DNA of 64,000 nucleotides from an uncultured virus (IMG/VR IMGVR_UViG_3300014204_000019) (lineage: Duplodnaviria > Heunggongvirae > Uroviricota > Caudoviricetes), in the IMG/VR virus record IMGVR_UViG_3300014204_000019. The stretch is one strand, 5' to 3'. This document shows, piece after piece, positions 1 to 64,000 of the stretch. Under the pieces are notes generated by a model. It was not told the origin of the DNA, ran no database searches, and saw only the letters and a program-made list of their open reading frames with translations. The translations under genes and the position numbers were made by a program. How positions within the stretch are numbered: the stretch's first letter is position 1; each line of letters begins with the position of its first letter.

Positions 1-52
1 GTGAACGTTTTCTCTTTACATTTAATCCAGATGGTTATCTGCGGAGGGTTAG

Positions 53-601
53 ATGAATATAGAAGAAAACGTAATGGTACAAAAGGAAGAAGAAATCTGG
101 AAAGAAATTCCGGGATATCCTAAGTATCAAGTATCTAATTTAGGTCGCGTTAGAACACCACGACATTTTAAGGCGCCGAAGATTTTAAAGTTTGCTGTAG
201 GAAATTCCGGTTATGCACATTTACAGCTTACATTCGCTAAATATTGTTCTACTACTATGGATATACATCGTCTTGTTGCTATAACATTTTTAGGTGTACC
301 TTTTAATGATACCTATCAAGTGAACCATAAGGATGGTAATAAACTAAATAATAGATTAGAAAATCTTGTATGGGTTTCACCACAAGAAAATATACATCAC
401 GCAATACAAAATGGTCATATTAATCAATTTGGTGAAAACGGTCCAAACACTAAATTATCTGCTGAACAGGTTTTAGCAATACGCAAGGAGATGGAAGATT
501 CAAAATGGAAACTTACCTACAAAGCATTAGGTGAAAAATACGGTGTAAATAGCAACACTATTCGTCTTATTGTATATCGTTTAAGATGGAGGTGTATATG
601 A
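53..601 (+). CDS. NUMOD4-HNH homing endonuclease with C-terminal HTH
   Basis: EIWKEIPGYPKYQVSNLGRVR (NUMOD4), IHRLVA...VNHKDGNKLNNRLENL (HNH), KLSAEQVLAIR...YKALGEKYGV (HTH); GGAGG RBS upstream. Confidence 0.92.
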   Translation: MNIEENVMVQKEEEIWKEIPGYPKYQVSNLGRVRTPRHFKAPKILKFAVGNSGYAHLQLTFAKYCSTTMDIHRLVAITFLGVPFNDTYQVNHKDGNKLNNRLENLVWVSPQENIHHAIQNGHINQFGENGPNTKLSAEQVLAIRKEMEDSKWKLTYKALGEKYGVNSNTIRLIVYRLRWRCI

Positions 602-1773
602 ACCGTGCAGGCTACCCACACTATACAAATCTTCTGTTCGCTTTGCCGTTAAGCGGTAGATTTCTTCCACCAGAAATAATGTTTGCTTTTCATTCGCTTG
701 CGATGCCAATGAACTACAACAACATCGTACAGACAACAAAAGGTATGAATGTCGCAGAAGCGCGTGAACAATTCGCGGACATCGCATTACAAAATAATTG
801 TAAATACATCTTCTTTTTAGATGAAGACGTTGCGTGTCCTCCACAAACAATACCAGAATTAATATATAAAATGGAACAAAACCCTGATATTGCAGTTTGT
901 GGTGGTGTATATTGTCTTAAACGTGATCCTTCTGAACCATTAATATTCATGGGAAATGGCAATGGTCCATTCTGGGATTGGAAGGTTGGAGATTTCTTTG
1001 AGTGTAGTGGTATAGGAATGGGTTGTACGCTTATAAGAGTGGAAGCATTAAAAGATCTTAAAAGACCATTCTTTAAAACCGTATATGATTATAGTAAAAT
1101 GATGGATTTCGGTGTTCCTGCATTAGAATCGTGGACAGAGGATTTATGGTTTTGTAAACGCATTTCTGATACGAAAAAATGGAAAGTATATGTTGATACT
1201 TCTATTATGTGTTTACATTATGATTTAAATACAGGAAAAGCATATAGTTTACCACAAGATTCTAAACCAATACAACATTTGACTACAAAAAAAGGAACAA
1301 AAAAGATCCTCGATATCGGTTCCATGTTATGCGAGAATGGTTATTATCAAACTTCCGAAGGAAATACAATAAAAGTAGATTATGATTCTCCTGATTCAAT
1401 AAACTCTGATTATAAGTGTGATCTGAGTAGACTTCCATTTGCGAATGAAGAGTTTGATATAGTATTTTCTCCTGCGTTAGAGTATTTTAATCGTTTGAAG
1501 GTAGAAAACGTTATTAAAGAGTGGAAAAGAGTTTTAAAGTCGAATGGAGAATTAAGACTTGTTGTTGAGAATTTAGAAAACGTCATAGACGCGGTAAAAA
1601 ATAACACAAAAGAGGTCTCTTGCCTTTTCCGCGGGAATACGAATAGATTACGTTGTAATGGTTTCACGAAAGATTATCTTAAACTTCTTTTAGAGAAGTG
1701 TGATTTTTCACCGAAAAGTATTGAATTTGTTCCATCCGACGCATTCCATATTGGTATAAGAGCGATAAAGTAA
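598..1773 (+). CDS. GT-A (GT2-like) glycosyltransferase fused to class I SAM methyltransferase
   Basis: IFFLDEDV DxD motif, GMGCTLI, TEDLWFC; C-terminal KILDIGS, LPFANEEFDIVFS, EWKRVLKSNGEL. Start placed at ATG 598 (after GGAGG, ATGA overlap with the HNH stop) rather than 586. Confidence 0.85.
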   Translation: MNRAGYPHYTNLLFALPLSGRFLPPEIMFAFHSLAMPMNYNNIVQTTKGMNVAEAREQFADIALQNNCKYIFFLDEDVACPPQTIPELIYKMEQNPDIAVCGGVYCLKRDPSEPLIFMGNGNGPFWDWKVGDFFECSGIGMGCTLIRVEALKDLKRPFFKTVYDYSKMMDFGVPALESWTEDLWFCKRISDTKKWKVYVDTSIMCLHYDLNTGKAYSLPQDSKPIQHLTTKKGTKKILDIGSMLCENGYYQTSEGNTIKVDYDSPDSINSDYKCDLSRLPFANEEFDIVFSPALEYFNRLKVENVIKEWKRVLKSNGELRLVVENLENVIDAVKNNTKEVSCLFRGNTNRLRCNGFTKDYLKLLLEKCDFSPKSIEFVPSDAFHIGIRAIK

Positions 1774-1782
1774 TTTAAAAAC

Positions 1783-1995
1783 ATGTTCCCGATATTGATT
1801 TATCCTTCTGATGTTCTGTCATGTGGTGATATAATCTTTAAACATATATCACCACATGTTTCTACAGCCTTAACAATAAATGATGAGTTAATAAACAAAA
1901 TATTTACATTTACAAACTTTTCTGACATTTTACGTATAACAAACACACCAAACACACTATTAACTATATCAAATACTGTCATTGCCACCGTATAA
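1783..1995 (+). CDS. hypothetical protein
   Basis: 70 aa ORF tightly packed between co-oriented genes. Confidence 0.5.
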   Translation: MFPILIYPSDVLSCGDIIFKHISPHVSTALTINDELINKIFTFTNFSDILRITNTPNTLLTISNTVIATV

Positions 1996-2004
1996 CATCC
2001 TATT

Positions 2005-2304
2005 ATGAACTACACAAAAGGTCAACTTGTTCATTGTAGTGCGGAATTTAAAGCTTATATTAACAGTGTATTAACATATGTTGATCCGGATGTAGTTTAT
2101 TTTAAATTTAAACGTCCTGGAGCGAATACTGTAACTTATACTTATGGTGTAGATGTACAACTTGTTAAAAGTGCCACCGGTAAATATTATGTAGACCTTG
2201 ATACTTCATCCTATACCGGAATATGGTATTATAAATTCTATTCTACCGGACAATATCAATCCGCGCAACAAGATGAGTTTATTGTAGAAGTAGATAAAGT
2301 ATAA
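2005..2304 (+). CDS. small beta-rich protein, probably virion-associated
   Basis: TGKYYVDLDT...GIWYYKF Ig-like pattern; just upstream of portal. Confidence 0.5.
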   Translation: MNYTKGQLVHCSAEFKAYINSVLTYVDPDVVYFKFKRPGANTVTYTYGVDVQLVKSATGKYYVDLDTSSYTGIWYYKFYSTGQYQSAQQDEFIVEVDKV

Positions 2305-2332
2305 TTTAATACGTTATTATTTAATAAAAACT

Positions 2333-3865
2333 ATGTCTGATATAAATACAGCACCAAATAAAGTATCTGATTTAACACAAATAACAAACATATCAGATAA
2401 TAGTGTATCCCAAGCATTTTCTTCTTCCGCGATAATACCATTACCAATAAAACCACCTGCACCGCAACTATCCTTAGAGTTACCTGATTTTTCAGAATAC
2501 GGTAAAACCGGTATACGACGTTTTACTGGTCGTGTTTATGAGGAATTTCTTACTTCTCTCCGCGGATTATCTGGTGTTCGTATATATCGAGAGATGTCAG
2601 ATAATGATGATGTTATTGGAGCATCATTAAATGCGATCGAAAGACTCGTTGCACAAACATCATGGACTGTAGAACCATATGATTCTTCTGTTGAATGCAA
2701 AAAAGACGCGCAGTTCCTTGAAGAATGTAGATCCGACATGGAACATTCATGGTCAGATTTCATTCTTGAAGCAAATTCGTGTCTTATTTATGGTTGGTCT
2801 CTTCTTGAAGAGTGTTATAAACTTCGTAAAGGTGATAATGTAGATAAAAGAATCAATAGTAAATATAATGACGGTTTAGTGGGTTGGAGAAAATTTTCTC
2901 GTCGTATGCAAAGCACTCTTTACATTTGGGATTTTGAGGATAACGGCGATATCCGCGGGATGATACAAAATCCTCCTCCAGAGTATATATTTCGTTATGT
3001 ACCATTAGACAAATCCTTATTATTTCGTACAAAAATAGAAGGCAACAACCCTGAAGGACGTAGTATTTTACGTAATACTTATAAATCGTATTATTTTAAA
3101 AAATCAATACAGATTATTGAGGCAATAGGAATTGAACGTGATCTTGTTGGAATTCCGATTTTAACACCCCCTGATACGTGGGACATAACTGATCCCAAAA
3201 ATAAGTCTTTATTGGAATTTGCACGTAAGCTTTTATCAAACTTAAGAAGAGATGAACAAGAAGGTGTGTTTCTTCCTCCGGGATGGTTATTATCGCTTTT
3301 ATCAAGCGGAAATAGCCGAAGACAATTCGACACAGATAAAATTCTAAATAGATATGATAAAAGAATTGCAATAACACTTCTTGCTCAATTTATTATGCTA
3401 GGAATGGATCGCGTAGGATCGTTTGCGTTATCGAAGAATCAAGGAGACTTGTTTAACATCGCAGTTCAATCCTATATAAATAGGATGGCTGATACAATAA
3501 ATAAAGACGCAATACCACGTTTATTTAGAATGAATCCTAGTTTAGGAAAAGGAAATAAATTACCAAAACTTATTCCGTCAAATGTTGCCGCACCCAATCT
3601 AACAGAACTCGCATCGTATATTAATGCTTTAGCAAAAGCGAATGTTCTTCCTACAGACAATGAAACATTAGTTTCCGCACTTGTTAGACTTGGTGGTTTT
3701 TACACTGGAAACGAAGCAAAAATCGGTGATTTATTTTCAAACACGATAGAAGATAAAGGAAAATACATCGGAAGTAATAAAGTGAAAAAACCTGCTCAAG
3801 TTTCCGATGTTAGTGTAAACGACAATTCCGATAAGGATGTTGAGTCACAATCAAAATTAACCTAA
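2333..3865 (+). CDS. portal protein (DUF935/Mu gp29-like)
   Basis: 510 aa; GNNPEGRSILR, IEAIGIERDLVGIP, GSFALS motifs; position before head genes. Confidence 0.88.
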   Translation: MSDINTAPNKVSDLTQITNISDNSVSQAFSSSAIIPLPIKPPAPQLSLELPDFSEYGKTGIRRFTGRVYEEFLTSLRGLSGVRIYREMSDNDDVIGASLNAIERLVAQTSWTVEPYDSSVECKKDAQFLEECRSDMEHSWSDFILEANSCLIYGWSLLEECYKLRKGDNVDKRINSKYNDGLVGWRKFSRRMQSTLYIWDFEDNGDIRGMIQNPPPEYIFRYVPLDKSLLFRTKIEGNNPEGRSILRNTYKSYYFKKSIQIIEAIGIERDLVGIPILTPPDTWDITDPKNKSLLEFARKLLSNLRRDEQEGVFLPPGWLLSLLSSGNSRRQFDTDKILNRYDKRIAITLLAQFIMLGMDRVGSFALSKNQGDLFNIAVQSYINRMADTINKDAIPRLFRMNPSLGKGNKLPKLIPSNVAAPNLTELASYINALAKANVLPTDNETLVSALVRLGGFYTGNEAKIGDLFSNTIEDKGKYIGSNKVKKPAQVSDVSVNDNSDKDVESQSKLT

Positions 3866-3894
3866 GTAGCCAATTAACTTTTTAAGAGAAAATC

Positions 3895-4608
3895 ATGGCA
3901 GATCCGATTTCTGTAAGTGATGTTTCTGATGCTTTATCGTTAGATGATGTGGTAAACGGTAAACAATATTTTTGTGTATTAGATATACGTGATGTATTAT
4001 CATATGATGATATCGTAAACGGTGATCAAAATATCCTTATAGATACGATTATAGATGCATTAACTTATACTGATGTGGCACAAGGTAAACAGCCACTTCG
4101 TTCAAACGTTATAACTGATACGTTATCTTTAAGTGATGCTGCAAATGATATTTGTATAATACGTTTACCTTTAGTGGGATCAAGTTTCGCATCTATATTC
4201 AATGATAGTGTTTATAAAGAAAGCCTAAGACGTATGTCAAGTTATCAACAATCAGAAAATAAAGAAAATGTAAAAGTGGGTTGGGGAAATTTTGTTGACC
4301 AATCTTCCACAGATACATACGTGGATATTGGAAGTTTATGCGTAAGTTTTTTTAGAACTAAAACGTTTGTTTTCACCGCGACGTTAAATGATTTATTAGT
4401 TAACGTGCTTGGTTCTATCGATGGTGGTCTTACTTATGACATAACTTTAGAATCGGATATAAATATAACGGTTGGAACACCATTAACAAAAACTTATGCA
4501 ACACCATTAACACATATTAAAATACAAGTAAAGTCTGCAACCGCAGGAAGTGTTGGTACATTAGCAACGAAGCACTTCCAAACCTGGGCGGAACTTTATG
4601 TTATGTAA
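3895..4608 (+). CDS. putative virion protein with N-terminal DxL(S/T)xxD repeats and C-terminal beta-sandwich
   Basis: four ~21-aa repeats (DALSLDD, DVLSYDD, DALTYTD, DTLSLSD); LVNVLGSIDGG...HIKIQVK. Confidence 0.55.
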   Translation: MADPISVSDVSDALSLDDVVNGKQYFCVLDIRDVLSYDDIVNGDQNILIDTIIDALTYTDVAQGKQPLRSNVITDTLSLSDAANDICIIRLPLVGSSFASIFNDSVYKESLRRMSSYQQSENKENVKVGWGNFVDQSSTDTYVDIGSLCVSFFRTKTFVFTATLNDLLVNVLGSIDGGLTYDITLESDINITVGTPLTKTYATPLTHIKIQVKSATAGSVGTLATKHFQTWAELYVM

Positions 4609-4653
4609 TTATGTAAAATAAAAATATAATAAAATAAGTAAGGACATAGCATT

Positions 4654-6039
4654 ATGTATAAAAAATTATTTTTCTTTCTATTTCTCGTTATTGTTTTCAC
4701 GCACGCTGTTGTTTTAAGTTATGCGGATACTCGTACACCTCCGATGATTGTAATGGATAAACCTACAATTACAATAGCAGGAGCTTCAACGTATAGCACA
4801 ACTTCTGTAACAACCGGAGTTCATGAAGCAAACGTTCAATTTAAATTTAATACTGTTGCTGGAACATATACTGGTTGTACTGTACAAGCTTATACTACAA
4901 TTGATGGTATAAATTATTTAACATTTGGTTCTGCACAAGCTGTTACTGTTACTACAGGTACGATAAATACGTGGACACTGGTGGAAACCGCGCCATCATC
5001 TAGTGTATCGAGTACTGCTGCCGCCGGATTTGGAGTATATACAAAATATAAATTTTCTTGTGCTGCTGCGTATGGAACATCCGCAAACACATCTATTTCT
5101 GTAATATATTACCCAAATGGTATATCAGCACAAAGTTTAGACCCGTCAGCGAGTCCGGTGTTTGCAGGTCTTACTATACCAACTTTAACTAGTACAATAT
5201 TAAAAACAACATCTGCTGGTGTTGTTACATCTTCAACGGCTGGTGTTGATTATCTCGGAGGTTCCGGAACGTCTAATTATATTCCAGTATTTACTGGTGT
5301 CAAAACTATAGGTAATAGTGGAATATTTTCTACAAACGGAAAATATGGCTTTGGTACAACCAATCCGGATTTGGATTTAACTGTAGAAAAAACATTAAGT
5401 AGTACAGGTTTCGTTGGTGTAAGTTTGGCTGGTAGAATTAATACATCAAGAATGCATTATTCTTCTTTTGTAATACAGCCTGGAACATACGGAGATGAGA
5501 CTGCACGGACAGTGTTTACTGCGGCATCACCAACAGCTACATCTACGGCAGGTGAATTTGATATCTTGACGGAAGATAGTGGACACTATCTTTTAAAATC
5601 AGTATACGTTGATAGTAGTGGATCATATTTACAATTATATGATACAACTGCACCAAAAGTGTCATTAAGTACTTATGGTAATAGTTATATTTTAGTGGGA
5701 AATGTAGGTCTTGGTACTACAGCACCAACTACGAAAATGCATGTTGTTGAGTCAACTACATTGAGTGCTGGAATTACTGATGGTTATACAGCAGCTATGA
5801 CGTTATCGCCAGCGTATGATCAAGGATTTACTGTAACACGTCATAATTATATAGAAGTGGATAATCCTGTTTTAACAAATTCCGCGGCTGTTACAGATGC
5901 AGTCTTATTCAGATTTAATGACTCTGAAGCAAATCATAAAGTTTTATCTGCTGCCGGTGCTGGAAATTGTCCTGTTGGTGCTGCCGGTTGTGTAAAAATT
6001 AACATAAATGGTACTATTAGAGTGTTACCATATTATTAA
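4654..6039 (+). CDS. Ser/Thr-rich fibre/adhesin-like protein with N-terminal signal-peptide-like segment
   Basis: MYKKLFFFLFLVIVFTHAVVLSYA; GKYGFGTTNP and GNVGLGTTAP fibre-type repeats. Confidence 0.6.
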   Translation: MYKKLFFFLFLVIVFTHAVVLSYADTRTPPMIVMDKPTITIAGASTYSTTSVTTGVHEANVQFKFNTVAGTYTGCTVQAYTTIDGINYLTFGSAQAVTVTTGTINTWTLVETAPSSSVSSTAAAGFGVYTKYKFSCAAAYGTSANTSISVIYYPNGISAQSLDPSASPVFAGLTIPTLTSTILKTTSAGVVTSSTAGVDYLGGSGTSNYIPVFTGVKTIGNSGIFSTNGKYGFGTTNPDLDLTVEKTLSSTGFVGVSLAGRINTSRMHYSSFVIQPGTYGDETARTVFTAASPTATSTAGEFDILTEDSGHYLLKSVYVDSSGSYLQLYDTTAPKVSLSTYGNSYILVGNVGLGTTAPTTKMHVVESTTLSAGITDGYTAAMTLSPAYDQGFTVTRHNYIEVDNPVLTNSAAVTDAVLFRFNDSEANHKVLSAAGAGNCPVGAAGCVKININGTIRVLPYY

Positions 6040-6109
6040 AACTTTATTGATATTTTATAATGTTTTGTTGTTAATGTTTTATTAATCTTTTTAGTGGTGG
6101 GATAAGAAT

Positions 6110-6397
6110 ATGGACGCCAAAAAGCAACAATTTTTAACAGACACGGAAGATTTTGCAAGCGCATTCGCTAATTTGGTTGCATTATCACATAAATTAGAAA
6201 ATATATGGATACTTCGAACATACATCGGTGGTGGTGCTCAAGCGATGACTGATGAAGAAGCGGGAACGATTGGTATTACAGCAGCAGAAATGCAAACTGG
6301 AATTAATTTAATGGTACAGTTACAAAATTTATATTCCGGTGCGGTTGTATCTTCAAGCAATCAATATCAAGTATTTATTCAAAAAAGTCGAAGGTAA
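6110..6397 (+). CDS. hypothetical protein
   Basis: 95 aa ORF in head module. Confidence 0.6.
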   Translation: MDAKKQQFLTDTEDFASAFANLVALSHKLENIWILRTYIGGGAQAMTDEEAGTIGITAAEMQTGINLMVQLQNLYSGAVVSSSNQYQVFIQKSRR

Positions 6398-6426
6398 GTT
6401 TACTTTTTGTTGCGGTGTAAAAATTT

Positions 6427-6885
6427 ATGTTATCAGAGGATAAAATTAATATGGAAGATACAGAATCATCCGATAACAAGAAGATTGAAAAATTTATCGA
6501 AATAAAAAAGAACACGTTAAAAGAAGGTTTAGTTTATGGAATAGTGTACGAACCTTTAAAAAAAGACGCACACGGTGATTGGTCAACGTGTGAAGAAATA
6601 CAAAAAATGGCGCATAATTTTTTACCATCCGCTTTACGTAATGGTGTATGGACAAATAAGAATCATTTGAAGGAAATTGAAAAAGAAGATGTTGAGATTG
6701 TAGAAAGTTATATTGCTCCAGTTGATTTTGAACTTAAGGGAGAAAATATTTATAAAGGGTCTTGGATTTTGGTTTCGAAAATAAATTCTGAAGAGTTACG
6801 TAAAGAGATTGAAAATGGAGAATTTACTGGATATAGCCTTGAGGGCGTAGGTAAAAAACTTGATATAGAATTTCCGTGTGCGTAA
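6427..6885 (+). CDS. XkdF-like prohead serine protease
   Basis: LVYGIVYEP..DAHGD, IVESYIAP, KGSWIL, GEFTGYSLEG. Confidence 0.85.
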   Translation: MLSEDKINMEDTESSDNKKIEKFIEIKKNTLKEGLVYGIVYEPLKKDAHGDWSTCEEIQKMAHNFLPSALRNGVWTNKNHLKEIEKEDVEIVESYIAPVDFELKGENIYKGSWILVSKINSEELRKEIENGEFTGYSLEGVGKKLDIEFPCA

Positions 6886-6930
6886 CATTGTGCGTAACGT
6901 TTTATAAGAAATAATAAGAAGGAATATAGT

Positions 6931-7836
6931 ATGGCCTTTCTTAAAGATGTAAATGTTAAACTTGTTTCTTTTGTTAGAAAAGCAGCTAATAAAAGAACTT
7001 TTACGTTGATGAAGTCTGCTGATTCGGATTCTGATTCTATTATTAATGAGGATAATGAAAAAAATAATGAGGTATACAAACCGATGAGAAAAGAAGTAAA
7101 AGCAGCAATTCTTAAGATGGTGAATTTATTTAAATCGGCGGATTCTACAGTCACACCAGATAATATGGTAGAAACGCTTAAGTCTGATGATACACTTAAA
7201 TTGTCTGAGAATGAAATTGTGGAAATCGCTGATCATGTTGAAATGTTAAAAGCTGGTTTTCCTTTTGTTTCTCCGGAGGAGAAGAAGAAAAAGGAAGCTG
7301 AAAATAAAAAGAAAGAGGAAGGAAATAATCTAGTTATGAAGACTGAAGAAGCTGATGAGTTAAAAAAATCGCATGATGCACTAAAGGAAGAAATCATTTC
7401 TTTGAGAAAAGCTCTTACTGATATTACAAAAGCATCAGAAAGACAAGATGTGATGCTATTTCTGCAAAAAGAGTGCGCGTTCCTTCCAGAAGACGTTGAA
7501 AAGACCGCAGAAACTATTTTGGAGCTTTCCGCGGTAAGCCCTAAAATGGCAACCGCGCATAAAGAAACTTTGAAAAAAGCATCGGCTGCTATAGAACAAT
7601 CCAATCTTTTTAAAGAGATTGGAAGTTCTACCGATGCAATACTTAAATCCGAGTCAGAAGTAGAGGGTTTTGATCTCATTAAACAATTTTCTACTTCTCT
7701 TGAAACTATTAAAAAATCGGCCGATGGAAAACCTATTTCATCTGATTCTATCGCAAATCTAGTAAAAGGTTTTGGTCCACAGTATAACGCTTATAGAGAA
7801 GCGCACATTTTGAGAGCGAAAAGAAACGCGATTTAA
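6931..7836 (+). CDS. head scaffold-like protein
   Basis: LKDVNVKLVSFVRKAANKRTF N-terminus followed by charged coiled-coil; between protease and capsid genes. Confidence 0.65.
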   Translation: MAFLKDVNVKLVSFVRKAANKRTFTLMKSADSDSDSIINEDNEKNNEVYKPMRKEVKAAILKMVNLFKSADSTVTPDNMVETLKSDDTLKLSENEIVEIADHVEMLKAGFPFVSPEEKKKKEAENKKKEEGNNLVMKTEEADELKKSHDALKEEIISLRKALTDITKASERQDVMLFLQKECAFLPEDVEKTAETILELSAVSPKMATAHKETLKKASAAIEQSNLFKEIGSSTDAILKSESEVEGFDLIKQFSTSLETIKKSADGKPISSDSIANLVKGFGPQYNAYREAHILRAKRNAI

Positions 7837-7901
7837 TATAAAAATACATTTATTATATTACGACGTGATTAAAAACTTAAAAAATAGGAGTATAAAATAA
7901 G

Positions 7902-8288
7902 ATGGCTCTTGAACAGATTGTTTGTAAAATCGGTCTTAAAGCTCTTTCCGATTTGAGCACAAAACAGTTTTATGCATTACAGCTCATTTCTGGTACAGAT
8001 TATGGTTGTAATCTTGCGACTGCGTCAACACAAAAACCAGGTGGTGTGTTACAAAATAAACCTACCTCTGGAAAAGCCGCGGATTCTGTATTTGTTGGTT
8101 TAACTAAAGCGGTTGCTGGTGGTACAATACATGTAGGTGATCGTGTTACAGCAACCTCTGATGGCACGTTTGTTGCTACAACCACCGCAAAAGATTTTAC
8201 GTGGGGTTATAGTTTAACCGAAGCTTCTTCTGGTGATGTTTTCTCGTTTTTTGCAAATATCGCTGGTGGAAGAGATAGTGGAAATTAA
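7902..8288 (+). CDS. capsid decoration/cement protein (DUF2190-like)
   Basis: 128 aa Gly/Ala/Thr-rich; GVLQNKP, AGGTIHVGDRV; directly before major capsid. Confidence 0.75.
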   Translation: MALEQIVCKIGLKALSDLSTKQFYALQLISGTDYGCNLATASTQKPGGVLQNKPTSGKAADSVFVGLTKAVAGGTIHVGDRVTATSDGTFVATTTAKDFTWGYSLTEASSGDVFSFFANIAGGRDSGN

Positions 8289-8353
8289 TATATTTTTTAT
8301 TTCAAGACATTTTAATCTAGTTTAATTTAATTTTAATATGAGGAGATTTAATT

Positions 8354-9316
8354 GTGCCACAGCCTACTCAATCTGACCTTCACGTAGATGTGCTCTTAAC
8401 AATGCTTAGTATAGCATATATGAACGAACCGGACGCGTTTATCGCAGATGAAGCGTTTCCGGTAATTCCTGTCGCAAAGCAGTCTAATAAACTTGCAAAG
8501 TATACCAAGGAATTTTGGTTCCGTGATGAAGCAAAACTTCGTGCACCGGGAGAAGAAGCAAAAGGTTCAGGATATGGTGTAGATACTTCTGATACGTATT
8601 TCGCGGATAATTATGCTTTTAAAGATGATATTCCCGATGAAACACGTGAAAATTACGATCAGCCATTTGATCCGGATAATGATTCTGTTCTTCTTGTGAC
8701 AGAAAAACTTAAACTACGTCGTGAAGTTTCTTTTGCGACGGATTTCTTTACTACGGGAGTTTGGGTTGCTACAGGTTCTGATACTAATTTTGCTTCAACA
8801 CCTACAACACAATGGTCAGATTATGCAAATTCTGATCCTATCGGTGATGTAGAAGCAGGAAGAGAAGCAATATACACCGGAACAGGAAAAGATCCAAATA
8901 AATTTATTATTGGTCGTGGTGTTTGGGCAAAACTGAAACATCATCCGGATTTAATTGAGAGAATCAAATATACGCAAAAAGCTATTCTAACCGTAGATCT
9001 TGTCGCATCGCTTCTTGAAATTCCTAGACTTATGATAGGGAAAGCGTTATATAATAGTACGAGTGAAGCCGCAGCAACGCAGACTTACGGTTATATTTTT
9101 GGTAAACATGGACTTTTAATGTATACTCCGGATCGTCCTGGATTACGCACACCAAGTGCGGGATATACATTTCATTGGTCAAAATTTGGTGGAATTTCCT
9201 ACATCCGCAGACTTCGTGATGAAAAAGGTCAGTATGACCGAATAGAAGGTCATACTTTCTACGATCAGAAAGCGGTTGCGACAGATTGTGGTTATTTCAT
9301 GCAGAATCTTTGTTAA
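8354..9316 (+). CDS. major capsid protein
   Basis: HVDVLLTMLSIAYMN..FIAD..FP.IPV.KQS, WSDYANSDPIGD, LKHHPDLIERIKY; GTG start after GAGGAG. Confidence 0.88.
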   Translation: MPQPTQSDLHVDVLLTMLSIAYMNEPDAFIADEAFPVIPVAKQSNKLAKYTKEFWFRDEAKLRAPGEEAKGSGYGVDTSDTYFADNYAFKDDIPDETRENYDQPFDPDNDSVLLVTEKLKLRREVSFATDFFTTGVWVATGSDTNFASTPTTQWSDYANSDPIGDVEAGREAIYTGTGKDPNKFIIGRGVWAKLKHHPDLIERIKYTQKAILTVDLVASLLEIPRLMIGKALYNSTSEAAATQTYGYIFGKHGLLMYTPDRPGLRTPSAGYTFHWSKFGGISYIRRLRDEKGQYDRIEGHTFYDQKAVATDCGYFMQNLC

Positions 9317-9351
9317 CGTATTTAGATAAAAAAGAATGGAGAACAAAAGTC

Positions 9352-9717
9352 ATGGCAGACTCTACATTTAAGTTTTACGCGAGAATTCCTTTTGGATATG
9401 ACAAGAAATTTCGTGATAGGGGAGAGGTTTTTACCTTAATCGGTGCAAAAAACGATAATAAATTGCAAACGTTAAGGTATATTCTCCCCTTTAATCCAAA
9501 AGAGCACAAAGAAATTTTATGTGATAGTTGTGGTAGAAAATTTATCGCGATGTCTTTTTTTGATGCACATAAAAGAAAAAGATCTTGCGATGATGATTCA
9601 CAAGTACCAACAAGATTGGAAACTGCTGAATTAATCGGTGCTGATCCCGATAAGTTTACGATGTCTGATGGTGATAATATTAAACAGACAGCAACTGATT
9701 TTTCAGACGCGCTTTAA
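9352..9717 (+). CDS. hypothetical protein with C2H-type zinc-finger-like motif
   Basis: CDSCGRKF......H; start placed at ATG 9352 after GGAG. Confidence 0.55.
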   Translation: MADSTFKFYARIPFGYDKKFRDRGEVFTLIGAKNDNKLQTLRYILPFNPKEHKEILCDSCGRKFIAMSFFDAHKRKRSCDDDSQVPTRLETAELIGADPDKFTMSDGDNIKQTATDFSDAL

Positions 9718-9741
9718 CTTGTTTTAAAGGATATTATCATC

Positions 9742-10005
9742 ATGTATACAGAAATTGTTACATTTGATAGTGGAGTTTCCCGTCTTAGAATAAACATTGA
9801 TCCAGAAAATATTTATTTTACTGACGAAAATTTTAAGAGTATTTTATCAACATGTAGTATGATGATTGATCGTGCTGCAGTGAAATGTCTATTAGGATTG
9901 ATACAAAAACTAAAAGATAAAAGTAACAACGTTGAGGATAATCTTAAGGTTATCGAAGTACGTAATATGCTTAATAGATATGAAGCGGGATTAATTGAGA
10001 TTTAA
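9742..10005 (+). CDS. head-tail adaptor-like protein (short)
   Basis: RLRINID...FTDE...L...AAVKC resembles the next gene. Confidence 0.45.
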   Translation: MYTEIVTFDSGVSRLRINIDPENIYFTDENFKSILSTCSMMIDRAAVKCLLGLIQKLKDKSNNVEDNLKVIEVRNMLNRYEAGLIEI

Positions 10006-10064
10006 TCTTTTTACGTTACGTTTTACGTTAATTTTGTTTCATACAATTTATAAGAGAAAAAGAA

Positions 10065-10529
10065 GTGACATTTTCATATACTTGCCGACCGGCTACTAAT
10101 AAACTTGATGAGATGAGATTTCTTTTATCTGATAAGGATGAAGAAACTCATCTCATCGAGGATGAGGAACTTCAATATTTAATGTTGAAGTATGGTGATA
10201 ACGTTGATGTCGATAACGTTAATATAAATGCTGCGTGTGCCGCGGCGTGTGATATTATGGCATCAACATGGGCACGAAAACAAACAATTCGTGTAAGCAA
10301 TTATAATAGTGAAGTTGATAATGTTTTTATAAAACTTATTGAACGTGGAAAAATGTTCCGTCGGAATGCGGTAACAACGGAGCATTTTGTAGTACCTTCA
10401 ATAAGTGTAACGGATAAACAAACGAATATAGATGATAGTGATGCTACGGATGCATCATTTAAAAGAAATCTATTTGACAATCCGCAGGCTCCTTCAGATC
10501 CATATGAGGAAGCTAATACTTTAACGTAA
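10065..10529 (+). CDS. head-tail connector protein
   Basis: EMRFLLSD.....IEDEELQYL pattern; position after capsid. Confidence 0.6.
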   Translation: MTFSYTCRPATNKLDEMRFLLSDKDEETHLIEDEELQYLMLKYGDNVDVDNVNINAACAAACDIMASTWARKQTIRVSNYNSEVDNVFIKLIERGKMFRRNAVTTEHFVVPSISVTDKQTNIDDSDATDASFKRNLFDNPQAPSDPYEEANTLT

Positions 10530-10564
10530 TTTATTATCGTATTCCGAGGGATTGGTATAACATC

Positions 10565-11086
10565 ATGTCTAGTATTTTTGTTATCTCTGATGTTGATACA
10601 AAATACGCTAATCGTTTCATTCGAAAACGTGCGTTAAAAGTTATAAAAGAAATCCTAGATGGACAAGTTATTAGATATGGTTGGGATGAATCTAATAATG
10701 ATGAGGGTAGTGGTGTTATACTTACGGCGAGAAATAGAATTATCGACGGGAATAACCTTAATCCAAAGCATCTTCCACTTTTATCTATATTACCAGCTCC
10801 TCATACTATAACAGTTGGTCTACTAGGTACGATGCGAGATTCAACGTATCGTATCGCAATTCAAGGTTTCGTTGCAAGACGTTCTAATTCTGAAGAGTTA
10901 ATCGACGCAGCAGAAGATGTAATAGAAGTGATAACAAATCTTTTGACGTTAGAAGAGAATGTACAAAAGATGTTTTCAGCTTATTTTTCTATAGTAGAGA
11001 TGGGTCCAATACTCGACGAACAATACGATGTTGATGGAAATATCGCTTATATAAGTATACCTTTAGCGGTTCAATTTGTAGAGTAA
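10565..11086 (+). CDS. tail terminator/completion protein (putative)
   Basis: size, LPLLSI motif, alternating beta pattern, position before tail tube. Confidence 0.5.
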   Translation: MSSIFVISDVDTKYANRFIRKRALKVIKEILDGQVIRYGWDESNNDEGSGVILTARNRIIDGNNLNPKHLPLLSILPAPHTITVGLLGTMRDSTYRIAIQGFVARRSNSEELIDAAEDVIEVITNLLTLEENVQKMFSAYFSIVEMGPILDEQYDVDGNIAYISIPLAVQFVE

Positions 11087-11102
11087 AATAGCGTAGAAAA
11101 TT

Positions 11103-11774
11103 ATGCCAAAAGCTTTTAACTTTGCTTCTTTAAATTTATCATCCTCAAATTTATACTCATCTTCCGAAGTATTGCTGCCTGCATTAAAATTAGTTGTTCC
11201 AGTATGGTTAGATTATGTTTCTGAATTAATTGTAGCGTCCGCTAAAAATTACGCTTCACGATTTGGTTCAGCAAACAGAAAGTTTTGGATTACTAAACAT
11301 TCATCGGGAACAACGTATGAATGTAATATATATTGTTCAGGACAATTTGTAAATACTACCGCGTTTGATTTAGAGTTTCGCGTTCCTGCTGGTGGTTTTA
11401 AATATGGTGATATAGATCCTTTAACTGGTGAACAATTTCCAGGTGGCACCAGTAAACATGGATCATATATCACTTTGGAAAATAAACCTGAATTTGAAGG
11501 TGAAAACGTAAAAGCGGTAAGTCGTTCTTATAGTAAACAATCAGGTAGAATAATTAAAAAAGCTGGATTTTTCTCTCAAGCGATTCGTAAAAATATCGGA
11601 GAGGGTATTCTTTTAAGTGATGTTGGAAAAAATAACCTCCAACTTTTAGGATATCATCTTGCTAGAGAAATCACACAAAATATGTCGCATATTATTAAAA
11701 GAGAAATCGAAAGTTTGGGTTTAGGTTATACTGTTTTTATTGGTCCTATACAGACTGTTACAATTGAATCATAA
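11103..11774 (+). CDS. neck/tail completion protein (putative)
   Basis: synteny only. Confidence 0.4.
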   Translation: MPKAFNFASLNLSSSNLYSSSEVLLPALKLVVPVWLDYVSELIVASAKNYASRFGSANRKFWITKHSSGTTYECNIYCSGQFVNTTAFDLEFRVPAGGFKYGDIDPLTGEQFPGGTSKHGSYITLENKPEFEGENVKAVSRSYSKQSGRIIKKAGFFSQAIRKNIGEGILLSDVGKNNLQLLGYHLAREITQNMSHIIKREIESLGLGYTVFIGPIQTVTIES

Positions 11775-11814
11775 GATTTTAATATAATAGAATACAATAA
11801 AAAATGGCAAAAAT

Positions 11815-12105
11815 ATGATAACAATCGTTCGTAAAAAAAATAAAAATATCTCTTGGATACGGAATGCATTATTTTATAAGGAATTTCCCGTAGATGAATT
11901 TGAATTTGCGATTCCTTCACTCTCTTGGATGGTATATCTATGTGACAATTTTGATTTAATTGAAGCGACTGATGCAGACGGTAAACCTTTAGATTTAACT
12001 GGTGTTAAAGGTTGTTGTGGAAGTTATGCTAAATTAAATTTAAATTTAAGCATAAAAACAAAAAGCAATATTAAAAATCCAGTCGATAAATTTTCAGAAA
12101 AATAA
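11815..12105 (+). CDS. hypothetical protein
   Basis: 96 aa ORF in tail module. Confidence 0.5.
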   Translation: MITIVRKKNKNISWIRNALFYKEFPVDEFEFAIPSLSWMVYLCDNFDLIEATDADGKPLDLTGVKGCCGSYAKLNLNLSIKTKSNIKNPVDKFSEK

Positions 12106-12148
12106 GAAAACAAAGAAAACGAAGAAAAAAATAGGAGTATAAAATAAA

Positions 12149-13213
12149 ATGACTCTTGCACGTAGACCTCAATGTACAAAATTTTATGCATCGTTTTATA
12201 TTGAAACCTCGTATGGAAATGCGTTTAATGATTCCGCCATAACGAAATGGTTTGCACCAAATGATCCGGTGCTTTTTGAGATACCACAAACTCGTGAAGA
12301 TGATGCTGATATTATAAAAGGATATGAATTTCCTTATGATACTGATGCTGATGTTATTGTGGCACAAGATGTATCTGCGCCTATAACATTCCGTGGTTAT
12401 TTGAATATTTTAGGCTGGATGTTTTCTTTAATTTCTGGTACAGATACTGTAGTAAATTCTGCACCAAATTATGCACATACACATAAAATACAAGATGCTT
12501 GCGTAAACGATCAACCACCTTCAACAAATGTTGTTGCGGTATTTGCCAATGACACAGCATCGTACTATAAATTTAAGGGTGTTTGTCTTGGTGAATTAAA
12601 AATAGTTGTAGATAAACCTGGTGTTGCTATTGTTACGGGTACACTAGTTGGGGATGGTACTGTAACATTAGATAATACATTCTCCGGCTCTTCTACCTTA
12701 GCGAATGTTGATGTTATTTCTGGTGTTGATGTAGGATCTGCGTATGGTGGAGATTTTAAACAAGGACCATATGGAGGTTCTCTTGTGTCATATAAATCAT
12801 TATTTATGGGCGCAGAATTTACTATAAATAATGGTTTAGACATCGCAGACGGTAGATTGAATTTTGCTGCGAATGCAAAATATCTTGGTTCTTTACGTTT
12901 CGGAAAAAGGTCTGTCGCTTTAACTGTCAAAGTGCAGGGCCATCAAGGCGATTTGTTTTGGCAAGCTTATCTTGCTAAAACTAAACTTGATGTTCAACTT
13001 ACTATTGCGAAAAGCGCAACGAGAAGTATTGATATACGAATACAAAAGTGTACAATAGCTTCTATTAAAGAATCATTTAACGGGATACGAGATCAGAATG
13101 AAATAACATACAAAGCGTACTTCGAGGATACTGGTAGTATAAATTCACCATGGGTTGTTACTATACTTAACGGTGATGCTGCATATTTGTTACCAATAAC
13201 ACCAGGGATGTAA
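12149..13213 (+). CDS. major tail tube protein
   Basis: 354 aa beta-rich; IETSYG near N-terminus, AEFTINNGL; precedes chaperone and tape measure; AGGAG RBS. Confidence 0.78.
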   Translation: MTLARRPQCTKFYASFYIETSYGNAFNDSAITKWFAPNDPVLFEIPQTREDDADIIKGYEFPYDTDADVIVAQDVSAPITFRGYLNILGWMFSLISGTDTVVNSAPNYAHTHKIQDACVNDQPPSTNVVAVFANDTASYYKFKGVCLGELKIVVDKPGVAIVTGTLVGDGTVTLDNTFSGSSTLANVDVISGVDVGSAYGGDFKQGPYGGSLVSYKSLFMGAEFTINNGLDIADGRLNFAANAKYLGSLRFGKRSVALTVKVQGHQGDLFWQAYLAKTKLDVQLTIAKSATRSIDIRIQKCTIASIKESFNGIRDQNEITYKAYFEDTGSINSPWVVTILNGDAAYLLPITPGM

Positions 13214-13304
13214 AAAACACAATAAAATGTTGTGTTTGTTGTAATAAGATAAAAATAACGGCAGGCTTTTAACTTAATCAAATTAAAAAAATAGGAGAAC
13301 AAAA

Positions 13305-13724
13305 ATGGGCTTTAAGGTAAATAAGACTATTTCCGCGGAAAAAACAGAAGAGATTATCATCCCACTAAATGTAAACGTAATGTACGAAGATGATACATTA
13401 AAGGAAGGTGAAGAAAAACCATCTTCTCTGGAAGTTTTTCATGTTATGAGAATTCCTACAATACAAGAACGTGAAAAACAACAACAAATGTTAATCAAAG
13501 TCCGCGGGAATAATATTAAAACGGCTGGAAGCGCGGAAGCATGGTTTTGGCTGTGGAAACAATGTATGATACGACTTGAAGGTTATGACGAACTTCCAGC
13601 CGAACGTGGTCTTATAATAAAATTATTTGAAGAATCAACACTTCTACACATTCATGCAGAGAATGCTGCTGTAGCTTTACTTAATCATATTAATGGTTCG
13701 GAGGGCGAAATAGGAAAAAAATAA
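13305..13724 (+). CDS. tail assembly chaperone (gpG-like)
   Basis: between tail tube and tape measure; ends in GGA AAA AAA TAA slippery site. Confidence 0.8.
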   Translation: MGFKVNKTISAEKTEEIIIPLNVNVMYEDDTLKEGEEKPSSLEVFHVMRIPTIQEREKQQQMLIKVRGNNIKTAGSAEAWFWLWKQCMIRLEGYDELPAERGLIIKLFEESTLLHIHAENAAVALLNHINGSEGEIGKK

Positions 13725-14101
13725 GAGCGATCTTTCGTGCAATTATCTGGTATATGGATGATCGCGATCCAATGGAAGGTGACGAACTTCGAGCAATATT
13801 TAATGGTTACTCTGAAGACGAACTAGATGAAGTATTACAGGAGCCGAATAATGCATTCCTTGATGAGGTGATAGAAAAGTTTGATTGTGAAGACTTATTA
13901 CCTCTAGCAGGAAGGATTATTCGGCTTTCGTCTATTAAGGAAGCATTGGGATATATTCCAGATAATCTTATCCCAGTAGATTACGAAGAACTTCAGTATT
14001 TATTGATATATCATGAAGAACAGAATAAAAAGATGGCATATGAGAATTGGAAAATGCAACAGAATAATAAGCGGCAACAGAATAATTTAGATAATAGATA
14101 A
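13715..14101 (+). CDS. tail assembly chaperone -1 frameshift extension (gpGT-like)
   Basis: A AAA AAA at 13715-13721; the -1 frame is open (ATA AGA GCG ATC...) into ORF 13754..14101. Confidence 0.78.
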   Translation, partial: KKIRAIFRAIIWYMDDRDPMEGDELRAIFNGYSEDELDEVLQEPNNAFLDEVIEKFDCEDLLPLAGRIIRLSSIKEALGYIPDNLIPVDYEELQYLLIYHEEQNKKMAYENWKMQQNNKRQQNNLDNR

Positions 14102-14164
14102 TGTTGAGTTTACAAATACAAAATGATATTTCTTTTGAATATACTTCAGGCATTATGAGATTAT

Positions 14165-17100
14165 ATGTCAACTAGTCAGTCTGTTTTCATTAATATTGTA
14201 GTTAAAGGTTCTGGTAATATTGATACTAAAAATATTACTGGACCTTTAAGTGCAACGCAAAAAGAAATAACAAATATTAATTCGAGTATTAACGCTACAA
14301 CAGCAGCGACTGCTCGTGCAGCTAAAAAAGCCGCCGAGGACAAACTTGCGCTTACTCAATATACCGCAAACGCAGAAAATAAATTAAGAGATACTCAAGT
14401 CATTAATATTAATAAAATGCAGATGGCGCAAATTAATGCTTCACAACGCGCTGCAAACGAAGCATATTCATTAATGCAATATACCGCGAAGCAAGAAGAT
14501 CATTTAAGAAGTTCTCAACTTGCAGCTACAGAAAGAGCGCTGCGTACTGAGCAGGCTATACGACAACGCGCTGCAAATGACGCATTAGGTATAACACAAT
14601 ATACTGCAAAACAAGAGGATAAATTGCGTAACGCGCAGATTATTGCAGCAGAGAAAGCTTTACGCGCAGAGCAGGTATTACGACAACGTGCTGCAAATGA
14701 TTCTTTGGGTTTATTACAGTATACTGCAAAACAAGAGGATAAGTTACGCACAGCACGTATACATGAAGAAGAACGTGCTGCACGACAAGCTGCGGCTGCG
14801 GTTGCAAAACCTTCCGCTTTCACTAATTTCATAATGCGTGAAGTAAATACATTAGTTAAAGCAGTAACATCTATGATTGGTATTATGCTATTGTTTACTG
14901 CGATTGTTACAATACCAGAGTTACTTATAAAAGGTTTTATCGCGTTAACGCAAGCTATAATAACATCTGCGGATGCGGCACAACAGTTACAAATAACATT
15001 TGCTGCGTTAATTGCATCTAATATGGATTTTGGTAAAAGCGCAACAGAGAATTTTAAAGCCGCACAGGGATGGGCAAAACGTGTTTATTTAGATTTTGTA
15101 TTATTGTCAACAGAGAGTCTTGCTACACCAAAAGAATTAGGTGTAGCATATCAATCATTTCTAGCTGCTGGTGGCGCTGGAATGGTGAAAAATCTCGATG
15201 AACAAGTAAAATTAACTGGACTTTTAGCAAACGCTATATTAACACTTACAGGAAGAGTGCAAACAGAACGTCAATTATTTACAGAAATGAATGCACTTCT
15301 TGAAGGACAATTGCGTGCTGGTAGCCAATTATCTCGTTTTGTTAAAAGCCAGGTTGGAGATTTATCATCTTGGATAACACATATCAAAGCTTCAAAAAAT
15401 GGTTTAGAAGAATTTACTAAAGTTTTAGCTCCATTTAGAGAAGCTGGTGAAGCACAAGGAAAAACTTTTACAGGTTTAATCACTACGATAAAAGGTTTAG
15501 TTGAAGCTTTAAATTTAGCGGCGACTCAAAATAGTGCATTATCTTATATTACAGATGCATTAACAAAAGTACGTGATATTCTTAGAACTACAGTAAAAGA
15601 ACTTACTTCCGTAGGAGGAAACTTAGAAGCGTTATCACCTGCATCCCGGAGTATAGTAAATGCATTCGCTAACATAAGTGGTATTATTGAAGGCGTTACT
15701 GTCTTTTTAAGTAAAGCGGTTGGTTTAGCGATTGATTTAAATAACCCGGCGGCATCTGTTGAAAATATAACTAAAAAAATGGTTACTTATACCGCTATCT
15801 TGGTAACACAGATACAAGAAATATATGATATAATTAAAAATATAATCGGTCCGGTAAAGGTTATTCTTAGTACATTATGGGAAATCGGCGGATTTATCAA
15901 AATGTTGATAGTTTCTGCCGGATTACTTATTGCTACACTTTATGGTTCTCCGGAAGAGCGGTTAGCCGCATTAAATATTATAAAAAAAGATTTTATGAAT
16001 TCGCTTAGAGATATAGGAAACGCTGCTATGGATAAACCATCAGATGTTTTCTCTGAGCGTCTTAAAAAGAATCTTTCTATAATAGAAGATGCGATAAAAA
16101 GATCACAGGAAAGTTTAAGACAAGGTTTTACACCTTTTATCGGACCTTTACCTGAAGCAAAAATACGCCCTGAGCAATTAGAGGGTCAACAATTAAGCGC
16201 ATATCAGAAGTTAGAGAGTGAATTACGTATTATAAATAGCGATGGTAATGCGTTTATAAAAATTATCGAACACCAAAAAGAAAAAGCAATACAATTAGAG
16301 AATACGTTCGCGAAATATCCACAACATTTGGCTTCTGCGTTATCTTTACATAATCAAATAACTAAAGCATTAATAACACAAGAGAAAATAAAAGAACAAC
16401 GCTCAATTGATGTTGAAACGCAAAAACTTATAAATCAATATGATGTTCTTATAAGTAGAAGCGATGATTTGGTTAAACTTCAAGCTGATTATAATGAGCA
16501 GGTTGATGCGCTTATGTTAAAATATAGACATTCGTATCAAGCAGACGCACTTGCAATACAATTAGATTTATTAAAGAAAATATATACACAAGAGAAAATA
16601 AACATTGAACAGCGTATCGCTGATGAGCAACATAAAGCTATAACCGATCGTTATGAAGCAGAAAACAATTTGATTCTTTCTATAACAGATCAGCTTAAAG
16701 GTTTATATAATGAGGCTGTAGGTGCGAGTATATCTGCGGTTGCTGACGTCGAGAATAAAATAAGTTTAATTTTAGAGAAAATAACCGACGATATAATGAG
16801 GGTTGCTCCGAGAGTCGAGGGATTATTTAGTCAAATAAAATCGCGACTAGATAGTACGTTCTCTGCAATGAGAAGTGCGGCGGTTTTTAAAGATTTTATT
16901 ACAAATTCTACAATAATGGTGGATAAATTAAGAGATTCTTCTTCTGTTCTTGCTATGGCGAAAGAAGATTATCTTAATTATAATGGATCTTTAAAACAAG
17001 TAAGAGAGTCATTAAGTTCACTGTCTAGAACATTGAAAGAGAGTGAACAACTACGTGAATTCTTACAAGCGGGATTAAACTCTGGTGCTTTCAAAGGGAC

Positions 17101-17881
17101 AGCCGCAAAAAATATCGAAAAACAAATAAAAGATATAGACGCTGCAATGCGTCAAGGTAAAAAATCTATTGATGAATACTCTCGCGTAACGTTATATTTG
17201 CAAGATATTATGAAACGTGGTGAAGCAGCATTAAATTCATATGCCACTGGTAGCATGAAAGCCATTACATTTCTTAGAGAAGCATTAAAAAATCTTGCCG
17301 CGACAATGTCAAATGATGTGGCTGGTGGTATTACATCGATGTTTAACGCATTTTTTCAGGGGCAAAGTGTATTAAAAGCTTTTGGTGGTTGGATAGGACA
17401 GATACTTGTGCAATTAGGACAATTGTGTGTTACCACAGGAATTGCTGAAATGGCGCTTGCTATGACGTTATCGGGAAGATTAATGGGTGCAAGTTTAGAA
17501 CGTGGATTAATATTGTTAGGTGTTGGAATAGCCACTATAGCAGCAGGGGCCGCTCTTGGAGCCGCTGGAAGTGGTAGTGCAGGCGCAAAAATGAACGCTG
17601 GAGCTGGCGGAGATAATAATAACACAACACCAATATACGTAAATAATAACAGTATAGCAGCGCAGCAAGGTATACAACAAGCATTAATACAAAACACTCA
17701 AGTAATGAATTCTTTAAATAATGAAGTTTCAAGATTAAGTAAAGAGGATGGGAATACTTTGGTGTCTAATGCTGTGAGAAGTAATCCATCTTCCGTATTG
17801 ACACCTTTAGCGAACAAAGTACGTTCGTCGTATGAGTGGCAAAAGAAATTTGGTTCTGCTATGGTTGGGGTTACGGTTTAA
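14165..17881 (+). CDS. tail tape measure protein
   Basis: 1238 aa, Ala/Gln-rich helical, 40-aa repeats, hydrophobic segments; follows the frameshifted chaperone. Confidence 0.9.
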   Translation: MSTSQSVFINIVVKGSGNIDTKNITGPLSATQKEITNINSSINATTAATARAAKKAAEDKLALTQYTANAENKLRDTQVININKMQMAQINASQRAANEAYSLMQYTAKQEDHLRSSQLAATERALRTEQAIRQRAANDALGITQYTAKQEDKLRNAQIIAAEKALRAEQVLRQRAANDSLGLLQYTAKQEDKLRTARIHEEERAARQAAAAVAKPSAFTNFIMREVNTLVKAVTSMIGIMLLFTAIVTIPELLIKGFIALTQAIITSADAAQQLQITFAALIASNMDFGKSATENFKAAQGWAKRVYLDFVLLSTESLATPKELGVAYQSFLAAGGAGMVKNLDEQVKLTGLLANAILTLTGRVQTERQLFTEMNALLEGQLRAGSQLSRFVKSQVGDLSSWITHIKASKNGLEEFTKVLAPFREAGEAQGKTFTGLITTIKGLVEALNLAATQNSALSYITDALTKVRDILRTTVKELTSVGGNLEALSPASRSIVNAFANISGIIEGVTVFLSKAVGLAIDLNNPAASVENITKKMVTYTAILVTQIQEIYDIIKNIIGPVKVILSTLWEIGGFIKMLIVSAGLLIATLYGSPEERLAALNIIKKDFMNSLRDIGNAAMDKPSDVFSERLKKNLSIIEDAIKRSQESLRQGFTPFIGPLPEAKIRPEQLEGQQLSAYQKLESELRIINSDGNAFIKIIEHQKEKAIQLENTFAKYPQHLASALSLHNQITKALITQEKIKEQRSIDVETQKLINQYDVLISRSDDLVKLQADYNEQVDALMLKYRHSYQADALAIQLDLLKKIYTQEKINIEQRIADEQHKAITDRYEAENNLILSITDQLKGLYNEAVGASISAVADVENKISLILEKITDDIMRVAPRVEGLFSQIKSRLDSTFSAMRSAAVFKDFITNSTIMVDKLRDSSSVLAMAKEDYLNYNGSLKQVRESLSSLSRTLKESEQLREFLQAGLNSGAFKGTAAKNIEKQIKDIDAAMRQGKKSIDEYSRVTLYLQDIMKRGEAALNSYATGSMKAITFLREALKNLAATMSNDVAGGITSMFNAFFQGQSVLKAFGGWIGQILVQLGQLCVTTGIAEMALAMTLSGRLMGASLERGLILLGVGIATIAAGAALGAAGSGSAGAKMNAGAGGDNNNTTPIYVNNNSIAAQQGIQQALIQNTQVMNSLNNEVSRLSKEDGNTLVSNAVRSNPSSVLTPLANKVRSSYEWQKKFGSAMVGVTV
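14350..14780 (+). repeat. 120-nt (40-aa) tandem repeat in the tape measure gene, about 4 units
   Basis: QRAAN at 14444, 14564, 14684; QYTAKQEDKLR repeated. Confidence 0.85.
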
Positions 17882-17921
17882 AAAAAATAAAAAAAACCAT
17901 ATAATGTTTATTTAAAATTTT

Positions 17922-19079
17922 ATGACAATCCCAGTTCTACCATATATTCCGTCGATGGGAATAAAACATTCTCTTGTACGTCAATTTATATCTAATCCTA
18001 TGAATGATGGATATATAATTGAGAATTCCGCGGATTTGGCGTATCCGCATTCTGATGGAACTGCAAATATTAGTATATACCCGGGGCAGAATCGTTTTGA
18101 GATTGGTTTTAAACGAACATTATACGGTTCAGGACAATTAGCTAACCTTTTATGGGATTTTTTTCTTACACGTCTTGATAATATAAACGAACCATTCTAT
18201 TTCTATAATTGTCCAATAGAACGTGCAACACCAGATTTAACTGGTGTTGATACGGTTGGAAGATACTTTGTAAAACTAGAAGACCCAAATCAAGTGTTAA
18301 ATAGACAACTGTTTCTTTTTTGTCTCTATTCGTACTCTTTTGCTTTTATAGAGAATAAAAATCTTAATACCATCGATTATTTAGCAATCGCTCCACCGTG
18401 GTCGTATTGGAAAATGGATGAAGTAGGAAATGCTATAAGAGCAGACCAAAGTGGATATGGTAGAGATTTAACACCATCTACAGGATTACCGGAAGTAACG
18501 GAAATGGTGGGTAAAATAGGTAATAGTGTATTATTTATTGCAGATCCCGGTGGTTCAGCTGGTTTAACATTAAATAGTAAAACAATAGATTTATCCAGTA
18601 ATAAAGAAGTATTTATTTCATTCTGGTTTAAGTGGGATCGTGTAAATGTAGGTGCCGCAACAGCGATAATAATAAGTACAGGTTCTAGCGGTTTAAAGAT
18701 TTCCGCTGTAGTTGCTGTTGGTAGTAGTGCTGGTAATATTACATGCACCACACCCACTTTATCGATTGCTTCAGCAAACGTGATAACAGAAGGAAATTGG
18801 CATCTTATTCAAGTTTATTATGATGGTGAAAAGCTAGTTTTACAGATAAATAATACCTTTGATACGAATAATTTTAGTTATGTTATAGGTGATTCTAAAA
18901 TTATTTATCAAGTTTCAGATGTTTTTACTATAGCATCATTTACACCAGTAAATATCTGTAATATGCATATTGATGAATCAGGTATATGGGATGGTATTGA
19001 TGCTATTACAATGATAAATCAGAAAAAGGTGCTGTATAATAGTGGAAATGGCTTAACGTATCCGATCGTATTAGTATAA
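17922..19079 (+). CDS. minor tail protein: distal-tail-like domain plus LamG/concanavalin-like domain
   Basis: follows tape measure; SYWKMDE, FISFWFK, NWHLI, IDESGIW LamG signature. Confidence 0.7.
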   Translation: MTIPVLPYIPSMGIKHSLVRQFISNPMNDGYIIENSADLAYPHSDGTANISIYPGQNRFEIGFKRTLYGSGQLANLLWDFFLTRLDNINEPFYFYNCPIERATPDLTGVDTVGRYFVKLEDPNQVLNRQLFLFCLYSYSFAFIENKNLNTIDYLAIAPPWSYWKMDEVGNAIRADQSGYGRDLTPSTGLPEVTEMVGKIGNSVLFIADPGGSAGLTLNSKTIDLSSNKEVFISFWFKWDRVNVGAATAIIISTGSSGLKISAVVAVGSSAGNITCTTPTLSIASANVITEGNWHLIQVYYDGEKLVLQINNTFDTNNFSYVIGDSKIIYQVSDVFTIASFTPVNICNMHIDESGIWDGIDAITMINQKKVLYNSGNGLTYPIVLV

Positions 19080-19097
19080 TTTAGTACGGATAAAATA

Positions 19098-21359
19098 ATG
19101 GCGCAGAATAATTATAATGGTGACGCACACGCAATTGCGGTATATAGCTTCGAGGATGGAGCTGTCGGTGCCGATGAAAAGCTTGCTCACAATTTAATAT
19201 CAGAGGGTGGAGAACTTGCTGATACAACAAATTTTGTAGAAAAAAGCGCTAGTTTACTTTCTGATGATGGGAGATATTTATATCGAAATAATGGGATAAG
19301 TTTCTTTTCGGGGAGCGAAAGTTTTTCTGTCGCATGCAGATTGCGTATAATCACAGCAGATTTTACTGATAGATGGATTTGTGGTGTAAGGGATGCAAGT
19401 TCTTATAATACAGCATGGACTTTAATGTTACAATTAGGTTCAGATTTAGTTGTGCATTTTTATGATTCCGCTGGGAATACTAATTGGTTTAAGATGGTTC
19501 CGGGGATATCCGGGGGTAAGTGGTATTGCTTTGCTTTTAGTTATAATCATGTTACAAAACAGGTTAAAGCAAGACTTTATGATACGGTGTTGCAAATAGA
19601 ATATATTGAAATTGGAACACCGTTTGTAAATCATTATTGGAATCCTGAAAGTACAGCACCATTTTTTGTTGGCGGACTTCCAGAAGAAACACCAACACAC
19701 TGTTTTAAAGGAAATATTGATGAGTTAGTGTTATGGGATAAAGTTATAGATATCAGCGTTTTTGCTGACGTTTGTGCATTCCTATATAATCCAATAACAC
19801 TGGATGATGATTTCGCATCAACATTGAGTGAAAAAGTTGATGTATCTCTTGGAATGACATTTCCTGTATTACCGTATCCGCCGGATTACCCATTAACACA
19901 TCAAATAGTAAGAGAACTTTTAAACAATGATTTTGGTGATGGATATTGTCAGACTTTATCTTATGAATCATCGTTTAGTCGAGCAAATGGAACTGGAACA
20001 GTTTCCTCACATTATGGGTTAAATAGATTTGTTTTACAGTTTAATAAAAGACTCGCTGGAGCAAACAAAGTTGCAAATAACTTATGGACGTTCTTTCGTA
20101 ATCGACTTTCTAGTGGAAATATGCCTTTTTATATATATAATCCACCAGAGTCGAATTTTGTTATTGATTTAACTGGAAATAGTACTGTTGGTAGATATCT
20201 TGTAAGATTACGTGATCCAAATCAAGTATTAAACAGAGAATATTTTGCTTATAATTTATTCAATTTCGGAGGGATAGAACTTATTGAAGACAGGAACGCA
20301 TTTTGGAATCGTTTCTCACTGATAAGTTTAAACATAAATGATAATCTTACGTATAACGATAACGTGACGGTTCCATTTTCTACGTATATCTATAATATAA
20401 CAGATGCATTGTATTGGGATTATCAAGATTCGGTTGATAAAGTATATAGAGCGTTGATTGAGAAAAGACCTTCTGATAATTATAGTAACACGTTAAGCGA
20501 AAGTGTAAATAAGATTTTTAGGGGAAAGATCCTTAAAAGTATTAATGATGCGCTTACTCTTTCGGATAACGTTAATATTATAAACCGTGGAAAAATCATT
20601 AAAAACATTAACGATGCGCTCACTCTTTCGGATAACGCTGATAAGCTTCTATCAGGTGTAGGTTTAGCGGATATTGCTGATCAGCTAAATGCAATTTATC
20701 AAGATGCTGTAAGTATACTAAAAGTAAACATTTTATTATATAATACATTAAATGACACTTTATCTACAGTTTATAATGATAGTTTATGGGATGGTAAATA
20801 TGATGATTCGTTTGCTGGGCCAAATGATTCTTCTCCAAACCCCATAAAATGGAACGTAGTAAATGGTTCACCAACCATACAAAGCAATAAATTAAGATTA
20901 TCTGTTGTCGGTGCTGGAACACAAGATTTTATCACAAGCAAAGCGGTTGTTACAGGTGATTTTGATGTACAAGTTGATTATACACTTGTAGTTGATGGTA
21001 ATGTTAACGCTTGGGGTGTAGATTTAACAGCTATAATTGATTCTACGCATGGTGTATTAATGCGTTATCAATCTATTGGAGATGGAACATACTACGCTAT
21101 GCGTGGTTATATAAACGGTGGAAGCTGGAATTATGATGGTACCAGTATTGGATATATCGCTTCTGGTAAATTAAGAATTGTTAGACTTGGTACGCAATTT
21201 TATGTTTATTGGTGGAATGGTTCATCTTGGACAGCGCAAGGCACATTCGTAAATATAAATGCTAACGATGTTACAGTAGGATTAGAAGCATCAAACTGGA
21301 ATGATAATCCAAATTTCACGTGGGATGCACAGAATTTTATATTTAATGTTGGGCCGTGA
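19098..21359 (+). CDS. minor tail/receptor-binding protein: LamG + distal-tail-like + DxLTLSD repeats + beta-sandwich
   Basis: AVYSFEDG, FSVACR, FKGNIDELVLW; middle region paralogous to the N-terminus of the previous gene. Confidence 0.7.
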   Translation: MAQNNYNGDAHAIAVYSFEDGAVGADEKLAHNLISEGGELADTTNFVEKSASLLSDDGRYLYRNNGISFFSGSESFSVACRLRIITADFTDRWICGVRDASSYNTAWTLMLQLGSDLVVHFYDSAGNTNWFKMVPGISGGKWYCFAFSYNHVTKQVKARLYDTVLQIEYIEIGTPFVNHYWNPESTAPFFVGGLPEETPTHCFKGNIDELVLWDKVIDISVFADVCAFLYNPITLDDDFASTLSEKVDVSLGMTFPVLPYPPDYPLTHQIVRELLNNDFGDGYCQTLSYESSFSRANGTGTVSSHYGLNRFVLQFNKRLAGANKVANNLWTFFRNRLSSGNMPFYIYNPPESNFVIDLTGNSTVGRYLVRLRDPNQVLNREYFAYNLFNFGGIELIEDRNAFWNRFSLISLNINDNLTYNDNVTVPFSTYIYNITDALYWDYQDSVDKVYRALIEKRPSDNYSNTLSESVNKIFRGKILKSINDALTLSDNVNIINRGKIIKNINDALTLSDNADKLLSGVGLADIADQLNAIYQDAVSILKVNILLYNTLNDTLSTVYNDSLWDGKYDDSFAGPNDSSPNPIKWNVVNGSPTIQSNKLRLSVVGAGTQDFITSKAVVTGDFDVQVDYTLVVDGNVNAWGVDLTAIIDSTHGVLMRYQSIGDGTYYAMRGYINGGSWNYDGTSIGYIASGKLRIVRLGTQFYVYWWNGSSWTAQGTFVNINANDVTVGLEASNWNDNPNFTWDAQNFIFNVGP

Positions 21360-21414
21360 TTTAATATAATTTAAGAAAAAGAAAAAGAAAAAGAAAAAGA
21401 AAAAGAAAAAAAAC

Positions 21415-23733
21415 ATGCCTCGTAATATAACAGCAGCTATAGAAAACTTATCTGCCGCCGATACTCTACGTGTTGTCGATTTGGTTAAAGTCGTTTTTCC
21501 AGATCCAATCGGAACGTTATATTGGAGTAAAGCATCGTATACTTACAATAACAATAGTTATGTTGCTAGAATTCTTGATGTAGGTTCATGGAAAAGATCG
21601 ATGTCCGCAGAGACGTCAGATCTTACTATAACGTTAAGTAATGCAGATGGTGAAATTACAAAAATATGGAATACTGTAGAAATGGAGTTCGCGCAGGTTT
21701 CGCTTATACGATATTATCCAACATTAGGTGAAGCCATAGATCCACTTTGGGTAGGATACGGCGGAACATGTAAATTAGATGAAGAAAATGTGGAGTGGAA
21801 TATACATTTCGGTTTTCGCGGGATGATGCAAAAAGCAGTGCGTAAGGTAAACGCAAGTTGCTGGAAACTTTTTAATGATAGTTTGTATTGTCCATATAAT
21901 CCTTCATATGATTCGCATAATAATCTAGGTGATGTGTTAACAGGATTATGTGATAAATTATCCACCGCCATTACAACAACCGCTGAAACGACAATATATG
22001 TAACGAGTACTATCAGATATAAAGCTAATGATATTATTAAGATAGACGATGAACTTTTAAAAATTTTATCGGCAGTTAATCTTACAACTTTGACGGTTAG
22101 TAGAGGATACAATTATACAATACCAACAACACATATTATAGATACGCTCGTTAAACATGCGTCTTGTTCTAAAACAAAACAAGCTTGTGATAGACGTGGT
22201 ATGCGTGGTCCAACGGATTTTAATCCTATTTCCTGGTATAATGGATATAGATATTTTGGTGGTTGGACCGATATACTTGCGCCTTATGAATTCTCGTATT
22301 TTAAAAATGGTTTTGGTGGTGTTTGGATGACGTCTTTACCAAAAGGTGGCACGCCATCAGGAAATTGGATATTTGGCTCCCAAGGTTTAACAATTCCTGT
22401 AGTATACGGGAATTATCGTTTATCAAACATTCCATCGTTTTGGTCTACGCAGATAGATCAATTTATTTATGCGTTATTTTTAGTGTGTGAAGGTACTGCA
22501 AGTGCTGTTGCAGTAAATACAATACGTGTTAATAATTGTGGTCCCGCGAATTGGGGGCCAAATGAGGATTCTGTAGGAATTTGGTGGGGTGATATTGGAC
22601 AAAGAAGAATGTTTATGCCTCATCATGGTATATATACAGATACATACGCACAACCATATCTTATAGCAAACACTAATCAAGATGGTCCTTCATTAAGTGA
22701 CGTTTTGGCTTTATATATTAGAATACAAGGGCAAGATAAACTTACAAATGCTACTACTGATTCTCAACCATCTTTAGACTTGTTTTTTACTGGTCGTATC
22801 ATATCAACAGTTCAAGGATTAATCGACAGCGATGCTACGAAAACAACAGGAACACCAAATCCTATAGAAGCCGCTATAGATTTTTGTACCAATAGAAAGT
22901 TCGGCCCACGTTCAAGCATAAATAAAATAAATTTAACAAAAGCTTTAACCGAATCAGCATATTGTGATGCAAATGTTATAAGTACAGATGAAAGTGTAAC
23001 CGCCGGAACGTTAGTTCCACGTTTTAAATTTAATGGAGCCATAACTGATGACAAGAATTCTGAAGCGGTTCTAGCAGCTATTTTAGATAATTGTAATGGA
23101 TATTATATACAAAATGATGGTAAAATAGAATTTAGGATAAGAAAAGCTGAAGATCTGACCGTAATCGATGAAATGAAATGGTTAATGGATTATGGGATAG
23201 ATAGGAATATTCTAAGAGATAAAAGTACAGGGAAATCCACTTTAACTATTGAAGTTAAAGATGGTCTTGGTGGGTACGTGAATAATGTAGTGGTATCTTT
23301 TGCGGATATCGCGGCGAACTATCAAAATAGTACTATTAGTATATACGATGATGAAAAACAAGCCATAGCTGCGGAAGTGTCAAATTCCGATTTCACAAGG
23401 GCGATTAATTCTAAAGATTTAACATTAATCGGTACAACATCTTTAGATCAAGCACAACGGCTTGGCGTGTTAAATTTAAGAGAAGAATATAGAAAAAGGA
23501 TAAACGTAACTTTTCAGATGTCTCTTAAAGATAGTATAAAATTTGCTCCAGGTGATATAAAAAGGATAGAAAGTTTAAGCAAAAATAGAGACGCGAATAA
23601 AAAATTAACAAAGCAATTTAAATATGTTAGAATTTATGAGATAGAAGAAACAGATAAATTCACGGCAACATTTCTAGCGCATCCACATTTTAATGAAGAT
23701 TATGATAATACACCAGTCATACCGGAGACATAA
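21415..23733 (+). CDS. tail tip/hub protein (gpL-like Cys cluster plus gpJ-like region)
   Basis: CW...CPY...CSKTKQAC; IPVVYG; PRFKFNG; GTTSLDQAQRLG. Confidence 0.72.
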   Translation: MPRNITAAIENLSAADTLRVVDLVKVVFPDPIGTLYWSKASYTYNNNSYVARILDVGSWKRSMSAETSDLTITLSNADGEITKIWNTVEMEFAQVSLIRYYPTLGEAIDPLWVGYGGTCKLDEENVEWNIHFGFRGMMQKAVRKVNASCWKLFNDSLYCPYNPSYDSHNNLGDVLTGLCDKLSTAITTTAETTIYVTSTIRYKANDIIKIDDELLKILSAVNLTTLTVSRGYNYTIPTTHIIDTLVKHASCSKTKQACDRRGMRGPTDFNPISWYNGYRYFGGWTDILAPYEFSYFKNGFGGVWMTSLPKGGTPSGNWIFGSQGLTIPVVYGNYRLSNIPSFWSTQIDQFIYALFLVCEGTASAVAVNTIRVNNCGPANWGPNEDSVGIWWGDIGQRRMFMPHHGIYTDTYAQPYLIANTNQDGPSLSDVLALYIRIQGQDKLTNATTDSQPSLDLFFTGRIISTVQGLIDSDATKTTGTPNPIEAAIDFCTNRKFGPRSSINKINLTKALTESAYCDANVISTDESVTAGTLVPRFKFNGAITDDKNSEAVLAAILDNCNGYYIQNDGKIEFRIRKAEDLTVIDEMKWLMDYGIDRNILRDKSTGKSTLTIEVKDGLGGYVNNVVVSFADIAANYQNSTISIYDDEKQAIAAEVSNSDFTRAINSKDLTLIGTTSLDQAQRLGVLNLREEYRKRINVTFQMSLKDSIKFAPGDIKRIESLSKNRDANKKLTKQFKYVRIYEIEETDKFTATFLAHPHFNEDYDNTPVIPET

Positions 23734-24278
23734 TGACTTTAATTTTAAAAATATATAAGCGTTTACAAATTTTATATCTGTTTTTCTTTTTAGTTTTATT
23801 TTTATCTTTCGCTTTACTTTTATTTCCGGCTGAACTGGCGACAACAGCTATTATAGAGCCTGTACAAACCGTCATTAAATCAACGTGGTTAGAACAGAAT
23901 ATATTACCATTAATCACTGCACTAGTAACCATAATAGCCGCCTTTTTCGGTATTAAAGTACTTATTAAACTTCAAGGAATTAAATTAACCACACTAGAAA
24001 AGGAGTTTGTTAAGGTCGGTGGTATTTTAGACGAGCATAAAAAAGAAACCGTTCCACACACCAGTTGCGCGATACACACCCTGGAGCTGCAGACCATGAA
24101 GAAAGATATTGATATAAAAGTAGACAAACTTGTTTGTGATATAATACAAACCGGAATAAAACAAAGATTTGATGCGATATGCATAGAGATTGCAGAAATT
24201 AAAGAATCGCTTTCTTTATTGACGGAAATTAAATCAACTTTAGGTAGAATAGAAAACAGAATGGAAAAGCATCTATGA
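23733..24278 (+). CDS. membrane protein, two TM segments plus coiled coil (lysis module)
   Basis: two hydrophobic stretches; overlaps the endolysin start. Confidence 0.55.
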   Translation: MTLILKIYKRLQILYLFFFLVLFLSFALLLFPAELATTAIIEPVQTVIKSTWLEQNILPLITALVTIIAAFFGIKVLIKLQGIKLTTLEKEFVKVGGILDEHKKETVPHTSCAIHTLELQTMKKDIDIKVDKLVCDIIQTGIKQRFDAICIEIAEIKESLSLLTEIKSTLGRIENRMEKHL

Positions 24279-24640
24279 CTATAAAATATAAAGGAACAGT
24301 AAATGTAGTGGGTGTTAGGGAGGAAATATTAAGTATTCTTCCTATTATAGAACGTTGTTTTCAAGATTCGGGTTGTAACGATTTTACTATAACTTGCACT
24401 GTTGGAGATCATGCTAAAGATGATCCACACTCGAACGGGTTTGCAATCGATATAAGATTACACGATTATGGGATCGACTTGCAGAATAATTTATTTAATC
24501 GTGTTAATACGACACTTTCAGGATTGTATTACGTGAAGCTAGAGGATGTTGGTAAAATGAATGCACATTTACATATTCAAGTATACAAAGGTATCTGGCA
24601 AAGTATTCTTGATCGCGAGAGATTAAAACGCAACACATAA
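24275..24640 (+). CDS. endolysin, peptidase M15-like (Zn)
   Basis: H-x6-D (HSNGFAID) and HLHIQ zinc-binding motifs. Confidence 0.72.
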   Translation: MTIKYKGTVNVVGVREEILSILPIIERCFQDSGCNDFTITCTVGDHAKDDPHSNGFAIDIRLHDYGIDLQNNLFNRVNTTLSGLYYVKLEDVGKMNAHLHIQVYKGIWQSILDRERLKRNT

Positions 24641-24659
24641 AATACGAGGAGAAATTGAT

Positions 24660-24857
24660 ATGACATTGATTGGTTTAATCATAACGTTGGTAATAGTAGG
24701 TATAATCCTTTGGCTTATTAATACATATATTCCAATGGATGCAACGATAAAAAAAATACTCAATGTTGTAGTTATTGTTGCTGTTATTTTGTGGTTACTT
24801 AATGGCTTTGGAGTATTTAGCTATATTAATGATGGGAATGTGTTTCGTGGTCGATAA
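24660..24857 (+). CDS. small two-TM protein (Thivi_2564-like; possible holin)
   Basis: LWLINTYIPMD..IKKILN.VV...V.LWLL; GAGGAG RBS. Confidence 0.7.
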   Translation: MTLIGLIITLVIVGIILWLINTYIPMDATIKKILNVVVIVAVILWLLNGFGVFSYINDGNVFRGR

Positions 24858-24900
24858 GAATCGATAAGAATCGATAAGAATCGATAAGAATCGATAAGGA
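24851..24900. repeat. tandem repeat (TCGATAAGAA)x5
   Basis: four exact units plus TCGATAAGGA, the last forming the RBS of the next gene. Confidence 0.95.
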
Positions 24901-24909
24901 TAAAATACC

Positions 24910-25164
24910 ATGAAAAGTGTTGAATTGTATTCTTTTTTTAAAAATTGGGATACCAAAACTTGTCTTTGGTCAGGTATGACTTTCTTTGCGTTATTGACGT
25001 TAAGTTTAGTCATGCTTAAAGCTGATAAGGAATACGTTATGACCTCATTCGGCTTGACAGGACAATTAGTTGCTAGTTTAATGACTTACGTGAATTCCAA
25101 TAAACCAACGCCTAATTCAATTGTAGAAGTAACACCGATAACACCAACAAACGAGAAAAAGTAA
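24910..25164 (+). CDS. holin-like membrane protein
   Basis: two hydrophobic segments in the lysis cluster. Confidence 0.45.
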   Translation: MKSVELYSFFKNWDTKTCLWSGMTFFALLTLSLVMLKADKEYVMTSFGLTGQLVASLMTYVNSNKPTPNSIVEVTPITPTNEKK

Positions 25165-25207
25165 ACAACTTAAAAAATAAAAAAAAACAAAAGGAGAATA
25201 AAATAAA

Positions 25208-25651
25208 ATGGTAACTAATAGAATCATTATGAGCACAATATTATCTACGATGCTTTTATTTAATATATCCTGCGGTTATAAGGATATAGTTAAAGCGGAT
25301 AACGATTTTGCGAAGAGTATGGCCACAGTACAAACCATCACTATGGCGGCGTACAATAGTCAACCACAACTTTTAAATCGAGAGTTAAAGAATAATATAA
25401 TCGGTGTATGTTTAAAGGTGGATATTGCAGGAAAGCAAATACATCAAGTTATCGTATCGACGAATAAGATGAGTGCGGAAGATCGTACAAAAGTACTTGC
25501 ACTTACGCAAACCATTATTAACACACTCGATCCGAAGGAGTTGGAGTTTATAAGTGGTATAAAGGATGAAAAAACAAAGTCGGAGATTGAATTAGGCTTT
25601 ACGTTGGCAAGAACAGCAATAACCACGATGAGGATTATCTTATCGAAGTAA
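25208..25651 (+). CDS. lipoprotein (possible spanin-like)
   Basis: hydrophobic leader ending in lipobox-like NISC. Confidence 0.55.
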   Translation: MVTNRIIMSTILSTMLLFNISCGYKDIVKADNDFAKSMATVQTITMAAYNSQPQLLNRELKNNIIGVCLKVDIAGKQIHQVIVSTNKMSAEDRTKVLALTQTIINTLDPKELEFISGIKDEKTKSEIELGFTLARTAITTMRIILSK

Positions 25652-25679
25652 ACGTAAAAATAAACATAAATATGAAAGA

Positions 25680-25895
25680 ATGGAGAATACTATGGTAATT
25701 GATAAAACAGCAAACACTTTAAATAACATTTCCGCGGCAGTGAATCTAATCATTGTTGCTGGTCCAAGTATTATAAATTTGATTTCTAGCATCGTAAATT
25801 CAGATCCAAATAAAACGATCGAAGAAGTGCTAGAGGAATCTGGAATACTGTGGGATGAGAATATCAAAAATGCGGTAGAAGCATTGAAGCAATGA
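25680..25895 (+). CDS. hypothetical protein
   Basis: ORF track; co-oriented. Confidence 0.5.
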   Translation: MENTMVIDKTANTLNNISAAVNLIIVAGPSIINLISSIVNSDPNKTIEEVLEESGILWDENIKNAVEALKQ

Positions 25896-25932
25896 GGTGG
25901 TGAAGTAATATAACATCATATTATATAATTGT

Positions 25933-26316
25933 ATGAAAAAGCAAACAATATTATATGTATCAAGAATACGGCAATATAAATTTATGGCGGGTTATACAAC
26001 CATGAATATTTTTGAAAAGCAGATACAAGAATGTACACCTTTAGCAGTGGAGTTTAAAAGTGCCTTACCAGAAAATGAGATATTAAATAGCGCCACGTCT
26101 ACAGTGACGGCGAAAGATGTTAATGGTGTGGATAAGAGTAGTACGTTGATTTTTGGTATCGAAGTGATTAATGAGACTATGCTGAAGTGTAAAATTCTTG
26201 CGGCGGGAACGGCAGATAATGATTATATGGTTACTTTTAAAGGTGTAACATTACCGAGTGCATATGTTATTGAGGAGAACGTTTTATTACGTATCAGGGA
26301 TGAGACTCTTGTGTAA
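25933..26316 (+). CDS. small beta-sandwich protein (virion/adaptor-like)
   Basis: FEKQ..E..PLAVEF...L...E, AGT...DY.VTF pattern; true start may be a downstream ATG. Confidence 0.5.
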   Translation: MKKQTILYVSRIRQYKFMAGYTTMNIFEKQIQECTPLAVEFKSALPENEILNSATSTVTAKDVNGVDKSSTLIFGIEVINETMLKCKILAAGTADNDYMVTFKGVTLPSAYVIEENVLLRIRDETLV

Positions 26317-26333
26317 CGTAACGTAAAAATTGT

Positions 26334-26437
26334 GATCCCGTAAATAGTTCCGCTGTCTGCCGCAGCGTCGATTTTTATTATTAATAGAAAGAATAAGTTA
26401 ATAATAGAAATTGAGGTTCTCCACTATTTACGGGATC
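26334..26437. other. structured element/terminator at the convergence of late and early arms
   Basis: 15-bp perfect inverted repeat GATCCCGTAAATAGT / ACTATTTACGGGATC enclosing two inner hairpins. Confidence 0.7.
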
Positions 26438-26462
26438 GCCCAAATCGTTTAAGCAGATTGTT

Positions 26463-26726
26463 TTACACCACGTTTATTCTTCTTCGAGCTTCCGATAAAA
26501 CCGCTTTATTTACTTCTTGTTTAATTAATTTAAATACAAACGTTGATAATGGTTTAAAATCAATTTTACCATCGATTTCTAGGCAATCTTCTGGATCAAA
26601 CAACTCTCTTGTTATATAGCCGTTCGGGTTTAATTGTTTTTCAACTTGTTCCATAAGTTGAATTGTTAACTCGTTTTTTGTTATTCTTTTCACGCTCAGC
26701 TTTTTGTTTGATTTTGATTTCGTCAT
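26463..26726 (-). CDS. hypothetical protein (paralog of 26760..26939)
   Basis: ORF track; shared ITK.EL..QL...NGY motif. Confidence 0.6.
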   Translation of the reverse strand: MTKSKSNKKLSVKRITKNELTIQLMEQVEKQLNPNGYITRELFDPEDCLEIDGKIDFKPLSTFVFKLIKQEVNKAVLSEARRRINVV

Positions 26727-26759
26727 TTTTTTACTTTTTTCCTTTCTCTTTTTTTTATT

Positions 26760-26939
26760 TTATACAGTTATTTTACTGATGAATTCAGCTAAATCTTTTA
26801 TGCTGAATGTACCAACCACTGATAAATAATCTTCTGCTGGTTTGTCGTAAACCATACCACTTGTGTCTAAGGTATAACCGTTTTGCTGTTTAAACCACGC
26901 AAAAAGTTGTTCTTCTAGTTCCCTTTTTGTTATTAACAT
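26760..26939 (-). CDS. hypothetical 59-aa protein (not in ORF track)
   Basis: hand-translated MLITKRELEEQLFAWFKQQNGYTLDTSGMVYDKPAEDYLSVVGTFSIKDLAEFISKITV. Confidence 0.6.
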   Translation of the reverse strand: MLITKRELEEQLFAWFKQQNGYTLDTSGMVYDKPAEDYLSVVGTFSIKDLAEFISKITV

Positions 26940-26940
26940 T

Positions 26941-27660
26941 TTATATCAAACCTTCCGTGTAAAAACTTTCCATTTTCATCCCACTTTCTTTAACTTTACT
27001 CATACTCATAGTTAATGGTTGTATTATAGTGTGAGGGCATTCCACATTTGCCGCGGCATAGCATGTAATACCAAGATCATGACATCTCTTAAAGAATGAT
27101 AAATCTTCGCTAAGTGGTAATTTACCACCTTCCTGCTTCGTTACATCAAATGGCCTTTCTCCGAGTTCATTAAGTATTCGATATATCGTCTCACGACTTA
27201 TCATAAGACATCCAGCACCAGCGGCACCGATTTCGAAAATTTCTGCTTTATTTGGATTATCAAATGATCCCATAAGGACGAAATCGGTGAAATCTTCATT
27301 CCACGTGTAAAGAAGAGGAGGATATGGATAAACTTTAATTTGATATATGCCACAAAGGACATTTAGTTTATATTTAGTATATAATCTATACATTCTTGCA
27401 AGTAAATCTGGATCTGGAATATGGTCTGCATCTAACATTAAGATCCAGTCGCCTAACATATGTTGACAAAGCTCATTACGAGCTTTTGCGTGATAACTTA
27501 CTTTACTACGATCATAATGAATATAAGTTCTACCTGGAATCGTAAGATATTCATTTGAATAAAGCGCCATTTGAAGAAATGCAAAAGAAAATTCTTCGAG
27601 TATCGCAGGAACTCCTCCAAGGTACACACAAGAACCTAAACACTTTTGTCTTATCAGCAT
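26941..27660 (-). CDS. GT-A (GT2-like) glycosyltransferase
   Basis: ARNEL, ILMLDADH DxD, GAGCLMISR, SEDLSFF; paralog of the N-terminal domain of 598..1773. Confidence 0.85.
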   Translation of the reverse strand: MLIRQKCLGSCVYLGGVPAILEEFSFAFLQMALYSNEYLTIPGRTYIHYDRSKVSYHAKARNELCQHMLGDWILMLDADHIPDPDLLARMYRLYTKYKLNVLCGIYQIKVYPYPPLLYTWNEDFTDFVLMGSFDNPNKAEIFEIGAAGAGCLMISRETIYRILNELGERPFDVTKQEGGKLPLSEDLSFFKRCHDLGITCYAAANVECPHTIIQPLTMSMSKVKESGMKMESFYTEGLI

Positions 27661-27661
27661 A

Positions 27662-27773
27662 TTAATTAATAACCTCCTCTTTTAAATTAGTCCAACGCAC
27701 ACCGTGTCGATATCCAATATTTAGTATAATCTTTAATTTGTAAATATAACTCGAAACCTTTTTCTTCTTGCAT
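27662..27773 (-). pseudogene. probable internally deleted NUMOD4-HNH remnant
   Basis: MQEEKGFELYLQIKDYTKYWIST (NUMOD4-like start) joined out of frame to HGVRWTNLKEEVIN* (HTH-tail-like end). Confidence 0.45.
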
Positions 27774-27777
27774 AATA

Positions 27778-29445
27778 TTATACATGCTCCTTTATACTAC
27801 AAACTGCGCCAAAACCCAAATAATGTGTGGCATCGAACATTTGATAAAGCTCAATTTTTAATCCGCTTTCTTCAATGATTTGTAGAAATTCATTCTCATT
27901 AATATACCTATGAAAATGCGATACACCGTTTTTGTATGCGGAATTTACGTCTAGTGTTGGATTTTGCTCCTCTTTAGAGCGTTTATCGGAGGGGCATGTT
28001 ATGATGATACGAGCATCCTCATTAGACTTCAAAACTTCACGCGCGTTTTTTAATATTTTGATTGCATCTTCATGGCTTAAATGTTCAATCAGGTCACCAA
28101 CTATAATAGTATCAAATTTTGTACACGTCTCTTGTTGTTCGTCAACAAAATACGATTGTATATTATTACGCGCATCTCCAATAACATCAACGTTATTCTT
28201 TTCGTTCTGCGTTACATCAAAATTTACTGCGTCCCTTAAACCTTTGAAATCGCTTGAATCATCATCACATCCAATATTAAGAATATCACCAAATGCATAC
28301 TTCTGTTGAAATGCATACTGGCTATAAAAATATCTACAATCCGGCTGAAAAATCCATGACTCAAACTGATCTATAATTCTTTCCCAATTAAATCTTACAA
28401 GTGCTTCAATCTTCATATTCTTTGTAATTCGATCTCTTAATCCCTCATCATTACAAAGTCTTATAATTTCTCCAGCGAATCTGTTTATCGTGAGTTTATC
28501 TTCGATACTTCCTTCCACAAAAATCCCGTTCATAACATTTTCTGCTAATGCCCATACCGGACTTACAACTGGAATAACACCACAAGCTTGTGCTTCCATA
28601 CAACTAATACACGATGTTTCTGTGAAATTTATAGGATAACACCATATACCGCTTTTCATCCATTCGATGAGTAATTCATATTGTCCAATCCTACCATGCC
28701 AGAATATTCCATCGGTGGAACTTATTCCATTCATTATGGAATCTTTCATTTTTGCTACAAATGGATTTTTTTCGATCACCTTATCGATATTATCAAATCC
28801 ATAAAAAACATGCAACTCAAGACCCGGAACAAATTCTTTTGCTTTTTTAAATATTGGAATAAGCTGTTCTAAACCTCTATCTGGAGAAGAGGAATATATA
28901 AGCCGTTGTGGATTTCTTCCAATCTTGTTATTTTCTTCTATCGCTTTAATGATTTGTGAGGATATTCCATTTGAGGAGAGTACTATTTTATCCTTTAAGT
29001 ATGGATGTTTTGCTTCAATATAGTGTGCATGATCGGAACACAAACATATGTATTTATCGATTTTCGCGGCACGTTCTTCGGTTAGGGTGGAGTAAAAAAC
29101 GTCCTGTGCAACAAAATAGATTTCTTTTCCTTTATGGTTTATATCAAAATTATCTAATGCCTCTGGACATCTATATATTATCCAATAACCATCCTCTTTA
29201 AATGTAGCATCAAGATAATTTTTCCAAACAACATTTCTGTTTATTCGTTCTTTATCTTCTTCAAACCATGGCACTGGAGCGTATGATATAACATTATGTC
29301 CACGTTGAGCTAAACGAGAGGACATTTCTATCTGACTCGTCTCACTTCCGCCTACGCCTACTAATACAGGATTTGTGTAGTCCCAAAACTCAAAGGTAAA
29401 ATTCGCATAAAAATAGAAATTCTTTTTATAAAGATTTAAATCCAT
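27778..29445 (-). CDS. GT-B (GT4-like) glycosyltransferase fused to class I SAM methyltransferase
   Basis: GVGGSE, YSSSPDRGL, ETSCISCMEAQACG; C-terminal ILNIGC, FDTIIVGDLIEHL. Confidence 0.87.
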   Translation of the reverse strand: MDLNLYKKNFYFYANFTFEFWDYTNPVLVGVGGSETSQIEMSSRLAQRGHNVISYAPVPWFEEDKERINRNVVWKNYLDATFKEDGYWIIYRCPEALDNFDINHKGKEIYFVAQDVFYSTLTEERAAKIDKYICLCSDHAHYIEAKHPYLKDKIVLSSNGISSQIIKAIEENNKIGRNPQRLIYSSSPDRGLEQLIPIFKKAKEFVPGLELHVFYGFDNIDKVIEKNPFVAKMKDSIMNGISSTDGIFWHGRIGQYELLIEWMKSGIWCYPINFTETSCISCMEAQACGVIPVVSPVWALAENVMNGIFVEGSIEDKLTINRFAGEIIRLCNDEGLRDRITKNMKIEALVRFNWERIIDQFESWIFQPDCRYFYSQYAFQQKYAFGDILNIGCDDDSSDFKGLRDAVNFDVTQNEKNNVDVIGDARNNIQSYFVDEQQETCTKFDTIIVGDLIEHLSHEDAIKILKNAREVLKSNEDARIIITCPSDKRSKEEQNPTLDVNSAYKNGVSHFHRYINENEFLQIIEESGLKIELYQMFDATHYLGFGAVCSIKEHV

Positions 29446-29453
29446 TTTATCAC

Positions 29454-29981
29454 CTATCTTCTTTGACGATTTATAAGTTCTGTCGTATACGGTCTTGATA
29501 TGTTAAACCGTATAGCAATTTCTTTGTGTAACAGATCTGTAGTTTTTGCTAAAATTCTTATTTCTTTTACTTGTTCATCTGTTAATTTTGCATTAAAGTT
29601 TGTTATGCCACGTTTTGGTTTAAGTTCATCTAAAAGTATCGCGCGTTGCATATTCTCAAAGCACGTAACCCAACGCAGATTACTATAATGGTTATTTTGT
29701 TTATTTCCATCTTCATGACTTACTTGATGTTTAAGGGATGGTTTTGGTGATAAAAACGCCAACGCGATTAATGTATGCACACGAACAAGTTTTTGAACAT
29801 TATTACTATTAAAGGCTTTGGTTTCGAAGTATCCGTCTTCATTTACATGATACTTTATTTCAACTGGATATGCATATCTACGTTTAGAGCGTACTCGTCC
29901 CGTTTTAGTTACTTCCGTCCACGGAAAACCAGGAACTTCATACCACATACTATCTTCATCTAAAATATTTTTATCGGACAT
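29454..29981 (-). CDS. NUMOD4-HNH homing endonuclease with C-terminal HTH
   Basis: WYEVPGFP..EVTKTGRVRS, VHTLIALAF, VSHEDGNKQNNHYSNLRW, AKLTDEQVKEIR. Confidence 0.9.
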   Translation of the reverse strand: MSDKNILDEDSMWYEVPGFPWTEVTKTGRVRSKRRYAYPVEIKYHVNEDGYFETKAFNSNNVQKLVRVHTLIALAFLSPKPSLKHQVSHEDGNKQNNHYSNLRWVTCFENMQRAILLDELKPKRGITNFNAKLTDEQVKEIRILAKTTDLLHKEIAIRFNISRPYTTELINRQRR

Positions 29982-30005
29982 TTTAATTTTTTCTTCTTAT
30001 TTTTC

Positions 30006-30134
30006 TTAATGCTTAAGCGTTTTATTCCAACGTCTTCTCTCTTTATATATACCAACGCATAAACCAATAAGATAACATATCAAGTATGTTATACTTATAA
30101 AGATAATAAAATACCAAAATGATATTTTAAACAT
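30006..30134 (-). CDS. small single-TM protein (42 aa, not in ORF track)
   Basis: hand-translated MFKISFWYFIIFISITYLICYLIGLCVGIYKERRRWNKTLKH; GGAAGG upstream. Confidence 0.45.
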   Translation of the reverse strand: MFKISFWYFIIFISITYLICYLIGLCVGIYKERRRWNKTLKH

Positions 30135-30161
30135 TGTTTTTGTTCCTTCCACTTCATTTTT

Positions 30162-30422
30162 TTAAAGCAACGCGCAACAATATTTACTAACAACCTGTTC
30201 AATATATTCTATTTGTTTTTGGCTTAATCTTCCATCTGTTTCCATTTGTGTCTGTATATCACCCATTGCGTTAAATACATCTTCTGGAATTTTATCAGAG
30301 GCTTCCGCGATTTCGGCGAATAATCCAGAAAGATAAAATATTTCGTCGTTTGTTAATGGATGTTTTGTGGAGAAAATTGTAGATTTATCCGCGGAAGAAA
30401 GGTCGAAATTAAATTTTGTCAT
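30162..30422 (-). CDS. hypothetical protein
   Basis: ORF track; overlaps upstream gene. Confidence 0.6.
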   Translation of the reverse strand: MTKFNFDLSSADKSTIFSTKHPLTNDEIFYLSGLFAEIAEASDKIPEDVFNAMGDIQTQMETDGRLSQKQIEYIEQVVSKYCCALL

Positions 30423-30834
30423 ATTTTACCTTTCCAGTTTTAATTACGTTCATCCTATTTTCTAAAAAGTATAAAACCTCATCGAACGTTTCAAAATGTT
30501 TTACATTATCAAGATAATGAAATATATTTTCTTTTGGACCAACAACAAATATCTCTAAATCTAATACTAATGCAATTCCGAATTCTACATGCCTACCGCC
30601 TGTTTTGGAAGATGCTTCTGGCGGTTCTGCAAAGAATAATAAGATATTCGCTTCGCTTATATTTTCATAATCTTCTTCTGCGGCTTGCTGATAATTTTCA
30701 GCAGCAGTCGGATTATCATATACTTCGGTGATCCATTTACTTGTGATAATATAACCAAGAGATTCTAGGGTTCTAGCATGTTGTACCATTTCTAAACGTT
30801 TAGAATAACGTGCTACAAGATAGATTTTTCTCAT
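30409..30834 (-). CDS. nucleoside 2-deoxyribosyltransferase-like protein
   Basis: KIYLVARY, D...I..ANILL, GGRHVEFGIA. Confidence 0.78.
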   Translation of the reverse strand: MRKIYLVARYSKRLEMVQHARTLESLGYIITSKWITEVYDNPTAAENYQQAAEEDYENISEANILLFFAEPPEASSKTGGRHVEFGIALVLDLEIFVVGPKENIFHYLDNVKHFETFDEVLYFLENRMNVIKTGKVKYDKI

Positions 30835-30988
30835 ATTGAATTTACCTTTATGTTAATTCACCAGCTCTGGCCAACAATTTACTTAATGGACACGATTTCT
30901 TGTGTATTAAAGATGTCTTAAAACTATCTTTTGATGGATTCTGTTATAATTATACGTTTTTCTGGTTTCAGCTTGGCTCTAACTTTTT

Positions 30989-31609
30989 TCATATTAAATT
31001 ATACTCCTCAAAAATAAGGTTGACTCTACTTTTTGCATCGTTTAGAATCATTTTAGCAATCTGCTGCATTTGTGGATGTGCATTCTTTGCAGTACGCATT
31101 TTGAAAAAATATCGCCATTCTCGAAAGTTTCCTGTGATTGCGATTTCGGTTTTTAAACAACTTGGAAGAACAGAGCGTGCTATTTGAGGTTTCTCACCAA
31201 TTTCTATAAAATACTTATAAGAATCTTCACACTGTATAAGTGCCTTTAAAATATTATTTGGTACATGACCATTATCAAAGGTATCATGTGTTTCATATGG
31301 TGGCATAATAAATTGAATATCACCTTTTCCATAATTACAATATCTTGTACTTTCTTGTGTATAAGAAAATAATCTATGTCTCACGATTTCGTGAGAAACA
31401 CCACGATCGCATATAACTTTATATGACATAGAAGCATGTTCGATTACAGATTCGTGACCATTTTTAAGAATCATTTTTACAAAAGATTCCGCGGAAGATT
31501 CCGTAATTTTATCTTCGCTTTTGTAAGCAATACGTCCACACTTTTCTATAACTTGTAGTGGATTTGATGTCATCCAGATTAATTCAACGGAAGGTTTAAC
31601 TATTTTCAT
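30989..31609 (-). CDS. thyX: flavin-dependent thymidylate synthase
   Basis: GHESVIEH, RGVSHEIVRHR, SYTQESTRY, NFREWRYF. Confidence 0.95.
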   Translation of the reverse strand: MKIVKPSVELIWMTSNPLQVIEKCGRIAYKSEDKITESSAESFVKMILKNGHESVIEHASMSYKVICDRGVSHEIVRHRLFSYTQESTRYCNYGKGDIQFIMPPYETHDTFDNGHVPNNILKALIQCEDSYKYFIEIGEKPQIARSVLPSCLKTEIAITGNFREWRYFFKMRTAKNAHPQMQQIAKMILNDAKSRVNLIFEEYNLI

Positions 31610-31827
31610 GGTTTTTTATTCTTTGTAGGATAAACATCAAGACTTAATTGAATACCTTGTGTATTCAAATGCTTATTTAATATTTGAAAACTATCTACAG
31701 GATGTTTTGCTATTAAATCAGTTAAAACACTTATTTCACGTTGGTTGTTTAAAAAGTTATCGTACGCTGAAGTAGCAATAGTTTTCAGAACATGGCAGTC
31801 ATCTGATATAGTTGTAAATTTTCGCAT
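31606..31827 (-). CDS. hypothetical protein
   Basis: ORF track; overlaps thyX start. Confidence 0.55.
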   Translation of the reverse strand: MRKFTTISDDCHVLKTIATSAYDNFLNNQREISVLTDLIAKHPVDSFQILNKHLNTQGIQLSLDVYPTKNKKP

Positions 31828-31836
31828 AATGTATTC

Positions 31837-32196
31837 TCACTCCAACGGCATACAGTATTTATGTTTTCTATGTTCAATACCTTCAACCACCGCTTTAAGA
31901 ATTAATTCCCAACCAGATAATAAACAATCCTGTTCTTTCAAAACATTAAAGAAGGTTGGATCAACGTTTAAAATTTCATTACGTAAAAAGGAAACACCGT
32001 CCCGGAGTTCCTGATGTTCGGTGATTTGTTTTTTTATTTCGTTTAGATCTTCATCTGTTAAAACAACATGTGGAAAAGATGACTCATCTTTTCCACTTGG
32101 TGGTACAAACTTTTTTATCTCGTGTTTATCAAAATCTTCAGGTTTCATTAGTTTTATTTTAGGGTTTGTCATTATTATTTTTATCCTTTTCTTCAT
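31837..32196 (-). CDS. hypothetical protein
   Basis: ORF track. Confidence 0.55.
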   Translation of the reverse strand: MKKRIKIIMTNPKIKLMKPEDFDKHEIKKFVPPSGKDESSFPHVVLTDEDLNEIKKQITEHQELRDGVSFLRNEILNVDPTFFNVLKEQDCLLSGWELILKAVVEGIEHRKHKYCMPLE

Positions 32197-32779
32197 TTTC
32201 CTCGTTTTTCAAAATGCACCGTGCAATTTTTACATACACATGAATATCTTTTAATCTCCCATCGACGCCTTCAACTTTAGCTTTATGTTTATTTGATAAC
32301 ATATACATTACTGCGTCAAGCTGCTTTAACATATATATTATACATATGCCGATTGGCTTATCCGCGGGAAAGCCAGGATATAATTTTATTATAGAAGAAA
32401 CACGCTCGAAATTTCCCTCAGTCCGTCCACCGGCAGCATAGTCGTGATTTTTATCATTATAAAGTTTAAGTTCATCTAAAGTTAAAGAAAGGAAATTTGG
32501 GTTTCCGTGAATGTAATGATTTTTTAGTATTTGCTCTACAGGAAAATCATCTAGTAACTCGTTGTTGTTAGGAAAAGTATGTGTTTTTGATATATTACAA
32601 TCATTAGGATCTGCGTGTTTATACGAATAATTATTCTCACCAGAAGACGCAACACGCATAACTGGTTGTGATGGGCATATATTCTGTTTGCAGATAACGC
32701 ATATAGTATCTTTAGTAAGATACGGTGGTCCAGGACAAATTTTCGGTTTTAAGCAACTCTTACAAATAGCAGGACTCAT
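32159..32779 (-). CDS. Cys-rich N-terminus plus Nmad1/DUF1599-like (MazG-superfamily-like) nucleotide-modification-associated domain
   Basis: KNHDYA.....NF, KQLD, E....RLKD..VY. Confidence 0.65.
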   Translation of the reverse strand: MSPAICKSCLKPKICPGPPYLTKDTICVICKQNICPSQPVMRVASSGENNYSYKHADPNDCNISKTHTFPNNNELLDDFPVEQILKNHYIHGNPNFLSLTLDELKLYNDKNHDYAAGGRTEGNFERVSSIIKLYPGFPADKPIGICIIYMLKQLDAVMYMLSNKHKAKVEGVDGRLKDIHVYVKIARCILKNEENEEKDKNNNDKP

Positions 32780-32797
32780 TTTTATAGTTTCTCCTTC

Positions 32798-34228
32798 TTA
32801 TTGTATAAGCATATTTTTTTCACCGTTAAAAACATTTTGATCATTCTGTACTTTAAAGTTTGCTTCATCTTCTAATTTCTGTTTAAGTTTGATAAGCTCT
32901 TCTTCTCTCGATTTTATCTCTTTATCATAAATACTAGAAAGAACGTAAATTATCTTCTCATCTTTTCGTATCTGTTTTACTACTTTTGATTCCAGCAGCA
33001 TCATCATGATATCATCAAACTCTTTTATATTTCTTACAAGATGACGAAATTTTGTAAAAACCTCATCTCTATATAATGCGCCTTTATTTTCTTTTATTGC
33101 TTCTAGCATATGCTGAGAAATACGCGCTTCATTCGTTGCATTTATATAAACAAACGCTTGTGGCATCACTTCTTCAATTTCTTCAAGAAACTTTAATGCT
33201 GTATCTATATGGGATCGGTTTATTACCATATCATCAGAATAATTTACACTGACGATCATAGCCAATTTCAACACATAAACAAGTTTTCGTTCAAGATAAC
33301 CCGCCATTCTTCCTGTGAAATCACCATTATAATTACGATAAAGTTCTATGAAATAAGAATGCGCGTCTTTTTCTACAGTAAAAGCGCCACGGAGTTGTGA
33401 GATTTTTTGTAAATCTCTTAACAACGTTAATTCGATAGATTTTATATCCTTCGGTACATCCATCCACGCAGAAGCGTCGGATTTTCTAGTTTTATTACTA
33501 TATATAAATAAAATACGTCCCATAAAGCCACCACCGAACGCATCTTCTTTCATTCCATGCGCTAACCATTCAGGATTAGAACAGCCTAACATGTTTACGC
33601 ATATGTTTGTTAATGTGAGTGGTTTTTTATTTTTTATTAAAAGTTCTTTTGTATTATCTTCATAGATGTTTTTACAATCCCATAAGCTAGTTAATTTTTT
33701 AGTGAGACCCGCGTTATAAGATTGATCGCCAAGTAAATCAGCAAGCTCTGTCGCATACATGTATGCCGTACAATCTTGATATATCTTTGTTCCTTCCGTC
33801 GTAACGGGAGATAAAGATAAAAATTGTACTAAACCTTTTGGTGTACTCTCGTCTCGTAATATTCTTACACCATCAACTTTTGACGAGAATGTATCTATTC
33901 CGATATCCGCGGATGAGGATTTTTTACTTTTTCCGGTTGGTGAAACAAGCACGATATATAAATTTGGAAAAAGCTTACTGTATCCTCGTTGGATATAGGT
34001 GTGTCTATTCAACGCCGCGGCTATGGTGGATATACCAACCCATAAGTGGAATATTGTTGGCGATTCTTGATATTGTGTGAATGTAATATAATTCTTTAAC
34101 CATCCATCGGTGTGAATACGAGATTCGATTTGCTTTGTTTCTTTCTTCTCTATTTTATTACTATTTCCATTATCGTTAATATTAATATTAATACTTTTTT
34201 CGTTTTCCACGGTTTCCACAGTTTTCAC
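32798..34228 (-). CDS. DUF3987-like replication ATPase/helicase
   Basis: PNLYIVLVSPTGKSKKS Walker-A variant, LTSLWD, GGFMGRILF. Confidence 0.75.
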   Translation of the reverse strand: MKTVETVENEKSINININDNGNSNKIEKKETKQIESRIHTDGWLKNYITFTQYQESPTIFHLWVGISTIAAALNRHTYIQRGYSKLFPNLYIVLVSPTGKSKKSSSADIGIDTFSSKVDGVRILRDESTPKGLVQFLSLSPVTTEGTKIYQDCTAYMYATELADLLGDQSYNAGLTKKLTSLWDCKNIYEDNTKELLIKNKKPLTLTNICVNMLGCSNPEWLAHGMKEDAFGGGFMGRILFIYSNKTRKSDASAWMDVPKDIKSIELTLLRDLQKISQLRGAFTVEKDAHSYFIELYRNYNGDFTGRMAGYLERKLVYVLKLAMIVSVNYSDDMVINRSHIDTALKFLEEIEEVMPQAFVYINATNEARISQHMLEAIKENKGALYRDEVFTKFRHLVRNIKEFDDIMMMLLESKVVKQIRKDEKIIYVLSSIYDKEIKSREEELIKLKQKLEDEANFKVQNDQNVFNGEKNMLIQ

Positions 34229-34310
34229 GGTAACATAACACCAAGAATATAACGATTAATGTATAACGTGTATCTTTATTAGCGAATCCGATTACGTAAA
34301 ATATCGAATA

Positions 34311-34724
34311 TTATTTTAAAGTTCGTTGCATCAAAAGTAACTTTTTATTCACATCTATGGTATAATATTCATTATCATCTTCATTCGGCTTAGGTAAACC
34401 ATAAAAATCACACGCGAGAGTTTTTATACAACACATACCCTCTTCGTGTGATTTCTTTAGATTTTTTATTACATAACGCGCTTGCTTATCGCGTACTGTG
34501 ATATTTGTGTCTTTTATCATTTTATCATTCTTGGCGTTCGTACTTGATTTCATTATTGCATATTTTAATCTACCGTTTGGGAGAAGAGAAAAATCGCCTT
34601 TGCATTTAAAGAATATGAGCAGGCAATCAGAATGACAAGAGATGTCTTCTTTAATGCCTTGAATGTATAGAGTACAAATATCAGCAGGATTTTTAATATA
34701 AAGATCACAAATATCACAATGCAT
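34311..34724 (-). CDS. hypothetical Cys-rich protein
   Basis: ORF track. Confidence 0.55.
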   Translation of the reverse strand: MHCDICDLYIKNPADICTLYIQGIKEDISCHSDCLLIFFKCKGDFSLLPNGRLKYAIMKSSTNAKNDKMIKDTNITVRDKQARYVIKNLKKSHEEGMCCIKTLACDFYGLPKPNEDDNEYYTIDVNKKLLLMQRTLK

Positions 34725-34728
34725 ATTT

Positions 34729-35043
34729 TTATCCTTTTACCCTTTTCACTACTTTAACATAAGCATCAGTATAGTATGATATACAACTATAGCCACAACA
34801 TTTTTCACCTATAAGCTCGTAATAATTTTCCTGCAGCATTAATTGATACAGACCAGCACCTGTTAAAGATCTATTTTCCAATCCACAACTACAACACATT
34901 ATTTTTCCGGTTACAACATAAGTAGAATTAAGAATGCTTGGATGTTTGTGTTGTAAATGTGATACATGACCCACTTGTATAAAATAATGTTTGTGGAATT
35001 TTTTCTTTAAACGTCTAAAATAACCAAATATTTTATTTACCAT
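34729..35043 (-). CDS. hypothetical protein
   Basis: ORF track. Confidence 0.5.
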   Translation of the reverse strand: MVNKIFGYFRRLKKKFHKHYFIQVGHVSHLQHKHPSILNSTYVVTGKIMCCSCGLENRSLTGAGLYQLMLQENYYELIGEKCCGYSCISYYTDAYVKVVKRVKG

Positions 35044-35348
35044 TTTAGTGCCTTGTAGATTTCTGGTGAAGCGTCCTTTAACATTTCAAACGTAACAATA
35101 TCACCTTCTCGACGGAAGGCTTTTTTAAAGGGTTCCATACCATATGGTGCACTCCAATCTGGTTGCCATCGGAATTCAAACATTGTATGTTGAACTTGAC
35201 GTAAGTAATCTATACTATTATAACAAGCATATATAAGAAATATTGGTGTACGTAATATTAAAATTCTGTGCAGGAGGCTAAGATAAAAATACCATTTAAC
35301 TCGTTTATGTTTATTTATGTACAAGAATGGTTTTCCGTATTTTAACAT
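35037..35348 (-). CDS. hypothetical protein
   Basis: ORF track; GAGG RBS. Confidence 0.5.
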   Translation of the reverse strand: MLKYGKPFLYINKHKRVKWYFYLSLLHRILILRTPIFLIYACYNSIDYLRQVQHTMFEFRWQPDWSAPYGMEPFKKAFRREGDIVTFEMLKDASPEIYKALKW

Positions 35349-35369
35349 ACTTATAACCTCTAATGTATA

Positions 35370-37805
35370 CTACTTAAAATCTATAACTGTTGTATCCCCC
35401 CAATTATCTCCAAACGCTATCTCAAAAGGTATTATAAGTGGTGGTATATCTCTTAGTTGTGGACAGATATCCATTGGTATTTTACTGATTTTATTTACCA
35501 AAGCGCAATCTTTTTCAGCATCATTTTCTTTAGATAACCATATAATTTCATCGTGTACTTGGTGTATTATTTCAATTCCAGCGTCTTTTGCTTTTTGCCA
35601 TATCGTATTTATTAGATATGCGGTCGTGCTTTGTGCGTACCAACTATAAGCTTCACGAAAGAGATCATCACCTATACGTTCATGGAAACGCATTCTCGCG
35701 CCGAATATATTAAACAAAGTAAGATCTTTTGAAACTTGTTCTCGTATTTCTTTATGGTAAATTCTTTGTAAATCCGGTTCGATAGCGTGAAATCTATCAA
35801 TAAAGAATTGCGCCTTCTTCTCTGTAATTAATGGCATACCAACTTTACTAGCGTCTTTATTAAAAGTTTTAGCGAACCTTGATGCATGCATATCATAATT
35901 TACACCATATCTAATCCGTTTAGCACAATAACGTTGTATTTTTGTAACAGCATTTACAGATATTTCATTTACAGCCGCTGCGGTTTCTTTATGTATATCA
36001 CGTGATGGATCTAAAAATAATTCTATTGAACGTAACATACGTCCTTTCCATGCAACTATTCTAGCCTCAGCTTGACTCAAATCGGCTTTACATAATTTAT
36101 AACCAGTAGGTGCAGAAATGATTGATCGTAAATCTTTATTTATATTTTGAAGATTCCCGCCAGTTTGAAAAGGAACACCTGATGAGGTTAAACGATGAGT
36201 TTTTGTGAAGCCAAAAGATGATCTTATATGATTATCGGAATCCAATCTAGCGTCAATAAAGTTAGACTTGAGTGTACGTAAATGCCTTTGGTGCAAAATT
36301 GTTGGAAAAATTGCACTTTCACTTTTTGTACTTAGTTTAAGAAGAGCATCTTCATTTGTTGTGACGTTTCCTTCTCTGTCATACTGTAAAGGAAGTTTCA
36401 TCGTCTCGTAAAGTAACTTTTTCATTTGTGGATTAGATCTTACATTAACATATTCTCCTGTCAGATTTACAAGTTCACACTGCGATTTAATTATATTCCT
36501 TGTGTATTCTATATCAAGTTCTTCACGCCTTTTTACATCAATCGGTAATCCTCTTACAGATATATCCATCCGCGGCTCTGCGAAGTTTCTAAAATTCTCT
36601 ATATATTTTTCCCACAAATTTTCATCTTTAAGATCTTGCTCCATTTGTGGAGCTATCTCCGAAACTACACATACATCCTTACAACCATATATAAAGAATT
36701 CGTCTTCGTTCTCTTTTGTACCCCAACCTTTTCCTTCTGCTTTATAATATGGTTCTCGTGTATAGATGGAGGTGAAGAAACCCAAATCCGCGGGAAGTTC
36801 AGGTTCAATACAACGCATTGCTTCAAGTAAATCTATATGAACATTTGAAAGGATTTTTTGATACGGAATACCATTAAAATGTAACATGAATGTATCAAAA
36901 ACACTAAAGTTTTGTCCGATAAGTTTTTTCGACGTTAATATTTGATACACTAGTTTCCATAAGAATGCTTCTTGCTTTACACTCCACCATGAGGTGCTGT
37001 TTTTATGTTGTAAAGGTAAACAGAATCCTTCATTTTTATCGTCAGAAAATTGTATTGTGACAATACGATTCGGACGAATGTTCATAAGTGTTTCTATATC
37101 TACACTTATCATGTGTGGAGAATTTATGTATTTATTTAAATACATTACAGCAGTGTCGAAATCGGGTCGGATTATGTATTTACGTGACGGTAAGATTATT
37201 GAGGAAGTTTTAGATTCTTCTTTTATACGAAGAAAATCTAATTTTGTGTAAACAAGCTCAGACCAATTTCTTAAAATAGAAGCAGGATGCAATGCAGGAA
37301 CGCATTTTTTATTTTCTATTATTTTCGATTTAAGTATCGAACCGCGGTAGTTTGTTATTCCCTTTAAACCACATATTGCATTAAGCGCAATTTCTCCTAA
37401 AGGTACAATAAGATTCGCTTCTTTTGAAACTAAATCTAATTCTGCCTTCAAGATTTGAAGATACGTTTTGTATGCAGACGGATTTTGTTTTATCCATTTT
37501 GCATCTTTGTTATCTGGGATTTTCTCTTTGATAACATTTGTAAAGTAACACTCATTTTGATTAATGTGTGATTTTGCGATTAGTTTGTTATCAAGAAGTT
37601 TTCCAGAATATCCAACGAAGGCGTGTTTTTCTGGATGAACAAATTCCATCTTGCCCGGAGCTTGTCCCACGAAAATTATATTTGGAGTTATTGAATTCCC
37701 GCGGCGATACGGTAAGAGTTTTAAACTTTCTTGTGTGAAAGCAAAGTCTTCGGTTTTTGGTGTATTTTCAATAGTGTTTTGTGGAATTATATTAGAAGTA
37801 GACAT
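35370..37805 (-). CDS. polA: family A DNA polymerase with N-terminal uracil-DNA-glycosylase-like and 3'-5' exonuclease domains
   Basis: IIFVGQAPG and HPASILR (UDG), VDIET (ExoI), DLSQAEAR (motif A), KRIRYGVNY (motif B), QVHDE (motif C). Confidence 0.93.
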   Translation of the reverse strand: MSTSNIIPQNTIENTPKTEDFAFTQESLKLLPYRRGNSITPNIIFVGQAPGKMEFVHPEKHAFVGYSGKLLDNKLIAKSHINQNECYFTNVIKEKIPDNKDAKWIKQNPSAYKTYLQILKAELDLVSKEANLIVPLGEIALNAICGLKGITNYRGSILKSKIIENKKCVPALHPASILRNWSELVYTKLDFLRIKEESKTSSIILPSRKYIIRPDFDTAVMYLNKYINSPHMISVDIETLMNIRPNRIVTIQFSDDKNEGFCLPLQHKNSTSWWSVKQEAFLWKLVYQILTSKKLIGQNFSVFDTFMLHFNGIPYQKILSNVHIDLLEAMRCIEPELPADLGFFTSIYTREPYYKAEGKGWGTKENEDEFFIYGCKDVCVVSEIAPQMEQDLKDENLWEKYIENFRNFAEPRMDISVRGLPIDVKRREELDIEYTRNIIKSQCELVNLTGEYVNVRSNPQMKKLLYETMKLPLQYDREGNVTTNEDALLKLSTKSESAIFPTILHQRHLRTLKSNFIDARLDSDNHIRSSFGFTKTHRLTSSGVPFQTGGNLQNINKDLRSIISAPTGYKLCKADLSQAEARIVAWKGRMLRSIELFLDPSRDIHKETAAAVNEISVNAVTKIQRYCAKRIRYGVNYDMHASRFAKTFNKDASKVGMPLITEKKAQFFIDRFHAIEPDLQRIYHKEIREQVSKDLTLFNIFGARMRFHERIGDDLFREAYSWYAQSTTAYLINTIWQKAKDAGIEIIHQVHDEIIWLSKENDAEKDCALVNKISKIPMDICPQLRDIPPLIIPFEIAFGDNWGDTTVIDFK

Positions 37806-37835
37806 TAACGTAACCTAAACGTGATAAAATAATTT

Positions 37836-38143
37836 TAGTTATAAGCTATCATTATTTTACTTATAACTATGTGATTGGTATAGTATAACACAGATCGTCG
37901 TTTTCTACATTATACTAAATAATATATTTTGCAGGTAAATTGTTATATTATCATAATGACCAATATCGTTTTCTCTTTTTTCTCTTTTTTCTCTTTTTAA
38001 CCATTATAAGCTATCATCATCTTACTTATAATAGCACATCATAGCAAGGCGTAATATATTAAATAATATGTCTCTTGGCGTATTATAAAACATAATATAT
38101 TAGATAATACATCTCTTGGCGTATTAACATGATGACCGATATC
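37836..38143. repeat. intergenic degenerate duplication with repeated hairpins
   Basis: TTATAAGCTATCAT..T.TTACTTATAA at 37839 and 38004; TAATATATTA.ATAATA..TCTCTTGGCGTATTA at 38052 and 38093. Confidence 0.75.
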
Positions 38144-38164
38144 TTTTACAACATAGTATAAAAA

Positions 38165-38605
38165 TTATGCAGTCTTCTCTCTCATCTGTGCCGGTGGACA
38201 ATTACTCTGTTCGAAGTAATTTCTGATAGCATTTTTCGGGTTTGGAAATTCTGTATTTCCAGGTTGAAATACAATTTCTGCGCCAAAAGTACAACCATAA
38301 ATATCCTGCGTATCAAAACCTACAACACCGGCTTGTAATTTACCACAAGCTTTCCATAACGGTTGAAGAAATGAAAGCGATTGCATTGGATTATCTTTTG
38401 AAATATAATAATGCATATATAACGTTTCCACTTTTTCATTATCTACCATACATGGATCAGGTTGAAGAATCTTGAATTCAAATTGAATGTCGTTATTTCC
38501 TTTATCGTTCACTTTCTCTTTTGATGATATTACTTGAAGAAGATAAATACCATCAGGAACCGCTTTCAAAACTGGAGCTGCTGAAAGATCAAACTCGTAA
38601 CGCAT
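38165..38605 (-). CDS. DUF669-like single-stranded DNA-binding protein
   Basis: VPDGIY.L.V, I.FEFKI, LWKACG, N.IRNY; follows AAA_24 ATPase. Confidence 0.65.
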   Translation of the reverse strand: MRYEFDLSAAPVLKAVPDGIYLLQVISSKEKVNDKGNNDIQFEFKILQPDPCMVDNEKVETLYMHYYISKDNPMQSLSFLQPLWKACGKLQAGVVGFDTQDIYGCTFGAEIVFQPGNTEFPNPKNAIRNYFEQSNCPPAQMREKTA

Positions 38606-38665
38606 TTAGTTTATTCTCCTTTAAATTGTTTTGTTTGTCTTTTTAATTTTGTCATTGTTGTTACA

Positions 38666-39517
38666 TTATAGAATATTAAGCTTATCGTAATTCAACGCTT
38701 TATCTTTTGCGTATTGTCTTGCTTGTTCCTCCTTAAGATAACCATAATGTTTACCTACCCGTAATACGTATTCCTCAAACGATAATTCAGAGGGCATTCC
38801 AGGTGTTTGTGTTTTTAAATCAACAATATTTTCTTTTGTAGTTTGTATCCTCCTTTGTGCTTGGTTTCCAGTACCAACAACTTTTGTTAGTATGGTTTCG
38901 TTAAAATATAACATAATCGTGCTACCGCCGATTGCATTACCTTTTACTTTTGGCATGATTTTCGGTGGAGAATTATCCTCAAAGACCATGTATTCGGTGT
39001 GCACTGTTAATATTGCACCCATTTTATCACATATCTTAATATACTCGATAAAGAAATCATTACTTATAACACGCTCAAAAGCACCGTAATCTGCTTTGTC
39101 GGTCATGTTAACATTACGATATTTTATACGATTCTTGATAACACGATTTCCCATTTGTATTATTATATCGTTAAAAATTGCATTTTGTATCGTGGTGAAA
39201 GAATCGCCGGCGATAAAGGAATAATTTTCTTTATTTCCTTCAGCATAAATTTTTTCTGTATCATCACAAAATCTCTTCCACGCTGTTGGGGAATTTGGAT
39301 CTTTATCGACGTATAATTCTACTGTTACATCGAATCCTTTTCCTTTTAATGTTGGATAACCCTTATCGAAATCCCCCATGAAAATCCCAGACGTGTTTCC
39401 ATAATTCTTGGTCATCTCGTGTAACATCCCTATAAGATGAGTTTTTCCAGAACCCGGATCACCAAGAATTAAAATACGTGGAAACATCATTTCCGCTTCT
39501 GTTGCTTTAAAAGGCAT
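38666..39517 (-). CDS. AAA_24/Sak4-like ATPase
   Basis: ILILGDPGSGKT, DFDKG, GDSFT, ILTVH. Confidence 0.8.
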   Translation of the reverse strand: MPFKATEAEMMFPRILILGDPGSGKTHLIGMLHEMTKNYGNTSGIFMGDFDKGYPTLKGKGFDVTVELYVDKDPNSPTAWKRFCDDTEKIYAEGNKENYSFIAGDSFTTIQNAIFNDIIIQMGNRVIKNRIKYRNVNMTDKADYGAFERVISNDFFIEYIKICDKMGAILTVHTEYMVFEDNSPPKIMPKVKGNAIGGSTIMLYFNETILTKVVGTGNQAQRRIQTTKENIVDLKTQTPGMPSELSFEEYVLRVGKHYGYLKEEQARQYAKDKALNYDKLNIL

Positions 39518-39708
39518 TTTTATTTTTTCCTTTTTTTATCTGTTTTTTATAAGCGTTATTATAACAAAAGCTCCTGCAATTATAACTATACTAGATACAA
39601 ATGCTTCGGGCCATGTCATATTTTTATACTTTCTACGTTTTATGATAAATATATAATACACCAAGTACCACAGCGGCAAAGATAGCTATTGCGAAATATA
39701 TCATAATT

Positions 39709-39936
39709 TCACACTTTTTCATCCTTCTTAAGGTTTTTAACATCTTGTAAAATAAGAAAGTTTGATAACGCTTTCAAATCTTCGGCAGACATATCCTGTA
39801 TTATAGTATATTTATATTTCAAAGTATCCATTGTAAATTCAGACCCTTTTTTCGCAGGTAAGATTTTCTTCAGGAATTCCAAGTTTAAAGAAAATCTTAT
39901 TGTTTGCTTTTTTGGTGGATGTTGGAGTTCTTTCAT
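39709..39936 (-). CDS. hypothetical protein
   Basis: ORF track. Confidence 0.5.
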   Translation of the reverse strand: MKELQHPPKKQTIRFSLNLEFLKKILPAKKGSEFTMDTLKYKYTIIQDMSAEDLKALSNFLILQDVKNLKKDEKV

Positions 39937-39942
39937 TTTGTT

Positions 39943-40260
39943 TTATTTTTCTCCTTGTGACTTTTTATTTTCGTTTAATTTTATTTCGTTAATTACATTA
40001 ACCATATCTTCTGTTGAAATTGTAAAAAACGTTATATCTTCATCTAATTTTATATCGTTTTTAGCTAACAAAAATAAACGCTCAAGCATTTTTCTATGAA
40101 AAAGTGCGTTATTTTTGCTAACATGTTTAATCATATAATTTAAAAAATCGTCGTCTGACATTACAATACATGAAGCGACATGCGCCATAATTTGTGCATG
40201 ATATAAGTCAACATTAGAACTGGTAGTATACTCTTTATAAACGCTAGTATCCTCAGGCAT
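39943..40260 (-). CDS. hypothetical protein
   Basis: ORF track. Confidence 0.55.
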   Translation of the reverse strand: MPEDTSVYKEYTTSSNVDLYHAQIMAHVASCIVMSDDDFLNYMIKHVSKNNALFHRKMLERLFLLAKNDIKLDEDITFFTISTEDMVNVINEIKLNENKKSQGEK

Positions 40261-40265
40261 AATCT

Positions 40266-41359
40266 CTAACCCGCTTTTTTCTCATTAATAAACTTATCCG
40301 TTTCTTTAACTTCGATTTTATCAACAGCACTTAAATTCTCTTTTAAATCTATTTCTACAACCTTTTTAGTGTCTGAATCCTCAAATAATTCAAAAGGTGA
40401 CCATTTCACTATATCAAAAGAACCCTCAACCAACAATTGTAGCATAAGATCATTCTTACACATGCATAATCGACGGTATTCGCATTCTCCGTATTTTCCC
40501 ATACAACTATTTGTTTCCATCGGGAAACCGTCTACACCTTCAGATATACTTTGTGAGATTTGTTTAAGCTGATAGTTTACATGTGACATGTGTTGTATAA
40601 GTTGCGAATCTGTACGTTCTGTTTCAACACGATCGAATAGTTTATCGGAAGTTTCCGTGGGATCGCCTCTTTTGTAATCTTTAACACGAATACCGTTAAT
40701 TAGTGCAGTATTTACTGGTTGTCCTAGGTATTCGGATGCGGCGAATAAATATTTTGATATTTGATTGTTTGGATTAAATTGCGCTTTCCATTTATCAGAT
40801 AGAAGGCTTTTTGTAGTTTTATGGTCTATAACTACAAGTTTATTATTATAATTTATCTTTCCGAGCAGATCTATAAGTCCTATTATTATACCGTTAGGAA
40901 GATCGAGCGCAAATCCGGTTTCAGTATAAGGTAAACCAGAAGAATCCCGAAGAACTGTGAAATACTCCTTATCTAAAGGATGATATTCTTTATATTTTTT
41001 ACACAGAATAAACGCGAATTCCGCGGAATATTCTTGAAGCAAACCGCTATCTATAGCAAGTTGACGTGTTGTCGCGATTCTGGAGTTCTTTTTAAACGCG
41101 CTTTTACAGAATGCTTCAAAACAAACATCAAATGTATAATCACCTGTATAGTACAATTCTAAAAATTTGTGAAAAGCGGTTCCAAAAGTCAATGATACCT
41201 TTTCCACCTTCTCGTGTAAGGATAAAAGCACGCGATATAGAAATTTTCGTTGGCACTCTTCGAAAACAGAAAGCGAGGAATTATCCATAACTATAACATC
41301 GGGATTTTTTTCCGCACATATTATGTTAGTTAGATTATCATTTAGATAATTACTTGTCA
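40266..41359 (-). CDS. PD-(D/E)XK Cas4/RecB-like exonuclease
   Basis: SSLSVFEECQRK, FGTAFH, GLIDLL...VIDHKT, C.....CEY..LC; start placed at MTSNY (ORF track start 41414). Confidence 0.85.
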
Positions 41360-41559
41360 TTGGATTATATATCCTTCTTTTACTGTTGATGAAGCAGAAC
41401 ACATGCAAGCACAATAAGGTTTACCATCCTTTATTTCCACGATTCTATGACATAGAATAATACCAGTCACATCATCTTTAAGATGTTCGGAAACAGGATG
41501 TTTACACTTGAAACAGATAGGTTCGTTATCTTTATCTTCAACATTATTACACATTGCGA

Positions 41560-41880
41560 TCACCTTTTTGGATTTATTGGCTCCTGAACTAGCAACGCCA
41601 TATCCCAACCACATAACACTAGATATTTATCACCTTTACGATAATACTCCTTTGATTTCATAATAGATATAATAGAAACTTCCAGATCATGCTGCGATAT
41701 ATTTTTTATAGTACCCTGCCAAAGATTAATATCCGATACAGGTAAAAAATAATCTACCATTTTAAAGGGTATCTTTACAGCATTAGGTTTAAAGCGGAAT
41801 TTGTCTATACCAATTTTTGGCAGTTCAAATACGGTGCAGCAATTATTAGTCGAATTAACATAAAACATTTTTGTTTTCAT
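41560..41880 (-). CDS. hypothetical protein
   Basis: ORF track. Confidence 0.5.
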   Translation of the reverse strand: MKTKMFYVNSTNNCCTVFELPKIGIDKFRFKPNAVKIPFKMVDYFLPVSDINLWQGTIKNISQHDLEVSIISIMKSKEYYRKGDKYLVLCGWDMALLVQEPINPKR

Positions 41881-42188
41881 GACGTTTCCTTTTTTATACC
41901 TTCTTCTTCCGCAACTTTAAACGCAGCAAGAATCTCCCTTGCCTTATCAGGTGTTTTCACTACCTCTAATATTTTATCAAGAGGTGTTTTTCTTTTTGAT
42001 GTGGTAAATCTCATAAGTCGCATTTTTTGTAAATCTATAATTATATCTTCAAGTTCGCTATCCGAGATCATGCCAATATCTTTATTTTTGAAAACCTTAA
42101 TTAAATCAAAAGTTGGATCGCCAACATTTCTGTTACGATTTATTTTGACTTTTGTTGGTTTGTTTGGATCTTTTTTTCCGTGTGGCAT
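41877..42188 (-). CDS. hypothetical protein
   Basis: ORF track. Confidence 0.55.
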   Translation of the reverse strand: MPHGKKDPNKPTKVKINRNRNVGDPTFDLIKVFKNKDIGMISDSELEDIIIDLQKMRLMRFTTSKRKTPLDKILEVVKTPDKAREILAAFKVAEEEGIKKETS

Positions 42189-42192
42189 CGGT

Positions 42193-42393
42193 TTAATCCA
42201 ATATAAAAATTACTATCACTAATCCAATAATTAAAATTACAGCTACAGCTAATTCAAGCATATATTTATCTTGTATACGCATTAAATACGGTATAAGACG
42301 TAATAAACTTAAAAATAAAAAGGTAATTCCAAGTACTATAACACATGGAACAACCAATTCTTGAAAAGCAGAAAAACGCATAAAAGATAACAT
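42193..42393 (-). CDS. small two-TM protein
   Basis: hydrophobic pattern. Confidence 0.5.
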   Translation of the reverse strand: MLSFMRFSAFQELVVPCVIVLGITFLFLSLLRLIPYLMRIQDKYMLELAVAVILIIGLVIVIFILD

Positions 42394-42400
42394 ATAGTTT

Positions 42401-42703
42401 TTAATCTATTTTGAGGTTTTCTGCGGTAATTTCAATGTCGGTTATAACATTATCGTTTTCAGAATCGATGTCTTCACTTTTTGATGATCCTGATCCTAAA
42501 CCTAAACCTAGGCTTCTTCCACTTGCTGCAAGCGCAATAAAATAATTATTACAACTCTCTTTCAACCATCTCGCCCCAAGTTCCTCTTTTGTTATACCTT
42601 CGATCGCTGCCGCGAGTTTCCAATTTTTATTTAATTCTTCAGGTATATTACGAAATGTGAATACCTTAAGATCTTCAATGTTTTCAGTATTGTTATTGGA
42701 CAT
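42401..42703 (-). CDS. ribbon-helix-helix-like DNA-binding protein
   Basis: FTFRNIPEEL...WK.AAA.EG.T Arc/RHH pattern; acidic tail. Confidence 0.55.
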   Translation of the reverse strand: MSNNNTENIEDLKVFTFRNIPEELNKNWKLAAAIEGITKEELGARWLKESCNNYFIALAASGRSLGLGLGSGSSKSEDIDSENDNVITDIEITAENLKID

Positions 42704-42713
42704 TATTACTTCC

Positions 42714-43016
42714 TTATTTTATTGTCGAATCCGTGTTATTATTAATATTATTATCTACTGTAGTATCGTGTTCTGTATTAGTAAGTGTGGGGGATTCTTC
42801 TTCCTCATCATCCTCATTCATGTACGCATATGTTAACTCGGTCACATCTTTAATCTCTTGTAACGTTGTACTCATGATTCTTAGTTGCTTAAGCTGTTCT
42901 TCTTGAATATGAAATACATATTCAGTTAAATCAAATTTTTCATTACATAAAGGACATTGTCGTTTCGCGGTTAAATCCATAATTTTAGCACTCCAGCTGT
43001 TTAGGTAATATTTCAA
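42714..43016 (-). CDS. hypothetical protein with CxxC motif
   Basis: CPLC...H; acidic tail. Confidence 0.5.
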   Translation of the reverse strand: MKYYLNSWSAKIMDLTAKRQCPLCNEKFDLTEYVFHIQEEQLKQLRIMSTTLQEIKDVTELTYAYMNEDDEEEESPTLTNTEHDTTVDNNINNNTDSTIK

Positions 43017-43246
43017 CTAAACGTTCAATACGTACGACTCTATTTGACAGCTTTACCGCTTCATTAAGTGATACAATAAATATTTGCAACGATAAACCTG
43101 TATATTTATCGATCTCGTGTTTTGAAAAATGTATAGCATCATCTAAATTTGTTGTACCACCAAGTTTATTACCCCAAAACGTAACGTGTTCTACAGTTGA
43201 TGCTTTAGAGTTAGTTAAATCGATTATAACATATTCATCTTCATTG

Positions 43247-43813
43247 TTATCGTTTAACATAAACGTAATCCCTCCATGCGCGTTTCGCCATTTCACACAT
43301 ATTACAAGTTGTTTCAAAATCTCTTACAGTATAAGTGTTGTAATCCCATTTAACACTCATATTCTTTTTTCCTCGATATGGATCAAACCATTGAATTTCT
43401 CCAAGTGTTGAAAAACCATCGCAAACTCTAATCTTATAATTAAAATTTACTTTACGAATTTGTGTGATTGTTTCATTTATTGAGGTTATATAAGATTGAG
43501 AGAACCAATCTTCTGGTTTGTACTTTGGAGAAATATCAAATACAACAAGTCGTCTTGAAGGAATAGAAAGTGTTTTATTTACATTTATATTGAAGTGCGT
43601 TGCAACAAGCGTTGTTGTTGTGTCTTGTGTTAAACAGATTAAATTATTAAGATATAACTCGAATAAATAGAGTTGAAACGAGCTTGACATACTATCAAGA
43701 TCATCAGCGTATTCAGAGATATAACTTAATAACTTATTCTTTTCGCTGATGTCTAAAATGTTATTAGACATCGAAGCGATTCGTAATGCTAATTCTTGAA
43801 CTTTTGTGTACAT
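43247..43813 (-). CDS. hypothetical protein
   Basis: ORF track. Confidence 0.55.
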   Translation of the reverse strand: MYTKVQELALRIASMSNNILDISEKNKLLSYISEYADDLDSMSSSFQLYLFELYLNNLICLTQDTTTTLVATHFNINVNKTLSIPSRRLVVFDISPKYKPEDWFSQSYITSINETITQIRKVNFNYKIRVCDGFSTLGEIQWFDPYRGKKNMSVKWDYNTYTVRDFETTCNMCEMAKRAWRDYVYVKR

Positions 43814-43848
43814 AAGTTTTTATATTTTACTTAAAGTTAAAAGAAAAA

Positions 43849-43909
43849 AAGAAGCTAAAAAGTTTTTATAAAATCATATAACTAAAAGTATAATACTTTT
43901 TAGCTTCTT
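43849..43909 (-). terminator. long-loop intrinsic terminator candidate
   Basis: 15-bp IR AAGAAGCTAAAAAGT / ACTTTTTAGCTTCTT; U tract follows on the - strand. Confidence 0.6.
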
Positions 43910-43960
43910 CATTATAGATTTCTATTGTTTCTTTATGAAAAGATTAAGTTGATAATCATA

Positions 43961-44254
43961 TTAATTATCATCTTCGTCTTCACTGGTATCATCATCTTCA
44001 TCATCTTCATCAATATCGATATAATCTTCATCATCTTCATCATCTTCATCGAAGATGTTTTCGTCATTATCTGTTTCTTCTTCATCCGCGTCATTTGCAT
44101 CAGCGCAAGTAACAGAACAAAATGATTCAGCATCATAATTCTGCTCTTCTTTTATCTGTACTACCTCTTTATCTGTAATAATATAAGCGTCTCCACAATA
44201 CCTACAGATAAGAGTAAAAATTTCATCTTTTTCTTTTGTGATATTATCAACCAT
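43961..44254 (-). CDS. zinc-finger-like protein with extremely acidic C-terminal tail
   Basis: CRYC...FCSVTC followed by D/E-rich tail; start placed at MVDNI after GAAAGG. Confidence 0.6.
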   Translation of the reverse strand: MVDNITKEKDEIFTLICRYCGDAYIITDKEVVQIKEEQNYDAESFCSVTCADANDADEEETDNDENIFDEDDEDDEDYIDIDEDDEDDDTSEDEDDN

Positions 44255-44261
44255 TTGTTTT

Positions 44262-44594
44262 TTACCTTTCGTTTTCGTTTTCTTTTTCTTTTTCTTTTTC
44301 TTTTTCTTTTTCTTTTTCGTCATCTTCTATTTCAAAAAGTTTAATCCGCACATTCACATCTATATTATACTCTAATTGTATTATTGCTTTTTCTAACTCA
44401 TACAATGCATCTTTTACAGTCTCACTAGCGATTCTAATATCCTTAATTTTACCATAACGCGCTAAATTTATAGCATCTAAATCGATGTAATTCACTTTTA
44501 ACGCATTTTCACGATTTCTTGCGATATTATAAATACGTCCTATTTCATCCAGCATTTCAAATAATGTTTTTCTACATGATATTTCTGTTTGCAT
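44262..44594 (-). CDS. hypothetical protein with EK-repeat tail
   Basis: first gene after the promoter at 44648-44676. Confidence 0.55.
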   Translation of the reverse strand: MQTEISCRKTLFEMLDEIGRIYNIARNRENALKVNYIDLDAINLARYGKIKDIRIASETVKDALYELEKAIIQLEYNIDVNVRIKLFEIEDDEKEKEKEKEKEKENENER

Positions 44595-44647
44595 ATTTTT
44601 TGCTTAGCGATTCAAAGTGGTTCGAAATGGTCTAAGGTGGTGTATAA

Positions 44648-44676
44648 AGCTTACCATAAGGCTTAAGAGAAGTCAA
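44648..44676 (-). promoter_or_regulatory. sigma70-type promoter
   Basis: TTGACT-17 nt-TAAGCT with extended TG; GATTCCGC upstream. Confidence 0.7.
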
Positions 44677-44791
44677 GCGGAATCAAGCACCTTGGAGCAG
44701 GTCAAGCTCGATTTTTCCCTTGACAAGGGCTCTTAGAGGCTTAGACAGACCAGCTAAAGACCGAAGAATATAGTATGTTTATTTTATCATT

Positions 44792-45004
44792 TTATTCTCG
44801 GTAATTTATATTATCATCATTTAACGCTTTTTCCACGGATTCGCGTGTTTCATAATAGTGCGATTCCCGTGAATAAGGTCCACAATTACATTGTGTTCCA
44901 ATATAATATCCAGCAGGTGAGTATAATACTTCAAGTTTTAGTTTGATTTTACAAATTGAACAAACTCTTGGCGCGCCCGAGTGGATTGTCTCTCCTAGCA
45001 ACAT
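44792..45004 (-). CDS. small Cys-containing phage protein
   Basis: VLYSPAGYYIGT.C.CGPYSRES.YY. Confidence 0.6.
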   Translation of the reverse strand: MLLGETIHSGAPRVCSICKIKLKLEVLYSPAGYYIGTQCNCGPYSRESHYYETRESVEKALNDDNINYRE

Positions 45005-45115
45005 AAATTATTTTTCCTTTCTTCTAAAAATTCTTATGGTTTATCTAAATAATTCCATAAAGCACCAGACAATATTTTTTGTATAATCGATAAAGAAACA
45101 TTTGCTCTTCTTGCA

Positions 45116-46297
45116 TTATAATGTTCCGTTTATCCTCTCTATTAATTTACTATTTCGTATATTTTCTTGTGTGTTTAGTATCGCTTTTCTAAAAGTTTGC
45201 GCATCGCCAACGATTATACACTTTTCCTTAAACCGCGTTATCGCGGTATACAACAAGGATCTTGTCCACATATAGGTATGTGAATTACTTACCACAATAA
45301 TACCTGCTTTAACTTCACTTCCCTGATATTTGTGGATAGTGCATACATATGCTAACATTAAATCGTATGATGATGATTTTGGATAATTTATTACTGTTTT
45401 ATCATCCTCACCATTGAAAAACTTAATTTTATAATCATAGTAATTCTCTCCGACGATCGTGCCAATATAACCATTAAATATATTAAGGTTATAATTGTTA
45501 GTTGTTTGCATTACCTTATCACCAACGGAGAATTTTTCTGACGGTACAGCCATAGGGTTTATGTAGAATCTTAACATGGTATTAAGTTCTGTTACCCCAA
45601 CTTTTGTATTATGTTGTGGTGTAAGGATTTGTATATCGGAGAGTAGGTTATAACCGTTTGTTTTGAAATCTTCGATAAATAACGGAATTTTTTCTCTTAT
45701 CTCTATTATATTCTCGCATTGAATAAATTGCATGTCGTCGTTAAAAGAGAGTTTAAGATCACCGTTATTTATTCTCTTGGCGTTTTCCGCAATAAGCGAA
45801 CCTTTATTTTGTCGATGATTTTGTGTGAGAAAGTATGTTGGGATTTTTTTACACTTTATTATATCTCGTAAGACGGCTCCTGGGCCAACAGAAGGCAATT
45901 GTGCCATATCCCCAACAAATATAAACTTAACATAATCTGGAAAACTTTGCAATAAATGCCAAAGAAGTTCAATATCTACCATTGAACTTTCATCCACAAT
46001 TACATATTTATAAGTGTACAATTTGTTATTTTTATTGTGTCTCCATTTTCCAAATCCAGCTTTAAGAAGACGGTGTATCGTTGAAGCTTTTCGTTTTGTT
46101 AATTCTGAAATACGTTTTGCGGATTTTCCCGTTGGACCGCATAATGCATAAGTGGTATTGGTGGAATCAAGCATATTACAAATCTCTGTAATAATCGCAG
46201 TTTTTCCGGACCCCGGTCCGCCGGAGATGACCATAACTTTATGATTTTTAAAGTTATCTATTACAGTTTGTTGATCTTTATCAAGATTAATACTCAT
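45116..46297 (-). CDS. recD2: RecD2-like SF1B helicase, motor part
   Basis: GGPGSGKT, STIHRLL, VDESSM, VGD.AQLPSVGPG, AY..TIHK.QGSE, LLYTAITR. Confidence 0.92.
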   Translation of the reverse strand: MSINLDKDQQTVIDNFKNHKVMVISGGPGSGKTAIITEICNMLDSTNTTYALCGPTGKSAKRISELTKRKASTIHRLLKAGFGKWRHNKNNKLYTYKYVIVDESSMVDIELLWHLLQSFPDYVKFIFVGDMAQLPSVGPGAVLRDIIKCKKIPTYFLTQNHRQNKGSLIAENAKRINNGDLKLSFNDDMQFIQCENIIEIREKIPLFIEDFKTNGYNLLSDIQILTPQHNTKVGVTELNTMLRFYINPMAVPSEKFSVGDKVMQTTNNYNLNIFNGYIGTIVGENYYDYKIKFFNGEDDKTVINYPKSSSYDLMLAYVCTIHKYQGSEVKAGIIVVSNSHTYMWTRSLLYTAITRFKEKCIIVGDAQTFRKAILNTQENIRNSKLIERINGTL

Positions 46298-47763
46298 GAT
46301 AATATTTTGTTTCCTTATGGATATAAACGGATTTAAAAATTATAGAAAAGAATCCTACATCGATAGCTTTAAACCTTTTACCTTCATACTCTGTAGGAGT
46401 ATAATACCGTTGTAAAGAATACCAATTTTTATAAAAAGCGAATTTTAATGGTCGGAATACTATTTTCATTCTTCGACCTCGTTTTTATTGTTTTTTTTTA
46501 TTGGATAGTAATTTTCGTATTTCCACTACTGGATTTAGGATTCGATTCCACGATAGCAGTTAATTCGGGTTTTAATACCACATCAATAATGTATTCAAGT
46601 GTTATCGTGTCTCTTCCTCTAACGATAACGTCAAGTGGTATTGTACGTGTTATTGACGAGTTTTCGTTTTGTTCACTCACGAAGGTAAATTCAACTTTGG
46701 TCAAGCGCATAATTTTTTATCTTCCTTTTTTTTTCTATTCTTTTTATGACGACATTTTTCAGAACAGCATTTTTGTTCTCTCGTTACCATAACATATATA
46801 TTATTACATACAACGCACGTAGATTTTTTATTTAAAGGGATAAAACCATGTCTTTTTGTAATATTACATGATTTTAGTACGTTTGGCATTTTCGGCGGCT
46901 TTGTCGGTTTTATATCCCATACATCATGACGAAATTGTTGTAATAAATATTTTACTGTTTTGTATATTGTACCTTGTCTTGCGTGTTTTCCATGTATTAA
47001 GTAAGCTAAAGATACAATTTGTTTATAATCTTCTGGTGACCATATCCACATCCAACGATAGACATGTTTCCACCGAATATCATCGATAGGCCATGGTTTA
47101 TCATGAGGATGAAAGGATATACTTTTAGATTGTTTTTTCATTTATTTTTGTGGTATCGAAATTATTAAAATCAAATACGTATTTGGTGTTATCGACATCG
47201 ATAACTTTAAACAAATGCACTCTTATACCACCAACTGATGTTTTAACTATCTCACCAACATAATTTGTTGTTGGCGCTAATTCACGAAAAAGAAATAAAA
47301 TACCGTGCAATTTAAAACGGATTACACTATGACGAGAGATTGTACGGTACAATTTACTAGACAATGCGTGATGTATGACTTCATCTGGAAGAGTAATTGT
47401 TCCTTTATAAATAAGCTCATCAACATGTTTTACACGTTTATTTTTATCTTTTGGCCATGAAATGGCTTCTCCTAAAATTAACGTACCACTTATACCTAAG
47501 AATTTTCTTCTGTTCATATGTTTTTATCTTTCTTTTTTATTTATAAAATATGATACAAAAAAGAAATCTTTTTTTGGATTATACATCCACCAAGATTGTT
47601 TTTCAGCCGTTTTTATCCAGTGGCAGAATCTACTATTATATATACATGTGCTAGTTGCATTGATGATAATGTATGCTACATGTGGTTGAAATGGACTTTT
47701 AGGTATATATCTAATAATATGTCCACGACGTAAAAGGTGCAATAATCTTTTTGTAGTCATCAT
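46287..47763 (-). other. cluster of five small hypothetical ORFs between the two RecD2 parts
   Basis: 46287..46469, 46498..46710, 46701..47141, 47125..47517, 47524..47763. Confidence 0.55.
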
Positions 47764-47778
47764 ATTTTTTTCCTAAAC

Positions 47779-48360
47779 TCAAGAAAGAAGATCCCTTAAC
47801 ATCTTTGCGACTTCAACTTCCGCAACGTGTAATCTATTAAGATAGATTCTATTTTCCTCAATGATAAGTTCTTTATTTTCGAGCATTTCTTTTAACCTCT
47901 CATTGAATAAAAGAACGTTTTGCTTCTTACATTCTTTTTCAAGAATTGTTGTGTTAAGATATACGTTACCGAAATTCTTATTTGTTTCAAGTACGCTAAG
48001 TATTAATGCCCGTTGTCGTCGAGGATCTTCGGATTTATAAGACAATTGTTTTGCACAATTGTCTGCTTTTGTGAAACCGAAACCTTCAATCTCCATAAGT
48101 TTATATACATTTTCTTTGAAGAGAATGTCATATATAAACTTCATGCCGAAGTAATCGATTGCTTTTGCAACTAGGGTTTCACCTAGTCCGATCGATTTAA
48201 GATTTTTGATAAGATCAGGATTTTCCGCGGCATAAGATTTATATTGGGTTTTGATGTCAATTTCATCGGTGTTGTTATCATCTGTGATATTATTATCAGC
48301 TTGTAATATAGACGACGAATTTTTTTTACTTATATCTACATCTTCAAAATTTATTTCCAT
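47779..48360 (-). CDS. RecD2-like N-terminal helix-hairpin-helix domain as a separate gene
   Basis: GLG..L..K...YFG, ENVYKLMEIEGFGFTKAD..A, DPRR.RA, GNVYL, IYL..L..AE.EVA. Confidence 0.85.
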   Translation of the reverse strand: MEINFEDVDISKKNSSSILQADNNITDDNNTDEIDIKTQYKSYAAENPDLIKNLKSIGLGETLVAKAIDYFGMKFIYDILFKENVYKLMEIEGFGFTKADNCAKQLSYKSEDPRRQRALILSVLETNKNFGNVYLNTTILEKECKKQNVLLFNERLKEMLENKELIIEENRIYLNRLHVAEVEVAKMLRDLLS

Positions 48361-48389
48361 GTTTTTTATCTTTCTTTTTCTTTTTCTTT

Positions 48390-48581
48390 TTATTCTTTTA
48401 AATAAATTCGGCCGTCTTTTTCTTCAACAAGATTATGTAAAATCATATCTCTACGAAGAGATGAACCTATAGGCTCGAAATCATTATCAAAATAAGTTAT
48501 AAGCGGACTTCCACCTGTATTTTTGATATAATCAAGATATACTTTATAACTATTATATAATTTTGAGGTAATGTTTTTCAT
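48390..48581 (-). CDS. hypothetical protein
   Basis: ORF track. Confidence 0.5.
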   Translation of the reverse strand: MKNITSKLYNSYKVYLDYIKNTGGSPLITYFDNDFEPIGSSLRRDMILHNLVEEKDGRIYLKE

Positions 48582-48596
48582 ATCTTTTATACTTTT

Positions 48597-48851
48597 TTAT
48601 TCTTTCCCATAATCATGATTTATTGCATCGGTTATGGCTTCAATAGTATTGAAGACCATTTTATCACATTCATAATGAATATGATCTAAAAACGCCGAAA
48701 TATCAGTCGGTGAAAGTGCATAAAATGGTTTCCAACAACATTTACACTTCCACATGACTCGACCTATTTTCTTATCGTTATAAGCGAAGAAATATTCATC
48801 ACGGAGTTTTGGGAAGTAGAATTTTGACATAAGATTATTTGCGCCCTTCAT
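48597..48851 (-). CDS. hypothetical protein
   Basis: ORF track. Confidence 0.5.
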   Translation of the reverse strand: MKGANNLMSKFYFPKLRDEYFFAYNDKKIGRVMWKCKCCWKPFYALSPTDISAFLDHIHYECDKMVFNTIEAITDAINHDYGKE

Positions 48852-49034
48852 AGTTAGGTGTATTAAGAATCAATCTTCGTGTGCTCAAAACCAAATGATT
48901 TAATGCATCCATTTTCACAAATAATATCAACACGATATACGTGTGGTATTATAAGAGAAGATGGATGATTAATTCGTCGTATTTAATGTGCTTGAAGTTT
49001 ATAATATAAGGTTGGGTTAAACTGCTGAGGAAAT

Positions 49035-49174
49035 AAAAAAGCCCGATTTCTTTTTATTTTTATTTTTATTTTTTAAGTTTCCGGAATACTTTATTCTATT
49101 ACCTGGGAGATAAAAAGAAAATAAAATATTTTACTTAAAAAATTTAAAAATATTAAAAAGAATCGGGCTTTTTT
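49035..49174. terminator. very long bidirectional terminator-like hairpin
   Basis: AAAAAAGCCCGATT / AATCGGGCTTTTTT with imperfect AT-rich inner stem; second 12-bp hairpin at 49185-49214. Confidence 0.65.
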
Positions 49175-49272
49175 TTACTTTAATTTAATGTTAAAGCGTA
49201 TTCTTTAACATTAAGATTACATCTTTAAACGTAAAACTTTAACGTGAAAGAAAGAGATAAATGGTATAAAAA

Positions 49273-49656
49273 TTACTTCAAATCCTGCATCTTCAAACCA
49301 AGCTTTGCAAGAGTAGCGAAAAGTTGTGCTTGTTCGTCTTCATTCAACATTTCTTTTGCATTCTTCTGGATTATTTTTGGAACAAGAGGCAATCTTGTTA
49401 ATTCTGCACGTTTATTCGCAATAGCTGTAGTGCGGAAAGAATTATTTATTTCTTCAACAAGTGAGGCTTCACCTTTTCCAGCTTCAATCGCTTCATAATG
49501 CGCGATGATATCGCTAACAGACTCGAATTGTGTAATATCAACGGTTGCGGTTTTTTTCTCAGAAGAAATAACTTCTTTTCCATCTACAACATTAACCTTT
49601 TTCAAAGAGTATGAAAATTCAACTGTTTTTGTCAATGACATTGTTTTGTTCTCCAT
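49273..49656 (-). CDS. hypothetical protein in its own transcription unit
   Basis: flanked by a strong promoter and terminators. Confidence 0.7.
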   Translation of the reverse strand: MENKTMSLTKTVEFSYSLKKVNVVDGKEVISSEKKTATVDITQFESVSDIIAHYEAIEAGKGEASLVEEINNSFRTTAIANKRAELTRLPLVPKIIQKNAKEMLNEDEQAQLFATLAKLGLKMQDLK

Positions 49657-49742
49657 TTTTTATTACTAATAAAGTTTGTTTTTTAATTAAAACTAAACTT
49701 TTCTGCAAAACACGCTTAACGTTTTGCTCGATTTCTGATATT

Positions 49743-49771
49743 AGTATACCACAGAATTCAACCGTTGTCAA
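49743..49771 (-). promoter_or_regulatory. sigma70-type promoter
   Basis: TTGACA-17 nt-TATACT with extended TG; GATTCCGC upstream. Confidence 0.85.
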
Positions 49772-49875
49772 GCGGAATCGGTCTATTTTTGGCTATGTGA
49801 GGTTTCCGATACGGAGCCGGCGTTATGAAGCTTGACGATTCCGCTTGACAGGTCAAAAACAGGGGCAAAACGCGT

Positions 49876-51082
49876 TCAAGATATTTTATTTTTTGTTTCC
49901 CGTAATATTACTTTATAAGTGCTATAAAATGTTGGATGTACATTTATAAAGCACATAACATTTATCCACGCTGTTTGTAAAGAAAACGAAAGAATCACTA
50001 ATGTATATTTCTTTCGTGACTCTTTTTCCATGTCGTAATAAAAGATTATAAAGGTATATTCATTCATAAGTTTGTTTATCCTTCTTTTGATGTGTACATT
50101 ATGATGAAAAAGTCATCACTTTTTGTAAACAAGTTTGATGTTTTTTGTGTTTCTTTAAGTAATTCAGATGTTACAAGTCGATAGTTTTGTAACGCTTTTT
50201 TGATGACAACGATGTTTTCGGCGGATAGTTTTATTTTTCTATATGTGGAAGAAGAACGTTTCGAAGTTTTTGAGGTTTTTGGGTTTTTTGAGGTTTTTTG
50301 TTCTGTTTCTTTTATTTCTTTTTCTAAATTTGACTTTTCCGCGGTAATAGATAATAAATCAGATTGTGTCATTTTTGTTTCCTTTCGTTTTATTACACTA
50401 TATTATTCTTAATATAGTGTTCTTACAAAGTATATGTAAATTTGCGTTTGTTTGCATATTTACCTCATAAATTTAATTGTTTATTAAATTTTATTGTCCT
50501 GAATGCTCTTTTAATAAATGCATAAAAGAGCTTCAGCAATACGAAAATCACAGCAATATCTAATAAAAGCGGATACATCTTTTTGTTCGATTAAAACCAC
50601 ATACTCATTTCCTTGATAAGCAACAATCTTAATACTTGGAAAAGTATCAGTTAAATCAACTAATACTTTTTCATATTCATAAGCGTGTATTTTATATATA
50701 AATATATTTTTACGACTTTTGCATAAAGGGCAAAAGTTTTCTTTAATCCTATAATATATTATAGGATGTTGTTCACCAAAAGATGAACCACCTTTGCATT
50801 TTATAAAATCTTTCATAAGATTATCCTTCTCTTTTTTTTATTTTGCATTAGTTTTCGATACTGTTTTAAACAATCTTTCCAGGAGGTATATACAAACCAT
50901 ATAAAGCATTTATCGTTTGCCAAAATCTCATATTGGGTAACGCTTTTATATACCACAATACGTATATTAACAGTACGATAGTGTACGTTGATTAAATTAT
51001 TAACCATTTTGGTTAATTGTGAGATTGTTGGAGCTTTAGAATTGCCGATTCGAAATATTTTATTTTCTTTTTCTTTTTTCAT
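49876..51082 (-). other. cluster of four small hypothetical early ORFs
   Basis: 49876..50067, 50076..50372, 50511..50816, 50813..51082. Confidence 0.5.
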
Positions 51083-51129
51083 GATGAAAAACCTTTCTCT
51101 TTTTATTTTATTTAAAATCTTATACAGAT

Positions 51130-54021
51130 TTATTCAATAACCCCGCACCAAATTATTCTACCATCCAGATCTCCAATCATACCTTGCCATTTTCCTACTT
51201 CTTTTTTATCTGTCAATGCCGGATCCCAAATCCAACCATTTTCATAATAAACCATATGTCTTTTATTCATTTCAACAAAATGAACTGAAAGAAACCCGCG
51301 TCCAGAAGTAGGAACTTTTACTTCTTGCATATTAAGGATTATTTTCTTTAAGGTTTCTTGCTGTGCTTTTATTTTTTCGTCGTCTTCAATATAAACAATA
51401 ATTTTGTATGGACGATATGTTTTATCAACGAATTCTTTATACTGTGAAGTCACAAATTCTCCACAATATTTTAACATAACTTTTTCCGCAACATCTAAAC
51501 TATAAACTTCATACGATTCACCCCAATTCGCTTCTCCAAGTTCTATTGAGTAATTTCTAACATCCTCAATAGAACTTTTAGATGCCATTGCAACGGAAGC
51601 AAGAAAGCACTCATTTTTACGTGGTGTTTCGAATTTTGTTGAGGAATTTACATTGTTAATTATAACAGCATCTTCGGAATCGTCATTTGCATTATTGTAA
51701 GTTATATGATCGTCGATGTTCTCTTTTGATAAAAGTTTAGGATCAAAACCTAAATTTTCTGTTAATGCGGCAGACATTGCTTTATTTGTCTTTAATGCCG
51801 CGATAACTTTTTCATCGATTGTATTCTTTGCTACTATATCTATTATCGTGAGTTTGTTTTGCATTCCAGGGCGGTGCGCTCTATCTTCAGACTGTGAACG
51901 TTCTACTTTTCTAAAAGAATTCGAAAAGTAAATCTCATATGATGCACCGATTAGATCTAATCCGGTTCCCGCGGCAACAACATGACCTACAAGAAAACGT
52001 AATTTATTATTTTTATCGTTGAATTCATTTTGTATTTGAAAACGTTTTGTAAAAGGTACGGATCCGTCAATTATCGCTACAGACTCTGGACCGTATAATT
52101 TAGATATGTTTTGTTTAAGTAAATGTAAGTCTTGTCGGAACTGTGACCATATAAGAAATTTACATTCTCCGTCATCAGCATCATCGATTGCTTCAAGAGT
52201 TTCATCAATTTTAGGATTTGATGGGAAATTTATTGCATTACCATATGAATCATATATCCATCCGTTTGCTGCTTCTGCTAATTTCATATTAAGTGCAAGA
52301 ATATGCGTTACACTGATTTTTTCACCTTTTCCTATTCTTTCGTCTAATTCCGCTTCAAGTTTATTCTTTAAATCGTCATATAGTTTTTGTTGTCCTGGAG
52401 ATAATTCCACAAGTCTTATTTCGTATGTTTTTTCTGGAAGATTCATACACTCTGATTTTTCGAAACGTAACGCACATGTTTCCATAAGTGTTCTCAATTC
52501 TTCCGTCGCGCCGTTCAACGGTTTATAAGACCAACCATCTTTTTTAAAATATTGTGATTTGAATTGACCATCAAGTTCACCATATGTTAATAATTTACTT
52601 GTGTCTGTGCGATGTGTTAAAATACTATTGAAGGTTTTTGCACCATTTAGAAATATAAATGGGCACTCAATATCATATAATTTATTTGCCGCGATAGTGC
52701 CGGACATAATTATTTTGTATGGTACTTCAAGAAATGCGTCGATTATATTTCCAGTGCGTTCGGCGGTTGGATTTTTTATTTTATGTACTTCATCGATTAT
52801 AACGAAGTCCCAATCGATACATTTAACAATATCAGCGAACTTTAATTCAACGTCTTCGCTATTATCATTTTTGAGCTTTGTTTTCATTGCGAATGCTTCA
52901 TAATTTATAAACTTCACGTCAACATCATTCAACATGATTTTTTGCATTCTTTCATAATATGAACCATCGACTATGATGGTTGAAAGATGCGGCGCATATG
53001 AAGCGAATGTGTTTTGTAATTGGATTAATGTTGCGGCGGGTGCTATATATAATACTTTGCCTTTACGACAAGTTTTTTCTTCATTAATTCGTGTATCAAT
53101 TGTCATAACGGTTGCAGGTGTTTTTCCTGTCCCCATTTGTGATAAATTCGCGAATTTCTTTAAACGCAATGAAACTTTCCACATTGTCCATTGATGATCA
53201 TAGGGTTTCCAATCTTTAACTGAAGTGTTTATTTTATACGTTTTTTCTGCTTCTGGTATACCGAACATACGATATGTTTTAATAAGTCGAACGGACTCTT
53301 TCATATAGTCTAATGATGGTTGAAGAAGACGCATAATTTCAGAAAGAATACCATTGCATTCAATCTCAACGTTAATAAGCTCGTTGTTGTACTCGATATT
53401 CTTGAATGTATAAATACTGTGTTTAAAGACTTTTTCTTTTTTGTTATTCGTCTTTATCTGTTTCTTAATATTAAAATCGATCTTTTGTTCTTTTAATAAA
53501 GCGTTAAGTTTATTTTTGAATTCAATAACCATTTGGTCTATTGATGATATTATATTTACTGAATCATCAAAGGAAAGATCTTGAATGTTATTCTCAAAAA
53601 TTCCATCGCTCACATTTTCAGTGGATTTTAATTGTGATATAATGGAATTTTTTACATTTGTGGAATTCACAGATAGTTGTTTTTGGAGTGCATTTAATAA
53701 AGCGGATTTTACCTTATCCGCCGGAACAGCAACTTCAATCGTGTTGATGTTATCGATTAGTTTTATCTCATCTTCATGAACATATGAAGATGCCGAATAA
53801 AACTTCAAATACGCTGGAAAGAATGGATAAAGTTCTTCACCATATTCGGTATAGCACATTCTACCGAACATTTTAACTAAAACTTTATGCTTATCCGAGT
53901 TATAAAAATCTTCATAACGTGGTTTGTTATTTTCATCTTTTGCAAACGTGAATTTAAGAAATTCTTCATTATCTTTGTTAAAATAGGCTTCGAGATACAT
54001 TGTTTTATTGTTATAAGACAT
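51130..54021 (-). CDS. SNF2-family helicase with C-terminal papain/C39-like domain
   Basis: MGTGKT, IIDEVH, MSGT, GTGLDL, QSEDRAHRPG; C-terminal NECFLASVAMA...HMVYYENGWIWDP. Confidence 0.88.
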   Translation of the reverse strand: MSYNNKTMYLEAYFNKDNEEFLKFTFAKDENNKPRYEDFYNSDKHKVLVKMFGRMCYTEYGEELYPFFPAYLKFYSASSYVHEDEIKLIDNINTIEVAVPADKVKSALLNALQKQLSVNSTNVKNSIISQLKSTENVSDGIFENNIQDLSFDDSVNIISSIDQMVIEFKNKLNALLKEQKIDFNIKKQIKTNNKKEKVFKHSIYTFKNIEYNNELINVEIECNGILSEIMRLLQPSLDYMKESVRLIKTYRMFGIPEAEKTYKINTSVKDWKPYDHQWTMWKVSLRLKKFANLSQMGTGKTPATVMTIDTRINEEKTCRKGKVLYIAPAATLIQLQNTFASYAPHLSTIIVDGSYYERMQKIMLNDVDVKFINYEAFAMKTKLKNDNSEDVELKFADIVKCIDWDFVIIDEVHKIKNPTAERTGNIIDAFLEVPYKIIMSGTIAANKLYDIECPFIFLNGAKTFNSILTHRTDTSKLLTYGELDGQFKSQYFKKDGWSYKPLNGATEELRTLMETCALRFEKSECMNLPEKTYEIRLVELSPGQQKLYDDLKNKLEAELDERIGKGEKISVTHILALNMKLAEAANGWIYDSYGNAINFPSNPKIDETLEAIDDADDGECKFLIWSQFRQDLHLLKQNISKLYGPESVAIIDGSVPFTKRFQIQNEFNDKNNKLRFLVGHVVAAGTGLDLIGASYEIYFSNSFRKVERSQSEDRAHRPGMQNKLTIIDIVAKNTIDEKVIAALKTNKAMSAALTENLGFDPKLLSKENIDDHITYNNANDDSEDAVIINNVNSSTKFETPRKNECFLASVAMASKSSIEDVRNYSIELGEANWGESYEVYSLDVAEKVMLKYCGEFVTSQYKEFVDKTYRPYKIIVYIEDDEKIKAQQETLKKIILNMQEVKVPTSGRGFLSVHFVEMNKRHMVYYENGWIWDPALTDKKEVGKWQGMIGDLDGRIIWCGVIE

Positions 54022-54254
54022 AGTGAGATTTCCTTTTTCTTTTATTTTTTTTGATTTTATTTAATTTATTCTACACCCGGTCTAATGTTTGATACGCTGA
54101 TAAGCGTAAACTTTTCATTCTTTTCACCCTCATTCATGTCAGAAATGAATTGTAACATTTCATAGAAAGTGAACCATTCTATTCGATATAGATTGCGATA
54201 ACCATCATAATAGACTATTAAGTAATTCATAAAAACTTCTTTTGTTTTGTTTTT

Positions 54255-55094
54255 TTATCCGATCCATTCTTTTGTTATTTCTTTGACTTTTTTTGACATT
54301 TGAAGAACTTCTTGATTTATTTGAATGCGACGTTGCATTTCGTATGTTTTTTTGATTTCGTTGATTTCTTCAGGTGTCTTTCTATTAACCAATTGCGTTT
54401 CATACATCGAAATGAAACGATCGGTTTTATCTTTTATCTCGTTAATATTATTCCGCGCGATATCGACAATATTTTGAAGAGTATGTTGTAATTTTGATGA
54501 GAAGTAACCATCACAAAAAGCACAACAGAAATATAAAACCTTGTGAGGTTTTCCATTCTTTTGATATTCAATATCATTTTCGGGTTTTATTTCACTTTCA
54601 GATTGTTGCTTGAATAGAATTTGTTGATACGCTTTGGTTTTTTCTCCCACTGTCGCGGCAGAACGTAAGATTAATTTCTTACATGTTGGATTGTTGCACA
54701 TGATGTATGTGGAGTTTGCCTCACACACAATTTGTGAAAGCTTTATTATAAGATTTTTTGTGACTCTTGAATTTGTATCCGAATTCTTCTGTAAGTCACT
54801 TATAAAATATACTATATCCTCAAGTGACATTTTAAATTCAATTGGGATAAGCGTTGATTTTATCTCATATTCAACATGATTTCTATAATTTAGTAAATGA
54901 GATTTTAAACAAAATTGATGATAAGGTTTGTTTTCATAAAAGATGACGTCCGGATTTGTGAAAACGTTTGTTAAAAGGTTGTTTGTAAAAGGTAAAAGTG
55001 GAAATAAATTTGAAATCTCTTTTTGACAATATGCACATTTTATTACTGAAGCATCGGATGTAATATTTACATTTACATTTACACCTACTTCCAT
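54255..55094 (-). CDS. hypothetical Cys-rich protein
   Basis: CAYC, YHQFC, CNNPTC, FCCAFC motifs. Confidence 0.55.
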   Translation of the reverse strand: MEVGVNVNVNITSDASVIKCAYCQKEISNLFPLLPFTNNLLTNVFTNPDVIFYENKPYHQFCLKSHLLNYRNHVEYEIKSTLIPIEFKMSLEDIVYFISDLQKNSDTNSRVTKNLIIKLSQIVCEANSTYIMCNNPTCKKLILRSAATVGEKTKAYQQILFKQQSESEIKPENDIEYQKNGKPHKVLYFCCAFCDGYFSSKLQHTLQNIVDIARNNINEIKDKTDRFISMYETQLVNRKTPEEINEIKKTYEMQRRIQINQEVLQMSKKVKEITKEWIG

Positions 55095-55165
55095 AAAACT
55101 TTGTCCTTTCGTTTTTTCGTTTTTTCGTTTTTTCGTTTTTTCGTTTTTTCTTTTGTTTCTTTTTT

Positions 55166-55837
55166 TTAATTTAAATCACAACATTCTTTAAGTAACATAT
55201 TCATTAATGAATATGCACTTTTCACTGAAATAGTCAGAAAATCATCCTTTATTAAATTAGGACGTTCCAAAAAGTTCGCAGCGTGTTGTATATTTAATCC
55301 GGTATAAGGATTTACACCAAACTCTTTCCACAAAAAGAAACGTTCCGGTTGTGGATGATTAAATGCATTATATCTTAGAAGATCTAATGCTGAAGAATCT
55401 GAAATGTTCTTCCAATTCGCGGTTAACATTATTGTTGGTGAAGGAAATAGCGTGTTCTTTAATTTTGCATGATACAAATTTACATTAAACATATTCGTAT
55501 TATGCAAACATGCGTTTCTTAAATTTACATCCCTAAAATCTCCATGCGATAAATTTGCACCTGATAAGTTAGCCTCAAAAAAATCCGATCCGCGTACTAT
55601 CGTGCAAGTAAAATTAGCTTCTATTAACTTTGCATTTTTAAAATCGGCGTTTTTAATCAGCATATTTGAAAAATCGCAACCGCTTAAATTTATATTACTA
55701 AAATCTACGTATGAAAGATTGTGGATTTTATTTCTACGTGTTTGCAAAAACTCTTTTACAGTAGAGACATCCGCTTGATGTACAATTTCATTTGTATCTT
55801 TACGTTTTAATATTATCATATATTTTCTTTTTAGCAC
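55166..55837 (-). CDS. pentapeptide repeat protein
   Basis: ADFKN AKLIE ANFTC ... ANLSG ANLSH repeats. Confidence 0.9.
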   Translation of the reverse strand: MLKRKYMIILKRKDTNEIVHQADVSTVKEFLQTRRNKIHNLSYVDFSNINLSGCDFSNMLIKNADFKNAKLIEANFTCTIVRGSDFFEANLSGANLSHGDFRDVNLRNACLHNTNMFNVNLYHAKLKNTLFPSPTIMLTANWKNISDSSALDLLRYNAFNHPQPERFFLWKEFGVNPYTGLNIQHAANFLERPNLIKDDFLTISVKSAYSLMNMLLKECCDLN

Positions 55838-56103
55838 TCCTCTCCAAGTAATACAGGAAAACCCACTTTTGCCAGAAAAAAAGTTCTGTCAACAAGTAAC
55901 TCTTTTCTATCAAAAGAAAACGCTACACAATATGAATCATGTGTTGAATCATAGAAATATCCAAGATAGTCTTTATCGTGAGATTCTAATTGAAGTCTTT
56001 TTATCCAGTATTCTGTATTTTTCACATAATAACATGTGTTATCAATAGCTCTTTCGATAATCAATTCATCTTCAAGCATTGCTTTTATGCGTAGTTTTGA
56101 CAT
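55831..56103 (-). CDS. hypothetical protein
   Basis: ORF track. Confidence 0.5.
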   Translation of the reverse strand: MSKLRIKAMLEDELIIERAIDNTCYYVKNTEYWIKRLQLESHDKDYLGYFYDSTHDSYCVAFSFDRKELLVDRTFFLAKVGFPVLLGEEC

Positions 56104-56322
56104 ATTTTGTTTTTCCTTTTTTCTTGAATGAAGAAATCTGTTTCTTTACCGAAAAACAAACAAAAAACTCTTTTACCTAACTGAATTGTTATTTGCATTT
56201 TTTCACCTTAAAGAATCAAAATAAAATACACCTCTAAAAATGGACTTGGAAATCGAGTCCTTCTATATATAGAGAGCCGATCCCTATTCAACATTTTAAA
56301 AATGTACTAAAAGAATCTTTTC

Positions 56323-57054
56323 TTAAACTTTGTTTTCTTGACTTTTTACACCCAAATTCATAATCCTATTAAACTCGTTTTCATTCTCCTGTTCTTCAAG
56401 TTTTCTTTTTTCTTTTTCGATTTCTTCATTTGAGAGTTTATTTTCATTAAGTATCTCTAACGAATATCTCGCTTCTTGCGTTCGTAGTGAATCTATAAAA
56501 CCTGGAGAACTTTTAAGTAGTTCGATATTGGGATTTGTGGATTTAAAAGATGGTTTTTCTTTATTATTTTCTTCTACTGTGTTGTTTTGTTCCATTAAAT
56601 TTAAAAAATCTGCTAACGCGTTATTATTGCTTATACTTGCGTTTATACTTGCGTTTTCCGGATCCTTCAATGCAATGATTTCTTTTTCTTTTCTTATTAC
56701 TTGTTCTTTTGCGCGTTCTGCGTTCGCTATCATTTTTAAGGTAGCAAAATATTGTTTCTTTGGGGCAATCTTTTTTAATGTGATTAAGATATCGAGATTT
56801 TTAATAATCTCTTTTCTCTTTTCGATGTCTGTGATCACTTCAGCTTCAATCATCAACATGACATCTTTAACATCGTATGATTTTATGTCTTTTATTGCGC
56901 TTTCCGCGGGAATTCTCATACACTTATTACTTTCATCAAACTTGAAAGTTCCCAATTGTTTTGTTCGTGATATTCTATATTTAACCTCATTAGGAAGTAA
57001 AAACATATACATAACATTATCGTCAGAATTATTATTTCCGTTATTTTTTCGCAT
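56323..57054 (-). CDS. hypothetical protein, first gene of the leftward early arm
   Basis: AGGAG RBS; promoter 57147-57175 upstream. Confidence 0.7.
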   Translation of the reverse strand: MRKNNGNNNSDDNVMYMFLLPNEVKYRISRTKQLGTFKFDESNKCMRIPAESAIKDIKSYDVKDVMLMIEAEVITDIEKRKEIIKNLDILITLKKIAPKKQYFATLKMIANAERAKEQVIRKEKEIIALKDPENASINASISNNNALADFLNLMEQNNTVEENNKEKPSFKSTNPNIELLKSSPGFIDSLRTQEARYSLEILNENKLSNEEIEKEKRKLEEQENENEFNRIMNLGVKSQENKV

Positions 57055-57139
57055 AAAATTATATTACGTTCTCCTATTTTTTAATTTTTTACACACTAAA
57101 AAGTGTTTGTTTTATTTTGTTTGGTGTTTCGCTTAGTTA

Positions 57140-57658
57140 GTAGATTAGTTTACCACATCTTTACCTATTTGTCAAGCTAGTTCTTTACCTACCTAACTAC
57201 TTCTTCTTTCGCCTCTAACCTATTGATTCCAAAGGACTTACCAAGTTGGTTAGTAGTTTGGAGGTAGTTTTCACTCTTTTTGAAGGTTAGGGGGGGGTGG
57301 CACTCTTTTTCTTCTTTCGACTACTTCTTTTTTACTTTCTAGTATATACTCAAATTAATATATACTCAAAACTACTCAAAAAAACACATAGTACATTACT
57401 ATCTAATCTAATAATAAATATATATATAAAAAATAAGAAGTATTGTAGTAGTATGTTTTGGTTGTAGTTTTTAGAAGTGAGGTAGAAGAAAAAGAGTGCC
57501 TAGGGGTATGCTGATTTTTTAGTAAAACTACCATCAAACTACTTCCATTCATCCATAAACATAATAAAATCAATCACTTAGCGTTACTAACTACTAACTA
57601 GAACACTAGGTAAACTCCTAACTAAAAATATGGTTAAAACTCATATAAACTAATCTAC
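57140..57658. repeat. nested imperfect inverted repeat centred near 57399
   Basis: four concentric arm pairs including a perfect 17-bp pair (57299-57315 / 57484-57500). Confidence 0.85.
57147..57175 (-). promoter_or_regulatory. sigma70-type promoter
   Basis: TTGACA-17 nt-TAAACT with extended TG. Confidence 0.8.
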
Positions 57659-57876
57659 AAACTAGTCAAAATATTATTTTATGCCGTGTTTTGTTAAATA
57701 AAAATAGTATTATTTTTAAAACAAGAAGAAACTTTTCAAAAAATCAAAATCTTTCGTAACGTTTGTTAAAGAATGTTAAAAAATTCGGACACGAAATTTT
57801 CGATAAGTGTATTTTTCTCTTTTTTATATTATGTTCTCTTGTTGATTTTTTAACATACTAAAATGTTAGTTTGAAA

Positions 57877-57981
57877 TTCCGTAGAATAGAACAGCGTTCC
57901 GCAGAACGGAACAGAATTAAAAACTAAAATTTTAGTAGCATTTTGATTCCGTAGAGTGAAATTTTGTTCCGCCAAATGAAA
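57877..57981. promoter_or_regulatory. four TTCCG-N5-YRRAA boxes (operator/enhancer-like)
   Basis: starts at 57877, 57897, 57947, 57967 (two pairs, each spaced 20 bp). Confidence 0.65.
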
Positions 57982-58024
57982 TTTTATTTTGATTTTGATT
58001 TTCTTTTTCAATTTATCATACTGT

Positions 58025-58042
58025 ATGCAAAAAGTATGCCAA
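58025..58042 (-). promoter_or_regulatory. sigma54-type -24/-12 promoter (leftward)
   Basis: TTGGCATACTTTTTGCAT, GG-N10-GC spacing. Confidence 0.6.
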
Positions 58043-58045
58043 AAA

Positions 58046-58152
58046 ACTGTCCACTTTCTTGACAGTGTAAACTTTCTGGACAGTCGTGTTAAACTTAATA
58101 GAATCATACATTTAGAAAGAAAAAGTGAAAAAACTGTCCAAAAAATTGACAG
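58046..58152. promoter_or_regulatory. three TGT-N11-ACA enhancer-like palindromes
   Basis: CTGTCCACTTTCTTGACAG, GTGTAAACTTTCTGGACAG, CTGTCCAAAAAATTGACAG. Confidence 0.65.
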
Positions 58153-58265
58153 CGATACGAAATCAGGAGAAAAAATAAAAATATGCTCCTATATATAGGA
58201 GCCCGTAACCCCATATAACATAATGAGTTATGAGGATAAAAATATATTATTAAAAAATAGTGTAA

Positions 58266-58283
58266 TTGGCATACCGGTTGCAT
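58266..58283 (+). promoter_or_regulatory. sigma54-type -24/-12 promoter (rightward)
   Basis: TTGGCATACCGGTTGCAT, followed by GGAGG and ATG 58312. Confidence 0.72.
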
Positions 58284-58311
58284 ATATAATATACCGGAGG
58301 TAAAAAACATT

Positions 58312-58554
58312 ATGCGACAAAAACTCATCACGCATTATCAACTTGCATCTCTTACAGACGTGCAGATGGAAAAAACAAAAGCAAAAAAATCAGAATCTAT
58401 CAATCGACAAAGAAAAATAATCGCAATCCGTATACTTGATCAAATCTCTGAAATATCCAACATTGACCGTGCAAGCGTGTTATCGTGTCATGATGTGGAT
58501 ATAATCGCATATAACAATAGTTTGAGAAGAAAGGCGGAAAAATATGGATTATAA
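58312..58554 (+). CDS. hypothetical protein
   Basis: GGAGG RBS; downstream of the sigma54-type promoter. Confidence 0.7.
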   Translation: MRQKLITHYQLASLTDVQMEKTKAKKSESINRQRKIIAIRILDQISEISNIDRASVLSCHDVDIIAYNNSLRRKAEKYGL

Positions 58555-58735
58555 CGATCTATGTCAACGGGCGTTTATTGATGCATCTATCATCTTGGGT
58601 ACGTCCATCATGATATGTGTGTTTGTGCTGTTTTGGTGATTTTGGATTTCTCATCGTATCATATAATATGATGATACGATGAGGAACCTTGGATTAACCA
58701 AGGATTTCATTAACTTATCTGGGAGACAAAAAATC

Positions 58736-59263
58736 ATGACAAACACAAATTCCGAAAAAGTAACCGAAAAAACGCTAAACATTTCGAGTGCGATTGATTT
58801 CAAAACGCTCGATATTCCGTATGAAGCAACTCAAACCACCGTTGAATCGTCCGCTTCGAACGGATTGAAATCCTGTGATAAACTCATCATTATATATACG
58901 CGTGCTGCCGGCAAAAAGATTTATGGTTCGAAAAAGGACAATCTCACACCGGACAAGTACGCTATATCACAGGTTGAATCATACTTGCGTGCCATATATG
59001 ACAGTTCCGATGCAAGCGGTGACGAGGAAAAAGATGCTGATATGTCTTTCGAGGACTGGCGGAATAAACTTGCGTTTCAAAGATCACAAGCGATCCTCAT
59101 GCAACGTGCGAGGACACAAGCATTGAAAATCGAGAATACGAATACCGATAATGTCATCGCAAGTTTAGATAGCATGGCCCAAAGCGGAAAACTCGATCTT
59201 GCTGCGATCGAGAAAATGCAAGCTATGATTGATGCGGCGAGAAAACTTGCTGCTGTAGCGTAG
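58736..59263 (+). CDS. hypothetical protein
   Basis: start placed at ATG 58736 after GGGAG (ORF track start 58679); flanked by hairpins. Confidence 0.7.
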   Translation: MTNTNSEKVTEKTLNISSAIDFKTLDIPYEATQTTVESSASNGLKSCDKLIIIYTRAAGKKIYGSKKDNLTPDKYAISQVESYLRAIYDSSDASGDEEKDADMSFEDWRNKLAFQRSQAILMQRARTQALKIENTNTDNVIASLDSMAQSGKLDLAAIEKMQAMIDAARKLAAVA

Positions 59264-59479
59264 TATCATTTTTTTTTCAGCGTTGAACAAAGGGCACGAT
59301 TTTTATTAATCATGCCCTTGATTGAACGTTGAAAAAAATATTACTTTTTGGTTGTATTACTGACACTATGGAGTATCGGGCGCCAAAGACTGTTCAGTCT
59401 GTTGCGCTTTTTGATACTGATATCATCTTTTTGTATTATTTTGACGGCACATACAGTGTGTACTTTCACGACGATTATA

Positions 59480-60250
59480 TTTCTTTGATCCCTAGCGATC
59501 TCTAGCTAATCTAACATACCACGTAACATATTATTATCCTATATGATACGTGGTATTTTTTTTCTTTATTTTCTTTTTGAAATCAATTATCACATCCATT
59601 ATCAAAATACTTATCATACTTTCTATTTTCTATTTTCTATTTTCTATTTTCTATTCCGCTGTATCTTTAGATATCATTTCAATCGATCTTACATTTCATT
59701 ATCATATTATATTACGTTGTACTTTTTGAAATTAAATTTCATTATCATAATACATTTCTTGAAATTAATTTTCATTACGCCTATTATGATTTTACATTTC
59801 ATTATTATATAACGCTATATGATTTTACATTTCATTATCGTTGTGGTATATTATTTATTATTTCCTAACATATAATATTTTGTAGTATCCTATATCCTAT
59901 ATCCTATATCCTATATCCTACTTCTTATATTATCAATGATCCTATTACGCAATATCTTATTATGTATTATCCTACTTCTTATATTATCTTATATCTAATG
60001 TCTTATATTCTATTTCTTATATTATCATATATTTTATTTTCTGTTTAGAAATCGTGTGCGTACTGGAAACTTGGGGGTGGATAGCCCCCTAAAATTATCT
60101 TCCTAATTTTCTACATCATACTTTATCTCTAATATATATTTTATTATATTTTATTTTATTTTATTTTATTTTATTATATTTTATTTTATTTTATTATATT
60201 TTATTATATTTTATTTTATTATATTTTAAAAATCTATAAAATAAAATTTC
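59480..60250. repeat. G-depleted low-complexity repeat region, candidate genome end/packaging region
   Basis: (TTTCTA)n, (TATCCTA)x5, (TTTTA)n, 20-21-nt direct repeats, GGGGG-N7-CCCCC at 60073-60089. Confidence 0.6.
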
Positions 60251-60482
60251 ACTTTTTTTTCTGTTTGAAAAATACAAAATATTCTATAAAAATAGCGTAC
60301 TTGATCGAGCTTTAAAACACGTTGGTACCATGGAAGAAAGAAAGATTATTTATTAAGCAAGATGTATGAGAATTCCCGCGGAAAAGCATCATTTTACTTT
60401 AATCTTATATACTTATAAGTATAACATATAATGGATAGCACAAAATAGCACAAAATAGCACAAAACACATTCAAAAAATCTC

Positions 60483-60511
60483 TTGACTTTCCCTTTAAAC
60501 CATGTTATCAT
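60483..60511 (+). promoter_or_regulatory. sigma70-type promoter upstream of terminase genes
   Basis: TTGACT-17 nt-TATCAT with extended TG. Confidence 0.75.
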
Positions 60512-60545
60512 TAATATTAGGTGAGACTCCTTAGTTAGATAGAAT

Positions 60546-60655
60546 AAATAAAGGTGTGAGGTTTTTTATTTTCTTTCCCTTTAAAACCTCTAAAATCCTC
60601 CATCGTCCGTTAACAAACAAAAATAAATCTCACACCTTTATTTCTTTCTTTTTTA
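60546..60655 (+). terminator. leader terminator-like hairpin between promoter and terS
   Basis: 15-bp IR AAATAAAGGTGTGAG / CTCACACCTTTATTT followed by a U-rich tract. Confidence 0.6.
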
Positions 60656-60699
60656 ACGTTATTTATTTTTTTTTGTTTTCTTGTTTTCTTATTTAAAAA

Positions 60700-61305
60700 A
60701 TGGGCCGACATCCTTCTGGTAATACACCTCCACAACAACTTCTTCGTGTAGAGTCGAAGCATAGAGAAATTATGCGCCGACTTATTGCAGGGGAATCTAA
60801 TAAAAAAATCGCAACAGATTTAGGGATGTCGGAAACTCGTTTAAGCATCGTGCGAAATTCGCCATTATTCCTAAAAGAATATAAGAATCTCGAAGCAGAA
60901 GTAAAAAGTCGTTTTCTCGATTCTGCCGCGAAAATTCAAGAAAAAATAAATAATCTACAAGAACCAGCAATCGACATGCTTGGGAAAATTCTCACCGAAA
61001 AATCTGTAGATGACATGCGTGTTACACCGATTCTTAAACATCAAGTTGCTTTGGATATTCTTGATCTTGGCGGGAATGGAAAAAAGAGAATCGAGAATAA
61101 CAAAAATGATGCAATTAATGATGTTATTAAAGTAATAAGTGATGGTTTCGAACTCGCAAAACAAGCTATGAGCGAAAAGTTAAGCCATAATGATAATAAT
61201 ATAAAAGATAACATCAAGGAAAAAAACGTTGAGGATATCGAGTTCGAGGATATAACAAGTCAAAATCTACTTGAAGATGATAAACAACTTGCTAATATAA
61301 TTTAA
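60700..61305 (+). CDS. terminase small subunit (putative, N-terminal HTH)
   Basis: GESNKKIATDLGMSETRLS HTH; immediately upstream of TerL. Confidence 0.65.
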   Translation: MGRHPSGNTPPQQLLRVESKHREIMRRLIAGESNKKIATDLGMSETRLSIVRNSPLFLKEYKNLEAEVKSRFLDSAAKIQEKINNLQEPAIDMLGKILTEKSVDDMRVTPILKHQVALDILDLGGNGKKRIENNKNDAINDVIKVISDGFELAKQAMSEKLSHNDNNIKDNIKEKNVEDIEFEDITSQNLLEDDKQLANII

Positions 61306-61318
61306 GACGATAATAAAT

Positions 61319-62935
61319 ATGTCATCTTCATTATCAACTATTTCAAACTCAGACTTATCCGAACTTATTCGTACTCAAAGCACCTACGCTTTTAATTCTG
61401 AAAAATTTCTCTTTGATGTTCTTAAATTCAAATGTGTAAATTGGCAATCTCAAGCATGTTACGATTACGATACAAAAGGTAAATGTGCATGGTCTACCGG
61501 ATCTGGGGCAGGAAAAACAGCACTTCTAGCACGTTTAGCACTCCATTTTCTATACACTCGACCGTATGCTATTATTCCCTGTACAGCACCAACAAAAAAG
61601 CAACTATATAACGTTCTATGGGCTGAAATCGGACGTGCAATGTCCGAATCACCAATTATTCAATCACTCTTTGAGTGGCAACAAGAACGTATATTTTTTA
61701 AATCGCAAAAAGATAAGTGGTTTGCTGTAGCAATAACTTCTACACCACCGAAACCTGGTGCAATGACTACAGAATCACTTCAAGGTTATCATGCTGAAAA
61801 TATACTTTTTATCGTTGATGAATGTTCAGGCATATCCGATCAGGTAATGGGTGCTGCTGATGGTGCTATGTCTACACCATCCTCGCGTGCTATATTAGCA
61901 TCAAATCCTACACGAAATACTGGGTATTTTCATCGTGCAATGACAAATGACGTGCTCAAAGATCTTTGGTCGCGTATATTTGTAGATGTAGAGAAGATTG
62001 ATGCATTATATATCGATAAAACATCAATCGAACGACTTAAATTAATATATGGAGAAAATTCTGATTATTTCAGAATGCGTGTCCGCGGACTTCCGCCAAG
62101 AGCAGAATTTAATGCTCTGGTCTCACCAGAACAAATATTTGAAGCGCATAGACGTATAATAGAAAGATCCGGACAAATTTATTGCGGTTGTGATCCTGCA
62201 CGTTATGGTGATGATGATACTGTAATTTACATTCGTGATGGTAATGTCATAATTGAACGTGCATGTATTCATGGTCAATCCACTGTACAAGTCGTTGACA
62301 CGCTCATCGCTTTAGAAAATACATACAACTTTCAAGAAATCCGTATTGATATAATTGGAATTGGTTCTGGCGTACATGATGATTTAAAACGTCGTCTTAA
62401 AGAGAAATCTTACAAAGTGCGTGGTGTAGGTGTTGGAGAAGAAGCAAACGATAAAAATACATTTTTTAACAAACGCGCGGAAATAGTTTGGCAAGTACGT
62501 ACGATAATCGATTCACTATCAATTCCAATAGAAACACCACTTCTTGATGAAGAACTTTCTGTAATACACTATGGTTGGGATTCTAAAGATAAACGAATAA
62601 AAATCGAACCAAAAGATGAAACAAAACGTACGCTTAAACGTTCTCCAAATGACGCGGATGCACTTTGTTTAGTTTGTGCGAATCTTCTTACTTCGACTGG
62701 AATTGTAACATCTGAGTATTTTAAAATCGGTTCTACGAATCCACACGATGAGAATTTAATAAATGTGGTAAATAATATAAAAAACGACGGTGAAAGACCT
62801 AGAGCCGCATTAGATTTAGCTACCTTTCTCGGTAATAAAAGTGGGAAAGTGGGTTCAAAACGTTATAGTGAATTTTATTCTGACACAGAATCGAATAGTT
62901 TTGGTTTTTCGAATTCGTTTGGGGATTTTAATTAA
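61319..62935 (+). CDS. terL: terminase large subunit
   Basis: GSGAGKT Walker A, FIVDE Walker B, ASNP, GCDPARYGDD nuclease, SPNDADA. Confidence 0.93.
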   Translation: MSSSLSTISNSDLSELIRTQSTYAFNSEKFLFDVLKFKCVNWQSQACYDYDTKGKCAWSTGSGAGKTALLARLALHFLYTRPYAIIPCTAPTKKQLYNVLWAEIGRAMSESPIIQSLFEWQQERIFFKSQKDKWFAVAITSTPPKPGAMTTESLQGYHAENILFIVDECSGISDQVMGAADGAMSTPSSRAILASNPTRNTGYFHRAMTNDVLKDLWSRIFVDVEKIDALYIDKTSIERLKLIYGENSDYFRMRVRGLPPRAEFNALVSPEQIFEAHRRIIERSGQIYCGCDPARYGDDDTVIYIRDGNVIIERACIHGQSTVQVVDTLIALENTYNFQEIRIDIIGIGSGVHDDLKRRLKEKSYKVRGVGVGEEANDKNTFFNKRAEIVWQVRTIIDSLSIPIETPLLDEELSVIHYGWDSKDKRIKIEPKDETKRTLKRSPNDADALCLVCANLLTSTGIVTSEYFKIGSTNPHDENLINVVNNIKNDGERPRAALDLATFLGNKSGKVGSKRYSEFYSDTESNSFGFSNSFGDFN

Positions 62936-63018
62936 TTTTTCTTTTTAAAGAAAAACACGTTAAAAACACTTAAAAAATACTTAAAAAATACGTTAAAAAC
63001 ACGAAAAGGAGCACAATA

Positions 63019-63483
63019 ATGGGAATTATAAACAAAACCCGCGGAAAGTCAATGTTTGGCGATTATGATCTTATATCTCGTCCTGATATAGTCATTCGTC
63101 GTCGTGTTACTACGATCACAGCAACACAGCTTAAAGCATTAAACACGACACCGTTAGCAATAGTACCAGCACCTGGTGCAGGAAAAGTAAATGTTCCAAT
63201 GAATATATTCGCTAAGTATGTTTTTCTTACAACAGCTTTCACCGGATCAAATAATCTTGAATTTCGTTATACTTCTTCAAATGGTGCGAAAGTTTCCGCC
63301 GATATCGATGCTGCATTTTTACTTTCTGCGTCTGGAACAAATTATCGTAATGTTAATGCGGTTGTAACGGAACAAACTCCTGTTGTAAATGCTCCGATTG
63401 TGATAGACACACCAAGTTCAGACTTGGCTCAAGGTCTTGGATCATTAACGGTTCAAGTATTTTATCGTACTTTAACTGTATAA
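63019..63483 (+). CDS. putative virion protein
   Basis: AGGAG RBS; beta-rich, TP..IVPAPGAGK motif. Confidence 0.55.
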   Translation: MGIINKTRGKSMFGDYDLISRPDIVIRRRVTTITATQLKALNTTPLAIVPAPGAGKVNVPMNIFAKYVFLTTAFTGSNNLEFRYTSSNGAKVSADIDAAFLLSASGTNYRNVNAVVTEQTPVVNAPIVIDTPSSDLAQGLGSLTVQVFYRTLTV

Positions 63484-63513
63484 AACCTATTATATAATAT
63501 TGAAAGTAACAAA

Positions 63514-63699
63514 ATGCCAGCCGCTGATAGAATAAATTTAACCGAACAAACATCATGTTCACTTATTTGTGCAGTGTGTAAAAAACCTGTTTTTTTATCA
63601 GAAAAACATACTTGCGTTGATGATTTAATGCTTCAATTTTCAAAAGAGAACGAAAATAAAACTATTTTAAATTTAAACGCTAAAACTGCCGAGGAATAA
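63514..63699 (+). CDS. small Cys-containing hypothetical protein
   Basis: CAVC...HTC. Confidence 0.45.
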   Translation: MPAADRINLTEQTSCSLICAVCKKPVFLSEKHTCVDDLMLQFSKENENKTILNLNAKTAEE

Positions 63700-63707
63700 T
63701 AAATATT

Positions 63708-64000
63708 ATGCTACAATCCAATCTTCAAATCGCTTTAGATAAAATCAGATCTCGTAAATTTTCTGATGCTGATGTATCTTCTATTGAAGCACAGCTTGAA
63801 AATCATGAAAAACCATCCGATGTTATAGGACTTCGTGGTGGTATAGAAGTAATGTTGAAGAATTCCTTGAATAATGAAGTTCTTCTTCATGAAAAAGGTA
63901 AAAACGTCGTACTATACGTTGGACGTTCTTGGCTTATGCAAAAAATTGCATCCGCGGCAATGGATTCTACCGTACTTATAAATGCTAATATAGTAATTGG
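63708..64000 (+). CDS. partial ORF truncated by the window end, probably a virion protein
   Basis: hand-translated MLQSNLQ...LRGGIEVML...KNVVLYVGRSWL; no stop before 64000. Confidence 0.6.
   Translation, partial: MLQSNLQIALDKIRSRKFSDADVSSIEAQLENHEKPSDVIGLRGGIEVMLKNSLNNEVLLHEKGKNVVLYVGRSWLMQKIASAAMDSTVLINANIVI

Follow-up and report, generated by a model that had tools for sequence, protein, structure and literature searches.

CCGCGG, a palindrome highly iterated in one phage lineage, with a resemblance to the HIP1 repeats of cyanobacteria

The palindrome CCGCGG is a genuine highly iterated word of one phage lineage. The window (the whole 64,000-nt stretch of viral DNA analysed here) contains 30 copies, and a sister phage, G002, which is 75% identical to the window and was assembled independently, contains 44 copies against 2 of the reversed word. 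In both phages this is about 8–10 times the number expected from protein sequence and codon usage. The pattern is similar to the HIP1 repeats of cyanobacteria, themselves unexplained, yet it occurs in a virus without a matching DNA methylase. The explanation we prefer, tentatively and with a probability of about 0.4, is a HIP-type process acting at the DNA level, probably linked to methylation of CCGCGG by the host.

CCGCGG exceeds codon-preserving expectations

An exact-match search of the window found 29 CCGCGG sites in genes (own ORF calls) and one in an intergenic region (Table 1). An earlier sequence-only reading had listed 30 coordinates; each was an exact match, and the search added none. 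That reading had put the GC content at about 30% and the number of sites expected from base composition at about one, and both figures were too low: GC was ~33% overall (30–35% along the window), and about two sites are expected (2.1 ± 1.3 in 100 dinucleotide shuffles, the largest value being 6, and 2.2 under an order-1 Markov model). Its observations that three other GC-only palindromes (CCCGGG, GGCGCC and GCCGGC) are scarce and that several reading frames are used were borne out. The remaining seven GC-only hexamer palindromes were present at 0–4 copies each, and the sites were read as NCC GCG GNN (20), NNC CGC GGN (8) or CCG CGG (1), besides the intergenic one. The window also contained 3, 5 and 8 copies of TTCCGCGGAA, TCCGCGGGAA and TCCGCGGA, respectively.

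Table 1. CCGCGG sites in the window, with the residues encoded and the state of the aligned position in the sister phage G002
Position	Gene	Residues	G002	Remarks
1629..1634	GT2+methyltransferase	F-R-G	window-only; TTACGG, amino-acid difference	NNC CGC GGN
2560..2565	portal	L-R-G	window-only; TCGTGG, synonymous	
2953..2958	portal	I-R-G	conserved	
5882..5887		S-A-A	unalignable region	
7529..7534		S-A-V	window-only; amino-acid difference	
8077..8082		A-A-D	window-only; CCGCAG, synonymous	
10240..10245		A-A-A	window-only; CTGCTG, synonymous	
13333..13338		S-A-E	window-only	best extended palindrome of all sites (ATTTCCGCGGAAAA)
13502..13507		V-R-G	window-only	
18028..18033		S-A-D	conserved	despite differing flanking residues (T-A-E)
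25732..25737	small minus-strand ORF		unalignable	
27051..27056	GT2	A-A-A	conserved	
30389..30394		S-A-D	unalignable	
31489..31494	thyX	S-A-E	conserved	
32362..32367		P-A-D	window-only; amino-acid difference	
33907..33912	primase/helicase	S-A-D	conserved	
34015..34020	primase/helicase	A-A-A	conserved	
36570..36575	DNA polymerase	P-R	window-only	sole phase-0 site (CCG CGG)
36788..36793	DNA polymerase	P-A-D	window-only; one synonymous transition	
37342..37347	DNA polymerase	Y-R-G	window-only; synonymous difference	
37699..37704	DNA polymerase	R-R-G	conserved	
41021..41026	PD-(D/E)XK nuclease	S-A-E	conserved	
48225..48230		A-A-E	window-only	
50339..50344		T-A-E	unalignable	
51969..51974	SNF2 helicase	A-A-G	window-only; one synonymous transition	
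56904..56909		P-A-E		in left arm of 22-nt inverted repeat; outgroup L012 CGGCGG
60376..60381	intergenic			sole intergenic site; in right arm of 22-nt inverted repeat
62083..62088	large terminase	V-R-G	conserved	
63039..63044		T-R-G	window-only; ACGCGG, synonymous	
63952..63957		S-A-A	window-only	ORF running off window end

Codon usage, amino-acid composition, a richness in CpG or the assembly could in principle produce an excess of this kind as a statistical artefact. CpG is mildly over-represented in the window (rho 1.26), GCG is a common alanine codon (281 of 1151), and Markov models of order 3 and order 4 predicted 8.5 and 18.1 sites. However, codon-preserving nulls, which the sequence-only reading had named together with Markov models as able to undo its claim, all gave 2.5–3.7 sites. 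Against the 29 sites observed in genes, shuffling of synonymous codons yielded 3.10 ± 1.75 with codons pooled and 3.74 ± 1.75 within genes, and shuffling of codon order yielded 2.49; 29 was reached in 0 of 1000 replicates in each case. The order-4 expectation is too high because the motif contaminates it, 30 of the 50 CCGCG and 30 of the 43 CGCGG words belonging to CCGCGG itself; even this maximal-order model gave z values of 4.6 (window, 18.1 expected versus 30) and 5.2. The excess was also reproduced in the independently assembled G002, and identical contig pieces were present in two metagenomes. An artefact, refuted by the codon shuffles, the maximal-order z values and the ranking of hexamers given next, is left with virtually no probability.

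When all 4096 hexamers were ranked by within-gene synonymous shuffles, CCGCGG came first both in the window (28 versus 3.7, z 12.9) and in G002 (42 versus 5.8, z 16.0), and the words that followed it in both phages overlap it. It made up 30 of the 119 NCGCGN sites of the window and 44 of the 121 of G002; the excess is therefore not one of CGCG in general. Among the positions where it was synonymously permissible, CCGCGG occupied 28 of 164 in the window and 42 of 174 in G002 (17–24%), and its density was 469 and 635 per Mb, respectively. The spacing of sites was random, and no positional bias within genes was found. The enriched unit is the exact hexamer and no longer site, and it is its density that is maintained rather than its position.

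Sites turn over between related phages while being retained above control words

The sequence-only reading had recommended following the gain and loss of sites in related phages. Nine of the 24 alignable window sites were common to G002, while, at aligned positions, 15 were found only in the window and 18 only in G002, so many gains or losses must have taken place in both lineages. This retention (9/24) exceeded that of other GC-only hexamers (8/89; Fisher p 0.0017) and of hexamers with five G/C (86/762; Fisher p 0.001); CCGCGG was thus kept about four times as often as other GC-only hexamers (odds ratio 6). Codons within the motif were conserved in 13 of 24 cases, versus an expectation of 3.9 derived from these codons outside the motif, a test that the available part of Xu et al. 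2018 (PMC5861425) describes for HIP1. Amino-acid differences accompanied 18 of the 28 lineage-specific sites, a proportion that selection fits as well as drive. The shuffles, the hexamer ranking, the occupancy and the conservation relative to controls exclude codon and amino-acid usage, and uphold the DNA-level cause proposed in the sequence-only reading.

The outgroup fragments L012 and L013 contained no CCGCGG; the R-G of the large terminase site was encoded in them by other codons (CGA GGG and AGA GGA, respectively). L012 branches outside the pair formed by the window phage and G002 (TerL 77% and 76% versus 84%). Within its relatives, the excess is confined to the clade of these two phages. 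It recurred in a fragment of an unrelated phage, L090, which held 7 copies in 4273 bases (E1 0.44); its genes contained 6 versus 1.07 under synonymous shuffles, with 0 of 2000 reaching 6, and its replication genes differ from those of the window phage. This recurrence points to a common external factor.

These data bear on a rather unlikely alternative, namely that a neutral, methylation-independent and context-dependent substitution or repair bias of the lineage's replication and repair machinery creates or restores CCGCGG, which would have no function. Random placement, rapid turnover and the lineage-specificity of the excess agree with it; several words one step away from CCGCGG were raised 2–2.8 times, as expected of proto-sites or decayed sites, and the phage genome supplies a family A polymerase that carries a fused UDG-superfamily domain. 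Such lineage machinery, however, hardly explains the same word in an unrelated phage with different replication genes, nor why other GC-only palindromes are not raised, and no polymerase or glycosylase bias specific for a six-base palindrome is known.

Gene content and a possible target of phage DNA modification

Searches for DNA methylase, Vsr and restriction genes were negative in the window with Pfam (95/95 ORFs), PHROGs (93/95), NCBIfam (46), PADLOC (74) and catalytic-motif patterns, and in G002 with Pfam (82/110 ORFs). Pfam identified ThyX and three glycosyltransferases in the window phage, all conserved in G002; two of the glycosyltransferases are fused to SAM-methyltransferase domains. 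These enzymes might subject CCGCGG to a sequence-specific DNA hypermodification; the sequence-only reading had considered the word as a target of phage DNA modification. However, the methyltransferase domains matched small-molecule and sugar families and no DNA methyltransferase family (Pfam, NCBIfam), the GT2-methyltransferase gene of G002 adjoins a rhamnosyl O-methyltransferase (CmcI family, E 8e-57), and the glycosyltransferase/methyltransferase genes adjoin structural genes, which suggests that glycans or the virion are modified. There is also no evident reason why selection should favour a high frequency of a modification target. Gene content therefore lends no support to hypermodification, which we consider quite improbable.

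Possible host methylation and the likeness to known repeats

Under the preferred explanation, host-linked methylation, a DNA-level process would generate exact CCGCGG here and there along the genome, as far as the encoded protein allows, and a site once present would be retained far above comparable GC-rich words. The driver would be a CCGCGG-specific cytosine methyltransferase acting on phage DNA, presumably supplied by the host, since neither phage encodes one. SacII-type restriction-modification systems recognise this word, and its presence or absence over a short evolutionary distance (none in L012 and L013) is what a mobile host methyltransferase would produce. Methylation may act together with a repair bias, or with selection in favour of methylatable sites, in line with proposals for the cyanobacterial HIP1 and alternate HIPs.

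As far as the available parts of Elhai 2015 (PMC4390886) and of Xu et al. 2018 (PMC5861425) go, the HIPs comprise HIP1 (GCGATCGC) and the alternates GGCGCC, rCCGGy and GCsGC, with a reported density of 500–2500 per Mb (PMC4390886), at the lower end of which the two phage densities fall. Like a HIP, CCGCGG is a short GC-rich palindrome and the top k-mer outlier, followed by overlapping words (PMC4390886); it occurs about once per 1–2 kb, uses all codon phases with an excess independent of codon usage, and is conserved above control words while turning over. Alternate HIPs are likewise sporadic, in single lineages. In contrast, HIPs belong to cellular chromosomes, whereas CCGCGG was found in a phage genome of 64–69 kb, and it is not among the HIP words in the available part of Elhai 2015 (PMC4390886). 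Cyanobacterial HIPs are accompanied by a cognate methyltransferase, which the phage genome lacks, and no periodicity in the spacing of CCGCGG could be detected in a genome this small.

Very-short-patch (Vsr) repair bias at Dcm-type sites makes CCWGG over-represented in E. coli, and is similar in that DNA-level repair, irrespective of coding, raises the frequency of a palindromic methyltransferase target. The effect is far smaller than the 8–10-fold excess of CCGCGG, and Vsr depletes T-containing neighbours. No such depletion was seen among the words one C-to-T step away (CTGCGG/CCGCAG at 1.1 and 2.2 times expectation, TCGCGG/CCGCGA at 2.4 and 2.0, CCGTGG/CCACGG at 1.6 and 1.1), and the phage has no vsr or dcm-like gene. 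The HIP1-like methylation/repair process suggested in the sequence-only reading thus fits best in density, overlapping top words, codon phases and conservation above controls, but not in the missing cognate methyltransferase or the undepleted Vsr words.

In the three MAGs whose ThyX is closest (51–52% identity, a weak link), CCGCGG numbered only 55–84 per 1.8–2.6 Mb versus 31–41 for the reversed word; the phage is ~15 times denser than these candidate hosts, linked to it only by weak ThyX similarity. None of the genomes of the 26 species in the candidate-host phylum had an excess like that of the phage. Both results count against host methylation, the ThyX link being weak.

Flanking sequences and a possible DNA-binding protein

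The flanks of CCGCGG were informative over ~14 bp. T was present in 52–66% of half-sites at positions -1 to -3, G at -3 in only 3 of 148, and A was avoided at -1 and was the commonest base at -4, giving the consensus ATTTCCG/CGGAAAT. A type II methyltransferase does not obviously require such flanks, which therefore also count against host methylation. Allowing up to three mismatches, the 14-mer matched 14 times versus 4.59 expected, and 0 of 100 shuffles reached 14.

The flanks would suit a possible, if doubtful, reading in which CCGCGG is a dispersed site recognised by a DNA-binding protein, from the host or from an unannotated phage gene, for which density and not position would matter. Its roles might include ParB/Noc-type clamp loading, compaction, protection from a helicase-nuclease, or a self-mark for phage DNA, which could serve the RecD-like helicase and the PD-(D/E)XK nuclease that the phage encodes. 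Retention above control words, the amino-acid changes that accompany many sites, the excess of 14-mer matches and the higher density than in the weakly linked MAGs also favour it. However, 11 of the 14 matches have an intact core, those with good arms and a mismatched core (3 of 14) being no more than chance, and few of the 30 sites come close to the 14-mer (only 1 with at most one mismatch, 6 with at most two). Random spacing, the lack of positional bias within genes and the shared reader that the unrelated phage would demand also weigh against it, and searches of the window at E <= 0.001 (Pfam, PHROGs, NCBIfam) detected neither ParB/Noc or KorB nor any other candidate reader. Of the dispersed binding site proposed by the sequence-only reading, the informative flanks stand, while the enriched unit is the hexamer alone.

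Chi, KOPS and DNA-uptake sequences are over-represented self-marking words, likewise short and dense throughout the genome, with density mattering and position not. Unlike the palindromic CCGCGG, however, they are asymmetric and share the orientation of replication or uptake; polarity in the phage was limited to a weak one-sided CpG six bases away (21 versus 4), and no further co-oriented word was found. Among the palindromic loading sites of the ParB/Noc family (parS, TGTTTCAC-GTGAAACA; NBS, TATTTCCC-GGGAAATA; Jalal et al. 2020, PMC7383237, available in part), NBS is also dispersed over the genome in many copies, and the phage consensus differs from it only at the centre of each half-site. 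In the phage, by contrast, it is the central hexamer that is invariant and enriched, the arms being only a tendency, and Pfam detected no ParB/Noc-family protein.

As a separate observation, the window contains a perfect 22-nt inverted repeat (left arm 56901-56922, right arm 60363-60384), each arm of which holds one CCGCGG.

CCGCGG is overrepresented as an exact hexamer

All 30 CCGCGG sites located by eye in the sequence-only reading were exact matches, and the window holds no further site. The figures first attached to that count (about 30% GC and about one copy expected) were too low: the window is ~33% G+C and, by our own ORF calls, ~90% coding, while dinucleotide shuffles gave 2.1 ± 1.3 copies (maximum 6, n = 100) and an order-1 Markov model 2.2. 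The scarcity of other GC palindromes was borne out, the remaining seven GC-only hexamer palindromes occurring 0–4 times each. The sites do lie in different reading frames: 20 as NCC GCG GNN, eight as NNC CGC GGN and one as CCG CGG, with one more being intergenic.

Synonymous-codon shuffles gave 3.10 ± 1.75 copies when performed genome-wide and 3.74 ± 1.75 when performed within each gene, and shuffling of codon order gave 2.49. The 29 copies observed in genes were reached in 0 of 1000 shuffles under each of these three nulls. Order-3 and order-4 Markov models predicted 8.5 and 18.1 copies, respectively, against the 30 observed (order-4 z = 4.6; z = 5.2 in G002, a sister phage genome); the pentamers behind the order-4 figure are mostly internal to the motif itself (30 of 50 CCGCG and 30 of 43 CGCGG). 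The sequence-only reading had allowed that a codon or Markov null might explain the count; neither does. When all 4096 hexamers were scanned against within-gene synonymous shuffles, CCGCGG ranked first both in the window (28 vs 3.7, z 12.9) and in G002 (42 vs 5.8, z 16.0), and the next-ranked words (CGCGGA, GCCGCG, TCCGCG and TTCCGC) overlapped it. It fills 28 of the 164 synonymously permissible positions in the window and 42 of 174 in G002, and occupies ~30% of the x-Arg-Gly positions. A general excess of CGCG was considered and rejected; CCGCGG makes up 30 of 119 NCGCGN sites in the window and 44 of 121 in G002.

Every codon-based test rests on ORFs called by a simple longest-ORF heuristic, in two versions that differ in the last ORF alone and give 29 or 28 coding sites. 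The excess is real and robust, and the enriched unit is the exact hexamer; that an artefact explains it is scarcely credible. Phages are usually expected to avoid short palindromes, an expectation that this excess contradicts.

Sites are gained and preferentially retained

Fragment G001 is 99.75% identical to window positions 24939–40516 over 15.6 kb and has all 11 sites of that segment in common with it; it is thus the same phage and provides no comparative information. Contigs from a landfill, and contigs from groundwater obtained in a different study, matched window positions 25000–44999 without a differing letter. This indicates essentially the same phage genotype in both habitats and makes these contigs uninformative on site gain or loss. 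G002, whose 69,268-base record is rated as complete, aligns colinearly with the window (66–81% nucleotide identity) and contains 44 copies of CCGCGG against two of the reversed word GGCGCC, used as a control.

Nine of the 24 alignable window sites were shared with G002 (the same nine among its 27 alignable sites), leaving 15 aligned positions at which CCGCGG was specific to the window and 18 at which it was specific to G002. Many of the aligned partners were a single transition away from the motif, e.g. CCGCAG, CTGCGG or TCGCGG. In this one pair of genomes, on which all the conservation tests rest, CCGCGG was conserved more often (9/24) than other GC-only hexamers (8/89, p 0.0017) or hexamers with five G/C positions (86/762, p 0.001). 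Codons internal to the motif were conserved in 13 of 24 cases; from the rate at which these codons are conserved elsewhere, 3.9 would be expected (CGC, 4/8 inside vs 1/25 elsewhere; GCG, 9/14 vs 45/191). Where the amino-acid context was unchanged, six sites were shared, seven were found in the window only and three in G002 only. Amino-acid differences accompanied 18 of 28 lineage-specific sites, several being Lys/Arg exchanges that create CGC GG. The presence of lineage-specific sites, together with retention above that of control words, indicates that sites are both created and preferentially kept. It is at the DNA level that CCGCGG is upheld, through gain together with preferential retention.

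Relatives of the DNA polymerase (24–29% identity) showed no CCGCGG excess: three at 38–43% G+C had 0–1 copies, and one at 63% G+C had 17 vs 19.6 expected. Two outgroup fragments, L012 (7.3 kb) and L013 (4.1 kb), encode terminases 77% and about 59% identical, respectively, to that of the window, and neither contains a CCGCGG site. At site 62083, a V-R-G position in the terminase gene common to the window and G002, both fragments spell R-G with other codons. By terminase identity L012 falls outside the pair formed by the window and G002 (84% between these two, vs 77% and 76%). Given the absence of sites in both fragments and this position of L012, hyper-iteration of CCGCGG appears restricted to the window/G002 clade, as judged over the 11 kb of outgroup sequence available. 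In IMG/VR, scans with three proteins (polymerase, terminase and SNF2) and with an alignment of terminases yielded G001, G002, L012, L013 and distant polymerases but nothing else, and two metagenome scans added no new relative.

The terminase ORF of L013 (1151–4024) is 957 aa long vs 538 aa in the window, with ~1.2 kb extra between the aligned parts, possibly an intein or homing-endonuclease insertion.

Placement and flanks of the sites

Gaps between sites fitted random placement in both genomes, under a uniform null and under one restricted to permissible positions (CV 0.90, circular gap included). A regular arrangement, such as priming or Okazaki-type sites would show, was rejected since both the gap CV and the largest gap were as in random placement. 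Promoter-like or 5′-end placement within genes was not significant (p 0.06–0.4), and density was alike in the structural and replication modules.

Flanking bases were biased: T was favoured at −1, −2 and −3 (52–66% of half-sites), A was avoided at −1 (14/148), G was nearly absent at −3 (3/148) and A was the commonest base at −4, giving the overall consensus ATTTCCG-CGGAAAT. With up to three mismatches allowed, this 14-mer had 14 matches vs 4.59 expected, of which 11 had an exact core and three a core mismatch. Among the 30 sites, one lay within one mismatch of the 14-mer, six within two and 11 within three. The arms are a tendency only.

These flank preferences bear on the possibility that CCGCGG is a dispersed protein-binding or self-marking site. 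ParB/Noc-type loading sites (parS and NBS) are palindromes of 14–16 bp whose arms are as conserved as the centre; around CCGCGG, in contrast, the arms are weak, and good arms with a mismatched core were seen three times, a chance level. The Noc-binding consensus published in PMC7383237 differs from ATTTCCG-CGGAAAT at the central base of each half-site. No ParB-family domain was detected at E ≤ 0.001 in the 95/95 window ORFs searched, ~60 of which have no family assignment. We regard a binding or self-marking role as fairly unlikely. Chi, KOPS and uptake words are strand-polar, oriented along with replication, packaging or uptake, whereas CCGCGG is palindromic, and its only polarity is a weak, one-sided CpG at −6; no co-oriented Chi-like k-mer was found.

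At 25 of 148 half-sites a CpG was placed six bases away from the motif, vs ~3% near other CCG words. In window orientation (74 sites) it was to the left of the motif 21 times and to the right four times, whatever the strand of the gene.

Search for a driver in the phage genomes

Searches of the window with Pfam (95/95 ORFs), PHROGs, NCBIfam, PADLOC and patterns for catalytic motifs revealed no DNA methyltransferase, Vsr or restriction enzyme; nor did any appear in G002, where 82 of 110 ORFs were covered and the remainder are orthologous to annotated window genes. A Vsr/Dcm-type excess requires the C-to-T neighbours of the motif to be depleted. Relative to a codon-aware expectation, these neighbours stood at 1.1x in the window and 2.2x in G002 for CTGCGG/CCGCAG, 2.4x and 2.0x for TCGCGG/CCGCGA, and 1.6x and 1.1x for CCGTGG/CCACGG. 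They are thus not depleted, which argues against the classical Vsr mechanism. We consider a repair or mutation bias free of methylation an unlikely source of the excess.

The genes that might evoke a hypermodification of CCGCGG are three for glycosyltransferases, two of them with fused methyltransferase domains. In G002 a CmcI-type rhamnosyl O-methyltransferase is added where the window carries an HNH endonuclease (L010 1422–2240), and it adjoins one of the glycosyltransferase genes. The glycosyltransferases and the fused domains match sugar or small-molecule families, so that, as judged from these family matches, the genes probably serve glycan or virion glycosylation and not DNA modification. 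CCGCGG as a hypermodification target is highly improbable.

Candidate hosts

The reading that we place first, with a probability of roughly 40%, is that a methylation-linked process of the HIP type (HIPs being the highly iterated palindromes of cyanobacteria) drives the excess from the host; the host would supply the process, which would act on CCGCGG in phage DNA. DNA of the window was present in landfill and groundwater metagenome runs. Megablast found no cultured relative, and the best protein identities were 29–43%, with mixed hosts. A scan of species genomes with the ThyX protein gave the only host lead, three metagenome-assembled genomes (MAGs) with a 51–52% identical copy. These genomes are AT-rich and too weakly linked to the phage to serve as a test of its host; they carry 55–84 copies of CCGCGG per 1.8–2.6 Mb vs 31–41 of GGCGCC. 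In their phylum (26 species) the ratio was at most three- to four-fold (e.g. 1113 vs 334 and 1294 vs 331), and the density of flanked CCGCGG forms was far below that of the phage. When DNA from window positions 1–20000 was compared with the 26-genome class of these MAGs, matches were at chance level (28–43 nt), and the best was not in a CRISPR array. A Shine-Dalgarno-like AGGAG precedes 41 of the 95 ORFs, a weak argument on the host.

In two genomes of that phylum, G023 and G024, TCCGCGGA occurred 103 and 133 times, vs 2 and 5 for the reversed control. This contrast arises largely because the control word is rare and not from an excess of the motif, as the CCGCGG counts of 1113 vs 334 and 1294 vs 331 show.

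Comparison with highly iterated palindromes

HIPs have been a puzzle in cyanobacteria for decades, the question being whether they are functional or simply arise from repair. Their density is given as ~500–2500 sites per Mb in Elhai 2015 (PMC4390886); the window, with 469 per Mb (30/64,000 bases), falls just under this range, and G002, with 635 per Mb (44/69,268), falls within it. As with HIPs, a GC-rich palindrome is the top k-mer outlier with overlapping words next, sites occur about once per 1.5–2 kb in all codon phases, codon and amino-acid usage do not suffice to explain them, and the word is conserved above control words. Elhai 2015 describes alternate HIP words that arise sporadically in single lineages, which the appearance of CCGCGG in a single lineage resembles. 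A cognate methyltransferase is also reported there with every alternate HIP; the case described here differs in that the carrier is a phage, the word is another and no cognate methyltransferase was found in the genome. HIP1 shows periodic chromosomal spacing according to Xu 2018 (PMC5861425). Gaps between CCGCGG sites match random placement, in genomes of 64–69 kb that are too short to reveal the long periods of HIP1.

A phage of 64–69 kb bears a HIP-like word at HIP density, with gain, loss and retention measurable against a sister genome and without a methyltransferase of its own. In so small a phage the HIP question splits into two: whether the word is methylated, and whether it is also present in the host. 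This makes the phage a much smaller system for the HIP puzzle than cyanobacteria. In the literature searched, an excess of CCGCGG or of a HIP-like word in phages was not described; a passage of Rusinov et al. 2018 treats avoidance.

CCGCGG in other viral contigs

A scan of IMG/VR with the 14-mer consensus gave 118 matching stretches, and 80 loci were examined. In 27 of these the ascertained site was the sole CCGCGG, and only L090 stood out. L090 is a 4273-base contig (40% G+C) that encodes a small and a large terminase and a portal of SPP1 type, and no similarity between it and the window or G002 could be detected. It contains seven copies of CCGCGG vs 0.44 expected, every other GC-only palindrome being present 0–1 times. 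Six of its copies lie in genes, all in the NCC GCG GNN phase; synonymous shuffles gave 1.07 and reached six in none of 2000 runs. Five other contigs, counted over their full records, showed no clear enrichment (6 vs 4, 6 vs 0, 4 vs 8, 9 vs 13 and 18 vs 2).

That one hexamer recurs in phage contigs unrelated to each other suggests that the phenomenon is general. Phage genomes might themselves recurrently hyper-iterate CCGCGG, as in the window/G002 clade and L090, the word being not copied from a host but a putative protein-read self-mark. Its reader could be a ParB/Noc-like clamp, or a phage helicase-nuclease that would spare marked DNA. We hold this proposal to be decidedly unlikely.

Gene content and other features of the phage genome

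The window comprises nearly the entire genome of an uncultured tailed phage. One side carries genes for portal, protease, major capsid, tail, and small and large terminase; the other is a replication module with family A DNA polymerase, primase/helicase, SNF2 helicase, RecD-like helicase, PD-(D/E)XK nuclease, a Sak4-like protein and ThyX. No tRNA genes were found in the window. Individual features are collected in the table.

Features of the window with their coordinates
Feature	Coordinates	Strand	Remarks
Three glycosyltransferase genes, two fused to SAM-methyltransferase domains	586–1773, 26941–27660, 27778–29445		
Family A DNA polymerase with N-terminal UDG-superfamily domain	35370–37805	-	UDG-superfamily domain at residues 36–183, E 4e-16
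RecD2-like functions, split: helicase core / HHH_RecD2 domain	45116–46297 / 47779–48360	-	Separate ORFs ~1.5 kb apart
Pentapeptide-repeat protein, early region	55166–55837	-	Resembles Qnr/MfpA-type proteins
Perfect 22-nt inverted repeat	56901–56922 and 60363–60384		One CCGCGG per arm; arms 3440 nt apart
Dense non-coding repeat region	59680–60250		Directly upstream of small terminase gene; TATCC-type short tandem units (59879–59946), several 25–55 nt direct repeats, long A/T tracts (60140–60222)

The RecD2-like helicase functions appear to be split in the window, and the same layout is found in G002. The pentapeptide-repeat protein may be a DNA mimic. An early gene contains one arm of the 22-nt inverted repeat, the other arm lies between genes, and the two flank the strand-switch region and the AT-rich repeats; they might form a regulatory pair or a site of recombination, or else delimit an invertible segment. 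No recombinase was found. The dense repeat region resembles an origin or a control region.
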